Source: a virus. From it: a stretch of 64,000 nucleotides of DNA. Below the pieces are notes generated by a model, which was given only the letters and a program-made list of their open reading frames with translations, ran no database searches and was not told the DNA's origin. Location of the stretch: positions 32,001-96,000 of the IMG/VR virus record IMGVR_UViG_3300040801_003693. One strand, written 5' to 3'. Both the position numbers and the translations under genes were made by a program. Shown here piece after piece: positions 1 through 64,000 of this stretch (within the stretch, counting starts at the first letter, position 1; every line of letters begins with the position of its first letter).

Positions 1-187
1 CTTCGCAAAGTATTTCTATTGCTTTCATGTACATCTCTTGATATTCTTCCCTAAAACTACTAGGGAGTTCTCTTCCTACAATTGCCATCATAATTGGCAT
101 ACAGTTCTCCCCTTTAGCCAATTCTAAAAGCTGATTCTCAACTTGTGCATTGTTTAAATTTCCCAAAGCAATTAATAAGTTTCTCAT
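1..187 (-). CDS. hypothetical protein, runs off the window edge (MRNLLIALGNLNN...)
   Basis: ATG at 187, frame open to position 1, same strand as neighbours, upstream hairpins at about 222-280. Confidence 0.6.
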   Translation of the reverse strand, partial: MRNLLIALGNLNNAQVENQLLELAKGENCMPIMMAIVGRELPSSFREEYQEMYMKAIEILCE

Positions 188-317
188 GATTGTTAAATTG
201 AATGTATTCCGTATTGTTTTCATAAGACCATTAACCTAAATTAATAGTCTTAAGAAAGAGTGAGTAAATAACTCCCACTCATTAATTACCGCAGGATTAC
301 TAAATATCAATATTTAA

Positions 318-590
318 TTAAAAATTTATATCTAAAGCTAATTCCAATTCATATCCTCTCTTTTCAGCTTCACATTGCTTTATAACATTATTGAAACTAG
401 ATAACAACTTCCTCTCTACTCTACTTGCTTCTTGATAACTAACATTGAAAACTCTACCATAAGATGTAAATATCCTATAGTAACTATTTGACTTTCCACG
501 ACCAAGATTGTATTCCATATTAACTCTTTCTATTAAAAAGTTTTCAACCAATACTTTCTTTCCACTCAAACATTTAATTAAGGTATACAT
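318..590 (-). CDS. hypothetical protein
   Basis: 90-aa ORF in the co-oriented gene run, flanked by hairpins (about 620-648, 670-692). Confidence 0.6.
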   Translation of the reverse strand: MYTLIKCLSGKKVLVENFLIERVNMEYNLGRGKSNSYYRIFTSYGRVFNVSYQEASRVERKLLSSFNNVIKQCEAEKRGYELELALDINF

Positions 591-702
591 GGCAGTTTTA
601 AATTTAGGTAAACATTAAGAAAGCTTTTAATATATAATTAAAAGCTTTAGTACTGTTTATTAAATTAAAGGTAGCAGCTAAATTGCTACCTCAAACATAT
701 TC

Positions 703-1137
703 TTAAGTCTGCTCTTTTATCTCTAAATTAAAATTATAATCACAAACTTTTTTATTAAATCTATTTTGAATCTCAGTCGCCTTTTCTCTATCTTCTATGG
801 AAGAATACAACTCTTCCAACCTTGTACTTCCATTAACTAAATAAGAGGCTAAAATAAATATCTTCTCAGCATGATCTGCTATAAATTTATTCTCTGAACA
901 TTCTAATGTATCAGCTATGACACCTATCGTCTGACCAAAGGCTAAACCTCTTGCTCTTGCTATTGTAATTAAAGCTAAATAGTTTTTACTAGCTTCTTTT
1001 CTTTCTTCCCCCGGAAGAAAATGATTTATAAAAATTGCTCTACAAAGAGCTAACCTCCGATGATATTCTGAGTGCCCCACCGGATTCTGTGCTAGTAGTC
1101 TTGGATTCAGTTTCTCTCTGAAGGTTTGCATTTGCAT
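703..1137 (-). CDS. hypothetical protein
   Basis: 144-aa ORF, AGAAGG upstream of ATG. Confidence 0.65.
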   Translation of the reverse strand: MQMQTFREKLNPRLLAQNPVGHSEYHRRLALCRAIFINHFLPGEERKEASKNYLALITIARARGLAFGQTIGVIADTLECSENKFIADHAEKIFILASYLVNGSTRLEELYSSIEDREKATEIQNRFNKKVCDYNFNLEIKEQT

Positions 1138-1354
1138 TACCTTCTGTTAATAAGGATAAACGACTTAAATCTTCTACAGCAGAAAGTAGTACTATTGCAA
1201 ATTCTAACTCTGCTGCTTCATCTTTTACTTTATTATGCATGACTGAAAGATTTATTCCTCTTCTGTTACAAATCTTTACTTATTAAATTGCTGTCTTTGA
1301 AATTTACCAGAGGTAAAAATATTAGAGTTACCCCTCAAGGGGCAACTCTTTATT

Positions 1355-2008
1355 TTATACTTCTTCTTCTTCTTTTACTTCTAAAACTTCGTTCTGTTGT
1401 TCTGCGGGTACTGATTCGTCTACTGTTTCCAGTTCTTCTTCTGTGACATTTCTAGTGGGGGCACCAGAAATTTGTACGGGCTTTTGTTTGGCTTTACGTT
1501 GTGCTAGTTCTAATTTGGTAAGTCTAGAAGCATAACGTGTTTTGACAACTTTACTACGATCGAGTACTTTAGTTACCTGTGAACCATCTTCATCAGTATT
1601 AATGATGCAGTTGGAAAGTGACTCGATGGGATTTCCAGGAGTACCGTCAGGTAGTACTACATCCTCTTTTACTGCAAAGAAACCTAATACACTGACTAAT
1701 GTAAAAGGATTCTTCTTGCAAAAAGTTTGTAGTTTGCGGGCTTCACGACGATCGATACCAAATACGTTTATTACTTTCTTTGGAACGCCGTCTTCTGTAG
1801 CTTGATATCTAGCTTTGATCCAGGTACGGATACTTCCGTCTCCATACTCTCTGCTTTTGATTTCATCTACTGTGAGCCATAGCTCGTCATAGGTTTCTTC
1901 AACGTACTCGTCTAAATCCTCTAACTCCAATTCTTCATCAAGGATTTGCGCCTCAGTTTCAGAATTAGTAGTTACAGCAGCTAGATTTTGCTTGTTGTTG
2001 TTAGCCAT
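1355..2008 (-). CDS. acidic hypothetical protein (possibly ssDNA-binding)
   Basis: 217 aa, beta-rich core and acidic N- and C-termini; function is inference only. Confidence 0.6.
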   Translation of the reverse strand: MANNNKQNLAAVTTNSETEAQILDEELELEDLDEYVEETYDELWLTVDEIKSREYGDGSIRTWIKARYQATEDGVPKKVINVFGIDRREARKLQTFCKKNPFTLVSVLGFFAVKEDVVLPDGTPGNPIESLSNCIINTDEDGSQVTKVLDRSKVVKTRYASRLTKLELAQRKAKQKPVQISGAPTRNVTEEELETVDESVPAEQQNEVLEVKEEEEV

Positions 2009-2086
2009 GATGTTATTAGTTATTAGTTAAGGTGTATAGATTTGTCTGCTCCGTTTTGAGTCGGGAGCTTGACTAAAGAATTTCTT

Positions 2087-2306
2087 CTCTATCACTTGCA
2101 TCATGAATTAAGATTCAGGACACAAGAATAGAGAGTTAATCCTCTACCATTTGCATCATGAATTCGGATTCACGAATTAAGAGTAATGAATTAACTCTCT
2201 ATCACTTGCATCATGAATCATGAATCAAGAATAAAGAATTATTCCTCTATCACTTGAATCATGAATCATGAATAAAGAATTATCTCTACACATTTGAATC
2301 ATGAAT
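2087..2306. repeat. five degenerate direct repeats, consensus CTCTATCACTTG(C/A)ATCATGAAT
   Basis: copies start at 2087, 2142, 2197, 2245 and 2284 (spacing 55, 55, 48, 39). Confidence 0.85.
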
Positions 2307-2309
2307 CTC

Positions 2310-2326
2310 CCCGCCCGAAGGGCGGG
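2310..2326. other. GC-rich hairpin CCCGCCC-GAA-GGGCGGG
   Basis: perfect 7-bp stem with a C(GAA)G loop on the + strand, in AT-rich DNA. Confidence 0.8.
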
Positions 2327-2623
2327 TTATTCTTAGGGAGTAAAGTATAATGCTTAAATTGTTTGGGTAAAAACTAATGCCCAAATATAATTATTTATTT
2401 GATTACTTATTGAAGTCGGGTTCAATCAAGTAATTGTTTATACAAGATCCAATTCATTAGAGTCTGGTCTAATTAAAATAAATCAGTATATTGTCTCTAT
2501 AGAGTAGAATTATTACAGAGTCGGGTCCGTAGATAATTTAAGTTAACCTAGAACAATAAAACTGTCAAGATTAAGAGACGGTTAATAATTATACAAATAC
2601 ATTAGTTGTAGATTACCTCAATA

Positions 2624-2653
2624 AAAAAGGGGGGATATAATATCCCCCCTTTT
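2624..2653. terminator. bidirectional intrinsic terminator-like hairpin AAAAGGGGGGA-TATAATA-TCCCCCCTTTT
   Basis: perfect stem with A/T tracts on both sides, downstream of the 2695 gene. Confidence 0.7.
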
Positions 2654-2694
2654 ACTTAGCGGTACTTAAACCTCCAAAACTTTACTTCTAACAT

Positions 2695-3864
2695 TTACAA
2701 ATTGTCAAGATCAAATTCATCATCATCATCATCATCATCATCCTCTGAAGTAGAAACAGTAGTAGTAATTACTGTTGTAGTAACAGTAGATTCAGTATAA
2801 ACAGTAGTATCAAGAGTTTCCTCATCAATACTATTGAATAAATCTTCAAAAGACATTTCTTCCTCCACGGGAGAAGATTGTTCTACTACAGTTTCCTCTA
2901 ATGGTTTCTCTACAGTAGACTCAACTACAGTTTTCTCCTTAGATTCCTCAATAGCAGATTCAATTACAGTTTCCTCCTCTTGCTCACGAAGTCTTTTGTC
3001 TTCATGAAGCTTTTTCATTAGGTCTAGAAAACCTTTACTTTCAAGTGGAGATATCTTTTTTGCTTCAGAAGTTTCAACTTTCTTCCCATTAAAAGCAATC
3101 CGATCGCCACTGGTTTCAATCTCCCTTACTAATTTTTCACCTCCAGTAATAAGTTCAGCATGAAGAATGTCCCGTAGCATCAATCGCAAATCTATTCCTT
3201 CATTCTTAGAGTTTTCTTTGAATCTGTCGATCATATCTCTTATGTCTACTAAGAATTGAAACTGGATATATTTGCTGTTATTAATTAACTCACACATAAC
3301 CTCCCAAGATTTCTTTTGCAACATTCTAGATTGGTTATTTGTTAAACTGCTAGAACTCCTTCCTGCTTTTGCAGTGTAAGGTTTAACGAGTTTAGCTAAG
3401 AAACTTACAGGAATATCTATACGCCAGTTAAGCTTACGGTTTGCAAGTTCAGGCATAAATATTCCAGCATTCTCATACTGGGCAAGACAGATTTCTCCAC
3501 CCTGTTTTTCTATTCCATAACCATTGGAATGGACTAACATAGGAGTTTCAAATCCTTCTTTGTTACTTCTAGTGAAATAACCCTGAAAACCCCGATAGGT
3601 AGTAGCACCCGTTTTGTTATACAGACTTAATTGGGCACGAGAAATAGATAGGATTAAAAGCTTTCCATGCTCTCTTAGCTCTTCTTTGTCTAACACCTCC
3701 GCTTTATCGATATAATAGTTAAATAATTCCTCATGTGAAAGAGGAGTTACTTTAAGTTCAGCTTCTGCTTGAACAGAGTTATCAACCTTACTATTATTAG
3801 TAGCAGGAGTAACAGTGTTGTTATTTTTAGCAGAGTTGTTAGCGAAATAGTTGCTTAAAGACAT
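2695..3864 (-). CDS. hypothetical protein with acidic tail, paralog of 9220..10125
   Basis: start reassigned to ATG 3864 (AAGGAAAA RBS inside the conserved upstream element); shares TG.TT...G..T.S.K.G..TP, NW and EEETVIES blocks with the 9220 gene. Confidence 0.75.
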   Translation of the reverse strand: MSLSNYFANNSAKNNNTVTPATNNSKVDNSVQAEAELKVTPLSHEELFNYYIDKAEVLDKEELREHGKLLILSISRAQLSLYNKTGATTYRGFQGYFTRSNKEGFETPMLVHSNGYGIEKQGGEICLAQYENAGIFMPELANRKLNWRIDIPVSFLAKLVKPYTAKAGRSSSSLTNNQSRMLQKKSWEVMCELINNSKYIQFQFLVDIRDMIDRFKENSKNEGIDLRLMLRDILHAELITGGEKLVREIETSGDRIAFNGKKVETSEAKKISPLESKGFLDLMKKLHEDKRLREQEEETVIESAIEESKEKTVVESTVEKPLEETVVEQSSPVEEEMSFEDLFNSIDEETLDTTVYTESTVTTTVITTTVSTSEDDDDDDDDEFDLDNL

Positions 3865-4000
3865 TATGATTTTCCTTTTGATAAGTGTGTTAAGGATTAA
3901 CCTCACCAAAAGAAAAAGGGGACATAAGTCCCCTTTTTTTATTAATTACTTACGTAAAGCTCGACGGGGGAATCTTCCCTCGTCAGACTTTACAAATGCA

Positions 4001-5281
4001 TTACATATTATCGAATGCATCTGGCTCTTCATTATTATCAGAACCTTTTACCTTAGAACGTACAGAAACAATTCTATCCATATAGGATATAATCTTTCTA
4101 GTAGAAATTTCCATTAAAGAATCTCCACTAAAATGTTTTTGCACAAACTTTCGGTCGAGAAAGTTGATTAAAGCTTTCTTCTGCGCCTTGTGATGAATTG
4201 CACTTATACCAAGACCTTGTGCAGCACGACGATGAATCATACATAAGATAGCCAACTGTTTAACCTCTTCAGCATTAAATCCCGAAAAGGTATAAGCCAT
4301 TAGATTTGGACACTTCTTCTCATTGAAGTTTCCACGCTCTAATAACTTGGCGATCGCACACAAGTTAAACGCACATCTGATTAATTCAAATACCTCCGTA
4401 GTTTTACATTTGTCAGTCCAGTTTTTACCAAATACTGCTTTCCATTCTTCCTCCGGCGAAGAATAATTCTCGGACTTATACTCTCCACGATACTCAGCGC
4501 TGTACATATTAAACAAGAAAGTTAATATCTCTGGGTTCATACCACCCAAAGGACCCCCCTCATACTGTCCTAACTCAGCAGCAATAAAAGCATTTGGGAA
4601 TGCTTTCAAGTATTTGGTACCGAATTTTGTTTTTAGTTCAGCGGATTGAACTGTTAACCCGTGAAGAAACAGTAAAGCAGACATCATTCCAAAGGTTAGC
4701 GGAACACCCACTAGTTTGTAGTTAGTGACTGTTTTAGAAAGATTGTCCTCCAAATCTTTGCAAGTAAAAGCAGCACCAGGAATACCTCCCCATTTGCTAC
4801 AATCAATGCTATCTTTTTGGACATCATAATCCTTACTAGCTTTCTCTAACAGTTGTGTTAGAGTGAGCCATTTTGTAGATACGCATTTCTTTGTATCTTT
4901 AGGACTTTGATAATAATCCCCAAATATTTCCCAATTCTCCGGAGAGCCGTGGATAATATGTGAAGCACGTATACCGTGGATACTTCCTTTGGGAGCTAAT
5001 CTTTCTGCTGTCTTTGTAATGAATATATCCTCTAACTCTTCATTTGAAATACACTGCATACTATTCTCAAGCATATCGTCAATTTTAAATTCAGAATGCC
5101 GCTTTAGTTCTGGTGCGGCTGATTCTTCTTCTAAATCAAACATCCATTCGTCAACAAAATTATCGATTGCTACTTGAGCATTTACCTCACCTAGAGGATT
5201 TTCTAAATGTGTAGCAAAGTTATTAATTAAGTCTTCAAAGGATTCGGAAGAGTTGTTGGAATTGTTATCGTGATTAGACAT
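4001..5281 (-). CDS. hypothetical protein; N-terminus similar to 5487..6785
   Basis: 426 aa, preceded by the array element. Confidence 0.75.
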   Translation of the reverse strand: MSNHDNNSNNSSESFEDLINNFATHLENPLGEVNAQVAIDNFVDEWMFDLEEESAAPELKRHSEFKIDDMLENSMQCISNEELEDIFITKTAERLAPKGSIHGIRASHIIHGSPENWEIFGDYYQSPKDTKKCVSTKWLTLTQLLEKASKDYDVQKDSIDCSKWGGIPGAAFTCKDLEDNLSKTVTNYKLVGVPLTFGMMSALLFLHGLTVQSAELKTKFGTKYLKAFPNAFIAAELGQYEGGPLGGMNPEILTFLFNMYSAEYRGEYKSENYSSPEEEWKAVFGKNWTDKCKTTEVFELIRCAFNLCAIAKLLERGNFNEKKCPNLMAYTFSGFNAEEVKQLAILCMIHRRAAQGLGISAIHHKAQKKALINFLDRKFVQKHFSGDSLMEISTRKIISYMDRIVSVRSKVKGSDNNEEPDAFDNM

Positions 5282-5344
5282 TGTAATTTTCCTTTTGTGT
5301 TAAATTTTATGTACGTTTAACCGTACTCAAAAAAAGAGGGAGAC

Positions 5345-5435
5345 TAAACAATTAACAATTATCAATTAACAATTATCAATGTAAGAATTATTTTCCTTTA
5401 TTGTTAATTGTTTACTGTTTATTGTTAATTGTTTT
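5345..5435. repeat. about 90-bp inverted heptamer-repeat (AACAATT-type, STRR/MITE-like) element in a hairpin loop
   Basis: (AACAATT)n...(AATTGTT)n between AGAGGGAGA and TCTCCCTCT. Confidence 0.8.
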
Positions 5436-5486
5436 ATCTCCCTCTTAATTGCTAGTAATAAAATTTACTAGCAATCGTTACAAAAA

Positions 5487-6785
5487 CTACATATCGTCTG
5501 GGTCGAATTGAGCTTCACCACTTGTACCTACACGATTAACGAGGGCACAACGGTTAAAGATTTTAGTAACTTTATCCACCGCACGCTCAAACAAATGCAG
5601 TTTCATTCCCTTATATTCGATAAGAGAAATACCAGTAGCAAGCGCTGCTAAACCAGAACGTATATCATCTCCCTGGTGTTGAGGAAATGATACAATACCA
5701 AAATAATTTAGCAGTCTATAAAGTTCTACTACCGCCTGGGGAGACGATGCATTACTTATCTCAAAACCTATACCTCCTGTTGAGTGATATTTAAAGTTGA
5801 TATCAAGCATTCCATCTTTGGAATACTCAATACATTCATTGAAAGTAGATTTGTTCCCATACATTTGTATAGGAGTTGCAAGGTTAGTACCCTTTTGTCT
5901 TAGTAAGTAACCAAAACTTTTACGAGTCAAACCAGACTTAAGTAACCCAACGAGCATATTACCCCACAAGTCGTGAGATTCCATGAGGAACCCAAAATAA
6001 TTTTCAGGTGTAGTTTCGTTGTCTACATTTGCGATGTAGTATCTATTACGAGGTACAAAAGCGGGATTAATTATCTCAAAAGAATTAGCATCCCAACGCA
6101 ACCAAATCAGATAACCAAAGCTTGTGATAGCAAAGATATCTGGATCTTTTGGATCTACTTTTACCGCAATGGATTTAAAGTAATCTCTCCACATTTGATA
6201 GGGAAGATTCATAATCTGAGAGCGAACCAAGTCCGCATTCGTGATTAAACTTACTTTCTTAGCAGCAATACATTCGGGAACTTTTTCAGGAAGCTCCTTA
6301 ATGATAATTACTCCTTCCTCTGCGGCTTCTTCGTAGCCATAGATTACTTGGGCATTCATACCTTCAAAGAATGCTGTCTCTGCATTTTTATCGGCATTCT
6401 CATCTAGCCAATAAAGTTTATGTTCAACCCAAGCTTCGACAATTGCTGGTGGAACTAAGTATCCTTTCTCCGCTTTGACTATTTCCATCCATCGCAGAAC
6501 AGCGTTAAGCTTAGCTATCCCTGTTTCTTCTAAAAGTTTAGGATCGCAAAACTGAGAAAAGATTTCATAGTCAATAGGAGTGTAAGACATTTCCACTCTT
6601 TCAGCCTTCATTTCTTCGGGCTGGTCTTCGTCGTATTCTACAGGTAAATCCATGAACAACCCATACCACCATGCTTCTAAAGCAGTGATGTCTATACTAC
6701 CTTCATCAAAGCGATCCATAATTGAGTCATATAGATCGACTAAAGTTTCAGCAATACCGTTAGATTGATTGTCTAAGTTAGCCAT
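5487..6785 (-). CDS. hypothetical protein
   Basis: start at ATG 6785 (GGAG RBS); 432 aa. Confidence 0.75.
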   Translation of the reverse strand: MANLDNQSNGIAETLVDLYDSIMDRFDEGSIDITALEAWWYGLFMDLPVEYDEDQPEEMKAERVEMSYTPIDYEIFSQFCDPKLLEETGIAKLNAVLRWMEIVKAEKGYLVPPAIVEAWVEHKLYWLDENADKNAETAFFEGMNAQVIYGYEEAAEEGVIIIKELPEKVPECIAAKKVSLITNADLVRSQIMNLPYQMWRDYFKSIAVKVDPKDPDIFAITSFGYLIWLRWDANSFEIINPAFVPRNRYYIANVDNETTPENYFGFLMESHDLWGNMLVGLLKSGLTRKSFGYLLRQKGTNLATPIQMYGNKSTFNECIEYSKDGMLDINFKYHSTGGIGFEISNASSPQAVVELYRLLNYFGIVSFPQHQGDDIRSGLAALATGISLIEYKGMKLHLFERAVDKVTKIFNRCALVNRVGTSGEAQFDPDDM

Positions 6786-6842
6786 GTGTTTCTCCAATAT
6801 ATTTGTTTATGTGCGGTTTAATGCACTCAGAAAAAAAGGGGG

Positions 6843-6934
6843 TAATCAATTAACAATAACCAGTAAACAATTAACAATGAAGAAAAATTTTTCTTGCATT
6901 GTTTATTGTTCATTGATAATTGTTAATTGGTTTG
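6843..6934. repeat. inverted heptamer-repeat element (same family as 5345)
   Basis: closely similar to the 9113-9200 copy; sits between GGGGG and CCCCC arms. Confidence 0.8.
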
Positions 6935-6965
6935 TCCCCCTTTATAACTAACGCGCTCACTATCT

Positions 6966-9050
6966 TTATTTCAATCTAACTGTTGCTTGTTCTGCTACAG
7001 TATGACTGGTGTTAGGATATAGTTTGCGGAATAATCTTGGTACGCTTTTGATACACTCTAAATTCTTAGGATTTTTCACCCAAGACATTAGTGCATCAAT
7101 ACTCAAGAAGTTACAAAGATCGCCGTCGTCATCTCCGTTGTTACCTCCGTACCACTCGATTGCAGGCACCGTCAGACAAGCTTTAGCAACTAACTGTTTA
7201 TCCCTAACGATGTCAGGAAACTCGCAGTATTCTGTTGCAGGACCAACTATTTTAACTACTGCAAATAAATAGCTGGGATTTGGGTTACGCCATACTAATA
7301 GACGCTTACCTTGAAGCTTGCCAGCCCAAGGATCGTTGGAAGCAAGATAAACCTCACCTTCAGTTACCCAACTGGCTTCAATACCACGAACCTTCATCGT
7401 GTATACCCGCTTACCACTCTTAGTAGCGTTCTTTAGCGGAGTGTTTCTCCCTTCCCCAAACTCGTCGTCTCCTACTACGCTCTGCTTGCAACAGCTAACG
7501 TAAATGTTCAACAACTGGTCTCGGGTAGAAGTCCAGTCTTTTGGACGGTCATCAGGATGTACACCATAATGTCTTATGATATCCACAATACACTTAGCAA
7601 CTAAATTTACACCTCCTTCGGGAGTTAATCCCATGATTTTTGCTAACTCAGTAGAAACCCAAACATCATAACCACCCCCATGAGTAATTACTAAATTGTT
7701 TGGTGCAGCTTTTAAAATACTGCTAATAGAAGACGCATCCTCAAATTCAACGTAGTTTTTATCAGTCCAATAAGTAGCTCCCTTGGGAGTTTTCTCATAG
7801 GCAACGTCGAGAAGAATTGACATCTCCCTTTCGTTCTGATAGCCTGTAGCTTTTAAAGCCAAGCCTAAATCGTTATTGATATTATGGATGGACTGCAAAC
7901 CTTCCCAATAAATCTTACCGGAACCGTTAGAAGAACGGTTTTCCTCAGTCAAAGACAGTTCAGTTGTAGTATGATGCATACCAAAGATTGCGTCTCCGGT
8001 AATAAACATATAGTTTCCACAAAACGAAACGTTCTGTTTCCCCTCATACTGCTTTTTAAGAACAGTAATAAATTCGTCACGGAAGTAACGAACTCCTACA
8101 ACTTTACGAGTTGAAGCGTCAATGAACTGATTAATTTCTCCGATTTGCTTATTGGTAGGAAATGAAGTAATACCAGATGCTCCTTCTACATCTACTTCAC
8201 GAATCTTCATTACCGAACTTTCTCCAGTCATGCAGTACTTAGTGGAAGCCCAAAGCTGTTTAGAAATTTGAGAACCTTTGATTCCCTCCGAACCAACAGC
8301 AACTTTTACGTGGGGTATACGTACAGCAGTTTCGTTCAGAATATTTTGAACGTTTGTAAAATGTTCCCCGATAGATTCGTAGAGTACGAACCCACCATAA
8401 TCCATTAAATCCTCCAAGTTTTTACAAATTGGATTGGGAACAAAACACATTTTGGCAGCTTCACCCGCAACTTTTTGGTTATTGCAGTTACGTGTAATAT
8501 GCTTACCAATGACGCGCAATCTTAACTGACCGCTGGAACTACCCTTCTCAAAATCTAAATCAGTATATTTTATTTGTGGCAACGCTGTAATTAGGAATTC
8601 AAAATCTTCTCCTTTACTATATTGAGCGGCGTTAACAAATGTTCCCGTACCCAATAAGTCTTCTTGAAATATTTTGTCCCCTGGCTTTAATACGTCACCA
8701 ACACGTACCAAATACTTGATACGTGAGCGAACTGCTTTAAGTCTTTCATCCCACTCCATCTTCGGATCTAAATTCCAAACAGAAAGTTGAAACTTAAGAT
8801 TTGCCTCGATTTCATGAAATTCAGTACCAGCAAAGTACACTGACCCAGATACTCCAGGATTTAAAATCGCTTGCAGGTTATAAGAAATAACTGTGCTTCT
8901 ATGTGCCCCCTTCTGACACACAGTCTCTTCTTCAGACTCAAATACTATTGGTGCTTCAACCCCAATGGTACTTTGTGTTGCGGATAATCTGTTGAGACCA
9001 TCTGCTAATTGAGCAGCGGATAAAGAAGCGATTTGTTTGATGTAGCTCAT
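6966..9050 (-). CDS. putative compact single-chain two-barrel RNA polymerase (YonO-like architecture)
   Basis: beta-like VRVGDVLKPGDKI and QKVAGEAAKM; beta'-like LLVWRNP followed by GNNGDDDGD (DxDGD metal-binding motif). Confidence 0.65.
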   Translation of the reverse strand: MSYIKQIASLSAAQLADGLNRLSATQSTIGVEAPIVFESEEETVCQKGAHRSTVISYNLQAILNPGVSGSVYFAGTEFHEIEANLKFQLSVWNLDPKMEWDERLKAVRSRIKYLVRVGDVLKPGDKIFQEDLLGTGTFVNAAQYSKGEDFEFLITALPQIKYTDLDFEKGSSSGQLRLRVIGKHITRNCNNQKVAGEAAKMCFVPNPICKNLEDLMDYGGFVLYESIGEHFTNVQNILNETAVRIPHVKVAVGSEGIKGSQISKQLWASTKYCMTGESSVMKIREVDVEGASGITSFPTNKQIGEINQFIDASTRKVVGVRYFRDEFITVLKKQYEGKQNVSFCGNYMFITGDAIFGMHHTTTELSLTEENRSSNGSGKIYWEGLQSIHNINNDLGLALKATGYQNEREMSILLDVAYEKTPKGATYWTDKNYVEFEDASSISSILKAAPNNLVITHGGGYDVWVSTELAKIMGLTPEGGVNLVAKCIVDIIRHYGVHPDDRPKDWTSTRDQLLNIYVSCCKQSVVGDDEFGEGRNTPLKNATKSGKRVYTMKVRGIEASWVTEGEVYLASNDPWAGKLQGKRLLVWRNPNPSYLFAVVKIVGPATEYCEFPDIVRDKQLVAKACLTVPAIEWYGGNNGDDDGDLCNFLSIDALMSWVKNPKNLECIKSVPRLFRKLYPNTSHTVAEQATVRLK

Positions 9051-9112
9051 GTAATTTTCCTTTTTATGAATTCCGGATTTGTTCCGGTATGACTCAATAA
9101 AAAGGGGGATTA

Positions 9113-9200
9113 GTCAATTAACAATGACCAGTAAACAATTAACAATGAAGAATAATAGTTCTTACATTGTTTATTGTTAATTGATAATTGTTAATTGTTT
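9113..9200. repeat. inverted heptamer-repeat element (same family)
   Basis: CAATTAACAATGACCAGTAAACAATTAACAATGAAGAA...ATTGTTTATTGTTAATTGATAATTGTTAATTG. Confidence 0.8.
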
Positions 9201-9219
9201 ATCTTCCCCCTTCTAAAAA

Positions 9220-10125
9220 TTACATATTATCTAAATCACTTTCTTCCTCCGTTAATTCATTAAATAAAGACTGTATCTCTGCATCAATATATTCTATTTT
9301 TATATTTGATTCAAAGTTATTTAAATCAAGTTCTCTTGAAGATTCAATTACAGTTTCTTCTTCCTCTATTTCTAATCTCCTTTTTAGATGGTCTGTAACT
9401 TTTACTTTATTGACATAATCATTTGATTCTTCTACAACTCTTCCTTTCATTCTGTCCATAACAGAGCTAGGTCTATCTACCTTATGGATATAATCATCCC
9501 CCGGAGAGACAAGCTTTATTGCATATATCTCTGGTTTAGATATAAATACAGTAAATGCTTGGGTTGTTTTACCGTTTGCTAGTGGAATAGTTTTTAGTTC
9601 TCCTACACCTTTTGAAGAATCCGCAGATTTTACAACCATCATTTGAATCTGTAACTTCTTACGAGCAGTTACATACTCGTAAAATTTACGCCACAGATTT
9701 CCTTCTCCTTGAACGGTAGTTTTTTCTATGCCTAACATTTCTCTAATTAGAGGGGCAGAAAGATTAAACTTCCAGTTAATTGGAATCCCATGTAGCTCAG
9801 AATTATGGGATTCTAAGTTTCTAGAGATATCATCAAATTCTGTTAGTTCAATTTTTCCTTCTGAGTTGGGTTGTATTCCCCATCCTCTCCAAGAAGTTAG
9901 GAATGGAGTTTGAATTCCCGCTTTTCCTGATTTAGTTATAAACCCATTGTTTACAGTAACGGTTGTCCCACCAGTACTAGACGACTTTTGCTCCGGTCCT
10001 GATAATGATAAGGTCAGTACAAATCCGTTCTCTTTCACCCAGGAGCGATCGCACTCTTGTGTAAGGTCAACTAAGTTGTTAAAAATTTCTTGTAAAGACC
10101 ATTTACCGTTCTTTGAAATAGCCAT
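9220..10125 (-). CDS. hypothetical protein, paralog of 2695..3864
   Basis: start reassigned to ATG 10125 because the array hairpin and GAGGG RBS lie at 10131-10173. Confidence 0.7.
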   Translation of the reverse strand: MAISKNGKWSLQEIFNNLVDLTQECDRSWVKENGFVLTLSLSGPEQKSSSTGGTTVTVNNGFITKSGKAGIQTPFLTSWRGWGIQPNSEGKIELTEFDDISRNLESHNSELHGIPINWKFNLSAPLIREMLGIEKTTVQGEGNLWRKFYEYVTARKKLQIQMMVVKSADSSKGVGELKTIPLANGKTTQAFTVFISKPEIYAIKLVSPGDDYIHKVDRPSSVMDRMKGRVVEESNDYVNKVKVTDHLKRRLEIEEEETVIESSRELDLNNFESNIKIEYIDAEIQSLFNELTEEESDLDNM

Positions 10126-10465
10126 AGTATATCCCTCTTTTTTATTTGCTCTAGACTTGTCAAATAAAAAGGGAACGGATTTTATGTTTGTCTTCATAAT
10201 AAAAACTATCTGGGTAGCAGCGTTATCTGTCGCTGTATTAATAAGTAATTTATTTGTTAGTCTTTTATACTTGTTTTTTGTAACAAAGAACAACTAGCAA
10301 TATTACTTAAATATTTTTATTATTTACTCAGATAATTTTATTCCTGTGTATGTATACTTAAGTATGTATACTTTTTATGTATTTTAAACTTCAATATTTA
10401 AGTAGGGGTATAGAATACTTATGGAACGAATTATTTTATACCTCACTCACATTATATTAAATTTT

Positions 10466-10915
10466 CTATATAAAAGAATAAGCCCAAAGGAGTATATTTA
10501 GTTCGTTTGCACGTAATAGTTTTGGGTCTATGTAAGCTTGCGAACAAGATCTCATCTCTACTCTTTCTGCGTGTTCTCCTCCTAAGTAAACACATATATT
10601 TTTACCTTCAGCTTTTGCAAAATTTATTTTACCGCAAGCATCTTCTCCAAAAGGAGATTTGCTTTTATACGAAGATGGTAAATAACAACTTACTACCCAA
10701 TTTGCTTCATCAGCAGCAAATCTAAATTGCTCAAAGTCTTCATGATGAATAAAGACCATTACTCCTATCTCCCCCGTCTCTAAATTTTTTACTCCTAGTT
10801 CACAATATTCTTTCCCCTTGGCAGGATAAAAATATTTACCTACCACTACTTGAAACTTTTTAATTTCTGAAGTTACATTGATGCGATTGTTTTTGATCTC
10901 GTTAAATAATTTCAT
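10466..10915 (-). CDS. hypothetical protein
   Basis: 149 aa, preceded by the array element. Confidence 0.7.
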   Translation of the reverse strand: MKLFNEIKNNRINVTSEIKKFQVVVGKYFYPAKGKEYCELGVKNLETGEIGVMVFIHHEDFEQFRFAADEANWVVSCYLPSSYKSKSPFGEDACGKINFAKAEGKNICVYLGGEHAERVEMRSCSQAYIDPKLLRANELNILLWAYSFI

Positions 10916-10978
10916 TTCTTTTCTTTGTATTATTTGTACAAAGAAAAAGGGGAGACATTGCCCCCTAATTAATATAAA

Positions 10979-11464
10979 TTAGATATCTAAATATTTTTCA
11001 ATTTGATAATCTTTTTTTAAACAATATTCATTTTTCATCACATCTTGAATTAGTTCTGACATTAAATAAATATTATTCTGATTGCTGAATGCTTGAGCTT
11101 CTTCTAACCACAAACTTTTCTTATAATTACTCTCAATAAAAGGAGTTATTTCTTGCGAAGAAAAAGTTATCTTTTTGTTGTTTCTTAAGAGAAAGTATTG
11201 GAATGCATGAATTAATTCATGCAGAAAAGTTGAGTATGAAGGTCTACGATATAAAAATATCGTCCCAATATAGTCCTCAAACTTTTCCCAGTTTTGAATA
11301 AACTTACCGTTTAAGTTATTTTTAATATAACTAGTATTAATTTTTATTCTAAACTGATAATTTGTTAAATAATAAATATCAGCTAGCAAGTTTATCTCAT
11401 CCTTATTTAAACATCTACAATCCAAAGAAATATGTACAAAATCTAAAGAATGTTCGTTAGCCAT
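10979..11464 (-). CDS. HExxH zincin-like metallopeptidase (family C)
   Basis: TFLHELIHAFQ...EEAQA. Confidence 0.65.
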   Translation of the reverse strand: MANEHSLDFVHISLDCRCLNKDEINLLADIYYLTNYQFRIKINTSYIKNNLNGKFIQNWEKFEDYIGTIFLYRRPSYSTFLHELIHAFQYFLLRNNKKITFSSQEITPFIESNYKKSLWLEEAQAFSNQNNIYLMSELIQDVMKNEYCLKKDYQIEKYLDI

Positions 11465-11535
11465 GTTAAATCCTTTTGTATTTTGGTTACAAAAGAAAAG
11501 GGGGCAATGCCCCCAGTAATACTGTTAAACTTTCC

Positions 11536-12396
11536 TTAACTTTCTATTTGTTTCTGGATAGAACTTCTAAACTGCAATGGTATACTATCCAAATGTTTTG
11601 TGGCTAATTCTTTGGCAAAATCTAAATCAATGTTATTTTGCCTACAATATTTTTGTATTGGTTTGTCATGATATTCTTTGACAATTCTAGAATTATAGGA
11701 TAACGCTTTACCATTACCTACTGTTCCTAAATACAAAGCTACAAAATCATTTTTTCTGTTTGGTTTTCCAGACAATCTAAAAGCCCAAGATTGTTTGGGA
11801 TATAGTAAATTGTATTTTGGAATTTTACTGTAGACATCTGGTCGAGGTTGATTCATTGCTAACCTAGCATAACAAGGGTCTATATTCAAAGACTTGAAAT
11901 CCTTTTTAAATTCTTTTGAATTTATATTTCTACTTATATCAAAAGCTCTTACTCCTCCGGGGGTAAGATATACTTTCCATAAACTATTATGTTGTTTTGT
12001 ATAAGCAATAAGTCTTTTGTAAACATCCCCAACATTCTTGATTGTGATGCTAGTTGGATGATGAGTGTCTTCTGGAAAATCCCAGTCTCCCATTGGAATA
12101 GAAGAAGTAGAAACAAACTCTACAAATTTACCTTTTGGTAATCCACATATTTCTTCCCCTACCCGTTTTCTGCTTGGTATCCATTCTACTCTGTATATTA
12201 CTCCGGGTTCCAATAACTTTCTTGGAACTGCTACATCGGCAGGTGTTAAAAAATGATTAAATTTGATACTATTTTTTATTTTATATTTTCTATTTTCGTA
12301 AATGTGTTGAGATAATGAATAAGCGGTGTTTATAACCTTGTGGTCAAGATTGTTGTTTATGATTTGGTTCGCATTAATTAAAAAGTTGTAGCTCAT
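11536..12396 (-). CDS. hypothetical protein, possibly a derived AEP/primase-like fold
   Basis: start at ATG 12396 after the array element; motifs VYLTPGGVR, DPCY, FRLSGKP; fold call is tentative. Confidence 0.55.
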   Translation of the reverse strand: MSYNFLINANQIINNNLDHKVINTAYSLSQHIYENRKYKIKNSIKFNHFLTPADVAVPRKLLEPGVIYRVEWIPSRKRVGEEICGLPKGKFVEFVSTSSIPMGDWDFPEDTHHPTSITIKNVGDVYKRLIAYTKQHNSLWKVYLTPGGVRAFDISRNINSKEFKKDFKSLNIDPCYARLAMNQPRPDVYSKIPKYNLLYPKQSWAFRLSGKPNRKNDFVALYLGTVGNGKALSYNSRIVKEYHDKPIQKYCRQNNIDLDFAKELATKHLDSIPLQFRSSIQKQIES

Positions 12397-12458
12397 GGCT
12401 TTTTCTTTGTATTGTTTAGTACAAAGAAAAAGGGGCATAAGCCCCCAATAGAAATTAA

Positions 12459-12824
12459 TTACAGCAATTCTATTACTGAATACTTGTTGTTCATAACCAG
12501 TAACCAAGATGGATGTGATTGCAAACTTTTCATAAACCAATCTCTAACTTTTTCCCATCCAGGGAAGTAAGATAGGTTTTCACTTATCTCCCAGTATTTA
12601 TGTATTTCATACCATGAGTATCCTATCAAACCTAACTGAAAGGATATTATAAGAATCTCTTCCCCCGGAGAGACACCTAGTTTGGTATAGATATGTGTAG
12701 CATCATGAACTTCTTCGCTACGCAGTTTTGTTTTATCCCAGTCATACTGAGCATCTAATCCATTGCGATCGCGAAACTGTTTAGCTAATTTTGCAACGTG
12801 TTTCTTTGCTTGACGATTATTCAT
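12459..12824 (-). CDS. Coq4-like HDxxH-x11-E protein (family A)
   Basis: HDATH-IYTKLGVSPGE-E. Confidence 0.6.
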   Translation of the reverse strand: MNNRQAKKHVAKLAKQFRDRNGLDAQYDWDKTKLRSEEVHDATHIYTKLGVSPGEEILIISFQLGLIGYSWYEIHKYWEISENLSYFPGWEKVRDWFMKSLQSHPSWLLVMNNKYSVIELL

Positions 12825-13048
12825 TTAAATTTCTCCTTAGTTGGAAGTGAGTCAACTAAGAAGAAAAAAGGGAGTATGAATAAATCAACTATCTATACGC
12901 ACAATCATTATTATTTTTCATCTTCAAACTCATTATTCCATCTGAACAAAATCTTATTTTATAATTCTTCATTATTTTTCCTTTTTGAGTTGAGTACCTT
13001 CTAAAGCTAAAAGGGAGTATTCTTTTAGCAGAAACGTTGGGCTTGACT

Positions 13049-13549
13049 TCAACAGAAACAGACCTTATTGCTTATCCTTTTTCTAAACAAATTGCTAATA
13101 TTTTTAAAGAAGTTGTCAGCTACTTCTACTACAGGTAATTCAATGTTGCCTATCAATACCATTCTCTCCCAGGAGGAAAGAACTAATCCAAGAAAGCTTT
13201 TGAATAAAGCTATAACATAATCTATATTATGTTCGTTGCTATATGCTTGAGCTTCTATTTCCCAATTACGTTTGTTGTAGTAGTTTTTAATCTCCTTGGT
13301 TATTTTTCCTTTGATGTTTAATTCTATACCCAGATTTTTATCTAAGTAATCTTGAAGTGCGTGTATTGCTTCATGAACAAATGTTGTCCAGGAAGTTTTC
13401 TTTTTGAGGATTATACTTTTAATTGAATGATCGTAACAGCCTTGGATTCTTTTATCTTTCATTACTATATCTTTCCACTCTACTGATACACCTATTTTGC
13501 GTACTAGTTTTAGCAAGGTATTTAGTTTTGTTTTAGGTAAATTTTTCAT
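13049..13549 (-). CDS. HExxH zincin-like metallopeptidase (family C)
   Basis: GCYD...TFVHEAIHALQ...EIEAQA; start reassigned to ATG 13549. Confidence 0.7.
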   Translation of the reverse strand: MKNLPKTKLNTLLKLVRKIGVSVEWKDIVMKDKRIQGCYDHSIKSIILKKKTSWTTFVHEAIHALQDYLDKNLGIELNIKGKITKEIKNYYNKRNWEIEAQAYSNEHNIDYVIALFKSFLGLVLSSWERMVLIGNIELPVVEVADNFFKNISNLFRKRISNKVCFC

Positions 13550-13739
13550 TGTCTTTTCCTTTGTATTATTTGTACAAAGAAAAAGGGAGAAGTTTACTGG
13601 AGAGAATATCTTCCTAGTAAACTTCGGAGGAAACATATCTTAATAATTTAGAAAGAAATACCTTTGGGTTGAACGATTTACTTATAGAGAGTATTTATGT
13701 TAAGTTGGTAGGAAATAAAATATTATCTAAATAAGGATC

Positions 13740-13904
13740 ATGATTGGTTTTCTTATCTACTTAGCATTGATATTTTTATTGACTACAATTATTACTCCAA
13801 TTTGTAGTAGTACAATAGACGTTTTTTGGAAAGATATACTCATTGGAATTATTGTAGGAATAGTCTCTATTGTTGGATATTTGAAAGGAAAGGATGTTTT
13901 CTAA
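13740..13904 (+). CDS. 54-aa two-TM membrane protein (moron-like; not in ORF track)
   Basis: AAGGA RBS; MIGFLIYLALIFLLTTIITPICSSTIDVFWKDILIGIIVGIVSIVGYLKGKDVF; hairpin terminator at about 13914-13934. Confidence 0.55.
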   Translation: MIGFLIYLALIFLLTTIITPICSSTIDVFWKDILIGIIVGIVSIVGYLKGKDVF

Positions 13905-13944
13905 ATTATATATAAAAGGGGATTATCCCCTTTTATATATAATT

Positions 13945-14367
13945 TTACATTAAACAAGCTTGAACTGAACCTAGAATAGCCGTTAGTTTTTTAGATTCTT
14001 GAGTTGTACCTTGACGACACTTCTCAAATAAATCTTGAAATGAAACTGTGTTTAGTAATTCAAAAGAATAACCAGTAACAGAAACTAACATAGACTCTTC
14101 TACGTTCTTTTTCAACAAGTCAATCCAAGCCACATTTTCAGAATGCAATTCGTAGTAGTCTACAGGTTCTAATGAAGAGACTAAATAATCTACTGTAGCA
14201 GACCAAGTTGCGGACATATCACTAATGCTGAAGATTAAATTATCTCCATCCCAACGGAATGAAGATACTTCAATCGGCAATGACATATCTACTTTTATAG
14301 GTAGTCCTTCTACCATTACAGTAGTAGACAAACTATTTGCAGGATTAACAAATACTAAATCAAACAT
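13945..14367 (-). CDS. hypothetical protein (family D)
   Basis: MF.LVF.N...SLS.T..VEG.P N-terminus shared with the 15428 and 20403 genes. Confidence 0.7.
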   Translation of the reverse strand: MFDLVFVNPANSLSTTVMVEGLPIKVDMSLPIEVSSFRWDGDNLIFSISDMSATWSATVDYLVSSLEPVDYYELHSENVAWIDLLKKNVEESMLVSVTGYSFELLNTVSFQDLFEKCRQGTTQESKKLTAILGSVQACLM

Positions 14368-14443
14368 GGATTTCTCCTTTATGAATTAAAGTTCAATAAA
14401 GAAGAAAAAGGGGGAGCGATAATACTCCCCAGCTTTCATAACC

Positions 14444-14830
14444 CTAAGCTTTATATGTCATTACTTCTATATACATATCCCTGTTTCTCTTTGAAGGGTT
14501 TGAGTTGTATGTAAAATCGTTTTGATGTATTTTGCTAGAGACAAATCCTAACTTCTCATACACACTCTTTCTATAATTCTCTCCTCCATCCAGACTATGA
14601 GCCTGACAAAAGATTGAATCATATTGATTTTTTTTAATAAACTCATTCCACTTACTATAAAGAAACTTACTTATGTAATATCTTTCTTTCTTAGAAAGAT
14701 AAGGATTAAAGTCAAAACTATTGTTTACTTTAAATTGAACGGAATAAACGCCTTCGCTAACTAAAGTAAATGTAATCTCAACTATGTTTCCTAAAATATC
14801 TTTCTCAAAAGTAATTTGTTTTAAATGCAT
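14444..14830 (-). CDS. GNAT-like small protein (family B)
   Basis: FKVNNS...IFCQAHSLDGGENYRKSVYEKLGF. Confidence 0.6.
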   Translation of the reverse strand: MHLKQITFEKDILGNIVEITFTLVSEGVYSVQFKVNNSFDFNPYLSKKERYYISKFLYSKWNEFIKKNQYDSIFCQAHSLDGGENYRKSVYEKLGFVSSKIHQNDFTYNSNPSKRNRDMYIEVMTYKA

Positions 14831-14999
14831 TGCAACCCTTTTATTATTGACGAATAAACATCAATAAAAAGGGCGACATTTGACACGGGAGGCAATTTCA
14901 GGAGGAAGATTCTTCCTGAAAGGTCTGATATCCTTTTTCATTTTCTTGAATTAAACATCAAGAAAAAAGGGATTGCTCCCTTAATTCATAAATAATTAT

Positions 15000-15428
15000 T
15001 TATAGTCCACCATACACACACTCAATAGTCTCTTCTTGACAAGGAGTTCTAGGTGCGAAGGCAATAGTAAGTATTGGAAAAGTCAGTACTAATACTATTA
15101 TGAGAACCTGTAATATAAAACCTTTACTCCATATAGACTCTGGAGCATAAGTTAATATTTCAGGTTCGCTTGCCCAACCCTCAGAGGGAACTGGTTGATG
15201 ATCGACCAACTCCGGCTCTAAAAGTTGTATGAGGTACTGTAAGGTGTGAACCCATGCCTCACGACTTTCTTTATTTGGGTGTTCTATTTGGACAATCAAG
15301 TCGTTATTTTCCCAATGATATTCAACAATATCAATAGGTAAAGAGACTGGAACGTCAACAGGTACACCTTCAACAAAGATTGTGTTGGATAAGGACTTTT
15401 GGCAGTTGTTAAATACTAGTGTAAACAT
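15000..15428 (-). CDS. family D protein with C-terminal TM helix
   Basis: shared N-terminus; FILQVLIIVLVLTFPILTIAF. Confidence 0.7.
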   Translation of the reverse strand: MFTLVFNNCQKSLSNTIFVEGVPVDVPVSLPIDIVEYHWENNDLIVQIEHPNKESREAWVHTLQYLIQLLEPELVDHQPVPSEGWASEPEILTYAPESIWSKGFILQVLIIVLVLTFPILTIAFAPRTPCQEETIECVYGGL

Positions 15429-15501
15429 GAGATTTTTCCCTTGTAAAGTGCAATAAAAAAGGGAAAATAATAAAGGGTGATATTAAATCACCCTCTAAAA
15501 A

Positions 15502-15864
15502 TTAATTTAGAAGAAGCTGTACCTCTTTCCAAAACTCATCATCAAACTCAGGAAGTTTGTTTTTATTGTCTTTCCATACTTGAATGAAATGATTGTATTC
15601 TTCAACAATTAAAGCTTCTGGAAATATAATATTGTAATCAAACAACATTTGAATTCCACAATAAACTTTGTTCAATTCTTCATAGTCTTTATAACCCTGT
15701 TCTAAAAGAACAACCATTATTTCTTCTTTATAGGAAGGACCTAAATTGAAGAACACATGAACCATATCATGCTTTATTGCCTGCAATACTTTTGGAACTG
15801 ATAAGTTGTGCTTTTCCAACCACACTTTATAATCAGCAACAAAATACATAGCGTCAGTAGTCAT
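15502..15864 (-). CDS. Coq4-like HDxxH-x11-E protein (family A)
   Basis: HDMVH-VFFNLGPSYKE-E. Confidence 0.65.
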   Translation of the reverse strand: MTTDAMYFVADYKVWLEKHNLSVPKVLQAIKHDMVHVFFNLGPSYKEEIMVVLLEQGYKDYEELNKVYCGIQMLFDYNIIFPEALIVEEYNHFIQVWKDNKNKLPEFDDEFWKEVQLLLN

Positions 15865-15931
15865 TATAATTTTCCTTTGTTAGTAGAAATCAACAAAAGA
15901 AAAAAGGGAGACATTGCTCCCCCTCATTTAT

Positions 15932-16351
15932 TTATCTAAGACTGTTTAGAAACGCTTCCCTTCTTTCTACATAAAAGTTAAACTCATTGACAAATCTCCA
16001 AGGTATTTCTACCACTTTGTCATATAAAAACAGTACGTGCTTTTTGATAAACATATACTGCTCTTGAGTTAAGACTTCCCCTTTGCTTTCTATTTTATAG
16101 AAGTCATTTACATAATCATATGAAATAACATTTTCCATGCCATAATTTTGGGCGTACTCTATAAGAGATACTACTGTCTCTCCAAAAGGAGAAACACCCA
16201 TGTCGCAAAGAGTATGCATCATATCATGATACAAAAATCTATTATCCCCAGCAGGGATTTGAAGGTTATGCTTTTCAATCCAGTCGTAGTAGCACTGCAC
16301 TACTTCCAATACATCATTGTCTTTAACTAGATTAAATTTTGCGTTAGTCAT
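15932..16351 (-). CDS. Coq4-like HDxxH-x11-E protein (family A)
   Basis: HDMMH-TLCDMGVSPFG-E. Confidence 0.65.
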   Translation of the reverse strand: MTNAKFNLVKDNDVLEVVQCYYDWIEKHNLQIPAGDNRFLYHDMMHTLCDMGVSPFGETVVSLIEYAQNYGMENVISYDYVNDFYKIESKGEVLTQEQYMFIKKHVLFLYDKVVEIPWRFVNEFNFYVERREAFLNSLR

Positions 16352-16409
16352 TGCTTTTCTTGAAGATAAACATCAAGAAAAAAGGGCGACAATTAAGCCG
16401 CCTTTAAAA

Positions 16410-16829
16410 TTAAACTTTATTTAACTCTTTATGAACCTTCACCCAAAAATGTTTAGGACGATGGTGTAGATGAATCCGAATGATTGGTAAAGCATATCTA
16501 TATCTTTTGACAATAGATATGTAAACACTATTCTTCATCTCCGAGGAGGGAAAAGAAAGAATGGAGTTTAATTGTTTGTAGACCGCTTCTACAAACTCTT
16601 TACGATGAACGCTTACGCATCCATACTCAATCTCTAACTCTATAAGCCTTATAGCTACCTCTTCCTCTGGAGAAGTAGAGAACTGACTAAGAACATGATA
16701 GAAATCATGCTCTCTCAATTCTTTATTATTTGCTTTAGGCAAATCAATTTTGTTTTTACTTAACCAAACTTTATAGTCGGATACATAAGAATCAATTTGC
16801 AAGTTAGCTTGAACATCTTTAATATTCAT
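16410..16829 (-). CDS. Coq4-like HDxxH-x11-E protein (family A)
   Basis: HDFYH-VLSQFSTSPEE-E. Confidence 0.65.
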   Translation of the reverse strand: MNIKDVQANLQIDSYVSDYKVWLSKNKIDLPKANNKELREHDFYHVLSQFSTSPEEEVAIRLIELEIEYGCVSVHRKEFVEAVYKQLNSILSFPSSEMKNSVYISIVKRYRYALPIIRIHLHHRPKHFWVKVHKELNKV

Positions 16830-16904
16830 TATTGTTTTCCTTGAAGTTAAACATCAAGAAAAAAGGGTGATTATATGCCACCCTTTTAAAACACTCTCAC
16901 GTTT

Positions 16905-17441
16905 TTAATAAATACCGAAATCCTCCATTATTTTGTTTACTAAATTATGATACTTAACCAAATCGCTACCCATGATTTTATTTGTTAAATAGACTACGTG
17001 ACAATATTTATACTCTTCCCACAATATTTTGTAGGCTTTAGTAAGATCCTTTGTCTTTTTTAAGACTTCTGAAATCTGGTAGTCTAACTCCCATTCTTCA
17101 TATATGTCTAATGTGTCTGTATTGATATCGTACTCCGAACCAAGATGAATCATTTCCCCGCTAGAGGAATAGAAACTAAACCCGGCTTTTTTAAACATTC
17201 TAGTCCTTTCAACTTGTCTTTCATCTCCGGAGAAAGGTATACACTTTAAATAAGCAAAACTATTATTCATCTTAAAATCTTTAAAAGAATTTAATATAAA
17301 CCTAGTAATTGCTATTTTAGATTTTACCTCCCCCATTGAATATGACCCGTTTACTTGAACGCAGACTGTATAAGAGTTATCAAAGTTAGGTTTAAAACTT
17401 AACTTTACGTTATCGCCACAAACATTATTTAAATAAAGCAT
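16905..17441 (-). CDS. family B (GNAT-like) protein with C-terminal extension
   Basis: VQVNGS...ITRFIL...LKCIPF...RTRMFKKAGF. Confidence 0.6.
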   Translation of the reverse strand: MLYLNNVCGDNVKLSFKPNFDNSYTVCVQVNGSYSMGEVKSKIAITRFILNSFKDFKMNNSFAYLKCIPFSGDERQVERTRMFKKAGFSFYSSSGEMIHLGSEYDINTDTLDIYEEWELDYQISEVLKKTKDLTKAYKILWEEYKYCHVVYLTNKIMGSDLVKYHNLVNKIMEDFGIY

Positions 17442-17498
17442 TGTTTTTTCTTGAAATAAACATCAAGAAAAAAGGGCATAACGCCCTTATTATTAAAA

Positions 17499-17861
17499 TT
17501 ATTTTTTAGCTTTTAACTTCATCTTTATCTCCTCGGAGATGAATGCAATCTGTGTAGGCTTTTTATACTTGTATCTAAAACCCATTTTGTAATAAGCTTT
17601 TTTACGATACTCACCACCACCATCATCCTTGTGAGCCTCACAAGTAATGACATCAAAGTCAACTTCATCAATAAACAATTTCCAATGAACTAATAACCAT
17701 TTGGTAATAGCAAGCTTAGTTCTTTTTGGAATGTTTGGATTGATATCCAAACTATCATTTACTGTGAAGAATACTTCCCACACTTTCTTCTCCATCCGAA
17801 GAAAAGAGAAGTAAATGTGGTTGCCATCTATAATGGTTTCGTAATCTTTTAAATCGCACAT
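17499..17861 (-). CDS. family B (GNAT-like) protein
   Basis: FTVNDS...ITKWLL...CEAHKDDGGGEYRKKAYYKMGF; start at ATG 17861. Confidence 0.6.
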   Translation of the reverse strand: MCDLKDYETIIDGNHIYFSFLRMEKKVWEVFFTVNDSLDINPNIPKRTKLAITKWLLVHWKLFIDEVDFDVITCEAHKDDGGGEYRKKAYYKMGFRYKYKKPTQIAFISEEIKMKLKAKK

Positions 17862-17932
17862 AATCTTTTCCTTGAAAATAACTTCAAGAAAAAGAAATAA
17901 GGGTGACTTAATAATCACCTCTTATAGAAGAA

Positions 17933-18244
17933 TTATTTTCTATAACATCTAGCTATAGAATTCTCTTCTTCAAAACCTAACTTTTTATAAACCTTTTCTC
18001 TGTACTCTCCTTCTCCATCTTCTTGATAGGCATAACATCTGATAATATCAAACGTCTGATTACTTAAGAAATGTTTCCAACTAGTTAATAACCATCTTGT
18101 AATTTTAATTTTATTTAGTTTGGATATTGAAGGGTCTATATCGTAGTAACCATTTATTTTAAAATCTACAGAGTACTCTTTAGGTTGCCAGGATTCAAAA
18201 GAAAGAGATACATTTATTCCGTTGATATTAGTAGAGTAATTCAT
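17933..18244 (-). CDS. family B (GNAT-like) protein
   Basis: FKING...ITRWLL...EDGEGEYREKVYKKLGF; start at ATG 18244. Confidence 0.6.
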   Translation of the reverse strand: MNYSTNINGINVSLSFESWQPKEYSVDFKINGYYDIDPSISKLNKIKITRWLLTSWKHFLSNQTFDIIRCYAYQEDGEGEYREKVYKKLGFEEENSIARCYRK

Positions 18245-18301
18245 TGTTTTTCTTGATATAAACATCAAGAAATAAGGGCGAAATTGTCGCCCTTATTATT
18301 A

Positions 18302-18673
18302 TTAAAATACTTCTGTATAGATATTCTCTTCTTGAGAAATGAAACTCTCAGAGAAATATCCTAGATAACCTGTTCTTAAAACAGGAATAAACCCTAATTT
18401 TTTATATGCCTTTGTTCTATATTCTTTTTCTCCATCCTCTTTGTAAGGTATACAATATACCCACTCGAAGGTGTTAGAAGTAATAAAACTTTTCCAAACA
18501 TCTAACAGCCATTTGGTTATTAGATATTTATCTTTTTTAGACAAATTAGGATCTAAGTCGTGACTTCCATTAACTTTGAAATCTGCCATGTAACTATGGT
18601 TTTCGATTCCCGTTTTGAAAGTGAACACAACTTCGTTATCGTTAACAATTGTATTAAATTGAATAGTAGCCAT
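18302..18673 (-). CDS. family B (GNAT-like) protein
   Basis: FKVNGS...ITKWLL...EDGEKEYRTKAYKKLGF; start at ATG 18673. Confidence 0.6.
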   Translation of the reverse strand: MATIQFNTIVNDNEVVFTFKTGIENHSYMADFKVNGSHDLDPNLSKKDKYLITKWLLDVWKSFITSNTFEWVYCIPYKEDGEKEYRTKAYKKLGFIPVLRTGYLGYFSESFISQEENIYTEVF

Positions 18674-18792
18674 AAGAATTTCTTCTTTGTTAATAAACAT
18701 CAACAAAGAAGAAAAAAATAAGGGAGACACTTTGACACAGGGCACAGCCCGTGTCAAAGTGTCGGTCGTGACATTACTGCCACCCTAAAGTA

Positions 18793-19161
18793 TTAAGCTG
18801 CTAATAGCTGATTGACTTTATCGAAGAATGTATAATTAAGCTCTACAAAATCTTTTGATAAGATATTATAAAACTTAACTAAACATTGATACTGTTCTCT
18901 ACTTAACTGTTCAGTTCCCTTAGAGATTTCTGAATAGTTAATAGCAGCAGTATCGTAGTCGAAAACAAATCCTTGTTCCACCATTGCGACTATACCTTCC
19001 TCCGGATAAGACACACCCAAGTCCGTTAGGACATGAACGTAATCGTGCATCCGAAAGAATTCACAGTCTGGTAAATCCAGATTATTCTTTTCCAACCACT
19101 TCAAATAAGCATCAACATAACCCTGTGGGTCGTTAGCTAAATGAAATTTAGTATTTAACAT
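18793..19161 (-). CDS. Coq4-like HDxxH-x11-E protein (family A)
   Basis: HDYVH-VLTDLGVSYPE-E. Confidence 0.65.
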   Translation of the reverse strand: MLNTKFHLANDPQGYVDAYLKWLEKNNLDLPDCEFFRMHDYVHVLTDLGVSYPEEGIVAMVEQGFVFDYDTAAINYSEISKGTEQLSREQYQCLVKFYNILSKDFVELNYTFFDKVNQLLAA

Positions 19162-19225
19162 TGTTCTTGAATATAAACATCAAGAAAAAAGGGCAGCATT
19201 TCTACTACCCTTGTATACACAGTTC

Positions 19226-19873
19226 TTAATAATTGCATTCGCTAATATCTGGGGCTGTGCATGAATCCCAATAAACAGTATCTTCTACTGTAATATTGGG
19301 AGAAAAAGAACTAGTTTGAAGAAGGATCATAGCAACCAATCCAAAAAACCTAAACCGATTCAGATTAAATGGATATGCTCGAACAGAATTCCACGAAGTT
19401 ACCCTCGTGAAATTTGGTTGCTTGATTTGATAAACATTGTATCGACAATTAGGTTGCCTGTTACGTTGTTCTACCAAGCATTGCATTATCTGCAATACTA
19501 AATATGGATAGCTTTCTAAAGCTACAGCAGCATACTCTAATGCAGAGTATCTGTTGTCCCATATTTTCTTCAATTTTGAGATAGAAGGTTTTGCTATTCC
19601 CATTCTTTCGAGCAGGATATCAGCTTCTGCCACCGTCGCCAAACACCCGTATGCTTGAATCAAGTGAACACACTCATGCGTAAAAATCGTAATCCTTTCT
19701 TGAGGAGCGAGATTTTCGTAATCATAGATTACAATTTTTTTATAAAATGCATTATAAATTCCTGACGTTCCCTCACGCTTCCCTTCATATAGCAATTTAT
19801 GACCAAAATCATCCACGATAACTTTTGCAAAAGTTTCTTCTAATCTTTTTAATTCTTTAATTGATACGCTCAT
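19226..19873 (-). CDS. HExxH zincin-like (IrrE/ImmA/SprT-type) metallopeptidase with hydrophobic C-terminal segment
   Basis: GIYN...KIVI...FTHECVHLIQ...LEYAA. Confidence 0.65.
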   Translation of the reverse strand: MSVSIKELKRLEETFAKVIVDDFGHKLLYEGKREGTSGIYNAFYKKIVIYDYENLAPQERITIFTHECVHLIQAYGCLATVAEADILLERMGIAKPSISKLKKIWDNRYSALEYAAVALESYPYLVLQIMQCLVEQRNRQPNCRYNVYQIKQPNFTRVTSWNSVRAYPFNLNRFRFFGLVAMILLQTSSFSPNITVEDTVYWDSCTAPDISECNY

Positions 19874-19943
19874 AGGATTTCTCCTTTGTTAATAAACAGC
19901 AACAAAGGAGAAAAAAAGGGCAGCATTACTGCCACCCTTAAAG

Positions 19944-20403
19944 TTATTCTCTTTCTAACTTAAACAAAAGCATTTGATATTCTACTCTAAACGAACTCTC
20001 CAAGTACTCTACCTGGCTAAGCTTATTTATCTTGGTTAGCCTATAGTTCATCATAGACATCAGTTGAGTCTTATCGTGAATAGATATCTCAGGACTGCTC
20101 ATGACACTATTAATGTCATAAATCTCAGCCCTCCAGGCTAATACTTGGTTCTCATTATTTGTTTTATCTGGATAGTTGAATCCTTGCGGATTCAAATTAT
20201 GCCGGAGAAAAGCAAACGAATGATGCCAAGCATTCTTAGCCTCTTCACTATTGTGTTCAACCTGGAAAACCAGGTTATCACCGGGAGCATTCATAGCTGA
20301 TGATATCGCTTGGTAGCGACATCTCTACTACTACTGGGTATCCCTCTACCATCACTGTGGTGGATAAGGACTTAGTGGGATTAATAAATACTAATGTAAA
20401 CAT
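19944..20403 (-). pseudogene. family D gene split by a 1-nt frameshift
   Basis: MFTLVFINP...DIISYECS continues as GDNLVFQVEH in another frame at TGCTCCCGGTGAT (about 20277-20289); paralogs read through (WDGDNLIF, WENNDLIVQIEH). Confidence 0.7.
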
Positions 20404-20556
20404 GAGGTTTCCCTTGTTCTTAAGTGCAATAAAAAAGGGACACTCAAGTTCAATTTGTATAAGTTTCTGTGCAGAAATCACGTCTGGGTGGGGGGTACCC
20501 ACACACAAATAAATTAGTTAAAATATCCGCAGCAACTTTTTTAAAATAGAAAGCTC

Positions 20557-20586
20557 TTGATTAATTTAGTAAACTGTAGCTATAGT
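20557..20586 (+). promoter_or_regulatory. sigma70-like promoter for the rightward operon
   Basis: TTGATT-18 nt-TATAGT, 23 nt before ATG 20610, at the strand switch point. Confidence 0.4.
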
Positions 20587-20609
20587 ATAAATAATAAATA
20601 TTATCTAAT

Positions 20610-21011
20610 ATGCAAGACTTTATAACCTACTCAGTTAATATGATTATTAAAATTGCTGAATACAAAAATCTCAAGGCAATTGATTTAATGATAGCTACTT
20701 TAGTAGAGGTAGCAGAAGATGATCTAATCGAAACTATATTAGCAGAAACTGCACAGTATCTTGAGAAAACAAATCCCAAATTGTGCAAGTGGTTTAAGAC
20801 TGAGATAGAACAATTATTTTATGGAGAAGAAGTAACAACTCCTCAAACAATTGAAGATTTGAAACATATACTTATAGATAGTAATTTTAAAGAAGGAGAG
20901 GATTTTATTATTAAAGAAGGATTAATTACAATGAATGATGAAGCGTTAATTCTAATCAATTCCAATTATGGATTGGAAAGTATAGAAGAACTTCTCTCTC
21001 CTAACCCCTAA
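20610..21011 (+). CDS. hypothetical protein
   Basis: 133-aa ORF, first gene of the + strand operon. Confidence 0.65.
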   Translation: MQDFITYSVNMIIKIAEYKNLKAIDLMIATLVEVAEDDLIETILAETAQYLEKTNPKLCKWFKTEIEQLFYGEEVTTPQTIEDLKHILIDSNFKEGEDFIIKEGLITMNDEALILINSNYGLESIEELLSPNP

Positions 21012-21025
21012 CCTCAAGCCTATAC

Positions 21026-21256
21026 ATGAAAAATATTGTTTACTTAATTCGTATTTTTATTTTAAAGCAGAATATAGATTGGGAAATAAATTTCAATCAG
21101 ATGTGTTTAAAGTTTACTAAAGAAGGAAGTTTAATAATTAAAGCCAAGAAAGTAATTATGGATTATGAAGAGGGATATTTTGGAATGTACCCTTTAGAAA
21201 AAAATATAGAATTAGAATTAAAAGAGGATAATAAATGCTTGGTTACGGAGCGGTGA
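21026..21256 (+). CDS. hypothetical protein
   Basis: 76 aa, overlaps the PAAR start. Confidence 0.5.
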   Translation: MKNIVYLIRIFILKQNIDWEINFNQMCLKFTKEGSLIIKAKKVIMDYEEGYFGMYPLEKNIELELKEDNKCLVTER

Positions 21257-21495
21257 GATTAGGAGATAAAGTTTTATCTATTTGCCTCAAACCTAGTGGT
21301 CCTTTTATTAAAGGGTCTTCTAGAACTTTTATAGACGCTAGACCTGCAATTAGATTAGGAGACTTATCTATACCAGGCATAGCAATTACAGGATCTTCTA
21401 AAACTTTGATTGATGGAAGACCTGCGGTGCGACAAATAGATAGAGTTTTTTGTGGGGTAATAATATCAGCTTCGAGTAAAACTTATATAGGTTAA
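21235..21495 (+). CDS. PAAR-repeat spike tip protein (T4 gp5.4-like)
   Basis: AVRLGD, RPAIRLGD, RPAVRQID repeats with GSSxTxIDG. Confidence 0.9.
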   Translation: MLGYGAVRLGDKVLSICLKPSGPFIKGSSRTFIDARPAIRLGDLSIPGIAITGSSKTLIDGRPAVRQIDRVFCGVIISASSKTYIG

Positions 21496-21499
21496 AAAT

Positions 21500-22336
21500 A
21501 TGTTTGATAATTCAATAATGGATTACAGTGTTTCAGATGTTCCGGAATTAACTAGTGCTGTTCTTGAAACTTATTATGAAGAATTAGAACAATATTGGGA
21601 AACAGGAGAACAATTAGCAGATGTTAATGGTAATCCTTATAGCAGAACATATACTATTTTAGAATTTATTCCGGATGAAGAAGTAGAGGTAATTAAAATA
21701 TTACTTCCTCAAAAGCGGGAAGAATATGATGATTTTGATTTTTATTATATTGTAAAGACTCATACTTATGAAACTATATACAGTTCTTCAATAGGTAACG
21801 TCTCTCCGGGGGAAGAGTTTCTTAGATGGAATAAAACTAAAAGTAAGTTAAGGAATGAATCTATTTGGACTCATAAGAAAGCTAAAACTTTAACTTATAG
21901 TAAACCTGGAGGTTTTTATTATCAAGGTCAAAGATTATTAGTTAATACCGGAAAATATATTGCTGCTTCTATAAAATCAACAATTGGAATAGAAGTTAAT
22001 TTTTTTAATCAGGATGAAGAAACAAGAATTCCGATTAAAAACTTAACGGACTTTTTTTTAAGTGGTAATTTAATTGAGATAGTTGTAGCGAGTAGTAATT
22101 CTATTACGCCCTTTAATTTAGAAATAACATTTTATGGGAAGAGGAAATGGTCTGCTTTATTACCAGGAGAACAAATATCTGAAGACATATTAATTCATCC
22201 AAATAATTTAGCTATTAAGGATAGATTGAAACCACCGGGGATGTCTTCTTTACCAGATAATTTTTGGAATAGTAAAGAATATCCGTTAAAATTTAAAAGA
22301 GATTTAACTTCAGGTAACGAAGCTAAATGGGTTTAG
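21500..22336 (+). CDS. hypothetical protein (possibly structural)
   Basis: 278 aa, directly after PAAR. Confidence 0.7.
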   Translation: MFDNSIMDYSVSDVPELTSAVLETYYEELEQYWETGEQLADVNGNPYSRTYTILEFIPDEEVEVIKILLPQKREEYDDFDFYYIVKTHTYETIYSSSIGNVSPGEEFLRWNKTKSKLRNESIWTHKKAKTLTYSKPGGFYYQGQRLLVNTGKYIAASIKSTIGIEVNFFNQDEETRIPIKNLTDFFLSGNLIEIVVASSNSITPFNLEITFYGKRKWSALLPGEQISEDILIHPNNLAIKDRLKPPGMSSLPDNFWNSKEYPLKFKRDLTSGNEAKWV

Positions 22337-22653
22337 AGATTAAGGAGTATTTGAATTTAGATTTAGACGAGAACACTTTTATTCTACCTAAGAATAAAAA
22401 CTTAAAAATAAGTATTAGTTACAATTATTATTTAGAGTATGTAAGACTTCAGAAGGAATTAAAATTAACATCCCCCGCTTTAATGGTGGAGTTAATAGAA
22501 AATTACAAAGTAAATCATCCTCATCATTTAAAAAACATGAGAAGAGGAATACTAGCTAGAATTAATAGAGGAGTAGGATATGAATATATTCTACAGTTAA
22601 AGTTATTATATTATGCCCTTGGACATTTTTTAAAAAGGATAAGAGTTATATAA
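22327..22653 (+). CDS. hypothetical protein
   Basis: coupled ORF in the operon. Confidence 0.6.
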   Translation: MGLEIKEYLNLDLDENTFILPKNKNLKISISYNYYLEYVRLQKELKLTSPALMVELIENYKVNHPHHLKNMRRGILARINRGVGYEYILQLKLLYYALGHFLKRIRVI

Positions 22654-22926
22654 ATGATATATTTATCGATTATTGATAATTTAAATTGTGAGGTATTGTC
22701 TACTGTAAATCCAATATTAGAGGAGTTGGATAATAGTAATATACAGTCAATAGAATTAGAAGAGTGGAAAGTGATATTAAAATTATTAGAAGAGGATGAA
22801 GAAACGAATAGAGAAACAGCAGCGGCGATTGTTTCTGATTTAATTAGAAACCAATTGGATAGATTTACCTGTGTAATTAATAATAGTGTTCCTTCAGATT
22901 TACCGGATGCATTCAATGAATATTAA
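22654..22926 (+). CDS. hypothetical protein
   Basis: coupled ORF in the operon. Confidence 0.6.
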   Translation: MIYLSIIDNLNCEVLSTVNPILEELDNSNIQSIELEEWKVILKLLEEDEETNRETAAAIVSDLIRNQLDRFTCVINNSVPSDLPDAFNEY

Positions 22927-23284
22927 TTTAGAGGATTATAAAATATCCTATGAGGTGACAGTATTGCCCAACGTATTATATGCAGAATTAGTAAATGCAA
23001 AAACTCCTTTAGTGTTTGATAGTTTTTATATTCCAGAAGAGTTAAAAAATTTTGCGCTTGAATGTAGATTTATTCTTTACGACAAAGATGGAGGATGTGT
23101 AGAGTTTTCTAACAACATTACTTTGGAACAGCAAATAGTTTACACGTTAAATTTAGTTCCATTAAAGATGATACATAAATTATGTTCTTCAGTTAAAAAT
23201 CAATATTCAAAAGAATATCCTGTAATTGCGGGGTCTGATTCAATAGCAGATTCTTCTACGCTATCTTCTAATGATTCAACATAA
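22916..23284 (+). CDS. hypothetical protein; 3' end overlaps the giant gene antisense
   Basis: ATG 22916 overlaps the previous gene's end. Confidence 0.55.
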   Translation: MNINLEDYKISYEVTVLPNVLYAELVNAKTPLVFDSFYIPEELKNFALECRFILYDKDGGCVEFSNNITLEQQIVYTLNLVPLKMIHKLCSSVKNQYSKEYPVIAGSDSIADSSTLSSNDST

Positions 23285-26200
23285 AGTGCTTGTTGAGTAG
23301 CACTACTGATTTCTTCATCTCCGGAGAAAGTAGAATAAGTAATATACTGAGTCATTCCATCTTCAGCGTACACTGCAACATCATCAACTGTATTCTGTTC
23401 ATCTGTTTGTCTTACTTCTCTAATATAATTTTCAGCGTGTTGTAAAGTAGTTTCTAATATAGAAGGTTGAGGGGAATCAACTATAAAGTTTTGTATTTGT
23501 TGACCAACCATCATTCCTAATATAGTAGATGCAATTGCACCAACTCCAGTGCTAATTATTCCTCTCATATTATTATATTTATCCATATCCAAAGACATCT
23601 TTGCCTGACCGAAAGGTGTCATTTTATTCATGAGTACATTACTAAAATATTCAGTACCGAACATACCGATAGCACTCATAGTCATTTCTCGTGCAGCTAA
23701 ACCTGCAATTGCCTTACCCGTATCACCATCACTATTAGCGATCGCCATTCTTGCTTTAAAAGCAGTACCGGATGCAACTTGAGCTACACCCCCAGCACCT
23801 TTGCTCATACCTTTGGTACCTAGCATATAAGATTTAACGTGCATAGCAGAACTAATAGAGTTACCCATTACCTGTTGGAATGCCTCTGGGTTAACTTCAC
23901 CAGAAGCCAGAGCCTGACCTGCCATAATAAGTGCGGGTAAGAAAACTAATTCAGCAGCGAGATCGGCGTTTCTTGTTCCGGCTAATTTACCAAAAGCAGA
24001 TTTAGAAGCTTTAGTATTTAGTCGAGGATTATGTCTTGTCGAATATCCTTGTTGAGATTCTTGAATAATTTGACGAGTTACTTCTTCCATTACATCTATA
24101 TCGGGGTCTGCAACACCTGCTGCTACTTTAGTTTGAATTTGTCTCTGAACTACATTTTTAGCTTCTTCTTGAGATAGTCCCATTGCAGTTAAATTCTTTA
24201 CCATACCTTCGGCAGTATAGGTTTTAGAAGGATTAAGATTATTAGTACCTTCATAGATTTTCATTACAGAGTTTGCCATTGCTCCAAACTGAGTAGAGTT
24301 TAATCTACTCATAATTAGTTCGCTTGAGCCTTCAGCAGATTGAATAAGCTGTTTGTAAAATTCCATTAGCTGCATTTTATCAGGGGCATTACTTAATCCT
24401 CCTTGCTCCATTAATTTTAAAAGTAATTCATCCGGTTGTAACTGATGGTTATTATCTTTACTTTTAAAAGTGGCTAACATAGAATTCATAAAATATGCCA
24501 TTGACTGAGGGGAAATCTTTCCTGCTGTTGCAAGCTGTACGTAAGCAGCACTTGTAGGGTCTTGAGAAATATCCATTGTAGAACTTTCCCCTTTAGAACC
24601 AGAACTCAGTTTACTTCTTACTTGATTGTAATTAGCAAACTCTACTAATTTCTCTCCTTTCTCCCCGGCAAAAGTTTCAATTGATTGCTTCATCTGAACG
24701 TACTGATGAGCGTGAAGCAATTTATCTTCTGTTGATATTTTACTGTAATGTTCTATTACATCTTTTCCTACTAAGCTTTTAAAACTTTCATAATATTCTT
24801 GCTGCTCGATGCTTAAGGTATCAAAGTAGTTTTTATCTCTAACAACTTCTTCCATACCTTGAACTAAATAATCTAATTTAGATTTTTCCTGTACCAATTC
24901 TGGACTATTTAAGTTCTTCATCAACATACTTTGCAAAGTTCTGCCTGTTGATTCTGCACTGTTCCAAGCTTTATTTTCTGCATCATAAGAAAGTTCTTGA
25001 CCTCTAGCTTTCTCAAATGCAAATGCTGTAGCTAAATTTAATAAATCTTGTTTAGTTTTATAAGATGCAACCAATGCCATTTTATTTACGTTCATTTCAT
25101 TGATTGGTTTATAATCAGAAGATACTGCGGTTTTAATACTAGTTGCAATTTCTCCTTGTTCATCTACAAATCCCAATCTTTTCATATAGTGTTTTTCTAC
25201 ATTGGAATCAGATATATTAATTTCAAATCTTCCCAAAACTTCTGCTTGAGCATTCTTATTCTTTTCATCTGTATATTCTGTCTTTAAAGTTTGTACTGTA
25301 TTAACTAATTTATCTAACTGCACTAAAGATTTTAATCCTGTACCAGGACCAAACTTACCTACAATTAAATCGATTATTCTTTCTCTATCTTCATCACTAT
25401 CTGCATTACGATAAGATTCAATGTCTTTATTAATTTCATTTAAAAATTCAACAGAATCTTTTGGCTTAATCGAATCTCGCATTAACTGATTTATAATTTG
25501 TAAGAATCCACCCATTTGCATAGAACGGGCACGTCCGGATTCAGCAGACTTCATCATATCAGTATAAGCATCCTCTCCCATATTTGCTTTTACCATATCT
25601 CCAATCTTCCCATCTGTATCGTTTTCCAATAAAAATGACAATGCTAAAAAAGGAGATTCAGTATATAACAAAGAAGCCATACTATTATACGTCTTGCCTA
25701 AAATCACAGAACCAGCTTGACCTAAAGTCTTGAGCATCATCTCCCACTGATCTGTATTTACTGCCGTACCCGCAGTACCTCTAGATTGATATTTAGATAA
25801 CTGTTCCCCAGCAGAAGTTGTAGAAAATATTCTTGTAACGTAGTCAGTAATACCTTCCTCTCCGGAGGAGACAGCCTGTTGTAAATCGGTTCTAATTTGC
25901 TCTCTATATTCAGGAGTAGATTCTAATAGTGATTTAGCAAAAGTGTTTTGTGGATCTTGTCCAATCAGCATTGTTTTAAATGCTTCATCATTCATTAAGG
26001 CTTCTTTATCTTGAGCAATACTAGTTACTGCTTGATGTAAAGGACGAATGTTATTAATAACATCTTCCATCCCTCCAAATAATCCTCTACCTTGCTCAAT
26101 TAAAGTAAACAGTGTTCCAGTATCCATACCTCCTAAAATCTTCTCATCTACTTTAAGATAATTGGAAACGTACTTGACGCTAGCCTTTCTCATCTCTTGC

Positions 26201-29200
26201 ATTGATGTAGATTTATTAGCTAGCTCTACTGAATGCTTTAAGTCATCTCTTTGCTGTACTAATCTAGAAATTTTAGTATCGGTCTTTTCTAATTCAGCTT
26301 GCATTATAGCTAGCTTTTCTGGATCTGTAGTTTGGGGTAGTCTCTGTTCTATTTTAGATTTACTTATTTCGTAGCGAGCAATTAATTGATTTGTTTGCTC
26401 TACTCTCAACTCAGTAGTTTTCATGTTACTAATAATTGCAGATACCGAGTCCCCATCAAAGTCTCCTCCTTGAGATTGATAAGGTCCTATTGGATTAATC
26501 ATTCCTAATGTCTGGTTTCTTTTACCAGAGAATCTAATTGATACCCCCATCTCTTCTAAAGAATTATCTAAATCTTCTAAATTAAAAACATTGTATTGAG
26601 TAAGTTTATTAATCTCAAAGTTTCCTAAAGGAGGAGATCTCCACATTTGAGTCTGTGATAAGTTTAAATTAGTAAAAGTATGAGTAATTAATGATTCTAA
26701 TCTTTGATTAATAGTTTTTAAATCTATCGGAGTAGCACTAGGGTTTAAATCTGTTTCTAACTGTGATACTCTACTATTAAACTTTTCAATATGAGAATTC
26801 ATTTGACTCTTCTTAAAAAAGTCTCCGTAATCTGCTTCTAATCTTTCTACATAATCTGATACTATCTTCTTAGTACTAGCAATTTTTGATTGAATAGTAT
26901 TCGCATCAATGTTAACTCTGTCTTGATGCATTTGATTTAAAAGCTTTGTAGTACCTTTTCTTAACTCCCCTTCTAGAGAACTAACTCTAAGTTTGGGAAC
27001 AAATGTATTACTACTTCCTAATTGCAATCCTTCTATTACAGTAGGAGTTTGTCTAAAATATCTTTCTTGAGAAGTAATATTTTTTAAAGTCTTTTTACTT
27101 AATACTTCATCTTTATTATTTCTAAATATAAACTCCTTCCCTGGAGAATTCATACTATTAACAGCCATGCTTTGCAACAAATGCATTTCGGATACTGCTG
27201 TTAGTCTTACATAGTAATCACCCTCTGCACTGTTAGCATTCCTTTTTAAACCTTGATAGTATTCAATTCTTTGTTCAATATCAGAAGCAATTTTCATTAA
27301 ATCAGAATCGTTTTCCGCACTTTGTATTCTAGATACTAAATGTTTTGATTCACTGACTAAAGTATTTAAATCGTAAGTACCTACTGGAGAAATACCTTGG
27401 TGTAACATTTTATATTGAGATTCAATCAACTTTCTTTCTGTTGAAATCCTACCTTTACGTCTTATTAAATTCTTACGTTGAGCTTCCAACTCTGGACTAA
27501 TTGAATTACCTCTAGCTAATCTTTCAACAGTTGATTCAGGAGTTTCTCCCACTGTTTTATTTGGACTTATATCTTCTAATTGTTTTGCAATGTTGTTTAG
27601 ATTCTTATCTACTTTTTTAATTCTTTTATCTAGTACTGCGATCGCCTTTAATCTATCTTCCGCTGCGGCTCCTCCAAACTTATTGAACAAAGCTTCGGGA
27701 CCAATTAGTGCTTTTTCTGGAACAAACAAAGAGGCAGCGGCTGTAAAAGTACTACCATCTAATCCTACTCTGGCACCAAATTGAGTTTGGAATCTAGAAT
27801 TAATTAATTCTGATTGAACTTCAATTGGAAAGTTAAGTGCTGTTTCTTGAAATGTTTCAATCTTCTTAGCCATATCTGAAGCAATCTCAAACTCTCCCGT
27901 TTCACTATCACTTAAATAAATTTTGTCTAATACTTGGTCTACATCACTACGAGCAGCTAATCCTTCCCACAATACTAATTGAGACTTAACTGTTTCTGCT
28001 ACAAATTCTCCATATTGATCCCCTAACACTTTAAGGTCATCAGGAGCTAGCGTAAAACTAGTAATAGTTCTCTTCTTATCAAACTTTACTTTATTACCTT
28101 CTACTACTAAATGCGGAAAAGAAAACGCCATGCGACTAGCACCAGTTACCTGCATTCCTTTAATTACCGCCTGGGAGTGAGATATATCTCCTAACTTGTT
28201 TTCTAACAATTTATACTGGGTAGAAATGTCTTCTAATTCACCCATTGTAGTTGAGAGTCCGATACTAACTGTAGCTTGTATTTGTCCTAACGTTGCTCCA
28301 CTTTTAATCTGAGTTATTAAAGACTTTGCATATTCACTATCTCTTGCAGCTATTAAAGATTTGTTTTTAGTATCTCCTTCTAATATTGTCAGCAGCATTT
28401 CTTTTTCTGAAGAGGAATATCTAAACCCAGCAGCAGAAGTAATCTCTTTTAATGTAGAGAATAAAGAGTACTTTCCTTTATATACTTTAAAATCTTGAGC
28501 AGTAATTACACCACTATCATAAAATCCGATAAACTGACTTTTAAAATAAGAACTTCTAGCAGTACTGCTAATTAAATCTACTGCTTCTAAATTATTAGTT
28601 GCAGCAATAAATTGAGTTTGAGAACCACCATATATAGAGCCAAGTACACTAGACAATACATTTCTTAATGCAGGTACGTTTCCTTTACTTAATGCTCCCG
28701 CTTGCGTACTGTATTCCTCTCCTACTAAATGTTGTGCTTCTAAATAAGCTTTGTTTCTAGAAGACATTGATACTTTAGATTGAGAACCAGCAGTAGAAGA
28801 AAACATACCTACTACTCTAGAATAATTAGCAATTCTATTTAAAATAGAACGAGCTTCTTTTCTCTTCTCTTCATTATCTAAATTATTTATATCTTCCCCG
28901 GCGATAAAAGCTAATTTGTTTAAAGTTACATCATCATCTAAGTTAGCTGCTTCAACTGCAATCTGGTCGGCTCCCATTAACTGTAAGGTTAAATCTATTC
29001 CTCCAGCAAGCATTCCTAATTCTCTACCACGACCAGAACTATCTAAATTTAAATAGCCATTTTTGATTATGTCTCCAGTAGGGTCACTGAGTAAATTACT
29101 GACTTTAGATTTTAATCTAACATCTGCTCCTCTTACTCCCGCTAAAGTATCGGCAATATCCTGCATTGATATGTAACCTAAAGTGCGAATGTTAATGTCA

Positions 29201-37556: not shown

Positions 37557-39092
37557 ATGCCCGATTTGCACCCTACTGAAGGTAATATTTCTACCTTACC
37601 TACATCTCCCCCTGTAGCGACAACAGCAGTATATAGAAAGCGACCTTTGATAGGTTCACAATTAGGAATGGCTACTAGTTATTCTCCCTCCGGAGAAGGA
37701 TTTGTATTAACAAGGAAGCCTTCTTACTATCAGCTATCAGTATGGGATGAAGCTAGAAGAAAAGAGCCTGTAATTAAACAGGGTATAGAATATATAGTTC
37801 AATCTTTACTAGCTAAGATTGGTTCTTATTCTCATCCTGATAAAAAGATTGATGCTTTTGTTCAGGCTAATATTGTTACCAGCTTACCTTTATGGGTTAA
37901 AGATATTGCCGAATCAATGCTTTGGTCTGGGTTTGGGGTATCAGAAATTAATTGGGTACAAAAGAAAGGTCCAGGTCTTATTCCTCAGATATGGGTTGAT
38001 AGTTTAATTAATTACCATCCTTTACAAATTTATTTAGAACCTAATGATTATGGTTTGATAAAGGATGGAGAGAAGATTACTAACTGTGCTTATAAATCAG
38101 GAATTTGGGTTCCCGCTCCTCCGGCTCATATTAATGTTAAATCTCGACGTTCCAAGAAACGAGAATATAATGGCAATTTAGTTAGATTACCACTGAGCAA
38201 AAGAATATACATGACTCTTGGTGGAGAGGGGAATAATATTTATGGTCGAAGTATTTTAGAATCTATTATCTCTTATCACTTTTTTAAAGAAGCTTTTAGA
38301 GATATGTTAACTACAGCATTAGATAGATATGGTACTCCACTAATCTATGCTATAGTTCCTCCTATGAATACCGATAAGGAGGTTATAAATCCTGACGGTA
38401 GTTCTCGTGAGATGACTTTGCATGAACTGACCGCAGAGGAATTAAAAAATCTTTCTTCTGAATCGGCTTTAGTATTCACTCAAATATCTAAAGATCAGCC
38501 TATTAAATTAGAAGCTTTAACTACCGGAAATAATTTCAGTACTGCGTTTACCGATGCGATGGAGATGTGTGACTATAATATGCAGATGGGCATTGGTATC
38601 CCTAATTTGCTTATGAAAGATAACAGTTCTAAACTTGGTTCTGGTGGTGCTAGTGAAAAGCAATTAGAACTTTATGATACGTTTATCTCTTCACTATTCG
38701 ATTTAATTGTAGCACCTTTTATTAAACAACTTTGCTCTCAATTAATTCAATATAACTTTGATGCTAGAACTAATCCCCTTGCTTATGACTGTGGTATTGT
38801 ACAGAAGAAACCTACTAAAACTACTGAACTAAAAGTTGTAGTTGGTGCAGTAGAGTCTTTGACCCGTATGGGTTACATCAATCCTTTTAACTCTTTAGAC
38901 TTTCATTACGTGAGAGATTTGATTGGATTACCTGCACGAGATCCTGATAAATTTAATGTTCTTCCAGATAACAAACAAGAGCGTACTAATATTAATAAAG
39001 AAGATATTAATACTGATGCTCCTACAGAAGAAGAAAAGCGGCTAATTGAAGTGGCTGCTTACCAAAGATACGTTAACCAAAATAATAGTTAA
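37557..39092 (+). CDS. portal protein (Mu gp29/DUF935-like)
   Basis: about 510 aa; GFGVSEINW and GNNIYGRSILE...DRYGTP motifs; ATG 37557 is the first start after the repeat. Confidence 0.8.
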   Translation: MPDLHPTEGNISTLPTSPPVATTAVYRKRPLIGSQLGMATSYSPSGEGFVLTRKPSYYQLSVWDEARRKEPVIKQGIEYIVQSLLAKIGSYSHPDKKIDAFVQANIVTSLPLWVKDIAESMLWSGFGVSEINWVQKKGPGLIPQIWVDSLINYHPLQIYLEPNDYGLIKDGEKITNCAYKSGIWVPAPPAHINVKSRRSKKREYNGNLVRLPLSKRIYMTLGGEGNNIYGRSILESIISYHFFKEAFRDMLTTALDRYGTPLIYAIVPPMNTDKEVINPDGSSREMTLHELTAEELKNLSSESALVFTQISKDQPIKLEALTTGNNFSTAFTDAMEMCDYNMQMGIGIPNLLMKDNSSKLGSGGASEKQLELYDTFISSLFDLIVAPFIKQLCSQLIQYNFDARTNPLAYDCGIVQKKPTKTTELKVVVGAVESLTRMGYINPFNSLDFHYVRDLIGLPARDPDKFNVLPDNKQERTNINKEDINTDAPTEEEKRLIEVAAYQRYVNQNNS

Positions 39093-39345
39093 AAGGCAAA
39101 GCATTCTAATAGCACATGATATAAGCATTCAAAAATACATGATATAGCCATATCAACCTCTTAAAATGCGCTTATAATACGCCTAGTAAGCGTATTAGTA
39201 AAAGCTATACTTAGAGCCTATTTTATGGATAAGTAAGTATTTACGTTGTAGCAAATAGTATTTGTTACTTCTCTGCGAATAGTACTCCAGGATATAAATA
39301 CGCAAAACACTTCTATTGTTTTGATAATTATTAATTATTTTCTAA

Positions 39346-39639
39346 TTATTCATTCTCAAATATTATTTCACAGTTATTAACAATAACTTCTTCAGGATAA
39401 TAAATAGTTTTGTTTTTACAATTAACGTCTTTAAAAATAATATTTACATATATCCCATCATCAGAACTTTTATTGAAAAGAGATTCAATATTTATATTCT
39501 TACATTTAAAAGTATCACAGCTAGAAGTTCCTTTTAAACCTCCTCCATATTCAGGATAAGCATCTACGTTTATAACCGTTACTTCAAATTCAGAAATAAC
39601 TTTTCCTTCTACTGTATATCCCGATTTAATAATTGTCAT
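39346..39639 (-). CDS. hypothetical protein
   Basis: 97-aa ORF. Confidence 0.5.
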   Translation of the reverse strand: MTIIKSGYTVEGKVISEFEVTVINVDAYPEYGGGLKGTSSCDTFKCKNINIESLFNKSSDDGIYVNIIFKDVNCKNKTIYYPEEVIVNNCEIIFENE

Positions 39640-39786
39640 TCTATTTCAATATATTAACTTTTATGTAGTAAGGCTGCTGCTCCTGGGAGAAGGAATAAAG
39701 TACAAGCGTTAAAGTAAGATAAAAGTAAGTTAATTATTTACTATATAAATGTAGATCTTTATATAGTAATACGTTCAGAGACTGAT

Positions 39787-39809
39787 ACCCAGCAGGGTTC
39801 CTGCTGGGT
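39787..39809. terminator. hairpin ACCCAGCAGG-GTT-CCTGCTGGGT
   Basis: perfect 10-bp stem just after the stop of 39822..40127. Confidence 0.55.
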
Positions 39810-39821
39810 GACGGTTTATTT

Positions 39822-40127
39822 TTAATCGTATACTTCAGGATGTAACGGTTTGTAATAATCTAGAAACACCTTTTTATAAGCTCCTTCTGGATTACAAATT
39901 AAACTTCCTTGATAAATCCATTTTCTATTTTCATCCTCCTCATAATTAGCTTCGTATACTGTTTTTTTCTCCATGAGTGTTGTATGCACTTCAATTTCTA
40001 TTTCTTCTGAATACATACTACTTCCATTTAAAAACACATCTGGACAGTCGGGTAAAGCGAGTGCGATGGATATCGTAGGAGGAATTTCCTCACCCCAGCT
40101 TTGTTTAATCAAATTAGTTATTTGCAT
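39822..40127 (-). CDS. small partner protein (candidate immunity) of 40130..40585
   Basis: starts 2 nt after the upstream stop. Confidence 0.65.
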   Translation of the reverse strand: MQITNLIKQSWGEEIPPTISIALALPDCPDVFLNGSSMYSEEIEIEVHTTLMEKKTVYEANYEEDENRKWIYQGSLICNPEGAYKKVFLDYYKPLHPEVYD

Positions 40128-40129
40128 GA

Positions 40130-40585
40130 TTAATCTAGTAAAGCGTCTATGTCTAACTCTTGAGAAACATCAATGAAATCACATTGATATTTTCCTTTTC
40201 TTATTTTTGTAACTTGTACTATTGTTCCGGGTGGTTTTATTTTATCGCATTCTCTTTTCGCTTTTATTGCGCTAGACGCATTAACTATTTTATAGTTATG
40301 TCCTCCGCTCCCACTTTTAATTATTCTATTTAAGCTTGTGACTTTCTTACCGTTTATGCGTAACAAATAGTTAACCTGATTTTCCTTGTTATAAGTTTGA
40401 TAGTATTTTATCCCTCCTATCATTACTATTCCTAATACTACACAAGCAGGTAATTGAGGACCACTACAAAAAGGAGCAAAAGGAGCTAGAGCAGCTCCCC
40501 CTTTTGCTGTCGGCGTGTTGATGGTTAATGTGATACCTGTACTGAGAATAGCGATCGCACGGGTACAGATGAGAGAAAGCTTCAC
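40130..40585 (-). CDS. secreted Cys-rich protein, paralog 2
   Basis: signal peptide, hydrophobic C..C segment, AKREC...GKYQC. Confidence 0.7.
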   Translation of the reverse strand: MKLSLICTRAIAILSTGITLTINTPTAKGGAALAPFAPFCSGPQLPACVVLGIVMIGGIKYYQTYNKENQVNYLLRINGKKVTSLNRIIKSGSGGHNYKIVNASSAIKAKRECDKIKPPGTIVQVTKIRKGKYQCDFIDVSQELDIDALLD

Positions 40586-40810
40586 TATAAAACCTTAATT
40601 TCTTTTTTCATAAAATTTATACCATGACATACATTTAACTGCAAAACTATTTATTTTTATAATTGGGATAGATAAGGTATAGATACTGAAAGCAAGCAGG
40701 GGCAAACATATTGCGGAATATAAGCCCCATCTAATTTTGCTTGCAGTTGTATAAAATTCTATCGTATGATATTAGTTGTATTAAGTTCTACTATAAAGAG
40801 AGTACGGTAC

Positions 40811-41281
40811 GTGAGTTTAAAGCAGTCTATAGCAGCAAGTTTAGGTTTGGCACTTGCGATAAATGCATCAAGCGTATTTATAAAAGTGGATGATACATCA
40901 AATTCTTCCCCAATCTCTTTCTCCGGGGAGAAAGCAAACGGTGCAGTATTAACTCTTACTGCTTTATGTGCAGTGGGCTGTAAACTAATTGGTGGAGCAG
41001 TTATTGTAGTAGCAGGAAAAGCAATTGAAACTGTAGTATACAAGGCTACTAAAGGGGGTCTTTATTACATAAAGAATCCGACTAGTAGTAAAAAGAATCA
41101 ATATGTTCAGGCTATTTATTATGTCAATTATGGTTCAATAAAAGCAGGGAGTTTGTTGGAAGCAGTTGAAGAATGTAAAAAATTAGCAAGGGAAAGAGGA
41201 GTTCAGTATCGTATGGTTGTAGATAGAAATAAAGCGGGGCGGTCGGATGGTAGGTATGACTGCATGGGAGCTTGGGAATAA
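40811..41281 (+). CDS. secreted Cys-rich protein, paralog 3
   Basis: GTG start at 40811; signal peptide, CAVGC segment, AVEEC...GRYDC. Confidence 0.7.
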   Translation: MSLKQSIAASLGLALAINASSVFIKVDDTSNSSPISFSGEKANGAVLTLTALCAVGCKLIGGAVIVVAGKAIETVVYKATKGGLYYIKNPTSSKKNQYVQAIYYVNYGSIKAGSLLEAVEECKKLARERGVQYRMVVDRNKAGRSDGRYDCMGAWE

Positions 41282-41282
41282 A

Positions 41283-41669
41283 ATGAATGCGAATAGAATT
41301 GAAGATTGCATAAGAGCTTATATAAATGGAAAGCCTTTTGAACTTATTGTTTATCAGAAAAAGGATAGAATTAATCATGCATTAACAGTAGACTTAAGCC
41401 ATTTCTCTAAATCAATGCAGGGTGTTCCAGAACGAACTCTTTCTTCTTATCTAAAAAAAGAATTTGCTAAAGGAGAATTATTTGAAAATAAAAATAATGT
41501 TTTTCCTTACCTAATTTTCTTAACCCAATTAGATAAAATTCCTACTGTTCTTAACTACACTGTAGGAGTCAATAGCTTTCAGTTAATTAATGATTCAAAA
41601 GTTAATCCCTATTTAACTCAACGTTATCGCAATGCAAAGTATAATATAGCGGTTAACTTTTATTTGTAA
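41283..41669 (+). CDS. small partner protein (candidate immunity) of 40811..41281
   Basis: ATG 1 nt after the upstream stop. Confidence 0.65.
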   Translation: MNANRIEDCIRAYINGKPFELIVYQKKDRINHALTVDLSHFSKSMQGVPERTLSSYLKKEFAKGELFENKNNVFPYLIFLTQLDKIPTVLNYTVGVNSFQLINDSKVNPYLTQRYRNAKYNIAVNFYL

Positions 41670-41698
41670 CAAAATGTTGTAATCCTGTAATTGCAGGA

Positions 41699-41917
41699 TT
41701 ACTTCTTCGATTTTAATATTTCTTCTTTTATATCAATATAAAAATCATTACTTTCTAAATCAGCCATAGAGTTGATAATAGAAGTTGTTACTATTAATGC
41801 ATTCCTTTCTGTTAAACAATATTTAGATTGGATATACTCAACTAAATTTAATCCTGCTGCTGCAAGTTCTAATTTTAAACTTAGATGATTAATATGATCT
41901 GATATTTGTTTATTCAT
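41699..41917 (-). CDS. hypothetical protein
   Basis: coupled to the upstream SWIM gene. Confidence 0.6.
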   Translation of the reverse strand: MNKQISDHINHLSLKLELAAAGLNLVEYIQSKYCLTERNALIVTTSIINSMADLESNDFYIDIKEEILKSKK

Positions 41918-42356
41918 CTTTATAATATTTTCTTTCTACTTTATAATTTGCAACTCTGCTTTGAAATAATAATAACCAATCCCTAAAAACTAAATGCTTA
42001 CATTTGCCTTTATAATTACCAATTGACTTACAAGTACAAGTATTGCTTTCAATTTGGTATTCCTCCCCGGAGGGAGATGCAACTATCCATCCTTCTAAAA
42101 TAGGAAAGATTATATATCCCTGCATTAACATATTAGCTGCAACATAAGTATGCCACACTACATCGACCTTATCCCAGAAATAATTAGCTAATTTTGTTTT
42201 ATACTTCCGGTTAGGTGAGAATTCTTTTACTTCAAATCTCAACCACAAATCTTTTTCTTCTTTTTCTCCTTTTGAATAAATCGAAAGATTTGTAATGTGC
42301 TTTAATATTTGTCTTTTTACAAAAATATGAGCGATGTATTCTTCTAGAAATTTCAT
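41910..42356 (-). CDS. SWIM zinc-finger protein
   Basis: CTC-x8-CKH. Confidence 0.7.
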   Translation of the reverse strand: MKFLEEYIAHIFVKRQILKHITNLSIYSKGEKEEKDLWLRFEVKEFSPNRKYKTKLANYFWDKVDVVWHTYVAANMLMQGYIIFPILEGWIVASPSGEEYQIESNTCTCKSIGNYKGKCKHLVFRDWLLLFQSRVANYKVERKYYKDE

Positions 42357-43297
42357 AATGTTATTAATTCTGATAAATTTTTAATGCTACATCCCGAAGC
42401 ATTTTTATGTCCCCCTCCACCATACTTAGCCGCAATTTGTTTAACATTAAAGTCTTTACCCACAAATGAATTTAAACTTCTTAGACTTAAGTTGTAACTG
42501 TTATCTTCATAGTAGTATACCGCAGCATAATCTACTTCGGCATACTTTGGATTCATAAGTAATTCTTCAGCTAAATTAGAACGTAGATAAATTTTTTCTA
42601 TTGGATACTCACAGAGTAAAACCTTGTTGTTGTGTACTGAGTCATAAACTTTAGCATTAGGTTCCAACTGGGAAATTTCTTTAAGAGTTTCTTTTCTAAC
42701 GATTTTACCTTTCTCTTTAAAAATTGCTTTCAAATCTTGGTCATAACTATACTTGATCGAATCAAATAATTGAAAATAATCTGTTAGTGTATTTAATGGT
42801 CTATCAAATATCCCTAAGTAAATTTCTTTTGTTTCTTCTTTAAACCATTCCTTTGTGCGGATATCTGCTGCTTTAATATATTTTAAAAACGGATAAGGGT
42901 TTATATCTTTATATAAATAATTAAAGGTAAGAGTAGAGCCACATTCATCTACTTTATATGCTACTTCTTTTACCCAATTAGTAATTTCAAACATCCTATC
43001 CCACATACTCAAATGATGATCGATAAACACCATCTCACAATTGAGTCCAGATAGTATTTGTATTTCTCTAGAAGATAAACTATAATCAACTACATAGACT
43101 AAACTATTACTTTTAACTAAAGAATTTAAACTATTAGAAAGATCACTGTACCAACAAGGAATAAAAATTATTTCTGCTTGCGAATTAAGATAGTTTTGAT
43201 AATGATTATAAAGCAACCAAGCTGAAGCTGCTCCATCTATACAAAAACTATTAGGATGGGTTTTATGAAAAATAATATAGACTGATTGCTGTGACAT
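42353..43297 (-). CDS. DHH/DHHA1 phosphoesterase (NrnB-like oligoribonuclease)
   Basis: DGAASA, VVDYS, IDHH, LSLRS, GGGGHKNASG. Confidence 0.88.
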   Translation of the reverse strand: MSQQSVYIIFHKTHPNSFCIDGAASAWLLYNHYQNYLNSQAEIIFIPCWYSDLSNSLNSLVKSNSLVYVVDYSLSSREIQILSGLNCEMVFIDHHLSMWDRMFEITNWVKEVAYKVDECGSTLTFNYLYKDINPYPFLKYIKAADIRTKEWFKEETKEIYLGIFDRPLNTLTDYFQLFDSIKYSYDQDLKAIFKEKGKIVRKETLKEISQLEPNAKVYDSVHNNKVLLCEYPIEKIYLRSNLAEELLMNPKYAEVDYAAVYYYEDNSYNLSLRSLNSFVGKDFNVKQIAAKYGGGGHKNASGCSIKNLSELITL

Positions 43298-43313
43298 AAT
43301 AAAATTGTCCTTA

Positions 43314-44429
43314 TTAAGAAATTAAATGACTGAACTTAGGCAATATTTGATTTTCGTAAAACCATAACCCCTGCGAAGCATTCACATTATAATCCAGTTT
43401 GATAAAATTTAATACACTCTCTACAAATTCTGATAGTTTAATAAAACTTATATCTTCCATACAACTGATAAGTCTACTAGCATCTTCTGTAATACCTTTA
43501 GGAGAAAGGAAGATTAATTTTACACTTTTATTCTTATATTTATTTTTAGCTAAATTTAAATAACCTTTCTCTCCCAGGGTGGAAGAGACATGATTGATAT
43601 TAATTTGATCCTTTTTAATTTCGTATATTTCAACCCGTGGTTGTTCTAAAGCGGGTTTGAATAAAGTTAAATCAAATCTGCGGCTTTTACAGTTATCTTT
43701 ACAAACAAGAAGATTGTTAACTGCATCTTCTTGTTTGAAATGATAATTAGAATAAGAGAGAAGTTCAACTAAACAAGAATGAATGTCTGCTTCGCTAAAG
43801 CAATTATTAGTTTTTATAGGTGGGATAACTATTTTAGATTGAAGTTTTTGAGCAGAAGGGGATACGAATTGTTTTAAGATTAACGAATCTTTTTTGTTAC
43901 AGCTATACTTATTTAGATTTCTGTCAATATAATCAAGACAAGTTTTCCAATCTCCTATCCATAAGACCTTTTTATTACCTAAATAAATATTGTATTTTAA
44001 ATAATAGTTTTTAACAAAATTATCTAAACTCTCTGAGTGCAGTCTAAAATGTCTTCCATACAAAGGAGACATATTTTCTTTGCGTTTATTATTCCTTTTT
44101 AGAATAGCGGCATTTGTCCAATGTTTTCTAAAGTTGCAGGCGTTATATCCTATCGAGGAAGAAACCTCTGACATTACAAAATAAGCACCGCTTTTAGTTT
44201 TAGGACTAGATATCCATTTTAAATCATACTGGACACAATACTCTTTTAACTTTTCTATACTTCTTAAATTTGAAGAGCTATCTTCTTTTAGTATTGCGTT
44301 ATTCAAATTAATCATACAGCTATAATAATTAATAAACAATAAAAAATAAACAATAAACACAGTTACTAATAGTTTATTGTCCATCATATTAATAACTATT
44401 GTAAGCAATAAATAAAAGATTGACCACAA
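43314..44429 (-). CDS. protein with C-terminal PD-(D/E)xK nuclease-like domain
   Basis: SEADIH...RRFDL...IYEIKK; true start probably downstream (MINLNN). Confidence 0.6.
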   Translation of the reverse strand: MWSIFYLLLTIVINMMDNKLLVTVFIVYFLLFINYYSCMINLNNAILKEDSSSNLRSIEKLKEYCVQYDLKWISSPKTKSGAYFVMSEVSSSIGYNACNFRKHWTNAAILKRNNKRKENMSPLYGRHFRLHSESLDNFVKNYYLKYNIYLGNKKVLWIGDWKTCLDYIDRNLNKYSCNKKDSLILKQFVSPSAQKLQSKIVIPPIKTNNCFSEADIHSCLVELLSYSNYHFKQEDAVNNLLVCKDNCKSRRFDLTLFKPALEQPRVEIYEIKKDQININHVSSTLGEKGYLNLAKNKYKNKSVKLIFLSPKGITEDASRLISCMEDISFIKLSEFVESVLNFIKLDYNVNASQGLWFYENQILPKFSHLIS

Positions 44430-44478
44430 TTAATTGCGTAATTCTTGTTAGTTGTAAATAAATATAATAAATAACTAT

Positions 44479-44871
44479 ATGGAAAATCCAACACAAGATG
44501 AGAAGTATTGGAGTCAGAAGCAGGCTTTATACGTAAAGCAGGCTCCAGAATTATTTATAGAAAGAAATACGGTATGTCAAAGCTGTGCCTTTTACCATGA
44601 AAAAAGTTGTGAAATAGTTAATGGGATTATTTCTAATACTGGATATTGTAGATTTTGGGAACAGTTAGAGGAAGTGACTGAACCATCTGAATCCTTAGAA
44701 AATTTAGCCCAAGAGGGTAAAGAGATAGTATTAGAACAGTTTTCTATATCTTCAGTTGTAAAGGAGCAAGGAGAACTATTTGAAAAGATTGAAGAGTTTA
44801 AAACTAAACAGTTTGCTGACTCCGAGGAGGAAGAAAAAAGTATTGAAATCTTATTTGATTATACTCAATAA
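44479..44871 (+). CDS. small protein with HiPIP-like Cys motif
   Basis: CQSCAFY...CEIVNG.I...GYCRFW. Confidence 0.6.
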   Translation: MENPTQDEKYWSQKQALYVKQAPELFIERNTVCQSCAFYHEKSCEIVNGIISNTGYCRFWEQLEEVTEPSESLENLAQEGKEIVLEQFSISSVVKEQGELFEKIEEFKTKQFADSEEEEKSIEILFDYTQ

Positions 44872-46604
44872 TGTCATCTGAAAAAAATGTTTCCTTAAAA
44901 ATAGGAAAGCACAAAGACCGTAATGGTGGTCTAACCAAATCTGGAATAGAAAAGTATAACAAAGAAACCGGAAGTAATTTAAAAATGGGAGTAAAAGGAA
45001 AACCTAAAACCCCAGAAGATTATCGCCGTAAGGGTTCTTTTTTAACTAGATTTTATAATCGTAAAGACATACCACCTTTAGTTAAACCTAGTGGGAAACC
45101 TACCCGGTTTGCATTAGCTGCTGCCGCTTGGGGAGAATCTGTACCTACAAGTAAGGCTGCTGTTAAAAGGTTAGCAAACAAAGGCAAGTCTTTATTATCT
45201 CAATATCAAAGTATGAAAGAAAAAGAGAAAAAAAGTAAAAAACAAAATTTATCTAATAGTGGAAATCCTTACGTAGAATTGCTTTCTGATAATTTGTTGA
45301 AGATTCCTTTAGCAATGAAAGGAGAGTTTCAGCATAATCTATATCCAGAAGTAAAATTTGATGATGAAGATTTCGGTTCTATCGTAAATAATTTTAATAA
45401 TAAAGTTTTAGGTTTTACGCCTTATATAACTTATGGTCATTTAAAAGATAATAATTTATCAATTGATGCTGAATTAAAAAAAGGTGACTGTATCAAAATA
45501 GAAGCAGATACAGATATCCTTTATGGTTATTTTAAATCTTCTCCAGAGGCTTATGAGTATGTTTCTAAAGGAGAGTATGAATATAATTCAGGAGAATTTA
45601 TTCGTAATTATAAAGACAAGAAAACAGGAGAGAACTTAGGAACAGTTTTAGCAAGAACTGCTTTAACTAACTCTCCGTTCCTTCCTTTTGAAAATCATAA
45701 AGTAGAAGCTCTTTCTCAAAGTACTACAGAAGTGTATAGCATCAACCAGAGTATTCCAGTTGATATTAAACACAAAGTAAATAATGATTACTTATTACCC
45801 GACAATTCTAATATAAATAATAATAATAGTGAAAATATAAATAATCCTATGCCACAAGAATTAGAAGATACAAAATTAGATGAAACAGCTTCAACAATAG
45901 TAGAAGCTGAATCGGATAGTTCTTCTTCAACAAAAACTGAATCTCAAAATATTGATGAGATTGTTAAATCTGTTTTAGAAAAGATTCAGGGTCAAATTCC
46001 AGCACCATATAAATCTACAGAACCAGAGAAAGTAGTAGAGCCTGTTGTTGAAGAGCTTACTCCTGTTGTTGAAACAAAAAAAGAAAAGAAAGAAGAATAT
46101 AAAAATATTTCTGACATTATTAGTAGCGTTACCAATTCTTTAACTGAATCATTTAAAGTTCAGGTTGCAGAGATTAAAAGTCAACAGAAAGCTGTTATAG
46201 ACAATTTAGAAAATAAAATTAACGAATTAAGTAGTAAGTTAGGTCAGCAAGAACAAGTATCTCAAGCTTTTTCTAACTCCCTTTCTCAACAACAAAAGAA
46301 AGAAAGATATTCTGCTTTAGCAAAGTCAGGTATGTCTCCAGCATTTATTCAAAAGTTTTCTACTATTGAAAATGCAATTGAGACTGGTAACAATGTTATC
46401 AAACTTTCTAATAGCGAAGGCAAAGAAGTTGATACTGCCGTTACTGATATGATTGCAGAAACAATCCTTGAAGCACTATCTTCCGAAGCTGTAGAAGTAC
46501 AGCAGTTTGGTAATAGTAATAATCAAGGTACGGGTATTGTTGCAGATATTAAAAGCCTAATTACAGCGAATAAAGAAAAGGCTAAAAAAACTTCTATTAA
46601 TTAA
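44871..46604 (+). CDS. prohead protease/scaffold (Mu gpI-like) with basic N-terminal domain
   Basis: IPLAMKGEFQH, YITYGH, YEYNSGEF, ALTNSPF; acidic coiled-coil C-terminus; directly upstream of the capsid gene. Confidence 0.75.
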   Translation: MSSEKNVSLKIGKHKDRNGGLTKSGIEKYNKETGSNLKMGVKGKPKTPEDYRRKGSFLTRFYNRKDIPPLVKPSGKPTRFALAAAAWGESVPTSKAAVKRLANKGKSLLSQYQSMKEKEKKSKKQNLSNSGNPYVELLSDNLLKIPLAMKGEFQHNLYPEVKFDDEDFGSIVNNFNNKVLGFTPYITYGHLKDNNLSIDAELKKGDCIKIEADTDILYGYFKSSPEAYEYVSKGEYEYNSGEFIRNYKDKKTGENLGTVLARTALTNSPFLPFENHKVEALSQSTTEVYSINQSIPVDIKHKVNNDYLLPDNSNINNNNSENINNPMPQELEDTKLDETASTIVEAESDSSSSTKTESQNIDEIVKSVLEKIQGQIPAPYKSTEPEKVVEPVVEELTPVVETKKEKKEEYKNISDIISSVTNSLTESFKVQVAEIKSQQKAVIDNLENKINELSSKLGQQEQVSQAFSNSLSQQQKKERYSALAKSGMSPAFIQKFSTIENAIETGNNVIKLSNSEGKEVDTAVTDMIAETILEALSSEAVEVQQFGNSNNQGTGIVADIKSLITANKEKAKKTSIN

Positions 46605-46627
46605 TTAATATAAAAATTCTATAATAA

Positions 46628-47935
46628 ATGGTTACACCAAATTTTGGACCTTACGTAAGTGAGGCGGTTACTGTTGCTAATTATGAAATGCAGGGCGAGC
46701 CTGTATTCACTGAATTAGCTAAATCTTTAGCTCCCCTTGTAGGAAATACTCCTTTATCCGAATTATTTCCTGAAGAAAATATATTAGAACGTCATGTTCG
46801 CATTCATCAAAAGTATGATGGCATGGATACCATTTTTCCAATGGTTGAAATGGGTAAGCCTGATGTGGTACTAAGTTCAGGTCATGGAACTATGACAGAA
46901 CGAATTGTACAACCTTTGTACATTCGTCGCTCTACGTTTCTATCTTACGGCGAAATTAACTCTAAGATTAAGCCCGGTACTTTTAATGAACGTTGGAGTC
47001 CTGCTGAACAGATCCAAGAAGCAATGACTCGGATGATGCGCGAGCAAGCTCTTACTTGGGATGTCTTTAGAGCAATGATGCTCCTGGGAGGAATCAACTA
47101 TACTGACCCCCGTACAGGTGTAGGCGCTCAAGTATCTGCTAGAATCCCTGCTCAAAACTTATGGCATTACAATGTGACTTCTGGATTTAGAGGTCGTGCG
47201 GAACATTCTTTATTCCGCAATATTGTTGATAGTAATGTAGAACGTCCCGCTGATGCTTTAGGTGGTATTCCTTGGACTCATCCTGATGCGGCGATCGCAG
47301 AAGGTGTGATGAAGTTTGCCAACTGGTTCTTAGATACCAACAAGAGTAAAATCTCTGCAATGTACATGGGTCCAGAACTACGCAACGTTTTATCTATGAA
47401 TAATGAGATTAAGCTTGCGTTAGGTGGATTTATTCCTCGCTTTGGTGCAGTTGCTGGAGACAGTACTACAGTGAGTGGAAGCGGAGTATTAATTCCGTCG
47501 GGTGGAGTAATGAATCGTGCTATGAACGGTTCTATTGGTCTTGATGGCGGCGGTCAACTAGCAAGTATTGGTGGAATTCCAATTCGTGTTATAGAAACTC
47601 AATATAAAGACCCTGTTGATGGAATTGTAAAAAGAGTAATTCCAAAGAACAAAGTAGTATTTGTTTCCGAAAGCGATTCTCAAGGCATGAGTGAATCTCC
47701 AGGTAGAACTCAGTACTGTGTATCAGAAGAGTCTGGTGGACAACCAGGTGTATGGACTCGTACTCAAACTCAAACTCAAATTCCTGCTGCTCCAGGGATG
47801 TATGTACAGATGGGTAATGCAGGTATGCCTTATCTTAAATATCCTTATCGCGTTGCACACATGACTGTATGTGAGGTTGCGGATATTGAAAATCGGATGG
47901 GTGTACTAGGCGATTTAGGTTTTGGCTTATTCTAA
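46628..47935 (+). CDS. major capsid protein (HK97 fold, cap E-like)
   Basis: 435 aa after the scaffold gene; LSELFPE..., W.HPDA...., IPKNKVVF, AGMPYL. Confidence 0.8.
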   Translation: MVTPNFGPYVSEAVTVANYEMQGEPVFTELAKSLAPLVGNTPLSELFPEENILERHVRIHQKYDGMDTIFPMVEMGKPDVVLSSGHGTMTERIVQPLYIRRSTFLSYGEINSKIKPGTFNERWSPAEQIQEAMTRMMREQALTWDVFRAMMLLGGINYTDPRTGVGAQVSARIPAQNLWHYNVTSGFRGRAEHSLFRNIVDSNVERPADALGGIPWTHPDAAIAEGVMKFANWFLDTNKSKISAMYMGPELRNVLSMNNEIKLALGGFIPRFGAVAGDSTTVSGSGVLIPSGGVMNRAMNGSIGLDGGGQLASIGGIPIRVIETQYKDPVDGIVKRVIPKNKVVFVSESDSQGMSESPGRTQYCVSEESGGQPGVWTRTQTQTQIPAAPGMYVQMGNAGMPYLKYPYRVAHMTVCEVADIENRMGVLGDLGFGLF

Positions 47936-47936
47936 A

Positions 47937-48050
47937 ATCAATAAACAATTAGCGATTAACAATTAACAATGAATATCATTATTTATTAGTTATTGTTAGT
48001 TGATTATTAGTTATTGATTATTGATTATTGTTTATTGTTTATTGTTTATT
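47937..48050. repeat. heptamer STRR-like inverted repeat after the capsid gene
   Basis: (AACAATT)n then (TTATTGT/TTATTGA)n. Confidence 0.75.
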
Positions 48051-48054
48051 GAAT

Positions 48055-49191
48055 ATGGGAATATTAAATTCAAATCAAGTATTAGCTGGAGCAAGAACTG
48101 CGGGTGGTTATAAAACTTATGCCCAAGTGTTTACAAAGAAAGCTCCAGAGGTAAGAAAGAGTGGAAGTACTATTACAGTTGAGGGTGGTATTTTTGAAGT
48201 AGAGGGTAATTTAGTATCAGAGGATCTTAGTTTAAATCTAAACTCAATAAAAGATTTGCTGATGGATGATACTGAATATACTTTAGGATTGGTTCCTAAA
48301 TATTTAGAACCAATGAGTAAAATGGATGCAGTTAGCAACAATGTTTCTTATTACGTTGGGATGGAAACTTCTTTGATGGGTAATGATAGTGTTGCTTATC
48401 AATTTATCAATCCAGATGTTGAAGAAGCTTTAAAAGCAAAAGGCGGTTATACTAAGCTATCACAAAAAGTTTATGATGGAACTGCAACACCAGGAGACAT
48501 TACTGTATTTAATTCTTATGAAGAAGAATTAGAAAAGTTAAGAGATCCCCGTTATGTTATATCTCCTTTATTCCCTATTGGAGTAGAACTAGTATTAATG
48601 CAAACTGTTTATCTAGATAATTCCAGTAAGGCAAACGCTTTATGGTATAAAGATGAAGCAGGGTTTAAAAATACTATTGCTCGCTTAGGAGAAGTACCCG
48701 CTTTCCGTAAAGTAATGACTACTTCCTCTGCAAACTCTATGTATTTATCTGGAAATAAAAAGTATTTAGTTAAATCAGCAATGAGTTATAGCTCTCAAGC
48801 AGACGCTATGGAAAATGAAAATGGAAATCAAATTGATATGGAATCTATTACTACTTCCTTCGGCGGTAGCTATGTAGCAATTTATGAGTACAACCTTCCT
48901 TCTCATATGCCTTACGGGCAAACTCGTAAAGTAGATGGGTTAGTTGAATACATTTCTAAAAAGCATTCTATGCTCTTAGGCAGAATTGATCCCATATACT
49001 TAGCTCGTCCCACTTTTCACAACTATACTCCACAAGAAGTTGCAATGTCCCCATTGACTCATTACGCAGACCCAGAACCTGTAGCTAAAGTTGCAGTTAG
49101 TATCTCTGGTCTTGGTGCATTGACTTTAGACAATTTGGAAGTAGTTAACGGTCAAGGATTTATGAATCCTTTGAACCCTGACGTAGCATAA
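48055..49191 (+). CDS. putative virion structural protein
   Basis: ATG 48055 after the repeat; position in the head module. Confidence 0.65.
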   Translation: MGILNSNQVLAGARTAGGYKTYAQVFTKKAPEVRKSGSTITVEGGIFEVEGNLVSEDLSLNLNSIKDLLMDDTEYTLGLVPKYLEPMSKMDAVSNNVSYYVGMETSLMGNDSVAYQFINPDVEEALKAKGGYTKLSQKVYDGTATPGDITVFNSYEEELEKLRDPRYVISPLFPIGVELVLMQTVYLDNSSKANALWYKDEAGFKNTIARLGEVPAFRKVMTTSSANSMYLSGNKKYLVKSAMSYSSQADAMENENGNQIDMESITTSFGGSYVAIYEYNLPSHMPYGQTRKVDGLVEYISKKHSMLLGRIDPIYLARPTFHNYTPQEVAMSPLTHYADPEPVAKVAVSISGLGALTLDNLEVVNGQGFMNPLNPDVA

Positions 49192-49251
49192 AAACTGAAA
49201 TTGCATTATAAAAAATGCAATTTCAATTCTATATTATTTACTATAAAAATT

Positions 49252-49743
49252 ATGTTAGCTAGAGTTCTAATACTTTCTCCTTTTAAATACATTTATAAGA
49301 ATAAACAACTTAACTGTAGAACTGGAGAAAGTTTTTATTTAAATTTAGATATTCCTCAAGAGAAAGAAGAGATTAATTATCTACTTAATTCCGAATATTC
49401 TGAGTTGGTTTATATAGAGAATAAACCCACTGTAGTAAGTAAACTACAAATAGATTCTTCACCCTCGGAGAAAGAGAATGAAGAAACAAATATTGATACG
49501 GATACAGTAGCAAAGGAAACATCTTTTATTGCAGAGCAAGTAAAGTTAAGAACTGAAGAATTAATGAGAATGCATTGGAGAGAAATTAAAGATGTAGCTG
49601 AAACTTTTGGTGTTAAGTATATTCAAAAAGAAGAAACAATTAAAAAAATTATTGAATTGGAATTTAGTGCAATAGACGTGAAGTCTGCCGAACAGAGTAC
49701 TCTACCCGGCGAACTTCATGAAGACTCAACTACCGAGGAATAA
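49252..49743 (+). CDS. hypothetical protein (possible HeH/Rho-N-like C-terminus)
   Basis: LMRMHWREIKDVAETFGV...KEETIKKI. Confidence 0.55.
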   Translation: MLARVLILSPFKYIYKNKQLNCRTGESFYLNLDIPQEKEEINYLLNSEYSELVYIENKPTVVSKLQIDSSPSEKENEETNIDTDTVAKETSFIAEQVKLRTEELMRMHWREIKDVAETFGVKYIQKEETIKKIIELEFSAIDVKSAEQSTLPGELHEDSTTEE

Positions 49744-49748
49744 AATAA

Positions 49749-51944
49749 ATGTCATCCCAATTTGGAGGGGGTGCGCCTGGAGTAGGACATTTCCAAGGAC
49801 ATAATATTATTAAAGATTTCTTGAGAGCTAATATGTTGGATTTTTCCGACATGGTAATTTCTCATTCAGTAATTTTAAAAGCTTATGAAAGGAAGATGGA
49901 GGAGGTAATCCGTGTGGGTTATTCTCAGGTCTATCCTAGAATTGGTTTAATATTGTGTGCGGCGAAGAATTTAGATAACACTTTATTGTTTGGAGTGGGT
50001 CCCTCCTCTCCTCAATTACAAAGTGGTACGGGATACACTGCTGCAAGTTACAGTTCGGTTGAATTAAGCTTTCAGTTATTAAGGGATAACGTTCTTAATT
50101 TTATTACTTCGGATAGTTCCCCTTTTGCTGAGGGTATCACTAATGTTGCAGCCGCTCTTACTGCTTCTATTCTTATTCGACAACTACCTATTAATGCTGA
50201 TGTAAAGAATGTAGATTTAGGTAATCGCATTGAAGAGCAGGCAATCGCAGACTTGGATAGAATTATCTTTTTATATCAACAAGGTAGAGCGGTAGAAGAA
50301 GGGAGTTTAACTCTTCCTGCTCCTAGTCGTAGCAAGCAAACTATTTATATCGCTATGGATATAGATAGATCGACTTTACCGCCAGCTATGTTTAATGACG
50401 GAGATTTAAAAACTCCTAAGAGATTAGATGAAACAGACCCTGAGTATACGGTTAGAACCGAACGATCTTTAAGTATTGACGATTCACAGTTAGCCTGGTG
50501 TTATTATTACATATCTCCTATGGAAGGGCAGCCTTTAGTGGTAGTAAATGCAAATGCCCTTACAGATCCTATATACCAGATTAATCCAGGTGTTAGCGTT
50601 CCTCCTCCCAAAGAAGGAATTTTTTTTATTGAAGATGGTTGGGATGCTAATAATATTATTGAAGTCTTAGCAGATGAAATAAATGCAGCTTGTTTAAATC
50701 CCCGCGATCCGAAACACGCTACGAATATTATTCTCTCTCCCAATCATGGAGAAACTTTACTGAGTAATGTTGTTACTCCTAAGAAAAAAATATACCCAGA
50801 TATTATTGACGACCCTTACGAACGTAAAATACTCGCGTTCCGAATGATTCATCAAGTTAATTATTTAACCTTTGCTGCTAGAAGAAGAAGTAATATAGTT
50901 GATCGTGAATTGATTATTGTTAAATTCTACTCTGCAAACAAAACTGATTTGGCTTTAGATTTAATTCCAAATTTAGATAATTATACTTATCGTGGTAGAT
51001 ATAGAGAAGACTTTACTTATAATGCTGGAAACATTGTAGATGTTTCTAGCGGCTCTCAATCAGTTAGTTACATAGCTAAGACAAATAATGTTAAAGGTGA
51101 AACTCCAGCATCTAGTTCTCCCAACTGGAAATTATTATTTAGTGATTCATCTGATTTTAAATCTTTAAGAAAGAATCCTTCGGTAAATCCTTATATCAAT
51201 GGTTTGGTTTACGGACTCTCCCCCACATATGCTTATTTAGAAAAACAAGGTCCTGTTTCCATTACTCTAGAAGTTCGAGATGGTGATGTCAAAGCTATTA
51301 CCGCTAAGCAAGATTTACCCTCAGAGCTTACTCCAGAAGGTGAAGATGTTAATGATTATGTTATTGATTGCTTTTGGTTCAGACTCAGTGGTGGTAATGT
51401 CACTGGCACTTTAAAATTAAATATCTCTTCTTTTGATGTAACTCAGTTTCCTAACATTCTCTCCGGAGGAAACATTAATCCCGACGGAACTATAGACGTT
51501 AGCTTTACTGCCGCCGATGCAGAAGAAGTGGCGATCGCTGTACTACTCTCTTTGTATCCTTTGTCACAGGCTACTGATGTCTTAGCTGCTTTGGTTCACA
51601 GTAGTACTGAATTTGGTGCAGCATTACAATTTACTGCTTTCAAGAAAACTCCTTTAGAAATTAAAGAAGTTATTGATATTTTAAATGAAGTTGCGGGTTT
51701 GGAAGTAGCAACTGGCACTTGGTATCGCCCAATCACACCTTTCCGAATTAAACCCAGAAGTTTGATTATTGATGCTACTACTATTGATAAGTTAACTGCT
51801 ACACAAACTCCAAATAATTCAGAACTAATTAATGAAGGCTATAACCCAGGAGTAACAAGCGTTAGTCATATTCCTTTATCTAGCCGCATTCAACACGTTT
51901 ACGACAAGATAAGTTTTTTAAATAGGTTTAAAAATAATTGTTAA
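49749..51944 (+). CDS. putative head-tail/neck structural protein
   Basis: 731 aa in the morphogenesis operon; contains YRGRY...YNAGNIV...SPNW carbohydrate-binding-like segment. Confidence 0.6.
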   Translation: MSSQFGGGAPGVGHFQGHNIIKDFLRANMLDFSDMVISHSVILKAYERKMEEVIRVGYSQVYPRIGLILCAAKNLDNTLLFGVGPSSPQLQSGTGYTAASYSSVELSFQLLRDNVLNFITSDSSPFAEGITNVAAALTASILIRQLPINADVKNVDLGNRIEEQAIADLDRIIFLYQQGRAVEEGSLTLPAPSRSKQTIYIAMDIDRSTLPPAMFNDGDLKTPKRLDETDPEYTVRTERSLSIDDSQLAWCYYYISPMEGQPLVVVNANALTDPIYQINPGVSVPPPKEGIFFIEDGWDANNIIEVLADEINAACLNPRDPKHATNIILSPNHGETLLSNVVTPKKKIYPDIIDDPYERKILAFRMIHQVNYLTFAARRRSNIVDRELIIVKFYSANKTDLALDLIPNLDNYTYRGRYREDFTYNAGNIVDVSSGSQSVSYIAKTNNVKGETPASSSPNWKLLFSDSSDFKSLRKNPSVNPYINGLVYGLSPTYAYLEKQGPVSITLEVRDGDVKAITAKQDLPSELTPEGEDVNDYVIDCFWFRLSGGNVTGTLKLNISSFDVTQFPNILSGGNINPDGTIDVSFTAADAEEVAIAVLLSLYPLSQATDVLAALVHSSTEFGAALQFTAFKKTPLEIKEVIDILNEVAGLEVATGTWYRPITPFRIKPRSLIIDATTIDKLTATQTPNNSELINEGYNPGVTSVSHIPLSSRIQHVYDKISFLNRFKNNC

Positions 51945-51947
51945 GTT

Positions 51948-52733
51948 ATGTTACTAACTCCGGTTGTCCCTTCTCTTTGCCAGCTTCAGTATTCTTTACT
52001 TAAGTACATTAGTAGCCATCCTTTGATGCAGGCTCCTTTAGTATTTCATCCAGTAACAAAACTTCATATTCCTGTCAATAGCTATAGATTTCAACGAGGC
52101 ATTCCTCTTACTGATGGATTAAGTTGTGCAATTATTCCGGCTTATTATCAAAGCGATCCGAGTAGTGGATTTCCCAGTCCAGCTTCTATTAATACTTCTG
52201 TATTATATAAACCTTATGAACTAGGTAGACATAATGAAGAAGCTTTATATCAATTCTATATTGAATTTACTTATAGAGAAGTCAGTATTGAATCAATGGA
52301 TTTGTTAGAGGACCCTTATTTTACAGAAGTTTTTGAAGATGCTCCTATGCATCCTAATGAAATCATGCTTAAGGGATTAGAGACAAAGAATATTGAAGTT
52401 AGCATTAATCCTCCCCTGGAGATAATATCTAATTACTTAGAATTGGTTAGATTAATTATGTACGACAAAGTTCATATGCAGCAACAGCCTTTAAATCCAT
52501 TGTTTCCCGGACAGATCGAAGGAATAGAGTGCGTACACTTAAATTATTCTACTTCCAATTGGTCGGAGAATACCAATCCTGTATTCCATCAAGGACACCT
52601 TTGCTTGCGTCTACAAGTACATATTAATATGGGATGGAGAGATAAGTTTACTCCTATTCTAAATCAAATTAATACAGAGTATCAAAGAAAGATTAACATT
52701 ACTGTTGAACAACAAAAAATAACTTTTGATTAA
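51948..52733 (+). CDS. putative tail terminator/neck protein
   Basis: size and synteny only. Confidence 0.5.
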   Translation: MLLTPVVPSLCQLQYSLLKYISSHPLMQAPLVFHPVTKLHIPVNSYRFQRGIPLTDGLSCAIIPAYYQSDPSSGFPSPASINTSVLYKPYELGRHNEEALYQFYIEFTYREVSIESMDLLEDPYFTEVFEDAPMHPNEIMLKGLETKNIEVSINPPLEIISNYLELVRLIMYDKVHMQQQPLNPLFPGQIEGIECVHLNYSTSNWSENTNPVFHQGHLCLRLQVHINMGWRDKFTPILNQINTEYQRKINITVEQQKITFD

Positions 52734-52834
52734 TTCAAACACTAGCTTTTTACAATAATTAATATTAAGATAAAAAAATAACTTTTAATAAACTAATGAT
52801 AAAAAAATATGTTGTCTCATTAAGGAGACAGTAG

Positions 52835-53800
52835 ATGAAGAAATTTATATTCTTTCCTGCGGGATTATCAGGAGAATATTTACCGTTTTTTATTAATCCA
52901 AATCCAATTTCTTATTTCTGTTTAGATGTTCCGTTATTGATTGATAATGTAAAAAAACATGGAACAGCAAATGTACTGTGGGAACAAATTGGTGGACCAA
53001 TAATTGAAATTCAAAATGAAGCAACTTTAACTCCTACAATTATTTTCAATGACCAAGTTCAAGGACAGAAAATAACTATTAGATTAAAGTATATAGATAA
53101 GCCAAATATATTTACTGATGTAGAAATAGATCCTTTTGTATTTAGTTTAATATTGTCTCAATTTACTTCAGATTCAAAAGCTATACCAGATGTATATGAT
53201 ATTAGAACATTAGATATTACTTTTCCGCCACCCCAGTTTAATTTAATAGAGTCTTTCTGCTTTAATTCAGATTCGGAAGACATTTATATTAAATGGTTAA
53301 ATCCGTCGAGCGACTCGAATAAAATATTTGATTCAACTTTAATTAGAAGAAATGATGATGGAGAATATTCTGTAAAGGCATCTGTAGATAGTTCCGCTTT
53401 CCCCGGAGCATATACAAAGAATAACAGAAATCATAAGATCATTTCGGTATACAAGGATAAATTAGGAAATACTTTTTTCTATCAAGGTAAGACAAGAAGA
53501 ATTAAATTAGATTATGTTATTAGTGGAGTCAACGATTTAGTCTTATCAAGATTTTATTCTGATACTAAAAGAGTAAGTCATGAATACCCTTTCATATTAA
53601 GACTTAAAAATCAGATTGGCAAATCTACAGTTAATAATAACTTTAACTCTAAGTCATCTAGAGAAAGTTTTGTATATCCTTTTAGAGCTACTGTTACAGA
53701 GCAGAATGTAAGTTCTTCTGTTTCAAACAGTTTCGATTCACAAACTATAAGAAATAACGTTACATATATATTTATTGCCGGAGGTATAACCGTTGGATAA
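52835..53800 (+). CDS. putative structural protein
   Basis: beta-rich, coupled to the fibre gene. Confidence 0.55.
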   Translation: MKKFIFFPAGLSGEYLPFFINPNPISYFCLDVPLLIDNVKKHGTANVLWEQIGGPIIEIQNEATLTPTIIFNDQVQGQKITIRLKYIDKPNIFTDVEIDPFVFSLILSQFTSDSKAIPDVYDIRTLDITFPPPQFNLIESFCFNSDSEDIYIKWLNPSSDSNKIFDSTLIRRNDDGEYSVKASVDSSAFPGAYTKNNRNHKIISVYKDKLGNTFFYQGKTRRIKLDYVISGVNDLVLSRFYSDTKRVSHEYPFILRLKNQIGKSTVNNNFNSKSSRESFVYPFRATVTEQNVSSSVSNSFDSQTIRNNVTYIFIAGGITVG

Positions 53801-56800
53801 AAATTTAGGTATTACAGGAGAATTTACCATCTCCATTAAAGATCAAAATACAGATCGAGAGAGAATCAATTTAAAAGTTAAGAATAATATTACAGATGCG
53901 TTTTTTAAATCATTAATAGACAGCTTTCAATCTGTAAGATATTTCTCTAGTTATGTCATCGACCAAACTCAGCTAGGTTCATTATTGTCTTCTAATATTT
54001 CAATATCTACTTCGGATAAAAATTATGGAAAGCATATTAATATATTAGACCAAATTATAGCTACAGCAGAAACTAACACAGACATACTAGGACCTAAAGT
54101 TGGAATTATAGATAGAACGGATAGCTCTCCTTTGTTTATAGAATATAAACAAAGGATACTTTCAACAGAAGCAAAGTATGGTTCTGGAAATGGTTTTGAT
54201 AGATTTTTTAGAACTATTTGTTTAAGTCTTTCTACTTTAAGATCAAATATAGATCATACAGAAAATGGTGCTGCATCTTTTGCTAAGTCTGTTGTTTATG
54301 CCTATGCTGTATTAGATAGTGATTGCGAACAAAAAGCAAATGAAATAGTAGATGTAACCTATAGATTACAGATTCCAGATGACAATTCTAAATATTTTGC
54401 TGATTATTTAGCCTTAAAAATATTTAATAATGAATATATAGATTCTGCTTATAAACAAAGATCTATATCTTATTTTCCATCTGAAGATTATAAAAATATT
54501 TTTAGGTCTGGTGATGGATATAAAGCGGATAATACAATTTCAGTACTTAAATCCCAAAAACAAAAAGCATCTTTTGGAGGATTAAAGACTACTTATATTC
54601 AAGACCATGAGGTAATTGATGATAAAAACTATGGTAGAATTTTTGGAAGTGTTCAATCTGGAATAGCAAATAATTCCACTTTTGTTACTAGTGTCAATTC
54701 TTCTAAAACAAGTCCTATTCAATCTGTTTTTTCTCACAGCGCAAATGCTTATAAACCTTTACAAGACATTAACACTTTAGCCGGAGCTTACGTTAAACCA
54801 GTACTTAGTGGAGATCCAAATCCGACTCTACCCAAATATTATAAGATTAATATGACGGTAGCCGGGGAGATTGGAACAAGTGCATATAGTATTTGTAGAA
54901 GAAACATTACAGGTTTTACTGATTCAGCTTCTACTGGATTTATCAATAATGACGAACATATACCTTTCTTTGCAATAACAGATAATTTAGGGGGAGTAGA
55001 AAATAATACTACTCCGGTAATGATTAAACCTTATGATGATTATCATGGAGGGGTTAGAAACAATACTAGATTTATAAAAATTAATGAATTTAATATAGTT
55101 AGTTGGGATAGAACTGGTGTAACGGTAACTAATATTATTACAGGTAAACACGTTAGTTATGAATCAATTAATGGAGTAAATTTAACTGATGTTCGTAACT
55201 GCTCTGTTGAAAGGATAGATAGTGATAGCTATAAATTATATATCGCTTGTGCAGACAAAGGTTTATTTGTAGTTCAATTTTTTAACATTAATACTAGTTT
55301 TGGTTCTGCTGTAATTAATCCTACTAGCACACCTTGTTTAAGCGTTGATTGTGGAAAGCAGGTCTTTGCTTTATTTAATCAAGGGGGAGAGTTAAAACTT
55401 AGAAATTCAGATGACTGGGGTGCAAACTTAAGCTTTAGTTTACCACTTTCCCAATTAAGTGAAGGTTCAATTGATTCTGTTTATTATATCAAAGCAGATA
55501 AAGATGTAACAAATAACGAATCAATTAATTATGTTGCTATATGTGCTGTTGATAGTAGCAATACAATAGGTTTGTTTTGGTGGGATGATAATAGTTCAAC
55601 TACTAGATCAAGTTTATTCTCTGCTTTTTATCGTAGCTGGGATGGTACAAATGGTATAATCCCAAGTCAATATTGGAATACTCCTTTTGACGTTGCAACA
55701 AACGATAATAATTATTATTATGTAAATCCTGTTAACTTAGCTTGTGATAGTAGAGGAAACTGGTATGCATGGAATAGTAATAGTACCTTCTCCTCCGGGG
55801 AGACAAATACTTCAAATATAATTCCGTTACCTTCTTCAGAAGCTTTTGCTTTTAATATTCCAATGGTTACAGAAGAAGATTATGTCTTAGGGAAAGAAAA
55901 TATATTCTATTTTGATAATGGAGCTTTCTATAAAGTAGCTTCAAGAGATAGAACCAGTGTAAGCTGTTCTGGAAGTGGATATTCAAATGCACAAGAAAGA
56001 ACAAGTTCTAATATTCGTGAAGTAGTTCCAGTTTATTTATCTAAAGGATCTATATTTTATAATAACGGTCTTTGTAATCCATACTACAGTGCTATTTCTA
56101 ATGAAGCTTCAACTATTGGAGAAGGTAGACAGCTAAACCAGAGTAACGTAATACTAAATCCTATTGTCTGGGATTATTATAGTTATGATGGTAATGATTG
56201 GATTAAAACTAATCCCACATTTAATTCCTCTACTGGTGTGTGGGATATGCCTGCAATTACAGGTCGGTTAACTCATTCTACAGACCAACAGTTAGAAGGA
56301 ATTGATTCTCTTTTATCTTTAAGATGGGATGCGCTACAAGGAGTATCAACTCCATCAGAAATAGGAGAATGGTATTCTTACGTAGTTTGCGTAGGAGAAA
56401 TGAAGGATGAAACTAATACTCAAACCTACAAAAATTCTTGGTATTTAGCAAAGTTAATAGACGCGACTTTAACAAGTACTGCTATTCCGACTTCAGGAGA
56501 AATGTATGCTCCTGTATCTTTATACGGCGGTAGTTCACCCGATGATAAATATCGCTCTTTAGAACCTGATAATATTAGTTATTACGATTTAAATATTCAA
56601 GGTTATTCTGTTGCAGCTAATATCATCTTAGACCCAAACATTGAACCGGGACTAAATGACATTTTAATTAATACCGCAACTGGTAAGTTAATTTTTAACA
56701 GTGCGGATATTGGGAAGAATGTAAGTGGTACATATAAGTATGTGCAAACTGATTATTCTTTACCTGTACCTAGTATTAATTCTTTGCCTTCAGAAATAAA

Positions 56801-57485
56801 TACTATTCAAGAGCCTAAATTAATATTAAGTGGAACAGAAGGTCTTACTTTAGATGGAACAAATGTAGTTTCTTGGGAAGATTCTTCTCCCCGGCAGATA
56901 ATTTACTCCCAAACTGAAGCTGCAAATAGACCTACCACTAAAACCAAGAATGGTAATCCTGTAGTTGCTTTTGACGATATTGTACCTCAGTGGTTAGAAG
57001 CAGAAGATTATCCTTTGTTACTAAAAAATGGAATTAGTTTTGTAACTGCTATTCGTCCGGAAGATGCAGATGGAGGAATTTTATCTATTAATCATGAAAT
57101 TGATTATCCAGTTTTCGGATTATCTTATGATTCTACTAAAATAAGAATTAAATTTACTAATTCTGGATTTTATCTTGATATTCCATATACTCTACCTGTA
57201 GATAGCTGGTCTTTAATAACCGCTTCTTTAAATTTCAATGAACTAAAATTTACCATAAACATAAATGGAAATACAAATTTTACTGGAGATATTCCAAAAG
57301 TTCCGTTATTTGATGCAGTAACTAAAGTCACTTTGGGAAGAGTAATTCGTTTTAACAATAGCACCACATCAGTCAAGAATTTCAAAGGTTGTATTGCATA
57401 CTTATCTTTATATGATAATTATTTGACAAAACCAGAGTTAGAAAAAATTCAAAATTATGTAAATTCTTTATATGCAATTTACTAA
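53793..57485 (+). CDS. tail fibre/receptor-binding-like protein with C-terminal LamG/ConA-like domain
   Basis: 1230 aa, S/N/T-rich; VVSWEDSS...WSLIT...FKGCIAYLSLYD..L...QNY. Confidence 0.7.
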   Translation: MDKNLGITGEFTISIKDQNTDRERINLKVKNNITDAFFKSLIDSFQSVRYFSSYVIDQTQLGSLLSSNISISTSDKNYGKHINILDQIIATAETNTDILGPKVGIIDRTDSSPLFIEYKQRILSTEAKYGSGNGFDRFFRTICLSLSTLRSNIDHTENGAASFAKSVVYAYAVLDSDCEQKANEIVDVTYRLQIPDDNSKYFADYLALKIFNNEYIDSAYKQRSISYFPSEDYKNIFRSGDGYKADNTISVLKSQKQKASFGGLKTTYIQDHEVIDDKNYGRIFGSVQSGIANNSTFVTSVNSSKTSPIQSVFSHSANAYKPLQDINTLAGAYVKPVLSGDPNPTLPKYYKINMTVAGEIGTSAYSICRRNITGFTDSASTGFINNDEHIPFFAITDNLGGVENNTTPVMIKPYDDYHGGVRNNTRFIKINEFNIVSWDRTGVTVTNIITGKHVSYESINGVNLTDVRNCSVERIDSDSYKLYIACADKGLFVVQFFNINTSFGSAVINPTSTPCLSVDCGKQVFALFNQGGELKLRNSDDWGANLSFSLPLSQLSEGSIDSVYYIKADKDVTNNESINYVAICAVDSSNTIGLFWWDDNSSTTRSSLFSAFYRSWDGTNGIIPSQYWNTPFDVATNDNNYYYVNPVNLACDSRGNWYAWNSNSTFSSGETNTSNIIPLPSSEAFAFNIPMVTEEDYVLGKENIFYFDNGAFYKVASRDRTSVSCSGSGYSNAQERTSSNIREVVPVYLSKGSIFYNNGLCNPYYSAISNEASTIGEGRQLNQSNVILNPIVWDYYSYDGNDWIKTNPTFNSSTGVWDMPAITGRLTHSTDQQLEGIDSLLSLRWDALQGVSTPSEIGEWYSYVVCVGEMKDETNTQTYKNSWYLAKLIDATLTSTAIPTSGEMYAPVSLYGGSSPDDKYRSLEPDNISYYDLNIQGYSVAANIILDPNIEPGLNDILINTATGKLIFNSADIGKNVSGTYKYVQTDYSLPVPSINSLPSEINTIQEPKLILSGTEGLTLDGTNVVSWEDSSPRQIIYSQTEAANRPTTKTKNGNPVVAFDDIVPQWLEAEDYPLLLKNGISFVTAIRPEDADGGILSINHEIDYPVFGLSYDSTKIRIKFTNSGFYLDIPYTLPVDSWSLITASLNFNELKFTININGNTNFTGDIPKVPLFDAVTKVTLGRVIRFNNSTTSVKNFKGCIAYLSLYDNYLTKPELEKIQNYVNSLYAIY

Positions 57486-57594
57486 CTGATAAAATCTACC
57501 CACAATATATAACAACAAATAATTAATAATTAATAGTTAGAAGAGATCTAAAGTATCTCTTCTAATTTTTTTATAAGATATTTTAAAATTTTAA

Positions 57595-59832
57595 ATGTTA
57601 ATTCCATCCGTTAACTTTGTTGAAAACAATATAGGAATAACTCCGATTACGCCGGGGGTAAGAAATAGAATAGGAATAGTAGGTGAGTTTAGTAGGGGAC
57701 CGGCTAATGTCGCTACTTATATTACTGGCTATACTGACTTTTCTACTCGTTATGGTTCTGATACTAATAAAGGTTCATTAGCCTATCAAGCTGCATTCGA
57801 CCAGGGTGCGGAAGAGTTTATGGCTGTTCGGGTATTAGGAAGAGGAAAGGTTAGTAAAGGTGCAGTAGTATTTGGTGGGGAAGTAGCTAAGCCAAATAGA
57901 TTATTAATGAATCTTAAGTTTATTGGTAATGTTGTTGACAAAGGCACTATTCCAATGGTGAGTAGTGCTTTTACTACCGGGATGTATACAGGTTCGGTAA
58001 GCGGAAGATATTATTTTTATGTTAGTACCGCAGACAGTACCAATGCCACTATCAAATGGAAATTCTATAGATTAGGTGCAGAGCCTACAGTTATTGATTG
58101 GAGTGAGATAACAGATACTTTAACTATTAATTTAACAACTGATAAAGGTTTAGAGAAAGAAGTTGAGAATGGATTAAAAGTAATTTTTGGTACTGCATCT
58201 CAAACAGATCCTTTGTATTTAAGTGTAGGAAATAGTTTCTCTGTAAGGTGTAATTCTTATTTATTAGAAACTGAAATTAATACTGGGGAGTTACCTCCTC
58301 AAATGATTACTCAGTTTATTGATAGTGTTGTAGGATTATACCCACTAGGAAATATAGTTAGAGACGAATTCCAAACTGGAGCTATTTTTGAATTAGAAGA
58401 AGATTTAATTGGTTCTATCGGGAATAAATTTTATTACTGGTTTGAATTACAAGATGAAGTTGATTCTGGTGTTACAGTTTATCCCCACGGAATAGAAGAA
58501 GCATTGACTTTCCAGGGTGGAGAAGACCAGCCAAGAAATGCTTTTAGAGACTTTTATACTTTATCTGGAATTCCTTTAATTAGAATAATAGCTTTATCAG
58601 AAGGAAGTTGGGGTAATCAACTTAATGTTTCAATCTTCCCTTTAAATAATAAAAAGTTTAGATTAAGTATTGAAGATTTAAATGCAGAGAATTTTAATCC
58701 TCGTTTTGAAGCTGAATCTTATATTATTAATATTAATGAAGTTGACGCTGATGGTCAACTAAATCAATTATCAAATAGCTCTTTAGTAAGAGGATTCTTT
58801 ATTCCAAAATTAAATAATCCTGCTGGATTTGATAGCTCTTTGCTTTTGCAATCTCCTCAAAGAATTGCTCCTATTAATGAATTAATTGTAGACCTTGAAG
58901 ACCCTACTCATAAAGATCATTTTGGCATTAATTTCTTACAGAATATTTCTTTACAAAATGGTTATGATGGACCGGGTATTACTGATGAAGATTATATAAA
59001 CGGTTTAGAAGTTATTAAAGAGCAACCTGCACATATTATTATTTGTCCTGGACAGTATCAATCTACAAATATTAGACAAGCGATGATCTCTCATGCTGAG
59101 AATGCTTCTGAACTTGAAGGATTAAGAATCGCAGTACTAAATGCTCGACCAAGATTAGTCCCTGGTGCTGCCAATCAAGAGACTGTAGGATTAGAATCTA
59201 CTAGAGCAGTTATGGTTTCTGGTTGGTGTTCCTATAGCGGACAACCTAATGCCCCTCGGTTCGGAACTTCTCCTGATGCTTTCTATGCAGGTAAGCTAGC
59301 TAATACCCCTTTCTTTGCAGGACCTAACAGTAGAAGAACTGCTGGCTCTGTTCAAGCTGTTTCTGAATGCGATGCTTCTAAATTCTCTTCTAAAAATTCT
59401 TTACAAATTTTTACTGATGCTAAACTAGAGATTTTAACTTTAGATCCTTCTACTCAATCTTATGTTTTCACTAACGGCAGAACCTTAAGCGCTAACATTG
59501 ATTGGGAAAAGGTTTCCTTCCGACGGACTTACGATTATATTAGACAAGACTTATTTGACCTGCTTCAACAGTACAAATCTGAACCTCATACTAATTTGTT
59601 ACGTACACAAATTGTTACTGCTATTAATGGCTATATGAATGAACGTGCTAGAAACAGCGAGATTGCTTCCTACGGCGGAACTATAGCTGACTCTAGTAAT
59701 AACACTGTTGAAAGTTATATCCGTGGTGAGCTTAATATTAGTGTAAGATTTCTTCCAGTTTATGCCCTAGACTACATAAACGTAATCTTAATACGTGATA
59801 GCCAAACTGGTTTGGTTAGCTTTGGTAGTTAA
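57595..59832 (+). CDS. contractile tail sheath protein
   Basis: PSVNFVE, GIVGEFSRGP, EGSWGN, LQNGYDG, RRTYDYI, GELNISVRFLPVYALDYINV. Confidence 0.9.
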   Translation: MLIPSVNFVENNIGITPITPGVRNRIGIVGEFSRGPANVATYITGYTDFSTRYGSDTNKGSLAYQAAFDQGAEEFMAVRVLGRGKVSKGAVVFGGEVAKPNRLLMNLKFIGNVVDKGTIPMVSSAFTTGMYTGSVSGRYYFYVSTADSTNATIKWKFYRLGAEPTVIDWSEITDTLTINLTTDKGLEKEVENGLKVIFGTASQTDPLYLSVGNSFSVRCNSYLLETEINTGELPPQMITQFIDSVVGLYPLGNIVRDEFQTGAIFELEEDLIGSIGNKFYYWFELQDEVDSGVTVYPHGIEEALTFQGGEDQPRNAFRDFYTLSGIPLIRIIALSEGSWGNQLNVSIFPLNNKKFRLSIEDLNAENFNPRFEAESYIININEVDADGQLNQLSNSSLVRGFFIPKLNNPAGFDSSLLLQSPQRIAPINELIVDLEDPTHKDHFGINFLQNISLQNGYDGPGITDEDYINGLEVIKEQPAHIIICPGQYQSTNIRQAMISHAENASELEGLRIAVLNARPRLVPGAANQETVGLESTRAVMVSGWCSYSGQPNAPRFGTSPDAFYAGKLANTPFFAGPNSRRTAGSVQAVSECDASKFSSKNSLQIFTDAKLEILTLDPSTQSYVFTNGRTLSANIDWEKVSFRRTYDYIRQDLFDLLQQYKSEPHTNLLRTQIVTAINGYMNERARNSEIASYGGTIADSSNNTVESYIRGELNISVRFLPVYALDYINVILIRDSQTGLVSFGS

Positions 59833-60031
59833 TCAAAAAACGATTTAAAGCGGGGGTTAAAACAGATACTACTTCTGGATTGTTTTTAATAATCTCAGCA
59901 TCTCTTGCACAATTACTACAACCACAATCGCAGCCATGCTCTTTTAAATTTATAGCTGCTTCTATTACAAGTTGCGTTATTTTTTTATTCATAAGAAAAT
60001 TTCTGCTTACAAAACTATATAAGTTTGCCAT
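59816..60031 (-). CDS. small Cys-rich hypothetical protein
   Basis: HGCDCGCSNC. Confidence 0.45.
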   Translation of the reverse strand: MANLYSFVSRNFLMNKKITQLVIEAAINLKEHGCDCGCSNCARDAEIIKNNPEVVSVLTPALNRFLINYQS

Positions 60032-60068
60032 ATGATTATATAATCATATTCTAAACTTATACAAAAAT

Positions 60069-60212
60069 ATGCTTGATAAATTTTTAGGGAAGTTAGAACA
60101 AAACATAAAACTACCTACTATTGGAGCAGTTATTGGTTCCGCTTTTGGAATCCCAGGTTCTGTTCTAGGATTACTTATTGTAATTGGTTATTTCACTATT
60201 TCGGAAGAGTAA
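60069..60212 (+). CDS. 47-aa membrane peptide (not in ORF track)
   Basis: MLDKFLGKLEQNIKLPTIGAVIGSAFGIPGSVLGLLIVIGYFTISEE; GxxxG motifs. Confidence 0.5.
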   Translation: MLDKFLGKLEQNIKLPTIGAVIGSAFGIPGSVLGLLIVIGYFTISEE

Positions 60213-60269
60213 ATTAATTGTTAATTATGAAGTCACGTTCTATAAAAACGTGACTTCTTCTAATTCTAT

Positions 60270-60749
60270 TTAAGTATTAATTAATTCTAAATTAAATATT
60301 TCAGCACAAATATTACCAAGATATACTGGAGCATTTGGAGCTAATTCATATCTAAAGTATTTAGGATTAGTCTCAATCTTTCCATTCTTATTAAAGATTA
60401 AAGGCTTCCATACCACTTGATTTAATTGTGGTTGTTTATTCTTGATTGTAATCTTGTCGTATTCAATAATATCAAATGAATGTGGATAGTCCCTTTCTCC
60501 TGGGAGATAAGGATAGTGATGAATCCATTTAGTATTAAGTGGATTTAGATTAAAATCATGAATAATTAAAGGTGTAATAAATTCTACTGAATTAGTAATG
60601 CTAGTTCCAGTATTTGAATCTGTCATAATAACAATTGTTTCAGATTCAAATTCTACTAGTTTTAATTGACAATAAGAATCCCAATTACCAAATCCATTTC
60701 CAAATCCTTTCCAATTATATTTTGTATTAACTAAAATGTTATATTCCAT
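60270..60749 (-). CDS. hypothetical protein
   Basis: 159 aa, AGGA RBS; NTGTSITNSVE...WIHHYP. Confidence 0.7.
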   Translation of the reverse strand: MEYNILVNTKYNWKGFGNGFGNWDSYCQLKLVEFESETIVIMTDSNTGTSITNSVEFITPLIIHDFNLNPLNTKWIHHYPYLPGERDYPHSFDIIEYDKITIKNKQPQLNQVVWKPLIFNKNGKIETNPKYFRYELAPNAPVYLGNICAEIFNLELINT

Positions 60750-60787
60750 TGCGGTTTTATCCTACTTGAAAATTTAATTAAATAGCA

Positions 60788-60824
60788 GTTTCAATCCCTG
60801 ATAGGGATTAGAATTAATTTCCAC
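60788..60824 (-). CRISPR. solitary 37-nt cyanobacterial type I-D-like CRISPR repeat
   Basis: GTGGAAATTAATTCTAATCCCTATCAGGGATTGAAAC on the - strand: ATCCCT/AGGGAT stem and ATTGAAAC 3' end; no second copy seen in the window. Confidence 0.8.
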
Positions 60825-60847
60825 GGGTAGTACTCGATATGAGAACA

Positions 60848-60999
60848 TTGACCGAGCTTTGAAGCCGTGCGCCCCACGGACTTTTTATCAAATTGTTTTT
60901 TGAAGTTGCAGGCTGCATTTCTGCATTTAATTGGATTACATTTCATCTCACACTTTTCATTTCGGGTAGGGTGTGAGACTTCCCGCCGAGAAAGTTAAA
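60848..60999 (-). mobile_element. mini non-autonomous IS200/IS605-like element
   Basis: - strand begins TTTAACT...hairpin...GATGAA and ends GTCAA; similar to 61712-61892. Confidence 0.5.
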
Positions 61000-61321
61000 G
61001 TTTCATCATTTTTTCAAAGTACCTCATCTTATAAATCAACATAACCAAAGATGGAAGTTCTGGATTTATTGGTTTATAAATCTCAAAGTCCTGGTAATCC
61101 CATATATGATTAGGATTACCTTGACAGCCTACAGTGTAAGCGTGCAAAAACTTATAGCCTTTAATTTTCTTTTGACTACTTAGGTATTTTTTGACTGCTT
61201 CTTCCGGACTTATTTCGCAGCACAAACGTGGTGTTGTAGGAAGACTAAAGTATGAATTAGTTTCAGGACAGGCGGTTAGCATAAAAATAGTTTTTACGCC
61301 TTCTAAAATTTCTGATTTCAT
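60995..61321 (-). CDS. small partner protein (candidate immunity) of 61318..61710
   Basis: ATGA overlap with the upstream stop. Confidence 0.65.
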   Translation of the reverse strand: MKSEILEGVKTIFMLTACPETNSYFSLPTTPRLCCEISPEEAVKKYLSSQKKIKGYKFLHAYTVGCQGNPNHIWDYQDFEIYKPINPELPSLVMLIYKMRYFEKMMKL

Positions 61322-61710
61322 TTAGCAATACATCTCCAACTTCCATTTGATTTTTGTTCAACACGGACAAATTCTAATCCATGCATATCACTTTCTCTTT
61401 GACATCTTTCTTCTGCTTGTTCTTGGGTTAATTCTTTCCCATATATATTGATAACCTGCTCTTCCTCAAAAGCGTCTGGTTCATCAATCATCTTGCGTAC
61501 ATTACCTTTCTCGTCTGCAAAGTATTTCTTCTTTGCAGTGCGGTTATGCCAAACATAAGAAGTCACTCCACCAATAATAGTAGTGCCCAACAAAACACAA
61601 ACCTTCGCGCAAACCAAAGGCGCAATAACTATCGGCACTGCCTCAACTTTACGAGGCATATTTAAACTAACTGCTAATCCAACAGCCAGCATTTCTGATA
61701 AAATCTTCAT
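61318..61710 (-). CDS. secreted Cys-rich protein, paralog 4
   Basis: start at ATG 61710; first about 74 aa highly similar to 36017..36418, C-terminus divergent. Confidence 0.8.
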   Translation of the reverse strand: MKILSEMLAVGLAVSLNMPRKVEAVPIVIAPLVCAKVCVLLGTTIIGGVTSYVWHNRTAKKKYFADEKGNVRKMIDEPDAFEEEQVINIYGKELTQEQAEERCQRESDMHGLEFVRVEQKSNGSWRCIAK

Positions 61711-61711
61711 A

Positions 61712-61892
61712 TTGAGTAACCCGCCTCTAACGGGTGAAAGATTGCCGCGATAATACCAACGTGTCCAGCGTTGGTTGCGGTATATTTTTTTACCATTCAA
61801 AATACTTCCACGGCAATCAATATCCGGTTCGTAATTCATCCCAACACTTCTCTTACGGGTAAGTGTGGGACTTCTTACGATTGAAAGTTAAA
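61712..61892 (-). mobile_element. mini non-autonomous IS200/IS605-like element
   Basis: TTTAACT...CCCACACTT/AAGTGTTGGG hairpin, GATGAA, and 3' hairpin CCCG-TTAGAGG-CGGG followed by TTACTCAA. Confidence 0.55.
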
Positions 61893-62017
61893 TTTTCATG
61901 GTGCTTTTCAATATTATATAGGTATAAAAAATAATAATCAGAAAAAGATACAAAATGTAATATTTAATCAGCCCCTAAGTATTTTTATTCCACTATCAAG
62001 TATAAAAATTCAGCATA

Positions 62018-62125
62018 AAATTCGCGGAGGGTTTTTATTGCTTGATAGCTTAAATCCTTTCTCTATATACATTTGAGCCTCAACTCATAACAACTACGAC
62101 TTAATACTTGCTCTTCCGCGAATTT
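62018..62125. promoter_or_regulatory. CRISPR-leader-like region bounded by an 11-bp inverted repeat
   Basis: AAATTCGCGGA (62018-62028) and TCCGCGAATTT (62115-62125) directly downstream of cas1. Confidence 0.5.
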
Positions 62126-62129
62126 GTTT

Positions 62130-63101
62130 TTATCTTAAATAAAAAGGATTGTACATTTGAGAGCCATCCTCACAAATATTTTTTATTTGCTGCACCCGGA
62201 TAGAAATTGCATCAGAATAATTTACTTCCATCTTTGTATTGGGATATTTAAATTTGTATTTTAATTTGTTGCTAAAAGATTGTGCTAATTTCTTTTGAAT
62301 AATTTCAGGAAGTACATCCTCAGTGTATTCATTAAAATCAGAAGCGCATATAGTTTTCAGATTGAATACTTTAATTAATATAGGATCGATTAGATAAGGC
62401 GACATTTCAAATTTAAGATCGGCAACTAATGCTCCACATTTGTGCTTCTCACTATGCCTAAATAAGGATATTTCTTCACTGACATTATTAGCAATCAAAG
62501 TAATTCTTATTTGCTTTTCTAATAAACTTTCTAGAAAGACAATACACATTTGTGCTATCGAATCTTTTCTCTTACCGTAATATTCGATATCATCTATAAA
62601 GAATTTTCCTAGTAAAGCATAATATTTTGCATGAATTAATCCTAAGTACCCGTTGATTGAATCTATCCCTTTGCTTAATTGAATTTGCTGTAAACTGTAA
62701 TTATAAAATATTTTAAATTGTTTTAATTCCTCTTCGCTAATAGAATTTCTATCACGATACTGTCTTCTTAAAAAGTTGTACCTTCTTTTCGTAACTAAAA
62801 TTGATTGTTGCTTCACAATGTCTAATCGTAAAGCATTATAGTTAATAGCATAACTATTAATTGCTTTTCCAAACTTATATATCCCCCCAGGAGAAGAGAT
62901 AATTACAGTAATGTTCTTATCAATTAAAAGCTGTAATACTCCAGAGCTAATACTTATATCTGAAGTATTTATACATAAGCAAACATTGTTTAAGTCTTCA
63001 ATTGTTTCTAATATATATTCAGGATTAACATAGCCTGTTTCTAGTTCTGTACTGTCAAGAGATATTATTTTAGAGAATGGATAATGATTACTGCTATTCA
63101 A
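62130..63101 (-). CDS. cas1: degenerate Cas1 homologue (probably inactive)
   Basis: ISISSGVLQLLIDKNITV, IDSINGYLG...AKYY, LFRHS, ALVADLKFEMSPYLID, YNPFYLR follow the Cas1 pattern; two catalytic acidic residues appear substituted. Confidence 0.75.
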   Translation of the reverse strand: MNSSNHYPFSKIISLDSTELETGYVNPEYILETIEDLNNVCLCINTSDISISSGVLQLLIDKNITVIISSPGGIYKFGKAINSYAINYNALRLDIVKQQSILVTKRRYNFLRRQYRDRNSISEEELKQFKIFYNYSLQQIQLSKGIDSINGYLGLIHAKYYALLGKFFIDDIEYYGKRKDSIAQMCIVFLESLLEKQIRITLIANNVSEEISLFRHSEKHKCGALVADLKFEMSPYLIDPILIKVFNLKTICASDFNEYTEDVLPEIIQKKLAQSFSNKLKYKFKYPNTKMEVNYSDAISIRVQQIKNICEDGSQMYNPFYLR

Positions 63102-63110
63102 ATTAATTTC

Positions 63111-63431
63111 CTAATTAACTATTTGAAACACTGCTGAATAATTTAGAAGAAATTGCATTAAAGAATCTTGAGAACCAGCATAAAGATAGTTTCTATGTCC
63201 GGCTCTAGAAGGAACTTGTTTGGAAAAGATTATAAATTCATTAATTAAACCTAACTTTTGTTTATCTAATATATTTGAAATTAATACATGAGTAAAAGAA
63301 TCTTCTCTTGTTTGATGTTCTCTACCAATGGCTATACCTTTATTATTATTTAACCAAGGTTCTGCATCTGTATAGTTGATAAACTTATATACTTTAATTT
63401 TATTGTTCATTTTTATAAACTGCTTTTCCAA
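63111..63431 (-). CDS. hypothetical protein
   Basis: about 100 aa, upstream of cas1, lacks Cas2 motifs. Confidence 0.55.
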   Translation of the reverse strand: MEKQFIKMNNKIKVYKFINYTDAEPWLNNNKGIAIGREHQTREDSFTHVLISNILDKQKLGLINEFIIFSKQVPSRAGHRNYLYAGSQDSLMQFLLNYSAVFQIVN

Positions 63432-63486
63432 ATTTATTATTGTTAGTAAACAAGCTGATTTTAAAATGAAACATATAATTAATTTC

Positions 63487-63933
63487 TTAACTCCACGGAT
63501 TGTTTTCTTCTAAATATCTTTCTATCTTAGTTTCTATTTCAGATTCCATTACATCCATGTGTCCATCAACATCTGCATACCATCCATGTTCGTTTAGTGT
63601 TTTTATTAATGCTTGAACTGCACGTGCCTTTGCTAATTTTACTCTTCCTTGAGGAGTTTTAAAATACTCCTCACGCTTCTTAGCTCTTTCTCTTTTTGCT
63701 CTCTCTGCTTCTTCTAATAATTGTTTAACCTTCTCTACATCACATAAGTAACCTGGGTCGTATCCCGCTCCTATTTCTTTTCCTTGTGCAGTATAACGTT
63801 TTCCGTTAGATAACTTCACCTGTCCTGACTTGGTTATATTACTCACTATTCCTATCTTTGCTTTTATTCCTCTTCTATCGTTGTAGTAATAAATCCCTAT
63901 CTCTTGTCCTAGTTTTAAGTTTGATGTGTTCAT
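63487..63933 (-). CDS. hypothetical protein (SH3-like N-terminus, coiled coil)
   Basis: 148-aa ORF. Confidence 0.65.
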   Translation of the reverse strand: MNTSNLKLGQEIGIYYYNDRRGIKAKIGIVSNITKSGQVKLSNGKRYTAQGKEIGAGYDPGYLCDVEKVKQLLEEAERAKRERAKKREEYFKTPQGRVKLAKARAVQALIKTLNEHGWYADVDGHMDVMESEIETKIERYLEENNPWS

Positions 63934-64000
63934 AGTTTACTTTTAATTCTGTTGATTGAATATCAGTTTAGTACATTCTCTCTCCGGAGAGAAGAGTCGT

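Follow-up and report, generated by a model that had tools for sequence, protein, structure and literature searches.

A recurrent hairpin element as a candidate cassette junction in a gene array of a distant relative of Microcystis phage Ma-LMM01

In an uncultured phage distantly related to Microcystis phage Ma-LMM01, 24 consecutive minus-strand genes, with start codons running from 20403 down to 3864 of the window (the whole analysed stretch of 64,000 nucleotides, positions 32,001 to 96,000 of IMG/VR record IMGVR_UViG_3300040801_003693), each have upstream an element in which a hairpin, H2, encloses the ribosome-binding site (RBS). The structure of H2 is maintained by selection. The reading that we favour, with confidence a little above even, is that the elements are composite cassette junctions resembling the PeSLs of T4-type phages, each acting mainly at the RNA level and uniting a terminator, a cis-acting anti-Shine-Dalgarno (SD) lock, internal 5' ends and an exchange site.

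Results

Every gene of the array is preceded by CCC-T5-7 and H2, into which the stretch from the CCC to the ATG (30-59 nt) folds in 24/24 elements, with 7-21 pairs and dG from -5.8 to -17.1. The 5' arm begins in or at the T-tract, and the 3' arm, which is the purine-rich SD region of the next gene and holds AAGGAG/AGGAGG at normal SD spacing, stops 0-8 nt before the ATG, again in 24/24; the loops are of 4-13 nt or branched, and both stem and loop sequence vary freely. An earlier note on this DNA had listed 24 positions for such a hairpin with T-tract and RBS as its arms, and all of them match real elements. The same note had placed a terminator-like hairpin before nearly every gene, which holds for most of them: a stable hairpin of this type, T1 (dG <= -5), abuts the CCC/T boundary in 18/24 elements, but in the other six it is absent or weak (before the ATGs at 20403, 14830, 12824 and 10125), borderline (10915, -4.9) or displaced (15428, 10 nt upstream). 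T1 and H2 adjoin without a single-stranded gap.

The elements, all on the minus strand, begin downstream of a conserved head module (20484..20540, TTGCTG...GGGTACCCCCCACCCAG) that is common to Ma-LMM01-type phages and is a candidate head promoter, although it could face either way. Element 1 (20401..20467) has no stable T1; it carries CCCTTTTTT at 20439 and H2 at 20439-20411 (CCCTT/AAGGG) before the ATG at 20403 of a frameshifted family C gene, and this first cassette, without an upstream gene, still keeps H2. Element 2 (19871..19939; T1 19939-19916, dG -14.5; H2 19913-19878, dG -17.1, CTCCTTTGTTG/CAACAAAGGAG) precedes a 215-aa HExxH-like protein (ATG 19873), and element 3 (19159..19212; T1 19212-19189; H2 19186-19164, type I, CTTGA/TCAAG) a family B gene (ATG 19161). 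Family A genes follow elements 4 (18671..18763; T1 18763-18726, dG -27; H2 18714-18679, dG -17.1; ATG 18673), 5 (18242..18296; T1 18296-18272; H2 18272-18249, type I; ATG 18244), 6 (17859..17919; T1 17919-17902; H2 17895-17864, dG -14.7; ATG 17861) and 7 (17439..17488; T1 17488-17472, AAGGGCGTTATGCCCTT; H2 17473-17444, TTTTTTCTTGA/TCAAGAAAAAA; ATG 17441), and family B genes follow elements 8 (16827..16887; T1 16887-16861; H2 16863-16835, type I; ATG 16829), 9 (16349..16402; T1 16402-16385; H2 16382-16354, type I; ATG 16351) and 10 (15862..15925; T1 15925-15904; H2 15903-15870; ATG 15864). Element 11 (15426..15497), with T1 at 15497-15471, 10 nt upstream of the CCC, and H2 at 15467-15434 (TTTTCCCTT/AAGGGAAAA), serves a family C gene (ATG 15428); element 12 (14939..14982; T1 14982-14967; H2 14965-14942, type I) leads into an ORF of only 26 codons (ATG 14941).

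Further along, element 13 (14828..14886) has no stable T1, its H2 at 14873-14836 reaching dG -15 with CCC/GGG included, and precedes a family A gene (ATG 14830), while element 14 (14365..14430; T1 14430-14411; H2 14407-14371) precedes one of family C (ATG 14367). Element 15 (13547..13625; T1 13625-13589; H2 13585-13553, type III, CTTTGTA/TACAAAG) stands before a family D gene with HExxH (ATG 13549), and element 16 (12822..12898; weak T1; H2 12866-12830, CTTCTTAGTTG/CAACTAAGGAG, dG -16.1) before one of family B (ATG 12824). Type III hairpins recur in elements 17 (12394..12446; T1 12446-12431; H2 12432-12399; ATG 12396), 18 (11462..11514; T1 11514-11500; H2 11497-11471; ATG 11464, family D) and 19 (10913..10964; T1 10964-10949, dG -4.9; H2 10948-10918; ATG 10915), and element 20 (10123..10206; H2 10173-10133; ATG 10125) again lacks a stable T1. 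Near-perfect palindromes of 109-115 nt, with about 45 pairs, occupy three elements, those before g9050, g6785 and g5281: in element 21 (9048..9214) a 115-nt palindrome of CAATTAACAAT repeats (9214-9100, dG -43.6) replaces T1 and is followed by a branched H2 (9105-9059; ATG 9050), and palindromes of 109 nt (6943-6835, dG -45.8) and 113 nt (5446-5334, dG -47.1) stand in elements 22 (6783..6943; H2 6835-6789; ATG 6785) and 23 (5279..5446; H2 5337-5290; ATG 5281). Element 24 (3862..3938; T1 3938-3913 and H2 3917-3870, each of dG -16.2; ATG 3864) is the last; the array ends at a strong hairpin and T-run (2630..2649) that has neither H2 nor a gene start, and the genes past it are tightly packed and without elements. 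The interleaved paralog families of the earlier note are real (A x5, B x5, C x3 and D x2-3), and one 35-38-nt H2 block stands before unrelated gene families, the T1 and coding DNA around it being different.

Several comparisons set the elements apart from their surroundings. Terminator-like sites between 2000 and 21000 number 48, against 9.8 +/- 3.5 in shuffles, and the leaders (-45..-1) of 23 array genes fold with a mean dG of -11.0 (z -4.7), whereas the genome's 133 other called genes average -3.3 (z -0.25; Mann-Whitney p = 5e-12). That pairing is kept while sequence changes, as the earlier note had read, is borne out statistically: H2 reaches -11.2 kcal with its own arms and -6.5 with arms swapped among elements, none of 10,000 permutations being as good, and in the model-fitted alignment, which leans towards the structure and has antisense hits among its rows, paired cells make up 86.7%, where shuffles give 77.4%, and double changes appear in 47 cells, where shuffles give 19.3, a level that 0/500 shuffles reach; the covariation score is also above all slid registers. 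When 10 elements were used to build a covariance model, all 36 matches of a window scan (E <= 1, filters off) and all 31 of a scan over the full 135,938-bp record lay inside the array, to which the element is thus confined. In this phage the sense strand also gives a more stable H2 than the antisense strand does (-11.2 vs -9.4, p = 0.0013; 26 vs 13 G.U pairs), and the same is true of 25 unique elements from Ma-LMM01-type relatives (-10.6 vs -7.2, p = 5e-5; 47 vs 14 G.U pairs); this better folding of the sense strand points to RNA. The excess of G.U pairs could partly be a by-product of the U-tract lying opposite the SD guanines.

In Ma-LMM01 (at gp067, gp066, an unannotated 50-aa ORF and gp064) and seven IMG/VR relatives, the element architecture matches at the same genomic position and the sequence differs. 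The IMG/VR loci were found via a giant protein encoded beside the array; 7/9 of them hold 5-8 elements each, downstream of the giant-protein gene and in its orientation. Microcoleus phage My-WqHQDG has a giant protein with GDFDGD but no such elements. The earlier note had suspected one-gene cassettes that shuffle, and the gene orders of the relatives do differ: C-J-B-E-F, C-D-A-B-E-G-F, C-D-H-A-A-B-E-G, I-D-H-A-A-B and H-A-C-D-A-A-B-A-I, with cassettes inserted, replaced and duplicated by homologous exchange at the elements. The blastn breakpoints fall within elements, in one locus (L012) at 2109-2157 on the element at 2110-2153 and in another (L013) at 1166 and 1536 on those at 1129-1172 and 1537-1581, and lie in 40-50-nt patches of shared sequence. 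Among orthologous elements, the least variable parts are the T-run (0.09 variable columns) and the 5' arm (0.25), whereas the T1 loop and the DNA upstream reach 0.57-0.58; the H2 loop, at 0.40, is not specially conserved. In Ma-LMM01-type phages the head module stands 2-3 times in tandem, and a full T1 separates it from the first gene.

As far as tested, the earlier note was right to see no sigma70 promoter between hairpin and ATG: promoter-like sites occur at chance level (75 vs 74.7 expected), TAnnnT is depleted (8/24 elements vs about 20 in shuffles, and 7/29 in the relatives), no sigma70 -10 is present, and a search for a promoter motif inside the element yielded none that could be defined. 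The note's premise that the phage would have RNA polymerases of its own is supported by sequence motifs and a structure model. The cassette gene behind element 21 (P0001, 6966..9050) encodes a predicted 694-aa single-chain two-barrel RNA polymerase, whose model (pLDDT 80) has a fold like RNAP beta/beta' and 83 Foldseek matches in the PDB at E <= 0.001, those among the matches listed being second-largest (Rpb2/beta-type) or beta' chains; 10 homologues share GDxDGD and RxP without change. The giant protein, which is probably virion-borne, carries RSPP...GGDFDGD, as does Ma-LMM01 gp080. Such polymerases leave room for a non-sigma70 promoter within each element. In Ma-LMM01, which has the elements, no homologue of this 694-aa polymerase is detectable. 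The part of the Ma-LMM01 RNA-seq study on which we draw credits host sigma70 with all transcription and gives gp054-gp063, not the element-bearing gp064-gp067, as the early class, so the label "early" for the array is unsupported (PMC5780444).

Discussion

We suspect that the element works in the following manner. From its anatomy, T1 with CCC-U5-7 would be an intrinsic-terminator-type signal that stops or attenuates transcription of the gene before it, whose 3' end it caps, and the U-tract with a few pyrimidines would form an anti-SD-like 5' arm that pairs with the purine-rich RBS region of the next gene. Read-through RNA carries the U-tract and would therefore have the RBS of the next gene locked; H2 and the selection on it are seen directly, whereas the effect on translation is what we infer from them. 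Translatable cassette mRNA would come from 5' ends created within the element, 3' of the U-tract, most likely through initiation by a non-sigma70, phage-encoded two-barrel RNA polymerase and alternatively through endonucleolytic cleavage; this is the step that we hold least firmly. Finally, the conserved core (CCC, T-run and 5' arm) would offer a homology patch at which homologous recombination exchanges, duplicates and deletes one-gene cassettes, as it does in the Ma-LMM01-type relatives and probably does in this phage. If on such a scheme the cassettes' own transcripts lacked the 5' arm, H2 would form only in read-through RNA and selection on it would be indirect, yet it is kept in 24/24 elements, even at the first cassette with no gene before it, which speaks against the scheme.

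The array could also be one long operon that is read through from the conserved head module. Either host RNAP aided by antitermination or a phage RNAP insensitive to terminators would transcribe it, and no new 5' ends would arise at the elements; T1 would then be an attenuator or 3'-end stabiliser, and H2 would be part of all functional mRNAs, where it would constitutively dampen translation or block 5'-to-3' decay. We regard this as possible but clearly the less probable account. The head module is conserved between this phage and Ma-LMM01-type phages, the elements yielded no promoter motif, H2 looks selected in RNA that holds both arms, and it is kept at the first cassette, where there is no gene upstream; but 18 canonical GC-stem and U5-7 terminators in series would allow a bacterial-type RNAP almost no read-through, strong SDs under hairpins of -8 to -17 kcal would leave each gene almost silent, and the head module could face either direction. 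The full terminator between that module and the first gene of Ma-LMM01-type phages fits autonomous cassettes better. Among the three options of the earlier note, control at the level of RNA and translation is the best supported, with the SD buried in H2 and the sense strand favoured; its variant modelled on the early RNase III sites of T7, in which RNase III or RNase E cuts polycistronic RNA in or beside H2, leaving T1 as a protective 3' hairpin and freeing the next RBS, amounts to the cleavage route above and seems to us unlikely. The strand bias of the RNA structure here and in the relatives and the gapless junction of T1 and H2 would suit it, the 109-115-nt palindromes would as RNA be good RNase III substrates, and unmasking of an RBS by RNase III is established for the lambda N leader. 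RNase III, however, prefers stems of roughly two helical turns, and most H2 stems, A-U rich and of 7-16 pairs, fall below that; a conserved internal-loop motif is absent.

The other two options fare worse. Promoters of the N4 type, hairpins extruded from DNA and read by a virion RNA polymerase that starts just 3' of the hairpin, might seem to be invited by a hairpin ahead of every gene and by the RNAP catalytic motif of the giant protein, probably carried in the virion, that is encoded beside the array, but we consider them very improbable. N4 promoters have 5-7-bp stems, 3-nt loops and fixed bases, unlike the 7-21 pairs, the loops of 4-13 nt or branched form and the free sequence found here; the strand bias points to sense RNA and not to a DNA hairpin on the template strand, initiation 3' of H2 would give leaders of 0-8 nt in which a well-placed SD is useless, and the N4 virion polymerase is of the T7-like kind, the giant protein of the two-barrel kind. 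To attC-like sites, at which a site-specific recombinase would excise and insert one-gene cassettes as in integrons, we give almost no credence, although imperfect palindromes do bound one-gene cassettes whose content differs among relatives. A search for the Phage_integrase family that hit 14/14 control genomes gave no match, and thus no tyrosine recombinase, in the 135,938-bp record (78% complete); with a GC stem and a T-run, the hairpins look like ordinary terminators, and the relatives' breakpoints lie in shared patches, as homologous exchange predicts.

For the composite junction that we favour, known systems offer partial parallels. In the part of the P23-45 study on which we draw, the pre-early region of this Thermus phage has 14 promoters for a virion two-barrel RNAP and 7 conserved terminators (10.1101/2022.12.01.518664). 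Closer still are the PeSLs of T4-type phages, described in the relevant parts of two papers as a terminator and a promoter that are also crossover sites (PMC2839356; PMC4122927), with cassette behaviour in the absence of an integrase (PMC2839356). The likeness lies in a terminator hairpin and gene exchange at the joint, known there as "mobile regulatory cassettes"; the difference is that T4-type PeSLs have a sigma70 promoter where the cyanophage elements have the putative cis RBS lock instead. The relatives gain, lose and swap whole genes at such joints, and the element would therefore be a cyanophage version of these mobile regulatory cassettes.

Anatomy of the array

The minus-strand gene run of this phage, 52 kb long, starts from a divergent intergenic region at ~20,500 of the window, and the array is its first 18 kb, from window 20,440 down to ~2,630. 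The earlier note had described a repeated double hairpin at 24 positions, all of which were recovered as elements. Strand reading and folding of each leader give a single design for the 24 units, which stand before 24 consecutive genes: from 5′ to 3′, a GC-stem hairpin (T1), CCC, a run of 5–7 T, a second hairpin (H2), a spacer of 0–8 nt and the ATG. The 5′ arm of H2 starts in or at the T-run, and its 3′ arm is the purine-rich Shine–Dalgarno (SD) region. H2 is found in 24 of 24 units, with 7–21 pairs and dG of −5.8 to −17.1, and at least 10 distinct stem sequences occur, including CTTGA/TCAAG, CTTTGTA/TACAAAG, CTCCTTTGTTG/CAACAAAGGAG, CTTCTTAGTTG/CAACTAAGGAG and CCCTT/AAGGG. A stable T1 (dG ≤ −5) lies directly against T5–7 in 18 units and is weak, absent or offset in the other six; by folding of the minus strand, it is absent or weak in the units at 20403 (the first), 14830, 12824 and 10125, of borderline stability at 10915 and 10 nt further upstream at 15428. 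At three genes, named here by the window position of their ATG, near-perfect palindromes with CAATTAACAAT repeats between G5 and C5 (9100–9214, 6835–6943 and 5334–5446; 109–115 nt, dG −44 to −47) stand in the place of T1. These genes are g9050, the RNA polymerase gene, and g6785 and g5281, both coding for ~430 aa; the palindromes may act as substrates of RNase III, as operators or as cruciforms.

The cassettes themselves are small tandem ORFan genes, most without a Pfam or PHROG match, and searches of the array proteins against the two collections gave essentially nothing, only weak, sub-threshold zincin-like matches in paralog family D. The proteins of this family (13049–13549, 10979–11464 and 19226–19873, minus strand) carry HExxH and a weak, sub-threshold likeness to Tox-MPTase4 and other zincin-like Pfam families; an HDxxH-type motif is common to the proteins of family B. 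The first cassette gene (family C, window 20403–19944, minus strand) is broken, with residues 1–38 in one frame and the homologous remainder in the +1 frame, and could represent a pseudogene, a sequencing error or programmed frameshifting. The sole plus-strand gene candidate in the array is a strongly hydrophobic ORF of 54 aa (window 13740–13904), adjoined by a bidirectional terminator at 13920–13945.

Selection on pairing and the strand that carries it

Between window positions 2000 and 21000 lie 48 terminator-like sites; shuffles give 9.8 ± 3.5. The last 45 nt before the start codon of 23 array genes fold with a mean dG of −11.0 (z −4.7 vs shuffles), while the same leaders of the other 133 called genes reach −3.3 (z −0.25; array vs rest, Mann–Whitney p = 5e-12). 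The elements are confined to the array: a covariance model built from 10 of them placed all its matches there, both in the window with filters off (36 of 36) and in the whole record at E ≤ 1 (31 of 31). The earlier note had also read the maintenance of pairing amid sequence change as a mark of selection, and this holds: half-swaps between elements lower the mean stability from −11.2 to −6.5 kcal, and none of 10,000 re-pairings matches the observed sum. In the model-fitted alignment, 86.7% of cells are paired (77.4% in shuffles), two-sided changes occupy 47 cells (19.3 in shuffles) and all slid registers score below the true one; this alignment is fitted to structure and includes antisense images of the palindromes, and we count it as supporting evidence only. 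Aligned with MAFFT only, 20 elements yielded a weak RNAalifold consensus, their stems being out of register with one another, and the per-element folds, the arm-swap test and the covariance-model alignment were used instead. A rule-based detector produced 64 hits in the phage's own genome, many of them weak and intragenic (21 with a T1 flag, 11 of those in the array); it was used for the relatives only, where its hits are clean, and the covariance model for the own genome.

H2 folds better in the sense strand than in its complement, both in this phage (−11.2 vs −9.4 kcal, Wilcoxon p = 0.0013; 26 vs 13 G·U pairs) and in 25 unique elements of relatives (−10.6 vs −7.2, p = 5e-5; 47 vs 14 G·U pairs). 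Among orthologous elements of the relatives, variable columns make up 0.25 of the pyrimidine 5′ arm and 0.38 of the purine 3′ arm, as expected if U faces either A or G. Together, the strand bias and the arm variability point to a structure in RNA carrying both arms, a share of the G·U excess possibly coming merely from a U-tract opposite SD guanines. The strand bias of T1 is not significant (p = 0.10). Rfam has no family at the elements at the gathering threshold and, at E ≤ 1, only chance sub-threshold hits such as miRNA-precursor models on a long palindrome; elsewhere in the window, a single CRISPR-DR5 repeat (RF01318, 60788–60824, minus strand) exceeds the gathering score with 45.3 bits. 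Four sequencing runs are listed as holding the sequence, all of them DNA from one microbial-mat sample, with no RNA run among them.

Relatives and the exchange of cassettes

In its major capsid protein, the phage shares 49% identity with Microcystis phage Ma-LMM01 and its MaMV relatives and 46% with Microcoleus phage My-WqHQDG; megablast of the array against the INPHARED phages found no match, nor did a search of IMG/VR with an exact 20-mer taken from the type I (CTTGA/TCAAG) element. The architecture is nevertheless found again in Ma-LMM01, where elements precede the first four genes of the matching minus-strand cluster (gp067, gp066, an unannotated 50-aa ORF and gp064), which adjoins divergent lysis genes. 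There, the element reads GGGGCC...GGCCCC, TTTTT and CCTTCTAG-loop-CTAGGAGG, ending 4–6 nt before the ATG. Among nine IMG/VR loci retrieved with the C-terminal part of the giant protein encoded next to the array, seven (GC 47%) hold 5–8 units each, which follow the giant gene and share its orientation; the other two, and My-WqHQDG, have no such units. Since Ma-LMM01 and the seven loci share it, the architecture is a lineage trait, kept across ~50% protein divergence with differing stem sequences. In My-WqHQDG (150–163 kb), small minus-strand genes follow a GC hairpin that lacks a T-run and then (T)ACACACA 8–25 nt before the ATG, a junction of a different kind that may be promoter-like.

Gene order behind the elements, which the earlier note had suggested comparing, is not conserved among Ma-LMM01 and the relatives. 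With letters for protein clusters, Ma-LMM01 has C-J-B-E-F, and the relatives have C-D-A-B-E-G-F, C-D-H-A-A-B-E-G, I-D-H-A-A-B and H-A-C-D-A-A-B-A-I; single genes are present or absent, occur in one to four copies or have moved. Several ORFs of 43–50 aa stand behind perfect elements in Ma-LMM01 (21948, minus strand), where they are unannotated, and in the IMG/VR relatives (L012–L020), in 1–4 copies. Aligned by blastn, the relatives' loci break exactly at the elements. Two alignments of locus L012 with L013 overlap at L012 2109–2157, the element lying at 2110–2153; the homology of L013 with L016 ends at 1166 (element 1129–1172) and resumes at 1536 (element 1537–1581), a 112-aa gene having been swapped for a 656-aa gene in between; and L012 breaks from Ma-LMM01 at 1764 (element 1724–1768). 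Members of one gene family can follow different T1 hairpins, which places the crossover in the core formed by the T-run and the 5′ arm, the least variable part of the relatives' elements. Cassettes are thus exchanged at the elements in Ma-LMM01-type phages. In the phage studied here, one H2 block of 35–38 nt stands before family A, family B and orphan genes with differing T1 and coding DNA; shared before unrelated genes, it appears to be the same exchange signature.

Two candidate polymerases

The 694-aa protein encoded as cassette 21 of the array (window 6966–9050, minus strand) carries GDDDGD; across 10 homologues, G639, D640, D642, G643, D644, R588 and P590 do not vary, GDxDGD and RxP being the conserved motifs of the family. 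An AlphaFold model made with the 10 homologous sequences reached pLDDT 80 (41 with three sequences), and Foldseek returned 83 PDB matches at E ≤ 0.001, those among the matches listed being second-largest (Rpb2/beta-type) or beta′ chains of RNA polymerases (RNAPs); TM is only ~0.2, as only the core aligns. In the ESM Atlas, the clusters nearest to the protein are labelled PF05183 (score 0.95). The protein has the DxDGD, the RxP and the beta/beta′ core fold of single-chain two-barrel RNAPs of the YonO/QDE-1 kind, and on the grounds of the invariant motifs, the fold match and the PF05183 clusters, we accept it as a minimal single-chain two-barrel RNA polymerase. Sequence and family-profile searches of Pfam, PHROGs and PDB with the protein found no match, nor did Pfam with nine homologues or the PF05183 profile in the genome. 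Its relatives are rare: only ~20 are found among 1.84 billion representatives, only two of them close (62% and 44% identity), with no locus in IMG/VR or the JGI metagenomes and no tblastn match in phage records. The 656-aa cassette gene of L016 is not homologous to it.

The phage probably also encodes a giant two-barrel RNAP, judging by a motif. Two large ORFs adjoining the array (1467 and 2186 aa; window 23200–34299, minus strand) match PHROG 31006, the 3562-aa gp080 of Ma-LMM01 (29701–40389), which is undivided there and here falls into two ORFs with a gap of ~135 nt; the family is also found at positions 1–7869 of locus L008. RSPP...G(G)DFDGD is present in the giant protein of this phage and in gp080, and GDFDGD in the giant ORF of My-WqHQDG. 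Searches of PDB and Pfam sequences with the giant ORFs found no match, and the ESM Atlas gave a weak lead for a 1000-aa part (0.82–0.84). No literature was found that joins Ma-LMM01 with two-barrel RNAPs or with these hairpins over the ribosome-binding site (RBS).

Promoters and the mode of action

The unit holds no strong sigma70-like −35/−10 promoter: between window 2000 and 21000, sigma70-like sites are at chance level (75 vs 74.7 in shuffles), and TAnnnT, found in 8 of 24 elements here and 7 of 29 in relatives, is depleted against the ~20 of composition-matched shuffles. A sigma70 promoter with its −10 in the H2 loop, or with TTGnnn as −35, was considered and rejected, as the spacing would set the −10 on or beyond the ATG. 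Enrichment of 7-mers upstream of 69 nonarray genes was limited to a weak TTAGTTA/TAACTAA signal. The array is headed (window 20484–20540, minus strand) by a ~55-nt module, TTGCTG-CGG-ATATTTT...GGGTACCCCCCACCCAG, whose CCCCCACCCAG has a single occurrence in the window, where 0.07 would be expected. The module is common to Ma-LMM01-type phages, in 2–3 tandem copies in the divergent intergenic region (~23400–23620 in Ma-LMM01, ~17990–18210 in L012 and ~17960–18065 in L017), and may be a head promoter or some other control element.

The earlier note had offered three readings of the elements. Translation control is the best supported, as the core of the reading that we favour; promoters of the phage N4 type and recombination sites of the attC type are not supported, the idea of one-gene cassettes behind the latter nevertheless being borne out. 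These two types and the RNase III sites of T7 share with the array recurrent short inverted repeats before or after early or cassette genes, and they part from it in geometry, strand, enzyme family or the missing integrase. The hairpin promoters of N4 have a 5–7-bp stem, a 3-nt loop and fixed bases, form on the template strand and are read by a T7-like single-subunit virion RNAP. The hairpins here vary, with stems of 7–21 pairs and loops that are branched or 4–13 nt in size, and favour the sense strand; the giant protein bears the two-barrel motif RSPP...GGDFDGD rather than a T7-like one, with no PDB or Pfam sequence match, and promoters of this kind are very improbable. An attC site is an imperfect palindrome (R″-L″/L′-R′) with extrahelical bases and a conserved core site, recognized by its partner IntI, while the element hairpins read as a GC stem and a T-run; the tyrosine recombinase profile PF00589, which matched all 14 control genomes, had no match in the 135,938-bp record (78% complete as estimated by CheckV), and the exchange in relatives is homology based. 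We give attC-like sites next to no credence. Processing of the RNase III type is possible mainly at the three long palindromes: a T7-type site spans about two helical turns of dsRNA, in which an internal loop is common, and only these palindromes, with ~45 pairs, resemble such substrates, the H2 stems having mostly 7–16 pairs.

In our favoured reading of translation control, T1 and the U-tract would terminate or attenuate transcription, and H2 would block ribosome binding on the RNA that reads through. Translatable RNA would come from new 5′ ends inside the element, generated by cleavage or by initiation of a non-sigma70, possibly phage, polymerase; this is the least certain step. Internal 5′ ends are favoured because 18 canonical terminators in series would leave little read-through, because strong SDs under hairpins of −8 to −17 kcal would otherwise leave every gene silent, because a full T1 parts the conserved head module from the first gene in Ma-LMM01-type phages and because analogous phage arrays have one start signal per cassette. 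Against them speak the lack of a definable promoter motif, the H2 loop, which has no special conservation among orthologous elements of relatives, and the retention of H2 even at the first cassette; moreover, no homologue of the small polymerase was found in Ma-LMM01, although the elements are present there. The Ma-LMM01 transcriptome, as far as the available part of the report goes, likewise speaks against them: it places the early class at gp054–gp063 and not at gp064–gp067 and ascribes transcription to host sigma70 (PMC5780444). On present evidence, the array should therefore not be called "early." A bolder version, which we think rather unlikely, has the elements as stop-and-restart signals for the phage's own two-barrel polymerases. 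The giant protein, injected with the genome, or the 694-aa polymerase would terminate at T1 and the U-tract and re-initiate a few bases on, the conserved core of CCC, T-run and pyrimidines serving as a non-sigma70 promoter; its own transcripts, lacking the 5′ arm, would be translated, and read-through RNA would be self-locked by H2. If true, this would give Ma-LMM01-type cyanophages a host-independent, one-gene-at-a-time grammar of expression and contradict the published view that Ma-LMM01 relies on host sigma70 only.

Comparison with known systems

The functional precedent for an RBS lock would be the hairpins of T4 genes e, soc, 49 and I-TevI, which hide the RBS in RNA started upstream, leaving it untranslated, while RNA started inside the hairpin is translated. 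In T4, each case concerns one gene, whose hairpin contains a defined late promoter; here, the arrangement recurs 24 times, no promoter is defined, and a terminator U-tract forms the 5′ arm. Thermus phage P23-45 has a virion-borne and a small nonvirion two-barrel RNAP, and its first-expressed (pre-early) region holds many repeated own promoters and terminators with a conserved motif; these were defined by 5′/3′-end sequencing and ChIP, and the available part of that report mentions no RBS-locking hairpin (10.1101/2022.12.01.518664). P23-45 is unrelated to our phage, in which the giant protein's assignment as a polymerase is by motif only. In the promoter-coupled terminators of bacteria, according to the available part of their description, the −10 hexamer follows the T-tract and transcription starts ~10 bp past the termination site (Fletcher et al. 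2026, 10.64898/2026.08.19.745784). As in our elements, a few tens of bases hold both a terminator and the start region of the gene that follows in tandem, and the T-tract has a dual purpose; its second role here, however, is RNA pairing with the SD, and because TAnnnT is depleted here and in relatives, the element is not of that class.

The closest counterparts are the promoter-early stem-loops (PeSLs) known from T4-type phages, in which repeated units of terminator and promoter, each with a GGGG...CCCC stem-loop and closing with an SD and ATG, stand between ORFans (Arbiol et al. 2010, PMC2839356). As reported in the available parts of the two papers, they both terminate and promote transcription, and indels and mini-circles arise by crossover in them with no integrase taking part (PMC2839356; Comeau et al. 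2014, PMC4122927). Our elements are likewise composite, repeated between small tandem ORFan genes, with a stem-loop that has the sequence signature of a terminator or attenuator and with the SD and ATG at the 3′ end; in both systems, indels and replacements between related phages (here, the Ma-LMM01-type relatives) cross over inside the elements, with no integrase involved. The differences are that the strong sigma70-type −35/−10 promoter of PeSLs is not detectable here, that a second hairpin pairs the terminator U-tract with the next gene's SD, none being described for PeSLs in those parts of the papers (PMC2839356, PMC4122927), and that the hosts of the elements are Ma-LMM01-type cyanophages with two-barrel RNAP genes rather than T4-type phages. 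The element is a mobile regulatory cassette of the PeSL type with a putative cis anti-SD lock and without a sigma70 promoter, in a cyanophage lineage with two-barrel RNAPs; the general kind was already known, and the addition is the cis pairing of the terminator U-tract with the next SD. Some 60 bases would thus join a terminator, a lock on the next gene and a homology patch for cassette exchange, a compact insulator design (transcriptional stop plus translational lock) for synthetic cyanobacterial operons. As Ma-LMM01 is in culture and has four copies at gp064–gp067, the mechanism, the promoter use and the dependence on a polymerase are directly testable. The mobile-cassette principle of T4-type phages extends to the Ma-LMM01 lineage of bloom-controlling cyanophages, where it occurs without a recognizable host promoter and beside two-barrel RNA polymerases of the phage.

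What the first reader, a model, noticed from the sequence alone, without database searches (positions are those of the whole stretch)
60750..60847. Solitary type I-D-like CRISPR repeat 38 nt upstream of a gene: candidate RNA anti-CRISPR or Cas6-processed leader
Seen: one intact 37-nt repeat, oriented with the surrounding - strand genes, followed by a spacer-sized 38 nt that contains the RBS of 60270..60749. Known: solitary repeat units in phages can act as RNA anti-CRISPRs (Racr), and some cyanophages carry arrays that use host Cas proteins. Inference: a decoy for host Cas6/Cascade, a single-guide mini-array, or Cas6-dependent control of the downstream gene.
Basis: partly seen in the sequence, partly recalled or inferred. 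Interest (0 to 1): 0.75.

Follow-up and report, generated by a model that had tools for sequence, protein, structure and literature searches.

The report
Lone host-type CRISPR repeat in cyanophage
A large virus of mat-forming cyanobacteria carries one perfect stand-alone copy of its hosts' type I-D CRISPR repeat just ahead of an orphan gene, most likely an RNA decoy for the host's CRISPR machinery, which is a known kind of phage element not yet tested for this CRISPR type.

Summary
One intact 37-nt repeat lies at 60788-60824 (- strand). It is the only copy in the 135,938-bp virus record and scores above Rfam's CRISPR-DR5 threshold. Its last 22 nt are identical to repeats in at least 120 genome stretches, nearly all titled as cyanobacteria. 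One such array sits directly behind a complete type I-D cas operon. Contigs from the microbial-mat sample that holds the phage contain abundant arrays with a near-identical repeat.

The phage is a distant relative of Microcystis phage Ma-LMM01. The repeat lies in a 4.5-kb accessory island between the tail sheath and the next tail gene. It is 1.3 kb downstream of a divergent Cas1-like gene that lacks the catalytic glutamate, and 38 nt upstream of an orphan 159-aa gene.

It is truly solitary: no partial repeat nearby, no host leader or trailer similarity, no guide target, and no other cas gene.

Best reading (0.45): a solitary repeat unit of the RNA anti-CRISPR (Racr) kind. Rivals are a collapsed-array relic, Cas6-dependent leader processing, a guide RNA and an antisense RNA. 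No RNA data exist and no relatives were found.

This scan has noted similar lone repeats in other cyanophages. New member of a known kind.

The parts
60788..60824 (-). Solitary 37-nt CRISPR repeat unit of the CRISPR-DR5 / cyanobacterial type I-D family. Hairpin AATCCCT-ATC-AGGGATT plus GAAAC tail. The expected 8-nt handle ATTGAAAC would be 60788-60795; the handle length is recalled general knowledge, not tested here.
   Evidence: unique; Rfam 45.3 bits against 40. (33-34/37 identity to host array repeats). (the 5' half scores 17.2 bits on a matrix built from 67 host 5' halves; host median 18.1; background 99.9th percentile 4.9).
60750..60787 (-). 38-nt spacer-sized stretch between the repeat and the start codon. 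It holds the AGGA ribosome-binding site at 60760-60763.
   Evidence: No match to the phage's own record, to 1,387 host and viral spacers or any fetched locus, or to the flanks of 25 host solitary units.
60270..60749 (-). Orphan 159-aa ORF directly downstream. Function unknown; candidate co-transcribed partner.
   Evidence: No Pfam or PHROG family. Only itself among 5.8 billion clusters. No PDB sequence match at E up to 1. Atlas model pLDDT 0.31 and no hit of 0.9 or more.
60825..60945 (-). 121-nt upstream leader between the cassette hairpin and the repeat. It would be the body of a decoy RNA. It holds hairpin 60865-60879 and hairpin 60907-60925, both terminator-like on the + strand. ORF 60791-60946 (51 aa) runs through it and the repeat and is probably not a gene.
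   Evidence: No - strand sigma-70-like promoter in it. No similarity to 65 host leaders or 69 trailers. A seawater run holds 60854-60935 unchanged, plus a variant of hairpin 60865-60879 with two compensatory pair changes.
60946..60978 (-). Hairpin TCTCACAC...GTGTGAGA. It is the downstream copy of the direct repeat that brackets the 173-aa/108-aa gene pair; the other copy is near 61835-61899.
   Evidence: (family D11, spacing 893).
62130..63101 (-). Divergent Cas1-like gene (323 aa), 1,306 nt upstream of the repeat on the same strand. Leu replaces the catalytic Glu of the G-x-E-G motif; the His and Asp are kept.
   Evidence: Pfam PF01867, 44 bits against 22.3. Below all NCBIfam Cas1 cut-offs: 53.6 against 71.7 for generic cas1, 49.7 against 385 for Cas1d. 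Best PDB match is Synechocystis I-D Cas1 7cr6, E 0.0015. Alignment with Cas1d and four clade members.
59816..64000 (-). Accessory island of - strand ORFs inserted between the tail sheath gene (57595-59832, +) and the homolog of Ma-LMM01 gp092. The island runs over the window's end to about 64318 in window numbering; the gp092 homolog lies at 64319-64927 (record 96319-96927, +). It holds the repeat, the Cas1-like gene, the hairpin-bracketed gene pair and orphan ORFs.
   Evidence: In Ma-LMM01 and in Microcoleus phage My-WqHQDG the two tail genes are 5 and 135 nt apart.

Best explanation
The element is a solitary repeat unit (SRU) of the kind shown elsewhere to act as an RNA anti-CRISPR (Racr). 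It is transcribed on the - strand as part of the island's message or its leader. The RNA then presents an exact copy of the host type I-D Cas6 recognition hairpin and handle. Host Cas6 would bind and cut it. The upstream fragment would stay bound to Cas6, perhaps with Cas7d/Csc2 coating the 121-nt leader, and lacks a proper 5' handle. That would draw Cas proteins away from real crRNAs during infection. Shown here: the sequence, its uniqueness, its family and type I-D association, near-identical host arrays in the same sample, and its place in an accessory island beside a second CRISPR-derived gene. Inferred: transcription, Cas6 binding and cleavage, and any inhibition.
For: The unit is full length and typical of host repeats at both ends. 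Its 22-nt hairpin-plus-handle part is identical to repeats in at least 120 genome stretches. The family is type I-D (PMC4428289 and PMC4916379, passages).

The mat sample that holds the phage has arrays with a repeat differing at 2-3 of 33-34 positions. Depth there is 80-157 against about 5 for the phage flanks, and repeat-38 nt-repeat joints have depth 100-119.

It is solitary by published SRU-type criteria. Only the 37 nt are host-like; the flanks match no host leader or trailer.

The phage has no Cas2, Cas4, Cas6, Csc1 or Csc2 homolog, so any RNA role needs host proteins.

It lies in an accessory island, 1.3 kb from a catalytically degenerate Cas1-like gene. A random point would fall that close with probability 0.026.

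SRUs have been proven to be Racrs for I-C, I-E, I-F and V-A, and one lies in a bicistronic message with an Acr gene (PMC10651486, sections 11-12 and passages).

Full-length lone repeats of this family recur in other viral contigs and in cultured Ma-LMM01. CRISPR is reported to look ineffective against Ma-LMM01 although the host has matching spacers (PMC5780444, passage).
Against: There is no sigma-70-like promoter on the - strand within 250 nt upstream.

The unit sits in an mRNA leader, not in a separate small-RNA gene. No relatives of the locus were found, so there is no conservation evidence.

The closest named relative, Microcoleus phage My-WqHQDG, has no such unit. In Ma-LMM01's close relatives the lone repeat is absent at the homologous site, so such units come and go.

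No Racr has been shown for type I-D. None of 1,387 spacers from the fetched loci targets this phage, so CRISPR pressure on it is not shown.
Confidence: 0.45

Rival explanations
1. Relic without present function. The repeat is what remains of a cas-less phage array that collapsed to one repeat by repeat-repeat recombination, or of a captured piece of host array.
For: Phages of this host range carry cas-less arrays: N-1 has 5 repeats (PMC4916379, passages), Ma-LMM01 has 3, and viral contigs L003, L004, L138 and L154 have arrays. Recombination between direct repeats would leave one clean repeat. No promoter was found. Lone repeats are gained or lost between close Ma-LMM01 relatives.
Against: All 37 positions are intact in a 33% G+C genome, while the flanks show no trace of host leader, trailer or partial repeats. 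It lies close to the only other CRISPR-derived gene of the record. A collapsed array that is still transcribed would act as an SRU anyway.
Confidence: 0.25
2. Cas6-dependent processing site in the leader of the 159-aa gene. Host Cas6 cuts the island transcript 46 nt before the start codon, changing the stability or translation of the downstream message. This would tie expression to the presence of an active I-D system. It can coexist with the decoy role.
For: The repeat has the same orientation as the gene and lies 38 nt from the ATG, with the RBS in between. No promoter was found between the upstream genes and the repeat, so co-transcription is plausible. RacrIC1 and AcrIC5 share one message (PMC10651486, passage).
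Against: Folding shows no structure that masks the RBS beyond what shuffled sequences give: z -0.74 for 91 nt and -1.85 for 271 nt. In two other viral contigs with full-length lone repeats the geometry differs: antisense to the flanking genes in L005, and inside a long ORF-poor gap in L148.
Confidence: 0.15
3. One-repeat guide RNA. Cas6 cutting leaves ATTGAAAC plus the 38 nt as a crRNA-like guide. It would act against a competitor phage, or as a Cracr/crlRNA-type repressor of a host promoter.
For: The spacer-sized distance to the ATG. Viral mini-arrays and Cracr RNAs exist (PMC10120712 and bioRxiv 10.1101/2024.10.29.618823, passages).
Against: There is no downstream repeat, not even a degenerate one. 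The 60 nt after the repeat match nothing beyond 13-17 nt in any fetched host or viral locus, nor the phage's own record. None of the 25 host solitary units seen shares its flank, so the Cracr criterion of at least 9 PAM-proximal matches is not met in this sample. No search of whole public collections was made for a target.
Confidence: 0.07
4. Antisense 'anti-repeat' RNA. A + strand transcript of about 140 nt would run from near 60745 to the hairpin at 60865-60879 and carry the reverse complement of the repeat. It could pair with host pre-crRNA repeats or with the leader of the 159-aa gene.
For: A promoter-like site on the + strand at 60708-60737 (9 of 12) and a terminator-like hairpin with a T run at 60865-60889. 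The hairpin keeps its pairing through two double changes in a seawater variant. Four terminator-like sites were found against 1.3 expected.
Against: Promoter-like sites are no more frequent than in shuffles: 16 against 20. The fold of the + strand RNA is not better than shuffles, z -0.53. I know of no precedent (recalled, not searched).
Confidence: 0.05

Closest known systems
Solitary repeat units / RNA anti-CRISPRs (Racr: RacrIF1-3, RacrIE1-2, RacrIC1, RacrVA1-3; Camara-Wilpert et al. 2023, PMC10651486)
   Same: A single host-type CRISPR repeat on a virus, with no second repeat within 100 nt. The host carries the cognate subtype. It lies in an accessory or anti-defence-like neighbourhood. Like RacrIC1 with AcrIC5, it sits in one transcription unit with a protein gene.
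   Different: The subtype is I-D, for which no Racr has been tested. No promoter was found within 250 nt. It lies upstream of the protein gene, whereas RacrIC1 lies 11 nt downstream of its partner. A Cas1-like gene is 1.3 kb away, whereas SRUs are described as not associated with cas genes. The paper's lists of 2,103 viral SRUs are in supplements I could not open, so this very unit may already be catalogued.
Cas-less CRISPR array of Nostoc cyanophage N-1 (Chenard et al. 2016, PMC4916379)
   Same: The same DR5 / type I-D repeat family on a cyanomyovirus without effector cas genes. The N-1 array is transcribed during infection.
   Different: N-1 has five repeats, four spacers and an AT-rich leader. 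Here there is one repeat and no spacer.
Repeat units of Microcystis phage Ma-LMM01 (seen here)
   Same: The same phage lineage (tail sheath 40% identical) and the same repeat family, including one full-length lone repeat.
   Different: Different genomic sites. Ma-LMM01 also has a three-repeat mini-array behind a TTGACA-N17-TATAAT promoter. Its repeats end in GAAAA or GAAAT, not GAAAC.
Viral mini-arrays, crlRNA mimics and Cracr RNAs (Shmakov et al. 2023, PMC10120712; Liu et al., bioRxiv 10.1101/2024.10.29.618823)
   Same: A repeat-derived viral RNA that would use host Cas proteins.
   Different: Those need a pseudo-spacer matching a host cas or toxin promoter, or a host regulatory guide. No such match was found here.

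Membership tests
Rfam RF01318 CRISPR-DR5 | Covariance-model score at or above the gathering score, over the full model | tested here: met
   45.3 bits against 40, model positions 1-37 of 37
Type I-D CRISPR repeat family of cyanobacteria | Arrays with this repeat lie next to a type I-D cas operon | tested here: met
   L024 has 25 repeats, 32/37 identical to the phage unit, directly behind Csc3, Csc2, Csc1, Cas6, Cas4, Cas1d and Cas2, all above NCBIfam cut-offs. The Microcystis DR1 repeat is found only downstream of I-D operons (PMC4428289, passage).
Solitary repeat unit (SRU; SRUFinder criteria of PMC10651486) | Full-length match to a known CRISPR repeat | tested here: met
   33-34 of 37 identical to host array repeats, the last 22 nt identical, and a 5' half typical of hosts
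Solitary repeat unit (SRU) | No other full or partial repeat within 100 bp | tested here: met
   The best other ungapped match in the record is 24/37 and lies elsewhere. Local alignments to the +/-150-nt flanks do not exceed shuffles; the best score of 10 was reached by 25 of 300 shuffles.
Solitary repeat unit (SRU) | Intergenic position on a virus or plasmid, not associated with cas genes | tested here: inconclusive
   It is on a virus record and lies between ORFs 60995-61321 and 60270-60749. However, a 51-aa ORF (60791-60946) overlaps it, and a Cas1-like gene lies 1.3 kb upstream. No effector or processing cas gene was found.
RNA anti-CRISPR (Racr) | Own promoter within 250 bp and expression as a small RNA | tested here: not met
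   No - strand sigma-70-like site in 60825-61075. The scan covers only that promoter type, and no RNA run holds the stretch.
RNA anti-CRISPR (Racr) | Bound and cut by the host's repeat-processing Cas protein; inhibits interference | not testable with these tools
   Needs RNA and protein experiments
RNA anti-CRISPR (Racr) | Host carries the cognate CRISPR-Cas subtype | tested here: met
   Near-identical arrays are abundant in the same sample, and the family is tied to I-D operons. The host itself is not identified.
CRISPR array or mini-array | At least two repeats separated by a spacer | tested here: not met
   One repeat only
Cracr / crlRNA mimic | Pseudo-spacer with at least 9 PAM-proximal matches to a host regulatory guide or a cas promoter target | tested here: not met
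   No flank similarity to 25 host solitary units or to any fetched host locus. This is a limited sample, not a search of whole collections.

The most novel reading that the evidence does not exclude
The 4.5-kb island is a two-part counter-CRISPR module built from parts derived from the host's CRISPR system. A Cas1 with a dead active site would interfere with spacer acquisition. A type I-D repeat decoy is built into the 5' leader of an orphan gene, so that cutting by host Cas6 both ties up Cas6 and switches on or tunes that gene. The phage would thereby sense whether the cell has an active CRISPR system.
Probability: 0.1. Interest if true: 0.75.

Novelty: new member of a known kind. Interest (0 to 1): 0.4.

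Why it matters
Type I-D is the main CRISPR type of bloom- and mat-forming cyanobacteria, and no RNA anti-CRISPR is proven for it. This unit is a clean test case: an exact Cas6 hairpin and handle, a matching host array in the same sample, and a neighbouring dead-Cas1 gene. The same repeat family also occurs in cultured Ma-LMM01, both as a lone unit and as a promoter-driven mini-array. That offers a laboratory system in which the idea could be tested. It might also explain why Microcystis spacers against that phage seem ineffective.

Tried and rejected
Exact 37-mer in the species-representative genomes: 0 matches.

Relatives of the locus:
- The Cas1-like protein, the 159-aa protein, P0003 and the tail sheath found no relative in viral contigs.
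- The 159-aa protein found none in metagenome contigs.
- The word-index protein search returned only the query itself for the Cas1-like and the 159-aa proteins.
- DNA of 59800-63500 against named phages: no match.

RNA: no RNA holder was listed for 59800-63500. The seawater run X3 holds only parts of the neighbouring cassette and leader.

'Captured cas1-leader-repeat module':
- The flanks of the repeat and the 236 nt after the Cas1-like gene match no host leader, trailer or locus.
- There is no cas2.
- In the one host locus with a close clade member (L051, 49-50% identical to P0005), the gene converges on the trailer end of an array, a geometry unlike the phage's.
- The clade is rare: 1 of 401 sampled cyanobacterial genomes at E up to 1e-45, and 0 of 5 further genomes with P0003.

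Upstream hairpin 60865-60879 as a degenerate second repeat: rejected. By my own ungapped comparison of the sequence read (no tool run), identity is at chance level. The hairpin reads better as a + strand terminator.

Host assignment by spacers: none of 1,387 spacers matches the phage over more than 20 nt.

The 159-, 148- and 106-aa ORFs against PDB sequences: nothing meaningful. The Atlas gave no lead for the 159-aa ORF.

Survey of the 19-nt core in IMG/VR: 73 stretches, with 57 of 143 units lone by the exact-core test. Many have unrelated 5' halves and G+C-rich flanks and may be chance matches. I computed no expectation and rest no claim on that count.

Papers:
- Kuno et al. 2012 is not held.
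- The supplements of PMC10651486, which list catalogued SRUs, were not opened because supplements are closed.
- Among the 20 listed of 112 papers, and the 20 listed, none links Ma-LMM01-type phages with lone repeats, mini-arrays or Racrs. These searches are not exhaustive.

Full report
OBSERVATION

The 37-nt unit GTGG...GATTGAAAC lies at 60788-60824 on the - strand. It is unique in the window at up to 3 mismatches, and none of 100 shuffles gave a match. It is also unique in the whole 135,938-bp IMG/VR virus record, estimated 78% complete, of which the window is bases 32001-96000.

Rfam's CRISPR-DR5 model matches it end to end at 45.3 bits, against a gathering score of 40. No other Rfam family reaches E 1 in 59800-64000. 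The best other ungapped match to the unit anywhere in the record is 24/37. Local alignments to the 150 nt on either side do not exceed shuffled flanks, and the 19-nt core occurs once at up to 2 mismatches.

The 38 nt that follow hold AGGA, 10 nt before the ATG of ORF 60270-60749.

WHAT THE REPEAT IS

The exact 37-mer is absent from one genome per species of 185,579 species. Nearly all are titled as cyanobacteria: Nostoc, Calothrix, Rivularia, Coleofasciculus, Microcoleus, Caldora and others. Two are titled only 'uncultured bacterium'. Most of the stretches are arrays.

Over the full length, the best host repeats are 34/37 identical (a single unit in L069) and 33/37 (arrays in L091, L022 and L092). 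I built a position matrix from 67 distinct host 5' halves. It scores the phage's 5' half at 17.2 bits. The host median is 18.1 and the 99.9th percentile of 200,000 random viral 18-mers is 4.9. The whole unit is therefore host-typical, not only the hairpin.

In L024 (Rivularia MAG), a 25-repeat array 32/37 identical to the phage unit lies directly downstream of, and co-directional with, Csc3/Cas10d, Csc2, Csc1, Cas6, Cas4, Cas1d and Cas2. L053 and L030 show the same order, cas1 then array. This fixes the transcribed orientation as GT...GAAAC and the type as I-D, in line with the Microcystis survey (PMC4428289, passages) and the N-1 paper (PMC4916379, passages).

THE SAME SAMPLE HOLDS THE MATCHING HOST ARRAY

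Four DNA runs hold parts of 59800-63500, and none is RNA. Three of them (X1, X2, X4) come from one microbial-mat sample, possibly the window's source.

Contigs of phage-like depth (3.6-5.1) cross the repeat into both flanks without a single difference: X2 covers 60388-60888 and X1 covers 60639-60874. The summed depth in the bin holding the repeat is 79.5, 157.1 and 19.1, against about 5 beside it. Joints from 60821 back to 60789 with 38 other letters between them have depth 100.9, 119.1 and 26.1. These are repeat-spacer-repeat contigs of an abundant organism whose repeat differs from the phage's at 2-3 of 33-34 positions.

The unit is therefore really in the phage, and a probable host with near-identical arrays is abundant alongside it.

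CONTEXT

The tail sheath (57595-59832) is 40% identical to that of Ma-LMM01-type Microcystis phages and 43% to that of Microcoleus phage My-WqHQDG. In both of those, the sheath gene is followed within 5-135 nt by the next tail gene. Here the homolog of that gene lies at 64319-64927 in window numbering, just beyond the window's end. So 59816 to about 64318 is a 4.5-kb island of - strand ORFs inserted into the tail module.

In - strand order, the island holds:
- ORFs of 148 and 106 aa with no family.
- A Cas1-like gene at 62130-63101 (Pfam 44 bits; below every NCBIfam Cas1 cut-off).
- A 173-aa/108-aa pair bracketed by a hairpin-containing direct repeat 893 nt apart.
- A 121-nt leader, then the repeat, then the 38 nt.
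- An orphan 159-aa ORF, a strong hairpin, and a 71-aa ORF.

In the Cas1-like protein and its four nearest relatives, Leu replaces the Glu of the G-x-E-G motif of Cas1d, while the His and Asp are kept. The best solved relative is Synechocystis I-D Cas1. Its nearest relative, at 39% identity, comes from a cyanobacterial MAG on a 2.2-kb contig.

The record has no recognisable Cas2, Cas4, Cas6, Csc1 or Csc2. A random point would fall as close to the Cas1-like gene as the repeat does with probability 0.026. The true chance is higher, because accessory DNA clusters in islands.

No sigma-70-like promoter lies on the - strand within 250 nt upstream of the repeat. A 51-aa ORF (60791-60946) runs through the leader and the repeat. 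It has no family and starts directly at the foot of the cassette hairpin. I take it as probably non-coding, but did not test this.

TESTS OF THE READINGS

Captured host module: the 176 nt upstream and 188 nt downstream of the repeat match none of 65 host leaders or 69 trailers beyond 8-10 nt. The 236 nt after the Cas1-like gene match no fetched locus. Only the 37 nt are host-like.

Guide RNA: the leader matches nothing else in the phage's own record. The 60 nt on each side match no fetched host or viral locus beyond 13-17 nt. None of 25 solitary units in host loci shares the phage's flank, so the Cracr criterion (bioRxiv 10.1101/2024.10.29.618823, passage) is not met in this sample.

CRISPR pressure: 0 of 1,387 spacers from the fetched loci match the phage over more than 20 nt.

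Structure: the repeat hairpin forms in all folds. The surrounding RNA is not more stable than shuffles on either strand.

On the + strand, a weak promoter-like site (60708-60737) and a terminator-like hairpin (60865-60879 plus a T run) would frame a 140-nt antisense RNA. The hairpin keeps its pairing through two double changes in a seawater variant. This is a lead, not a finding.

COMPARISON WITH OTHER PHAGES

The 23-nt 3' part occurs in four other IMG/VR stretches: a lone full-length unit (L002/L005), a two-repeat mini-array (L003) and a five-repeat array (L004). The degenerate 19-nt core occurs in 73 stretches. Full-length lone units include L002/L005 and the Microcystis-type unit of L134/L140/L148/L176. 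Many other hits share only the core and may be chance.

Cultured Ma-LMM01 carries the following:
- A three-repeat mini-array about 26 nt behind TTGACA-N17-TATAAT.
- A lone full-length repeat at 13613-13650.
- A half unit.

Its relatives show 2-4 places each, and My-WqHQDG shows none. In the close relatives, homology to both Ma-LMM01 loci stops exactly at the 5' edge of the repeat. MaMV-DC carries another shared motif at both sites. Such units therefore turn over quickly.

The Ma-LMM01 transcriptome paper states that CRISPR seems ineffective against the phage although the host has matching spacers (PMC5780444, passage).

MECHANISM AND ODDS

Lone viral repeats are a described class. Nine of them (I-C, I-E, I-F, V-A) were shown to inhibit CRISPR by binding the processing protein and building faulty complexes on the RNA upstream of the cut. 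One of them shares a message with an Acr gene (PMC10651486, sections 11 and 12 and passages).

This unit meets the sequence criteria of that class. It fails the promoter criterion as far as a sigma-70 scan can tell, and it cannot be tested for expression or binding here.

| Reading | Odds |
|---|---|
| Decoy (Racr-type SRU) | 0.45 |
| Functionless relic | 0.25 |
| Cas6-dependent leader processing (compatible with the decoy) | 0.15 |
| Guide RNA | 0.07 |
| Antisense RNA | 0.05 |
| Remainder, DNA-level roles such as a site for the Cas1-like protein | about 0.03 |

NOVELTY

This is a new member of a known kind. The same scan has already noted lone type I-D and III-B repeats in other cyanophages, and a separate report covers the Cas1-like gene.

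This case adds three things:
- The exact match between the phage unit and abundant arrays in the same sample.
- The pairing, in one inserted island, with a Cas1 that lacks its catalytic Glu.
- The position inside the leader of an orphan gene.

LIMITS

- There are no RNA data.
- No relatives of the locus were found.
- The host is not identified.
- The supplements of the Racr paper were not seen.

Noticed in passing
L195-L200 (NC_008562.1: 13613-13650, 21159-21177, about 35763-35942): Cultured Microcystis phage Ma-LMM01 carries host type I-D repeats: a three-repeat mini-array about 26 nt behind TTGACA-N17-TATAAT, a lone full-length repeat and a half unit. The record annotates the mini-array only as '56 bp repeat unit'. 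A transcriptome paper reports that CRISPR looks ineffective against this phage (PMC5780444, passage).
   Followed up: partly
L210, L211 (KF356199.1 near 14633-14660 and 40069-40106): In MaMV-DC and other close relatives, homology to both Ma-LMM01 repeat loci stops exactly at the 5' edge of the repeat. MaMV-DC keeps the promoter but carries another element. It has exactly two copies of ACGCCGTGCCCC, one at each of these two sites, and Ma-LMM01 has none. This looks like promoter-driven slots with exchangeable small-RNA cargo.
   Followed up: partly
window 60865-60879 (also 60229-60257 and 60907-60925): Three terminator-like hairpins on the + strand lie inside an island whose ORFs are all on the - strand (4 sites found against 1.3 expected). 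The 60865-60879 stem shows two compensatory pair changes (CCGTG/CACGG to CCCTA/TAGGG) in a seawater-run variant. That run also holds 60854-60935 unchanged.
   Followed up: partly
window 62130-63101; L051 4583-5617: The phage Cas1-like protein belongs to a small clade (P0003-P0006) with Leu in place of the catalytic Glu. The clade is rare: 1 of 401 sampled cyanobacterial genomes at E up to 1e-45. In Nostoc sp. FACHB-280 a member ends 75 nt from the trailer end of a 9-repeat array of the same repeat family, convergent with it.
   Followed up: partly
L011, L016, L028, L095 (Microcoleus); L012/L075; L043/L077: Host genomes hold solitary units of the same repeat with conserved downstream flanks shared between species. 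They are candidates for regulatory crRNA-like RNAs or transposon guide RNAs.
   Followed up: no
L130, L137, L161, L187, L188 (IMG/VR contigs): A group of viral contigs carries two core units only 45 nt apart, plus a third about 3.2 kb away, all with conserved flanks. The spacing is unlike a CRISPR array.
   Followed up: no
window 59816-64000 and about 318 nt beyond the window's end: A 4.5-kb island of - strand accessory ORFs is inserted between the tail sheath gene and the next tail gene. These two genes are adjacent in Ma-LMM01 and in Microcoleus phage My-WqHQDG.
   Followed up: yes
window 60791-60946: A 51-aa Cys-containing ORF starts at the foot of the cassette hairpin and reads through the CRISPR repeat, ending in its GATTGA. 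It has no family, and its coding status was not tested.
   Followed up: no

Follow-up and report, generated by a model that had tools for sequence, protein, structure and literature searches.

Here, we propose that a phage gene, cas1' (62130..63101, minus strand), very probably codes for a Cas1 that is intact in structure but disabled in catalysis, and that this protein is a member of a separate clade of Cas1 paralogues, for which we coin the label Cas1'. The gene lies in a window of 64,000 nucleotides, the whole stretch of DNA analysed, taken from the record of a cyanobacterial virus (135,938 bases); it begins with a TTG start codon and specifies a Cas1-fold protein of 323 aa in which two of the three metal ligands are exchanged (E to L and E to F). 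Because the protein is disabled and related genes are placed at the distal end of Nostoc CRISPR arrays, its action is probably one of binding and not of cutting, and it may interfere with the immunity of the host. Our preferred reading, to which we assign a probability of about 0.4, is that it would act as a non-catalytic binder interfering with spacer acquisition by the type I-D system of the host, beside a repeat that would serve as a decoy.

The phage protein had been described in an initial annotation as a full-length Cas1-like sequence, and this description is borne out by profile, model and structure comparisons. It matches Pfam PF01867 at E 2e-11 with 44 bits (cut-off 22.3), residues 43-263 aligning with positions 37-267 of the 283-position profile, and scores 49.7 bits with the type I-D model of NCBIfam (cas1_CYANO) and 53.6 bits with its generic cas1 model, the latter score being under that model's stricter equivalog cut-off of 71.7. 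From a 47-row alignment, AF2 modelled the protein with a pLDDT of 85.7 and a pTM of 0.85 (pLDDT only 39.7 from the single sequence), the least confident part being the N-terminal 50 residues (block pLDDT 44-73). In canonical Cas1, the N-terminal domain, of which these residues are a part, forms the dimer and Cas2 contacts. The two-domain Cas1 fold, N-terminal beta and C-terminal helical, is present in the predicted structure: the matches listed by Foldseek against the PDB are all Cas1 or casposase (290-314 aligned columns, best E 1.5e-11, TM 0.56-0.71), and a search of the ESM Atlas returned generic Cas1 clusters only. Casposases retain intact catalytic residues and belong to casposons, mobile elements that encode a family B polymerase and are bounded by terminal repeats; a casposase was rejected as the identity of the phage protein, given the loss of the catalytic residues and no polymerase family among the neighbouring genes.

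The metal-binding triad of Cas1, as known from work on the E. coli and P. aeruginosa proteins, consists of E, H and D or E. In the phage protein, INGYLG lines up with RGxEG (E to L at 153), FRHS aligns with LH (His216 kept) and DLKFEMSP aligns with DLMEEFRP, where the E at the fourth position has become F (F231) and the next E (E232) is kept. This mapping is consistent in three alignments (phmmer against 7cr6_A, MAFFT and hmmalign), and the profile alignment thus confirms the two exchanges and the retained His that the initial annotation had read off the sequence: both acidic ligands are replaced by hydrophobic residues and the triad is not intact. When the 16 degenerate rows of our alignment are compared with the 31 canonical rows, the columns of E153 and E231 hold E in 100% of the canonical rows and 0% of the degenerate clade. 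Further canonically conserved positions are lost as well (K103, D181, S188 and G190 fall to 0%, R234 to 31%), with the core fold residues (G151, G154, Y160, L225, D228, N247, D255 and F256) retained. Since two metal ligands and conserved residues surrounding the active site are lost and the fold is kept, phage Cas1' probably acts by binding, not by cutting or joining.

Could it nevertheless be an enzyme, with a metal site rebuilt from His216, Glu218, His220, Asp228 and Glu232 that supports nuclease or transesterase activity? The best-conserved window between the phage protein and its one close relative, P0002 (117/323 residues identical overall; 36-39% identity over the full length), is residues 211-240, the former active-site loop and helix, where 21 of 30 residues are identical; to judge from the sequences, a ligand or some chemistry may have survived there, and His216, D228 and E232 are all in place. 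Against this, hydrophobic L153 and F231 stand where the canonical acidic ligands would be, the triad His is kept in just 10 of the 16 full-length clade members, and several further canonically conserved positions are lost, so that we regard a surviving enzyme as improbable.

Loss of the acidic ligands is common to the phage protein, 15 other full-length hits, five Nostoc chromosomal copies and one plasmid copy. In a 61-row tree, 16 degenerate rows fall on one side of a branch with an SH-aLRT of 98; with 21 motif columns removed and the Nostoc and plasmid copies added, 20 degenerate rows do so with an SH-aLRT of 100 (a quick IQ-TREE search, no bootstrap), and the phage protein and P0002 lie within a supported set of 17 rows in that tree. 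The degenerate clade branches apart from all canonical Cas1 sampled. An HMM of the clade gives its held-out members 263-344 bits, whereas the best canonical Cas1 reaches 179 bits among the protein-search hits and, across 401 cyanobacterial genomes, 224 bits. The suggestion in the initial annotation that the phage had exapted and disabled a normal Cas1 is not borne out by these results, because the ligand loss is shared across one clade whose cellular members adjoin CRISPR loci. As the loss is clade-wide and the cellular members lie inside or beside such loci, the inactivation is older than the capture of the gene by the phage.

The family is rare and patchy, with cas1' found in 4 of 127 Nostoc genomes and in none of the other genome samples. 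One phage carrier is seen here; the other hits (P0002-P0047) are known from proteins, may be viral, plasmid-borne or chromosomal, and may bear on how exceptional the phage copy is. Of these, P0002 comes from a contig of 2.2 kb, P0013 from one of 182.6 kb, P0007 from one of 52 kb, P0006 from one of 39 kb and P0009 from an Okeania MAG. Among the INPHARED phage records, the phage protein as query had no match, and P0004 as query gave three weak Cas1-like matches only. Six pattern scans of IMG/VR (with P0013, P0007, P0006, P0021 and P0003 among the queries) and a scan of genome contigs found no relative, the only loci from a scan of metagenomes were four weak ones with no relation to cas1' (L157-L160), and in a word-based protein search the phage Cas1' itself was the sole match among 1272 candidates.

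The setting of the cellular genes is uniform. All six intact cellular copies whose DNA was read (five Nostoc genome loci and one Nostoc plasmid) abut a DR5 array at its trailer end, and in locus L201 the gene order is Csc2, Csc1, Cas3', Cas6, Cas4, Cas1d, Cas2, three repeats and then cas1', which thus comes after a complete I-D operon with a normal cas1-cas2. A conserved stretch of 42 nt separates the terminal repeat from the ATG of cas1' in L201, L203 and L204. We are therefore highly confident that Nostoc cas1' is located directly after the last repeat of DR5-type I-D arrays; at least one such locus also has a normal cas4-cas1-cas2. In seven pairs with dS 0.17-0.24, Nostoc cas1' has a dN/dS of 0.15-0.19, which from these sequences indicates that the gene is under purifying selection. 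The phage protein may have a dominant-negative action, as first suggested, but the idea is complicated by the presence of this kind of protein in CRISPR loci of the hosts themselves; its retention there under purifying selection fits a role in favour of immunity no less well than one in inhibition.

The initial annotation had also called the phage Cas1 a lone one. This holds to the extent that the record, which is 78% complete, shows no cas2, cas4 or array: a six-frame search of its whole length gave no PF09827 (Cas2) or PF01930 (Cas4) match at E <= 1, and a 14-mer spacing scan found no CRISPR array in the 136 kb. Because the record is incomplete, a cas2 or an array could sit in the missing sequence. 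The gene is not entirely isolated, since a solitary 37-nt repeat of the DR5 family, in the style of cyanobacterial type I-D (60788..60824, minus strand; 45.3 bits with Rfam DR5, cut-off 40), shares the strand of cas1' and lies 1306 nt downstream of it. It is the only such repeat in 136 kb, shuffles of the window predict zero matches of this kind, and its 3' 22 nt are identical to those in arrays of many filamentous cyanobacteria.

The repeat bears on whether Cas1' has anything to do with CRISPR at all. The protein might be a DNA-binding or recombination accessory whose Cas1 fold binds branched or end structures during phage replication or recombination, the repeat being a coincidence; its gene is the only cas gene in a neighbourhood of accessory genes that lack annotation, and the phage protein is highly divergent from the cellular members. 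We consider this unlikely, as every intact cellular relative whose DNA was read adjoins a DR5 array and the phage gene itself has a DR5 repeat 1.3 kb away where shuffling predicts none.

Alternatively, cellular Cas1' may help I-D arrays, for instance as a non-catalytic partner of Cas1d, as a trailer-end factor or in array maintenance, and the phage may use it with a minimal repeat for a guide of its own, which host Cas proteins would process or load for inter-virus competition or gene control. Such self-use would fit the cellular genes, which are under purifying selection and sit in the host's CRISPR loci, directly behind the terminal repeat and oriented like the array, and it would fit the order in the phage, where the repeat is followed by a spacer-sized stretch of 38 nt (60750..60787, minus strand) and then by the ATG of a 159-aa ORF (60270..60749). 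It is weakened by the single repeat in 136 kb, by the 38-nt stretch, for which only chance-level protospacer matches were found in phage and plasmid collections, and by a gene order unlike the cellular one, the array being upstream of cas1' in five of the six cellular loci and the phage repeat downstream. On balance we think self-use unlikely.

A further alternative is that the gene is a functionless passenger, the remnant of a captured fragment of a host CRISPR trailer that has not yet decayed. Two of the three plasmid copies of cas1' are broken, and the scarcity and patchiness of the family would also suit a passenger. The phage gene, with a GC content of 28.4% and a GC3 of 22.8%, resembles its phage (GC 32.2% for the record; GC3 20.4% for the tail-sheath gene) and not Nostoc cas1' (GC 40.6%, GC3 35.6%). 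This match, together with the low identity (22-24%) to Nostoc Cas1', indicates acquisition by the phage long ago, and cas1' is now in an accessory region of the phage genome. The 323-codon frame has stayed open despite a base composition fully adapted to the phage, the fold is predicted with confidence, and P0002 is alike over its full length and carries the clade-typical residues, which leaves a passenger with little probability. The view of the initial annotation that the gene is not simply decaying is supported by the intact frame, the predicted fold and the selection on the clade in Nostoc. Assembled contigs covering the phage gene come from two runs of one sample only and show zero differences.

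What, then, might a disabled Cas1 do for a phage? Under our preferred reading of interference with spacer acquisition, a Cas1 fold that has kept its shape and lost two metal ligands would bind rather than cut or join, and its likely ligands would be those of Cas1 itself: repeat or leader DNA, prespacer ends, Cas1d, Cas2 or Cas4. Expressed while the phage infects a filamentous cyanobacterium with a I-D system, Cas1' could blunt or misdirect spacer acquisition, and a transcript of the nearby repeat could act in parallel as a decoy for Cas6 or Cascade. The binding partner, the effect on acquisition and the benefit to the phage are what we infer for Cas1'. The identity of the phage protein to Nostoc Cas1' and Cas1d, only 21-24%, makes it doubtful that a host interface is mimicked. 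Also counting against this reading are the low confidence of the N-terminal part of the model, the conservation of the former active-site segment, the downstream position of the phage repeat and the single phage carrier. A more elaborate scheme, which we offer tentatively and with some doubt, is that the I-D acquisition machinery has in Cas1' a non-catalytic component or regulator of its own, encoded at the array's trailer end, expressed by pre-crRNA read-through and released when Cas6 cleaves the terminal repeat, and that cyanophages adopted it as the first Cas1-derived anti-CRISPR, one that would block memory formation and not interference.

Among known systems, Cas1d of type I-D (Synechocystis Cas1-Cas2, PDB 7cr6/7cr8) has the same two-domain fold (Foldseek TM 0.65-0.67 to 7cr6_D), provides the best PDB sequence match of the phage protein (7cr6_A), and shares the cyanobacterial setting and the linkage to DR5-type repeats. 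Unlike Cas1d, Cas1' of the phage and the clade has lost two metal ligands and several conserved positions, and the phage record has neither cas2 nor cas4. Archaeal Cas1-solo group 1 (Krupovic et al. 2014/2016) likewise lies outside a normal adaptation module, has non-conserved catalytic residues and is judged probably vestigial in the portion of PMC9755687 that describes it; by that description Cas1' is set apart in being bacterial (from cyanobacteria and their elements), under purifying selection and linked to arrays. Passages of PMC11656645 and PMC10541130 discuss whether homologues of Cas4 and Cas2 carried by viruses inhibit adaptation, and Cas1' resembles these rudivirus Cas4 and Bathyarchaeia virus Cas2 homologues, proposed or shown to block adaptation, in being a single adaptation protein that a virus carries without the other parts of the system and in the logic of interference by mimicry. 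It differs from them in being a Cas1 and in being disabled, the viral Cas2 homologue keeping its metal site according to the same passages. As for the repeat, the relevant sections of PMC10651486 report an enrichment of Acr genes in the 1 kb around solitary repeats of viruses, as against the 1306 nt between cas1' and the repeat here; these Racr or solitary repeat units pair a lone viral CRISPR repeat with nearby candidate anti-CRISPR genes, as here, a likeness that concerns the neighbouring repeat (a putative Racr) and not the Cas1' protein.

Very few anti-CRISPR candidates derived from Cas proteins are known. The relevant section of a 2024 review names four Cas-derived examples, none from Cas1 (PMC11656645), and phrase searches of the literature (including a 2025 CRISPR classification paper, a I-D review and a I-D transposon paper) found no such clade described. 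Should phage Cas1' prove to block the acquisition of spacers, immune evasion would have a new route, directed at the formation of memory. Regardless of the phage, our analysis reveals a conserved, selected and catalytically dead Cas1 paralogue after the terminal repeat of Nostoc I-D arrays, which gives a concrete handle on the control of I-D adaptation and raises the question of whether Cas1 pseudo-enzymes act as structural or regulatory subunits.

Around the phage gene, Pfam and PHROGs searches found nothing among the nearby genes that accounts for cas1', no other cas gene and no polymerase family, and tblastn of the neighbour genes against the Nostoc and plasmid cas1' loci gave no match at E <= 0.01. 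Immediately upstream, a 106-aa ORF (63111..63431, minus strand) is separated by a 9-nt gap between its stop and cas1', with which it probably forms one operon; it has no family match, and nothing related to it adjoins cas1' in the cellular loci. A hidden Cas2 was considered for this ORF and rejected, with no PF09827 signal in six frames and no such relative. An AGGA ribosome-binding site lies 8-9 nt 5' of the TTG start, within an 11-mer (63101..63111, minus strand) that overlaps the start and is found in the 136-kb record only there and within the solitary DR5 repeat. The meaning of this 11-mer, shared by the 5' part of the repeat and the start of cas1', is ambiguous, since it also resembles the ribosome-binding region of Nostoc cas1' genes. 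Between cas1' and the repeat is a two-gene cassette (173 aa and 108 aa; 60995..61839, minus strand) flanked by hairpin-bearing direct repeats; one sediment-metagenome contig skips it, joining 60940 to 61856, and without this 915-nt segment the distance from cas1' to the repeat would be about 390 nt.

The phage gene cas1' (62130..63101, minus strand) starts at a TTG and runs for 323 codons without interruption. AGGA lies 8-9 nt 5' of the start, and the stop of an upstream 106-aa ORF falls 9 nt ahead of it. We use Cas1' as our label for a clade of degenerate Cas1 paralogues, the phage gene included. It is carried by a tailed cyanophage, represented by a linear IMG/VR record of 135,938 b (CheckV completeness 78%) of which the window covers bases 32001-96000. 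Adjoining cas1', a 745-aa ORF encodes a tail sheath (phrog_30392, E 9.7e-182). This sheath is 40% identical to its counterpart in the Microcystis phage Ma-LMM01 group and 44% identical to the one in Microcoleus phage My-WqHQDG; all 14 sheath-matching records are cyanophages. Genes for baseplate and lysis lie further along. A DUF4325 (STAS-like) protein beside a phrog_34837 protein is found a few kb from cas1' (L194 2996-3349, plus strand; 96996-97349 of the whole record).

That the gene is a Cas1, as the initial annotation had proposed, is borne out by profile and structure. Pfam PF01867 matches residues 43-263 at 44 bits (cut-off 22.3; E 2e-11), and the best NCBIfam matches are the generic cas1 model and the type I-D model cas1_CYANO, each under its strict cut-off. 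Using a 47-row alignment, AlphaFold2 gave a model with pLDDT 85.7 and pTM 0.85, for which Foldseek against the PDB returned, among the matches listed, only Cas1 and casposase chains (290-314 columns, best E 1.5e-11), with a TM of 0.65-0.67 to the Synechocystis type I-D Cas1. Three agreeing residue mappings (pairwise alignment to 7cr6_A, MAFFT and hmmalign tables) likewise uphold the catalytic degeneracy: the canonical RGxEG pairs with INGYLG (Glu to Leu), LH pairs with FRHS (His retained), and DLMEEFRP pairs with DLKFEMSP (fourth-position Glu to Phe, the next Glu retained). We take these E/H/E positions to be the metal ligands, as in the Cas1 enzymes studied from E. coli and P. aeruginosa. The description of the gene as a lone Cas1 stands in part: a six-frame search of the whole record (78% complete) gave no Cas2 or Cas4 match at E <= 1 and a spacing scan found no CRISPR array in it, but one CRISPR repeat lies on the same strand.

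A word-based protein search matched only the phage protein itself, while exhaustive phmmer against 1.84 billion representatives gave 59 matches at E <= 0.001, query included. The sole close relative, P0002 (39% identity, E 3.5e-57), is encoded by a cyanobacterial MAG, on a contig of 2.2 kb. Loss of both acidic ligands is common to 16 full-length matches (P0001-P0010, P0013, P0021, P0025, P0027, P0045 and P0047, P0001 being the phage protein), 10 of which retain the His; two fragments, P0014 and P0015, which do not reach the first motif, are without an acidic residue at position four of the third. Compared by column with 31 canonical rows (P0033 excluded, its first motif being degenerate and its third canonical), the 16 have also lost K103, D181, S188 and G190 (0% each) and retain R234 at 31%. 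The fold core is kept (G151, G154, Y160, L225, D228, N247, D255, F256), and the clade has residues of its own: P265 (81% vs 0% in canonical rows), Q305 (88% vs 19%) and M186 (81% vs 19%).

Two trees, both quick IQ-TREE searches without bootstrap in which P0001 and P0002 form a long branch, put the degenerate rows on one side of a branch: 16 rows in a 61-row tree (SH-aLRT 98; fragments, fused proteins outside 300-370 aa and P0033 left out) and 20 in a 50-row tree (SH-aLRT 100). The latter had 21 motif columns removed, used 22 of 29 canonical phmmer rows, and added three Nostoc copies, a plasmid copy and Cas1d, the canonical type I-D Cas1, of the same Nostoc locus; P0001 and P0002 fall inside its degenerate side (pair SH-aLRT 99, 17-row set 97). 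An HMM from 12 clade members scored held-out members at 263-344 bits vs 179 bits for the best canonical protein. The phage protein has only 22-24% identity to the Nostoc Cas1' proteins. Conservation between it and P0002 peaks in residues 211-240, the former His loop and helix (21/30 identical vs 117/323 overall), and whatever the phage protein binds there presumably still matters. The same conservation would suit a residual enzyme with a rebuilt catalytic site, which we consider improbable.

Cellular members were found in Nostoc, where 127 genomes of the genus held five intact copies in four genomes (326-333 bits). There were none in 144 genomes of the Microcoleus handle's family, nor in 401 genomes of the Nostoc handle's order or 401 across the cyanobacterial phylum (top score 224 bits, a canonical Cas1), the last two zeros being soft because only five candidates were scored per genome. 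Canonical motifs were present in 64 of the 65 best loci inspected in the phylum sample. The exception is L128 of Microcoleus sp. K1-B1 (G003:C91:4431-5444), whose first motif is degenerate and whose third motif has Ala in position four. In the tree it groups with a canonical clade, and it seems to have lost its active site independently. Three further copies came from PLSDB plasmids: one intact (Nostoc sp. HK-01 plasmid1, 49% identical to clade member P0004) and two broken (Nostoc sp. ATCC 53789 pNsp_a, in two pieces; Calothrix sp. PCC 7716 p1, C-terminal half only). INPHARED phages gave no match to the phage protein, and to P0004 only three weak Cas1-like ones (23-27% identity); these are short 'Bacteriophage sp.' contigs from faecal samples (MT836695.1, MT836291.1, MT838203.1).

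In all six intact cellular copies with readable DNA, an array of DR5, a cyanobacterial type I-D style repeat family, abuts cas1'. Locus L201 carries on one strand an 826-aa protein, Csc2, Csc1, Cas3', Cas6, Cas4, Cas1d (441 bits, above cut-off), Cas2, three repeats, 42 nt and cas1'; the type I-D locus is complete, and a second, dead Cas1 follows its array. L202 has the same junction up to the contig end, in L203 cas2 and a broken cas1 come first, then seven repeats and then cas1', and L204 has four repeats and a degenerate fifth before the linker seen in L201. L200 has 18 repeats interrupted by a group II intron, then two more degenerate repeats and cas1'; the flanks of L200 and L204 hold no cas genes. 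The HK-01 plasmid carries a small array, of four repeats and a truncated fifth, directed towards the cas1' 3' end; no repeat lies within 12 kb of either broken plasmid copy. The L200 intron (7636-9235; Rfam RF00029, with an RT/maturase ORF) divides the array into 8 + 10 repeats. The 42-nt linker from terminal repeat to cas1' ATG, conserved in L201 (9904-9945), L203 and L204, suggests that cas1' may be co-transcribed with the array and released by Cas6. The main counter-argument to the interference with host acquisition that we favour is that hosts maintain Cas1' inside CRISPR loci of their own. Natively it may therefore be helpful to CRISPR, and the phage might use it for a repeat unit of its own, a reading that we think rather unlikely.

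Among the five Nostoc copies, seven pairs at dS 0.17-0.24 have dN/dS of 0.15-0.19 and three near-identical pairs (5-12 differences) 0.34-0.43, the pairs not being independent. The Cas1' family is therefore kept by selection, so that the dN/dS check proposed in the initial annotation favours maintenance in cellular members. The idea that the phage itself disabled a normal Cas1 is not supported, because ligand loss is common to the clade, array-linked Nostoc and plasmid copies included. Phage cas1' has a GC of 28.4% and GC3 of 22.8%, compared with 32.2% GC for the whole record, 20.4% GC3 for the sheath gene, and 40.6% and 35.6% for Nostoc cas1'. We infer that the phage has long carried this gene, a copy of an array-linked paralogue that was non-catalytic already. 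Metagenome contigs covering it showed no variants. That it is a passenger seems very unlikely to us.

The repeat beside the phage gene is a single CRISPR-DR5 (60788..60824, minus, the strand of cas1'; Rfam 45.3 bits, cut-off 40), where zero matches are expected in the shuffled window. At least 120 stretches of species-representative genomes, nearly all from filamentous cyanobacteria (Nostoc, Calothrix, Microcoleus, Okeania, Scytonema etc.), contain its 3' 19 nt when one position is allowed to vary, and the closest full-length repeats differ at 4/37 (a cyanobacterial MAG) and 5/37 positions (Okeania sp. KiyG1 and others). A spacer-sized 38 nt (60750-60787, minus) separates it from the ATG of a 159-aa ORF, whose first 11 nt equal the repeat's 5' end at 8/11 positions, a degree of likeness that a decayed terminal repeat might show. 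Outside the window, the first 20 nt of a gene start (G000:C1:3456, minus) equal the repeat's 5' 20 nt at 18 positions, which AT-rich codons may have produced by chance. A two-gene cassette of a secreted Cys-rich protein and a partner (60940-61890), flanked by hairpin-bearing direct repeats, separates cas1' from the CRISPR repeat. A cassette-free junction (60940-61856, 915 nt skipped) is weak, being found in one sediment-metagenome contig only, at 80% likeness. Seawater and sediment runs contain relatives of the cassette, without relatives of cas1'.

What might phage Cas1' do? Tentatively, at a probability of roughly 0.4, we propose a non-enzymatic binder: Cas1' would bind without chemistry and so disturb host type I-D spacer acquisition, with the nearby repeat RNA acting as a decoy alongside. 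We favour this because the fold is retained without chemistry, the entire clade is tied to I-D arrays and an I-D-style repeat lies near the phage gene; because anti-CRISPR genes are, in the text available of one study, enriched near solitary repeats of viruses (PMC10651486); and because viral Cas4 and Cas2 homologues offer precedents in sections of two further papers (PMC11656645, PMC10541130). A CRISPR-independent DNA binder we hold to be unlikely. Of the four Cas-derived anti-CRISPR examples given in the sections available of a 2024 review on CRISPR components carried by mobile elements (PMC11656645), none derives from Cas1; term look-ups for an inactive or second Cas1 drew a blank in the 2025 classification paper (PMC12669027), an I-D review (PMC10212523) or an I-D transposon paper (PMC9881144). 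Archaeal inactive Cas1-solo genes are mentioned, and considered vestigial, in a passage of PMC9755687, whereas the Cas1' clade is kept by selection in Nostoc.

As for the host, the family of the repeat suggests a filamentous cyanobacterium. An array spacer of Microcoleus sp. B3-D7 (L049 1358-1393) matches the phage record at 31/36 positions (G000:C1:135078-135113, within a 425-aa ORF), which suggests either a related phage as its target or a hint to the host lineage. The sequencing runs containing cas1' come from microbial mat, and the same runs contain arrays whose repeat differs from the phage repeat at 3/34 aligned letters.
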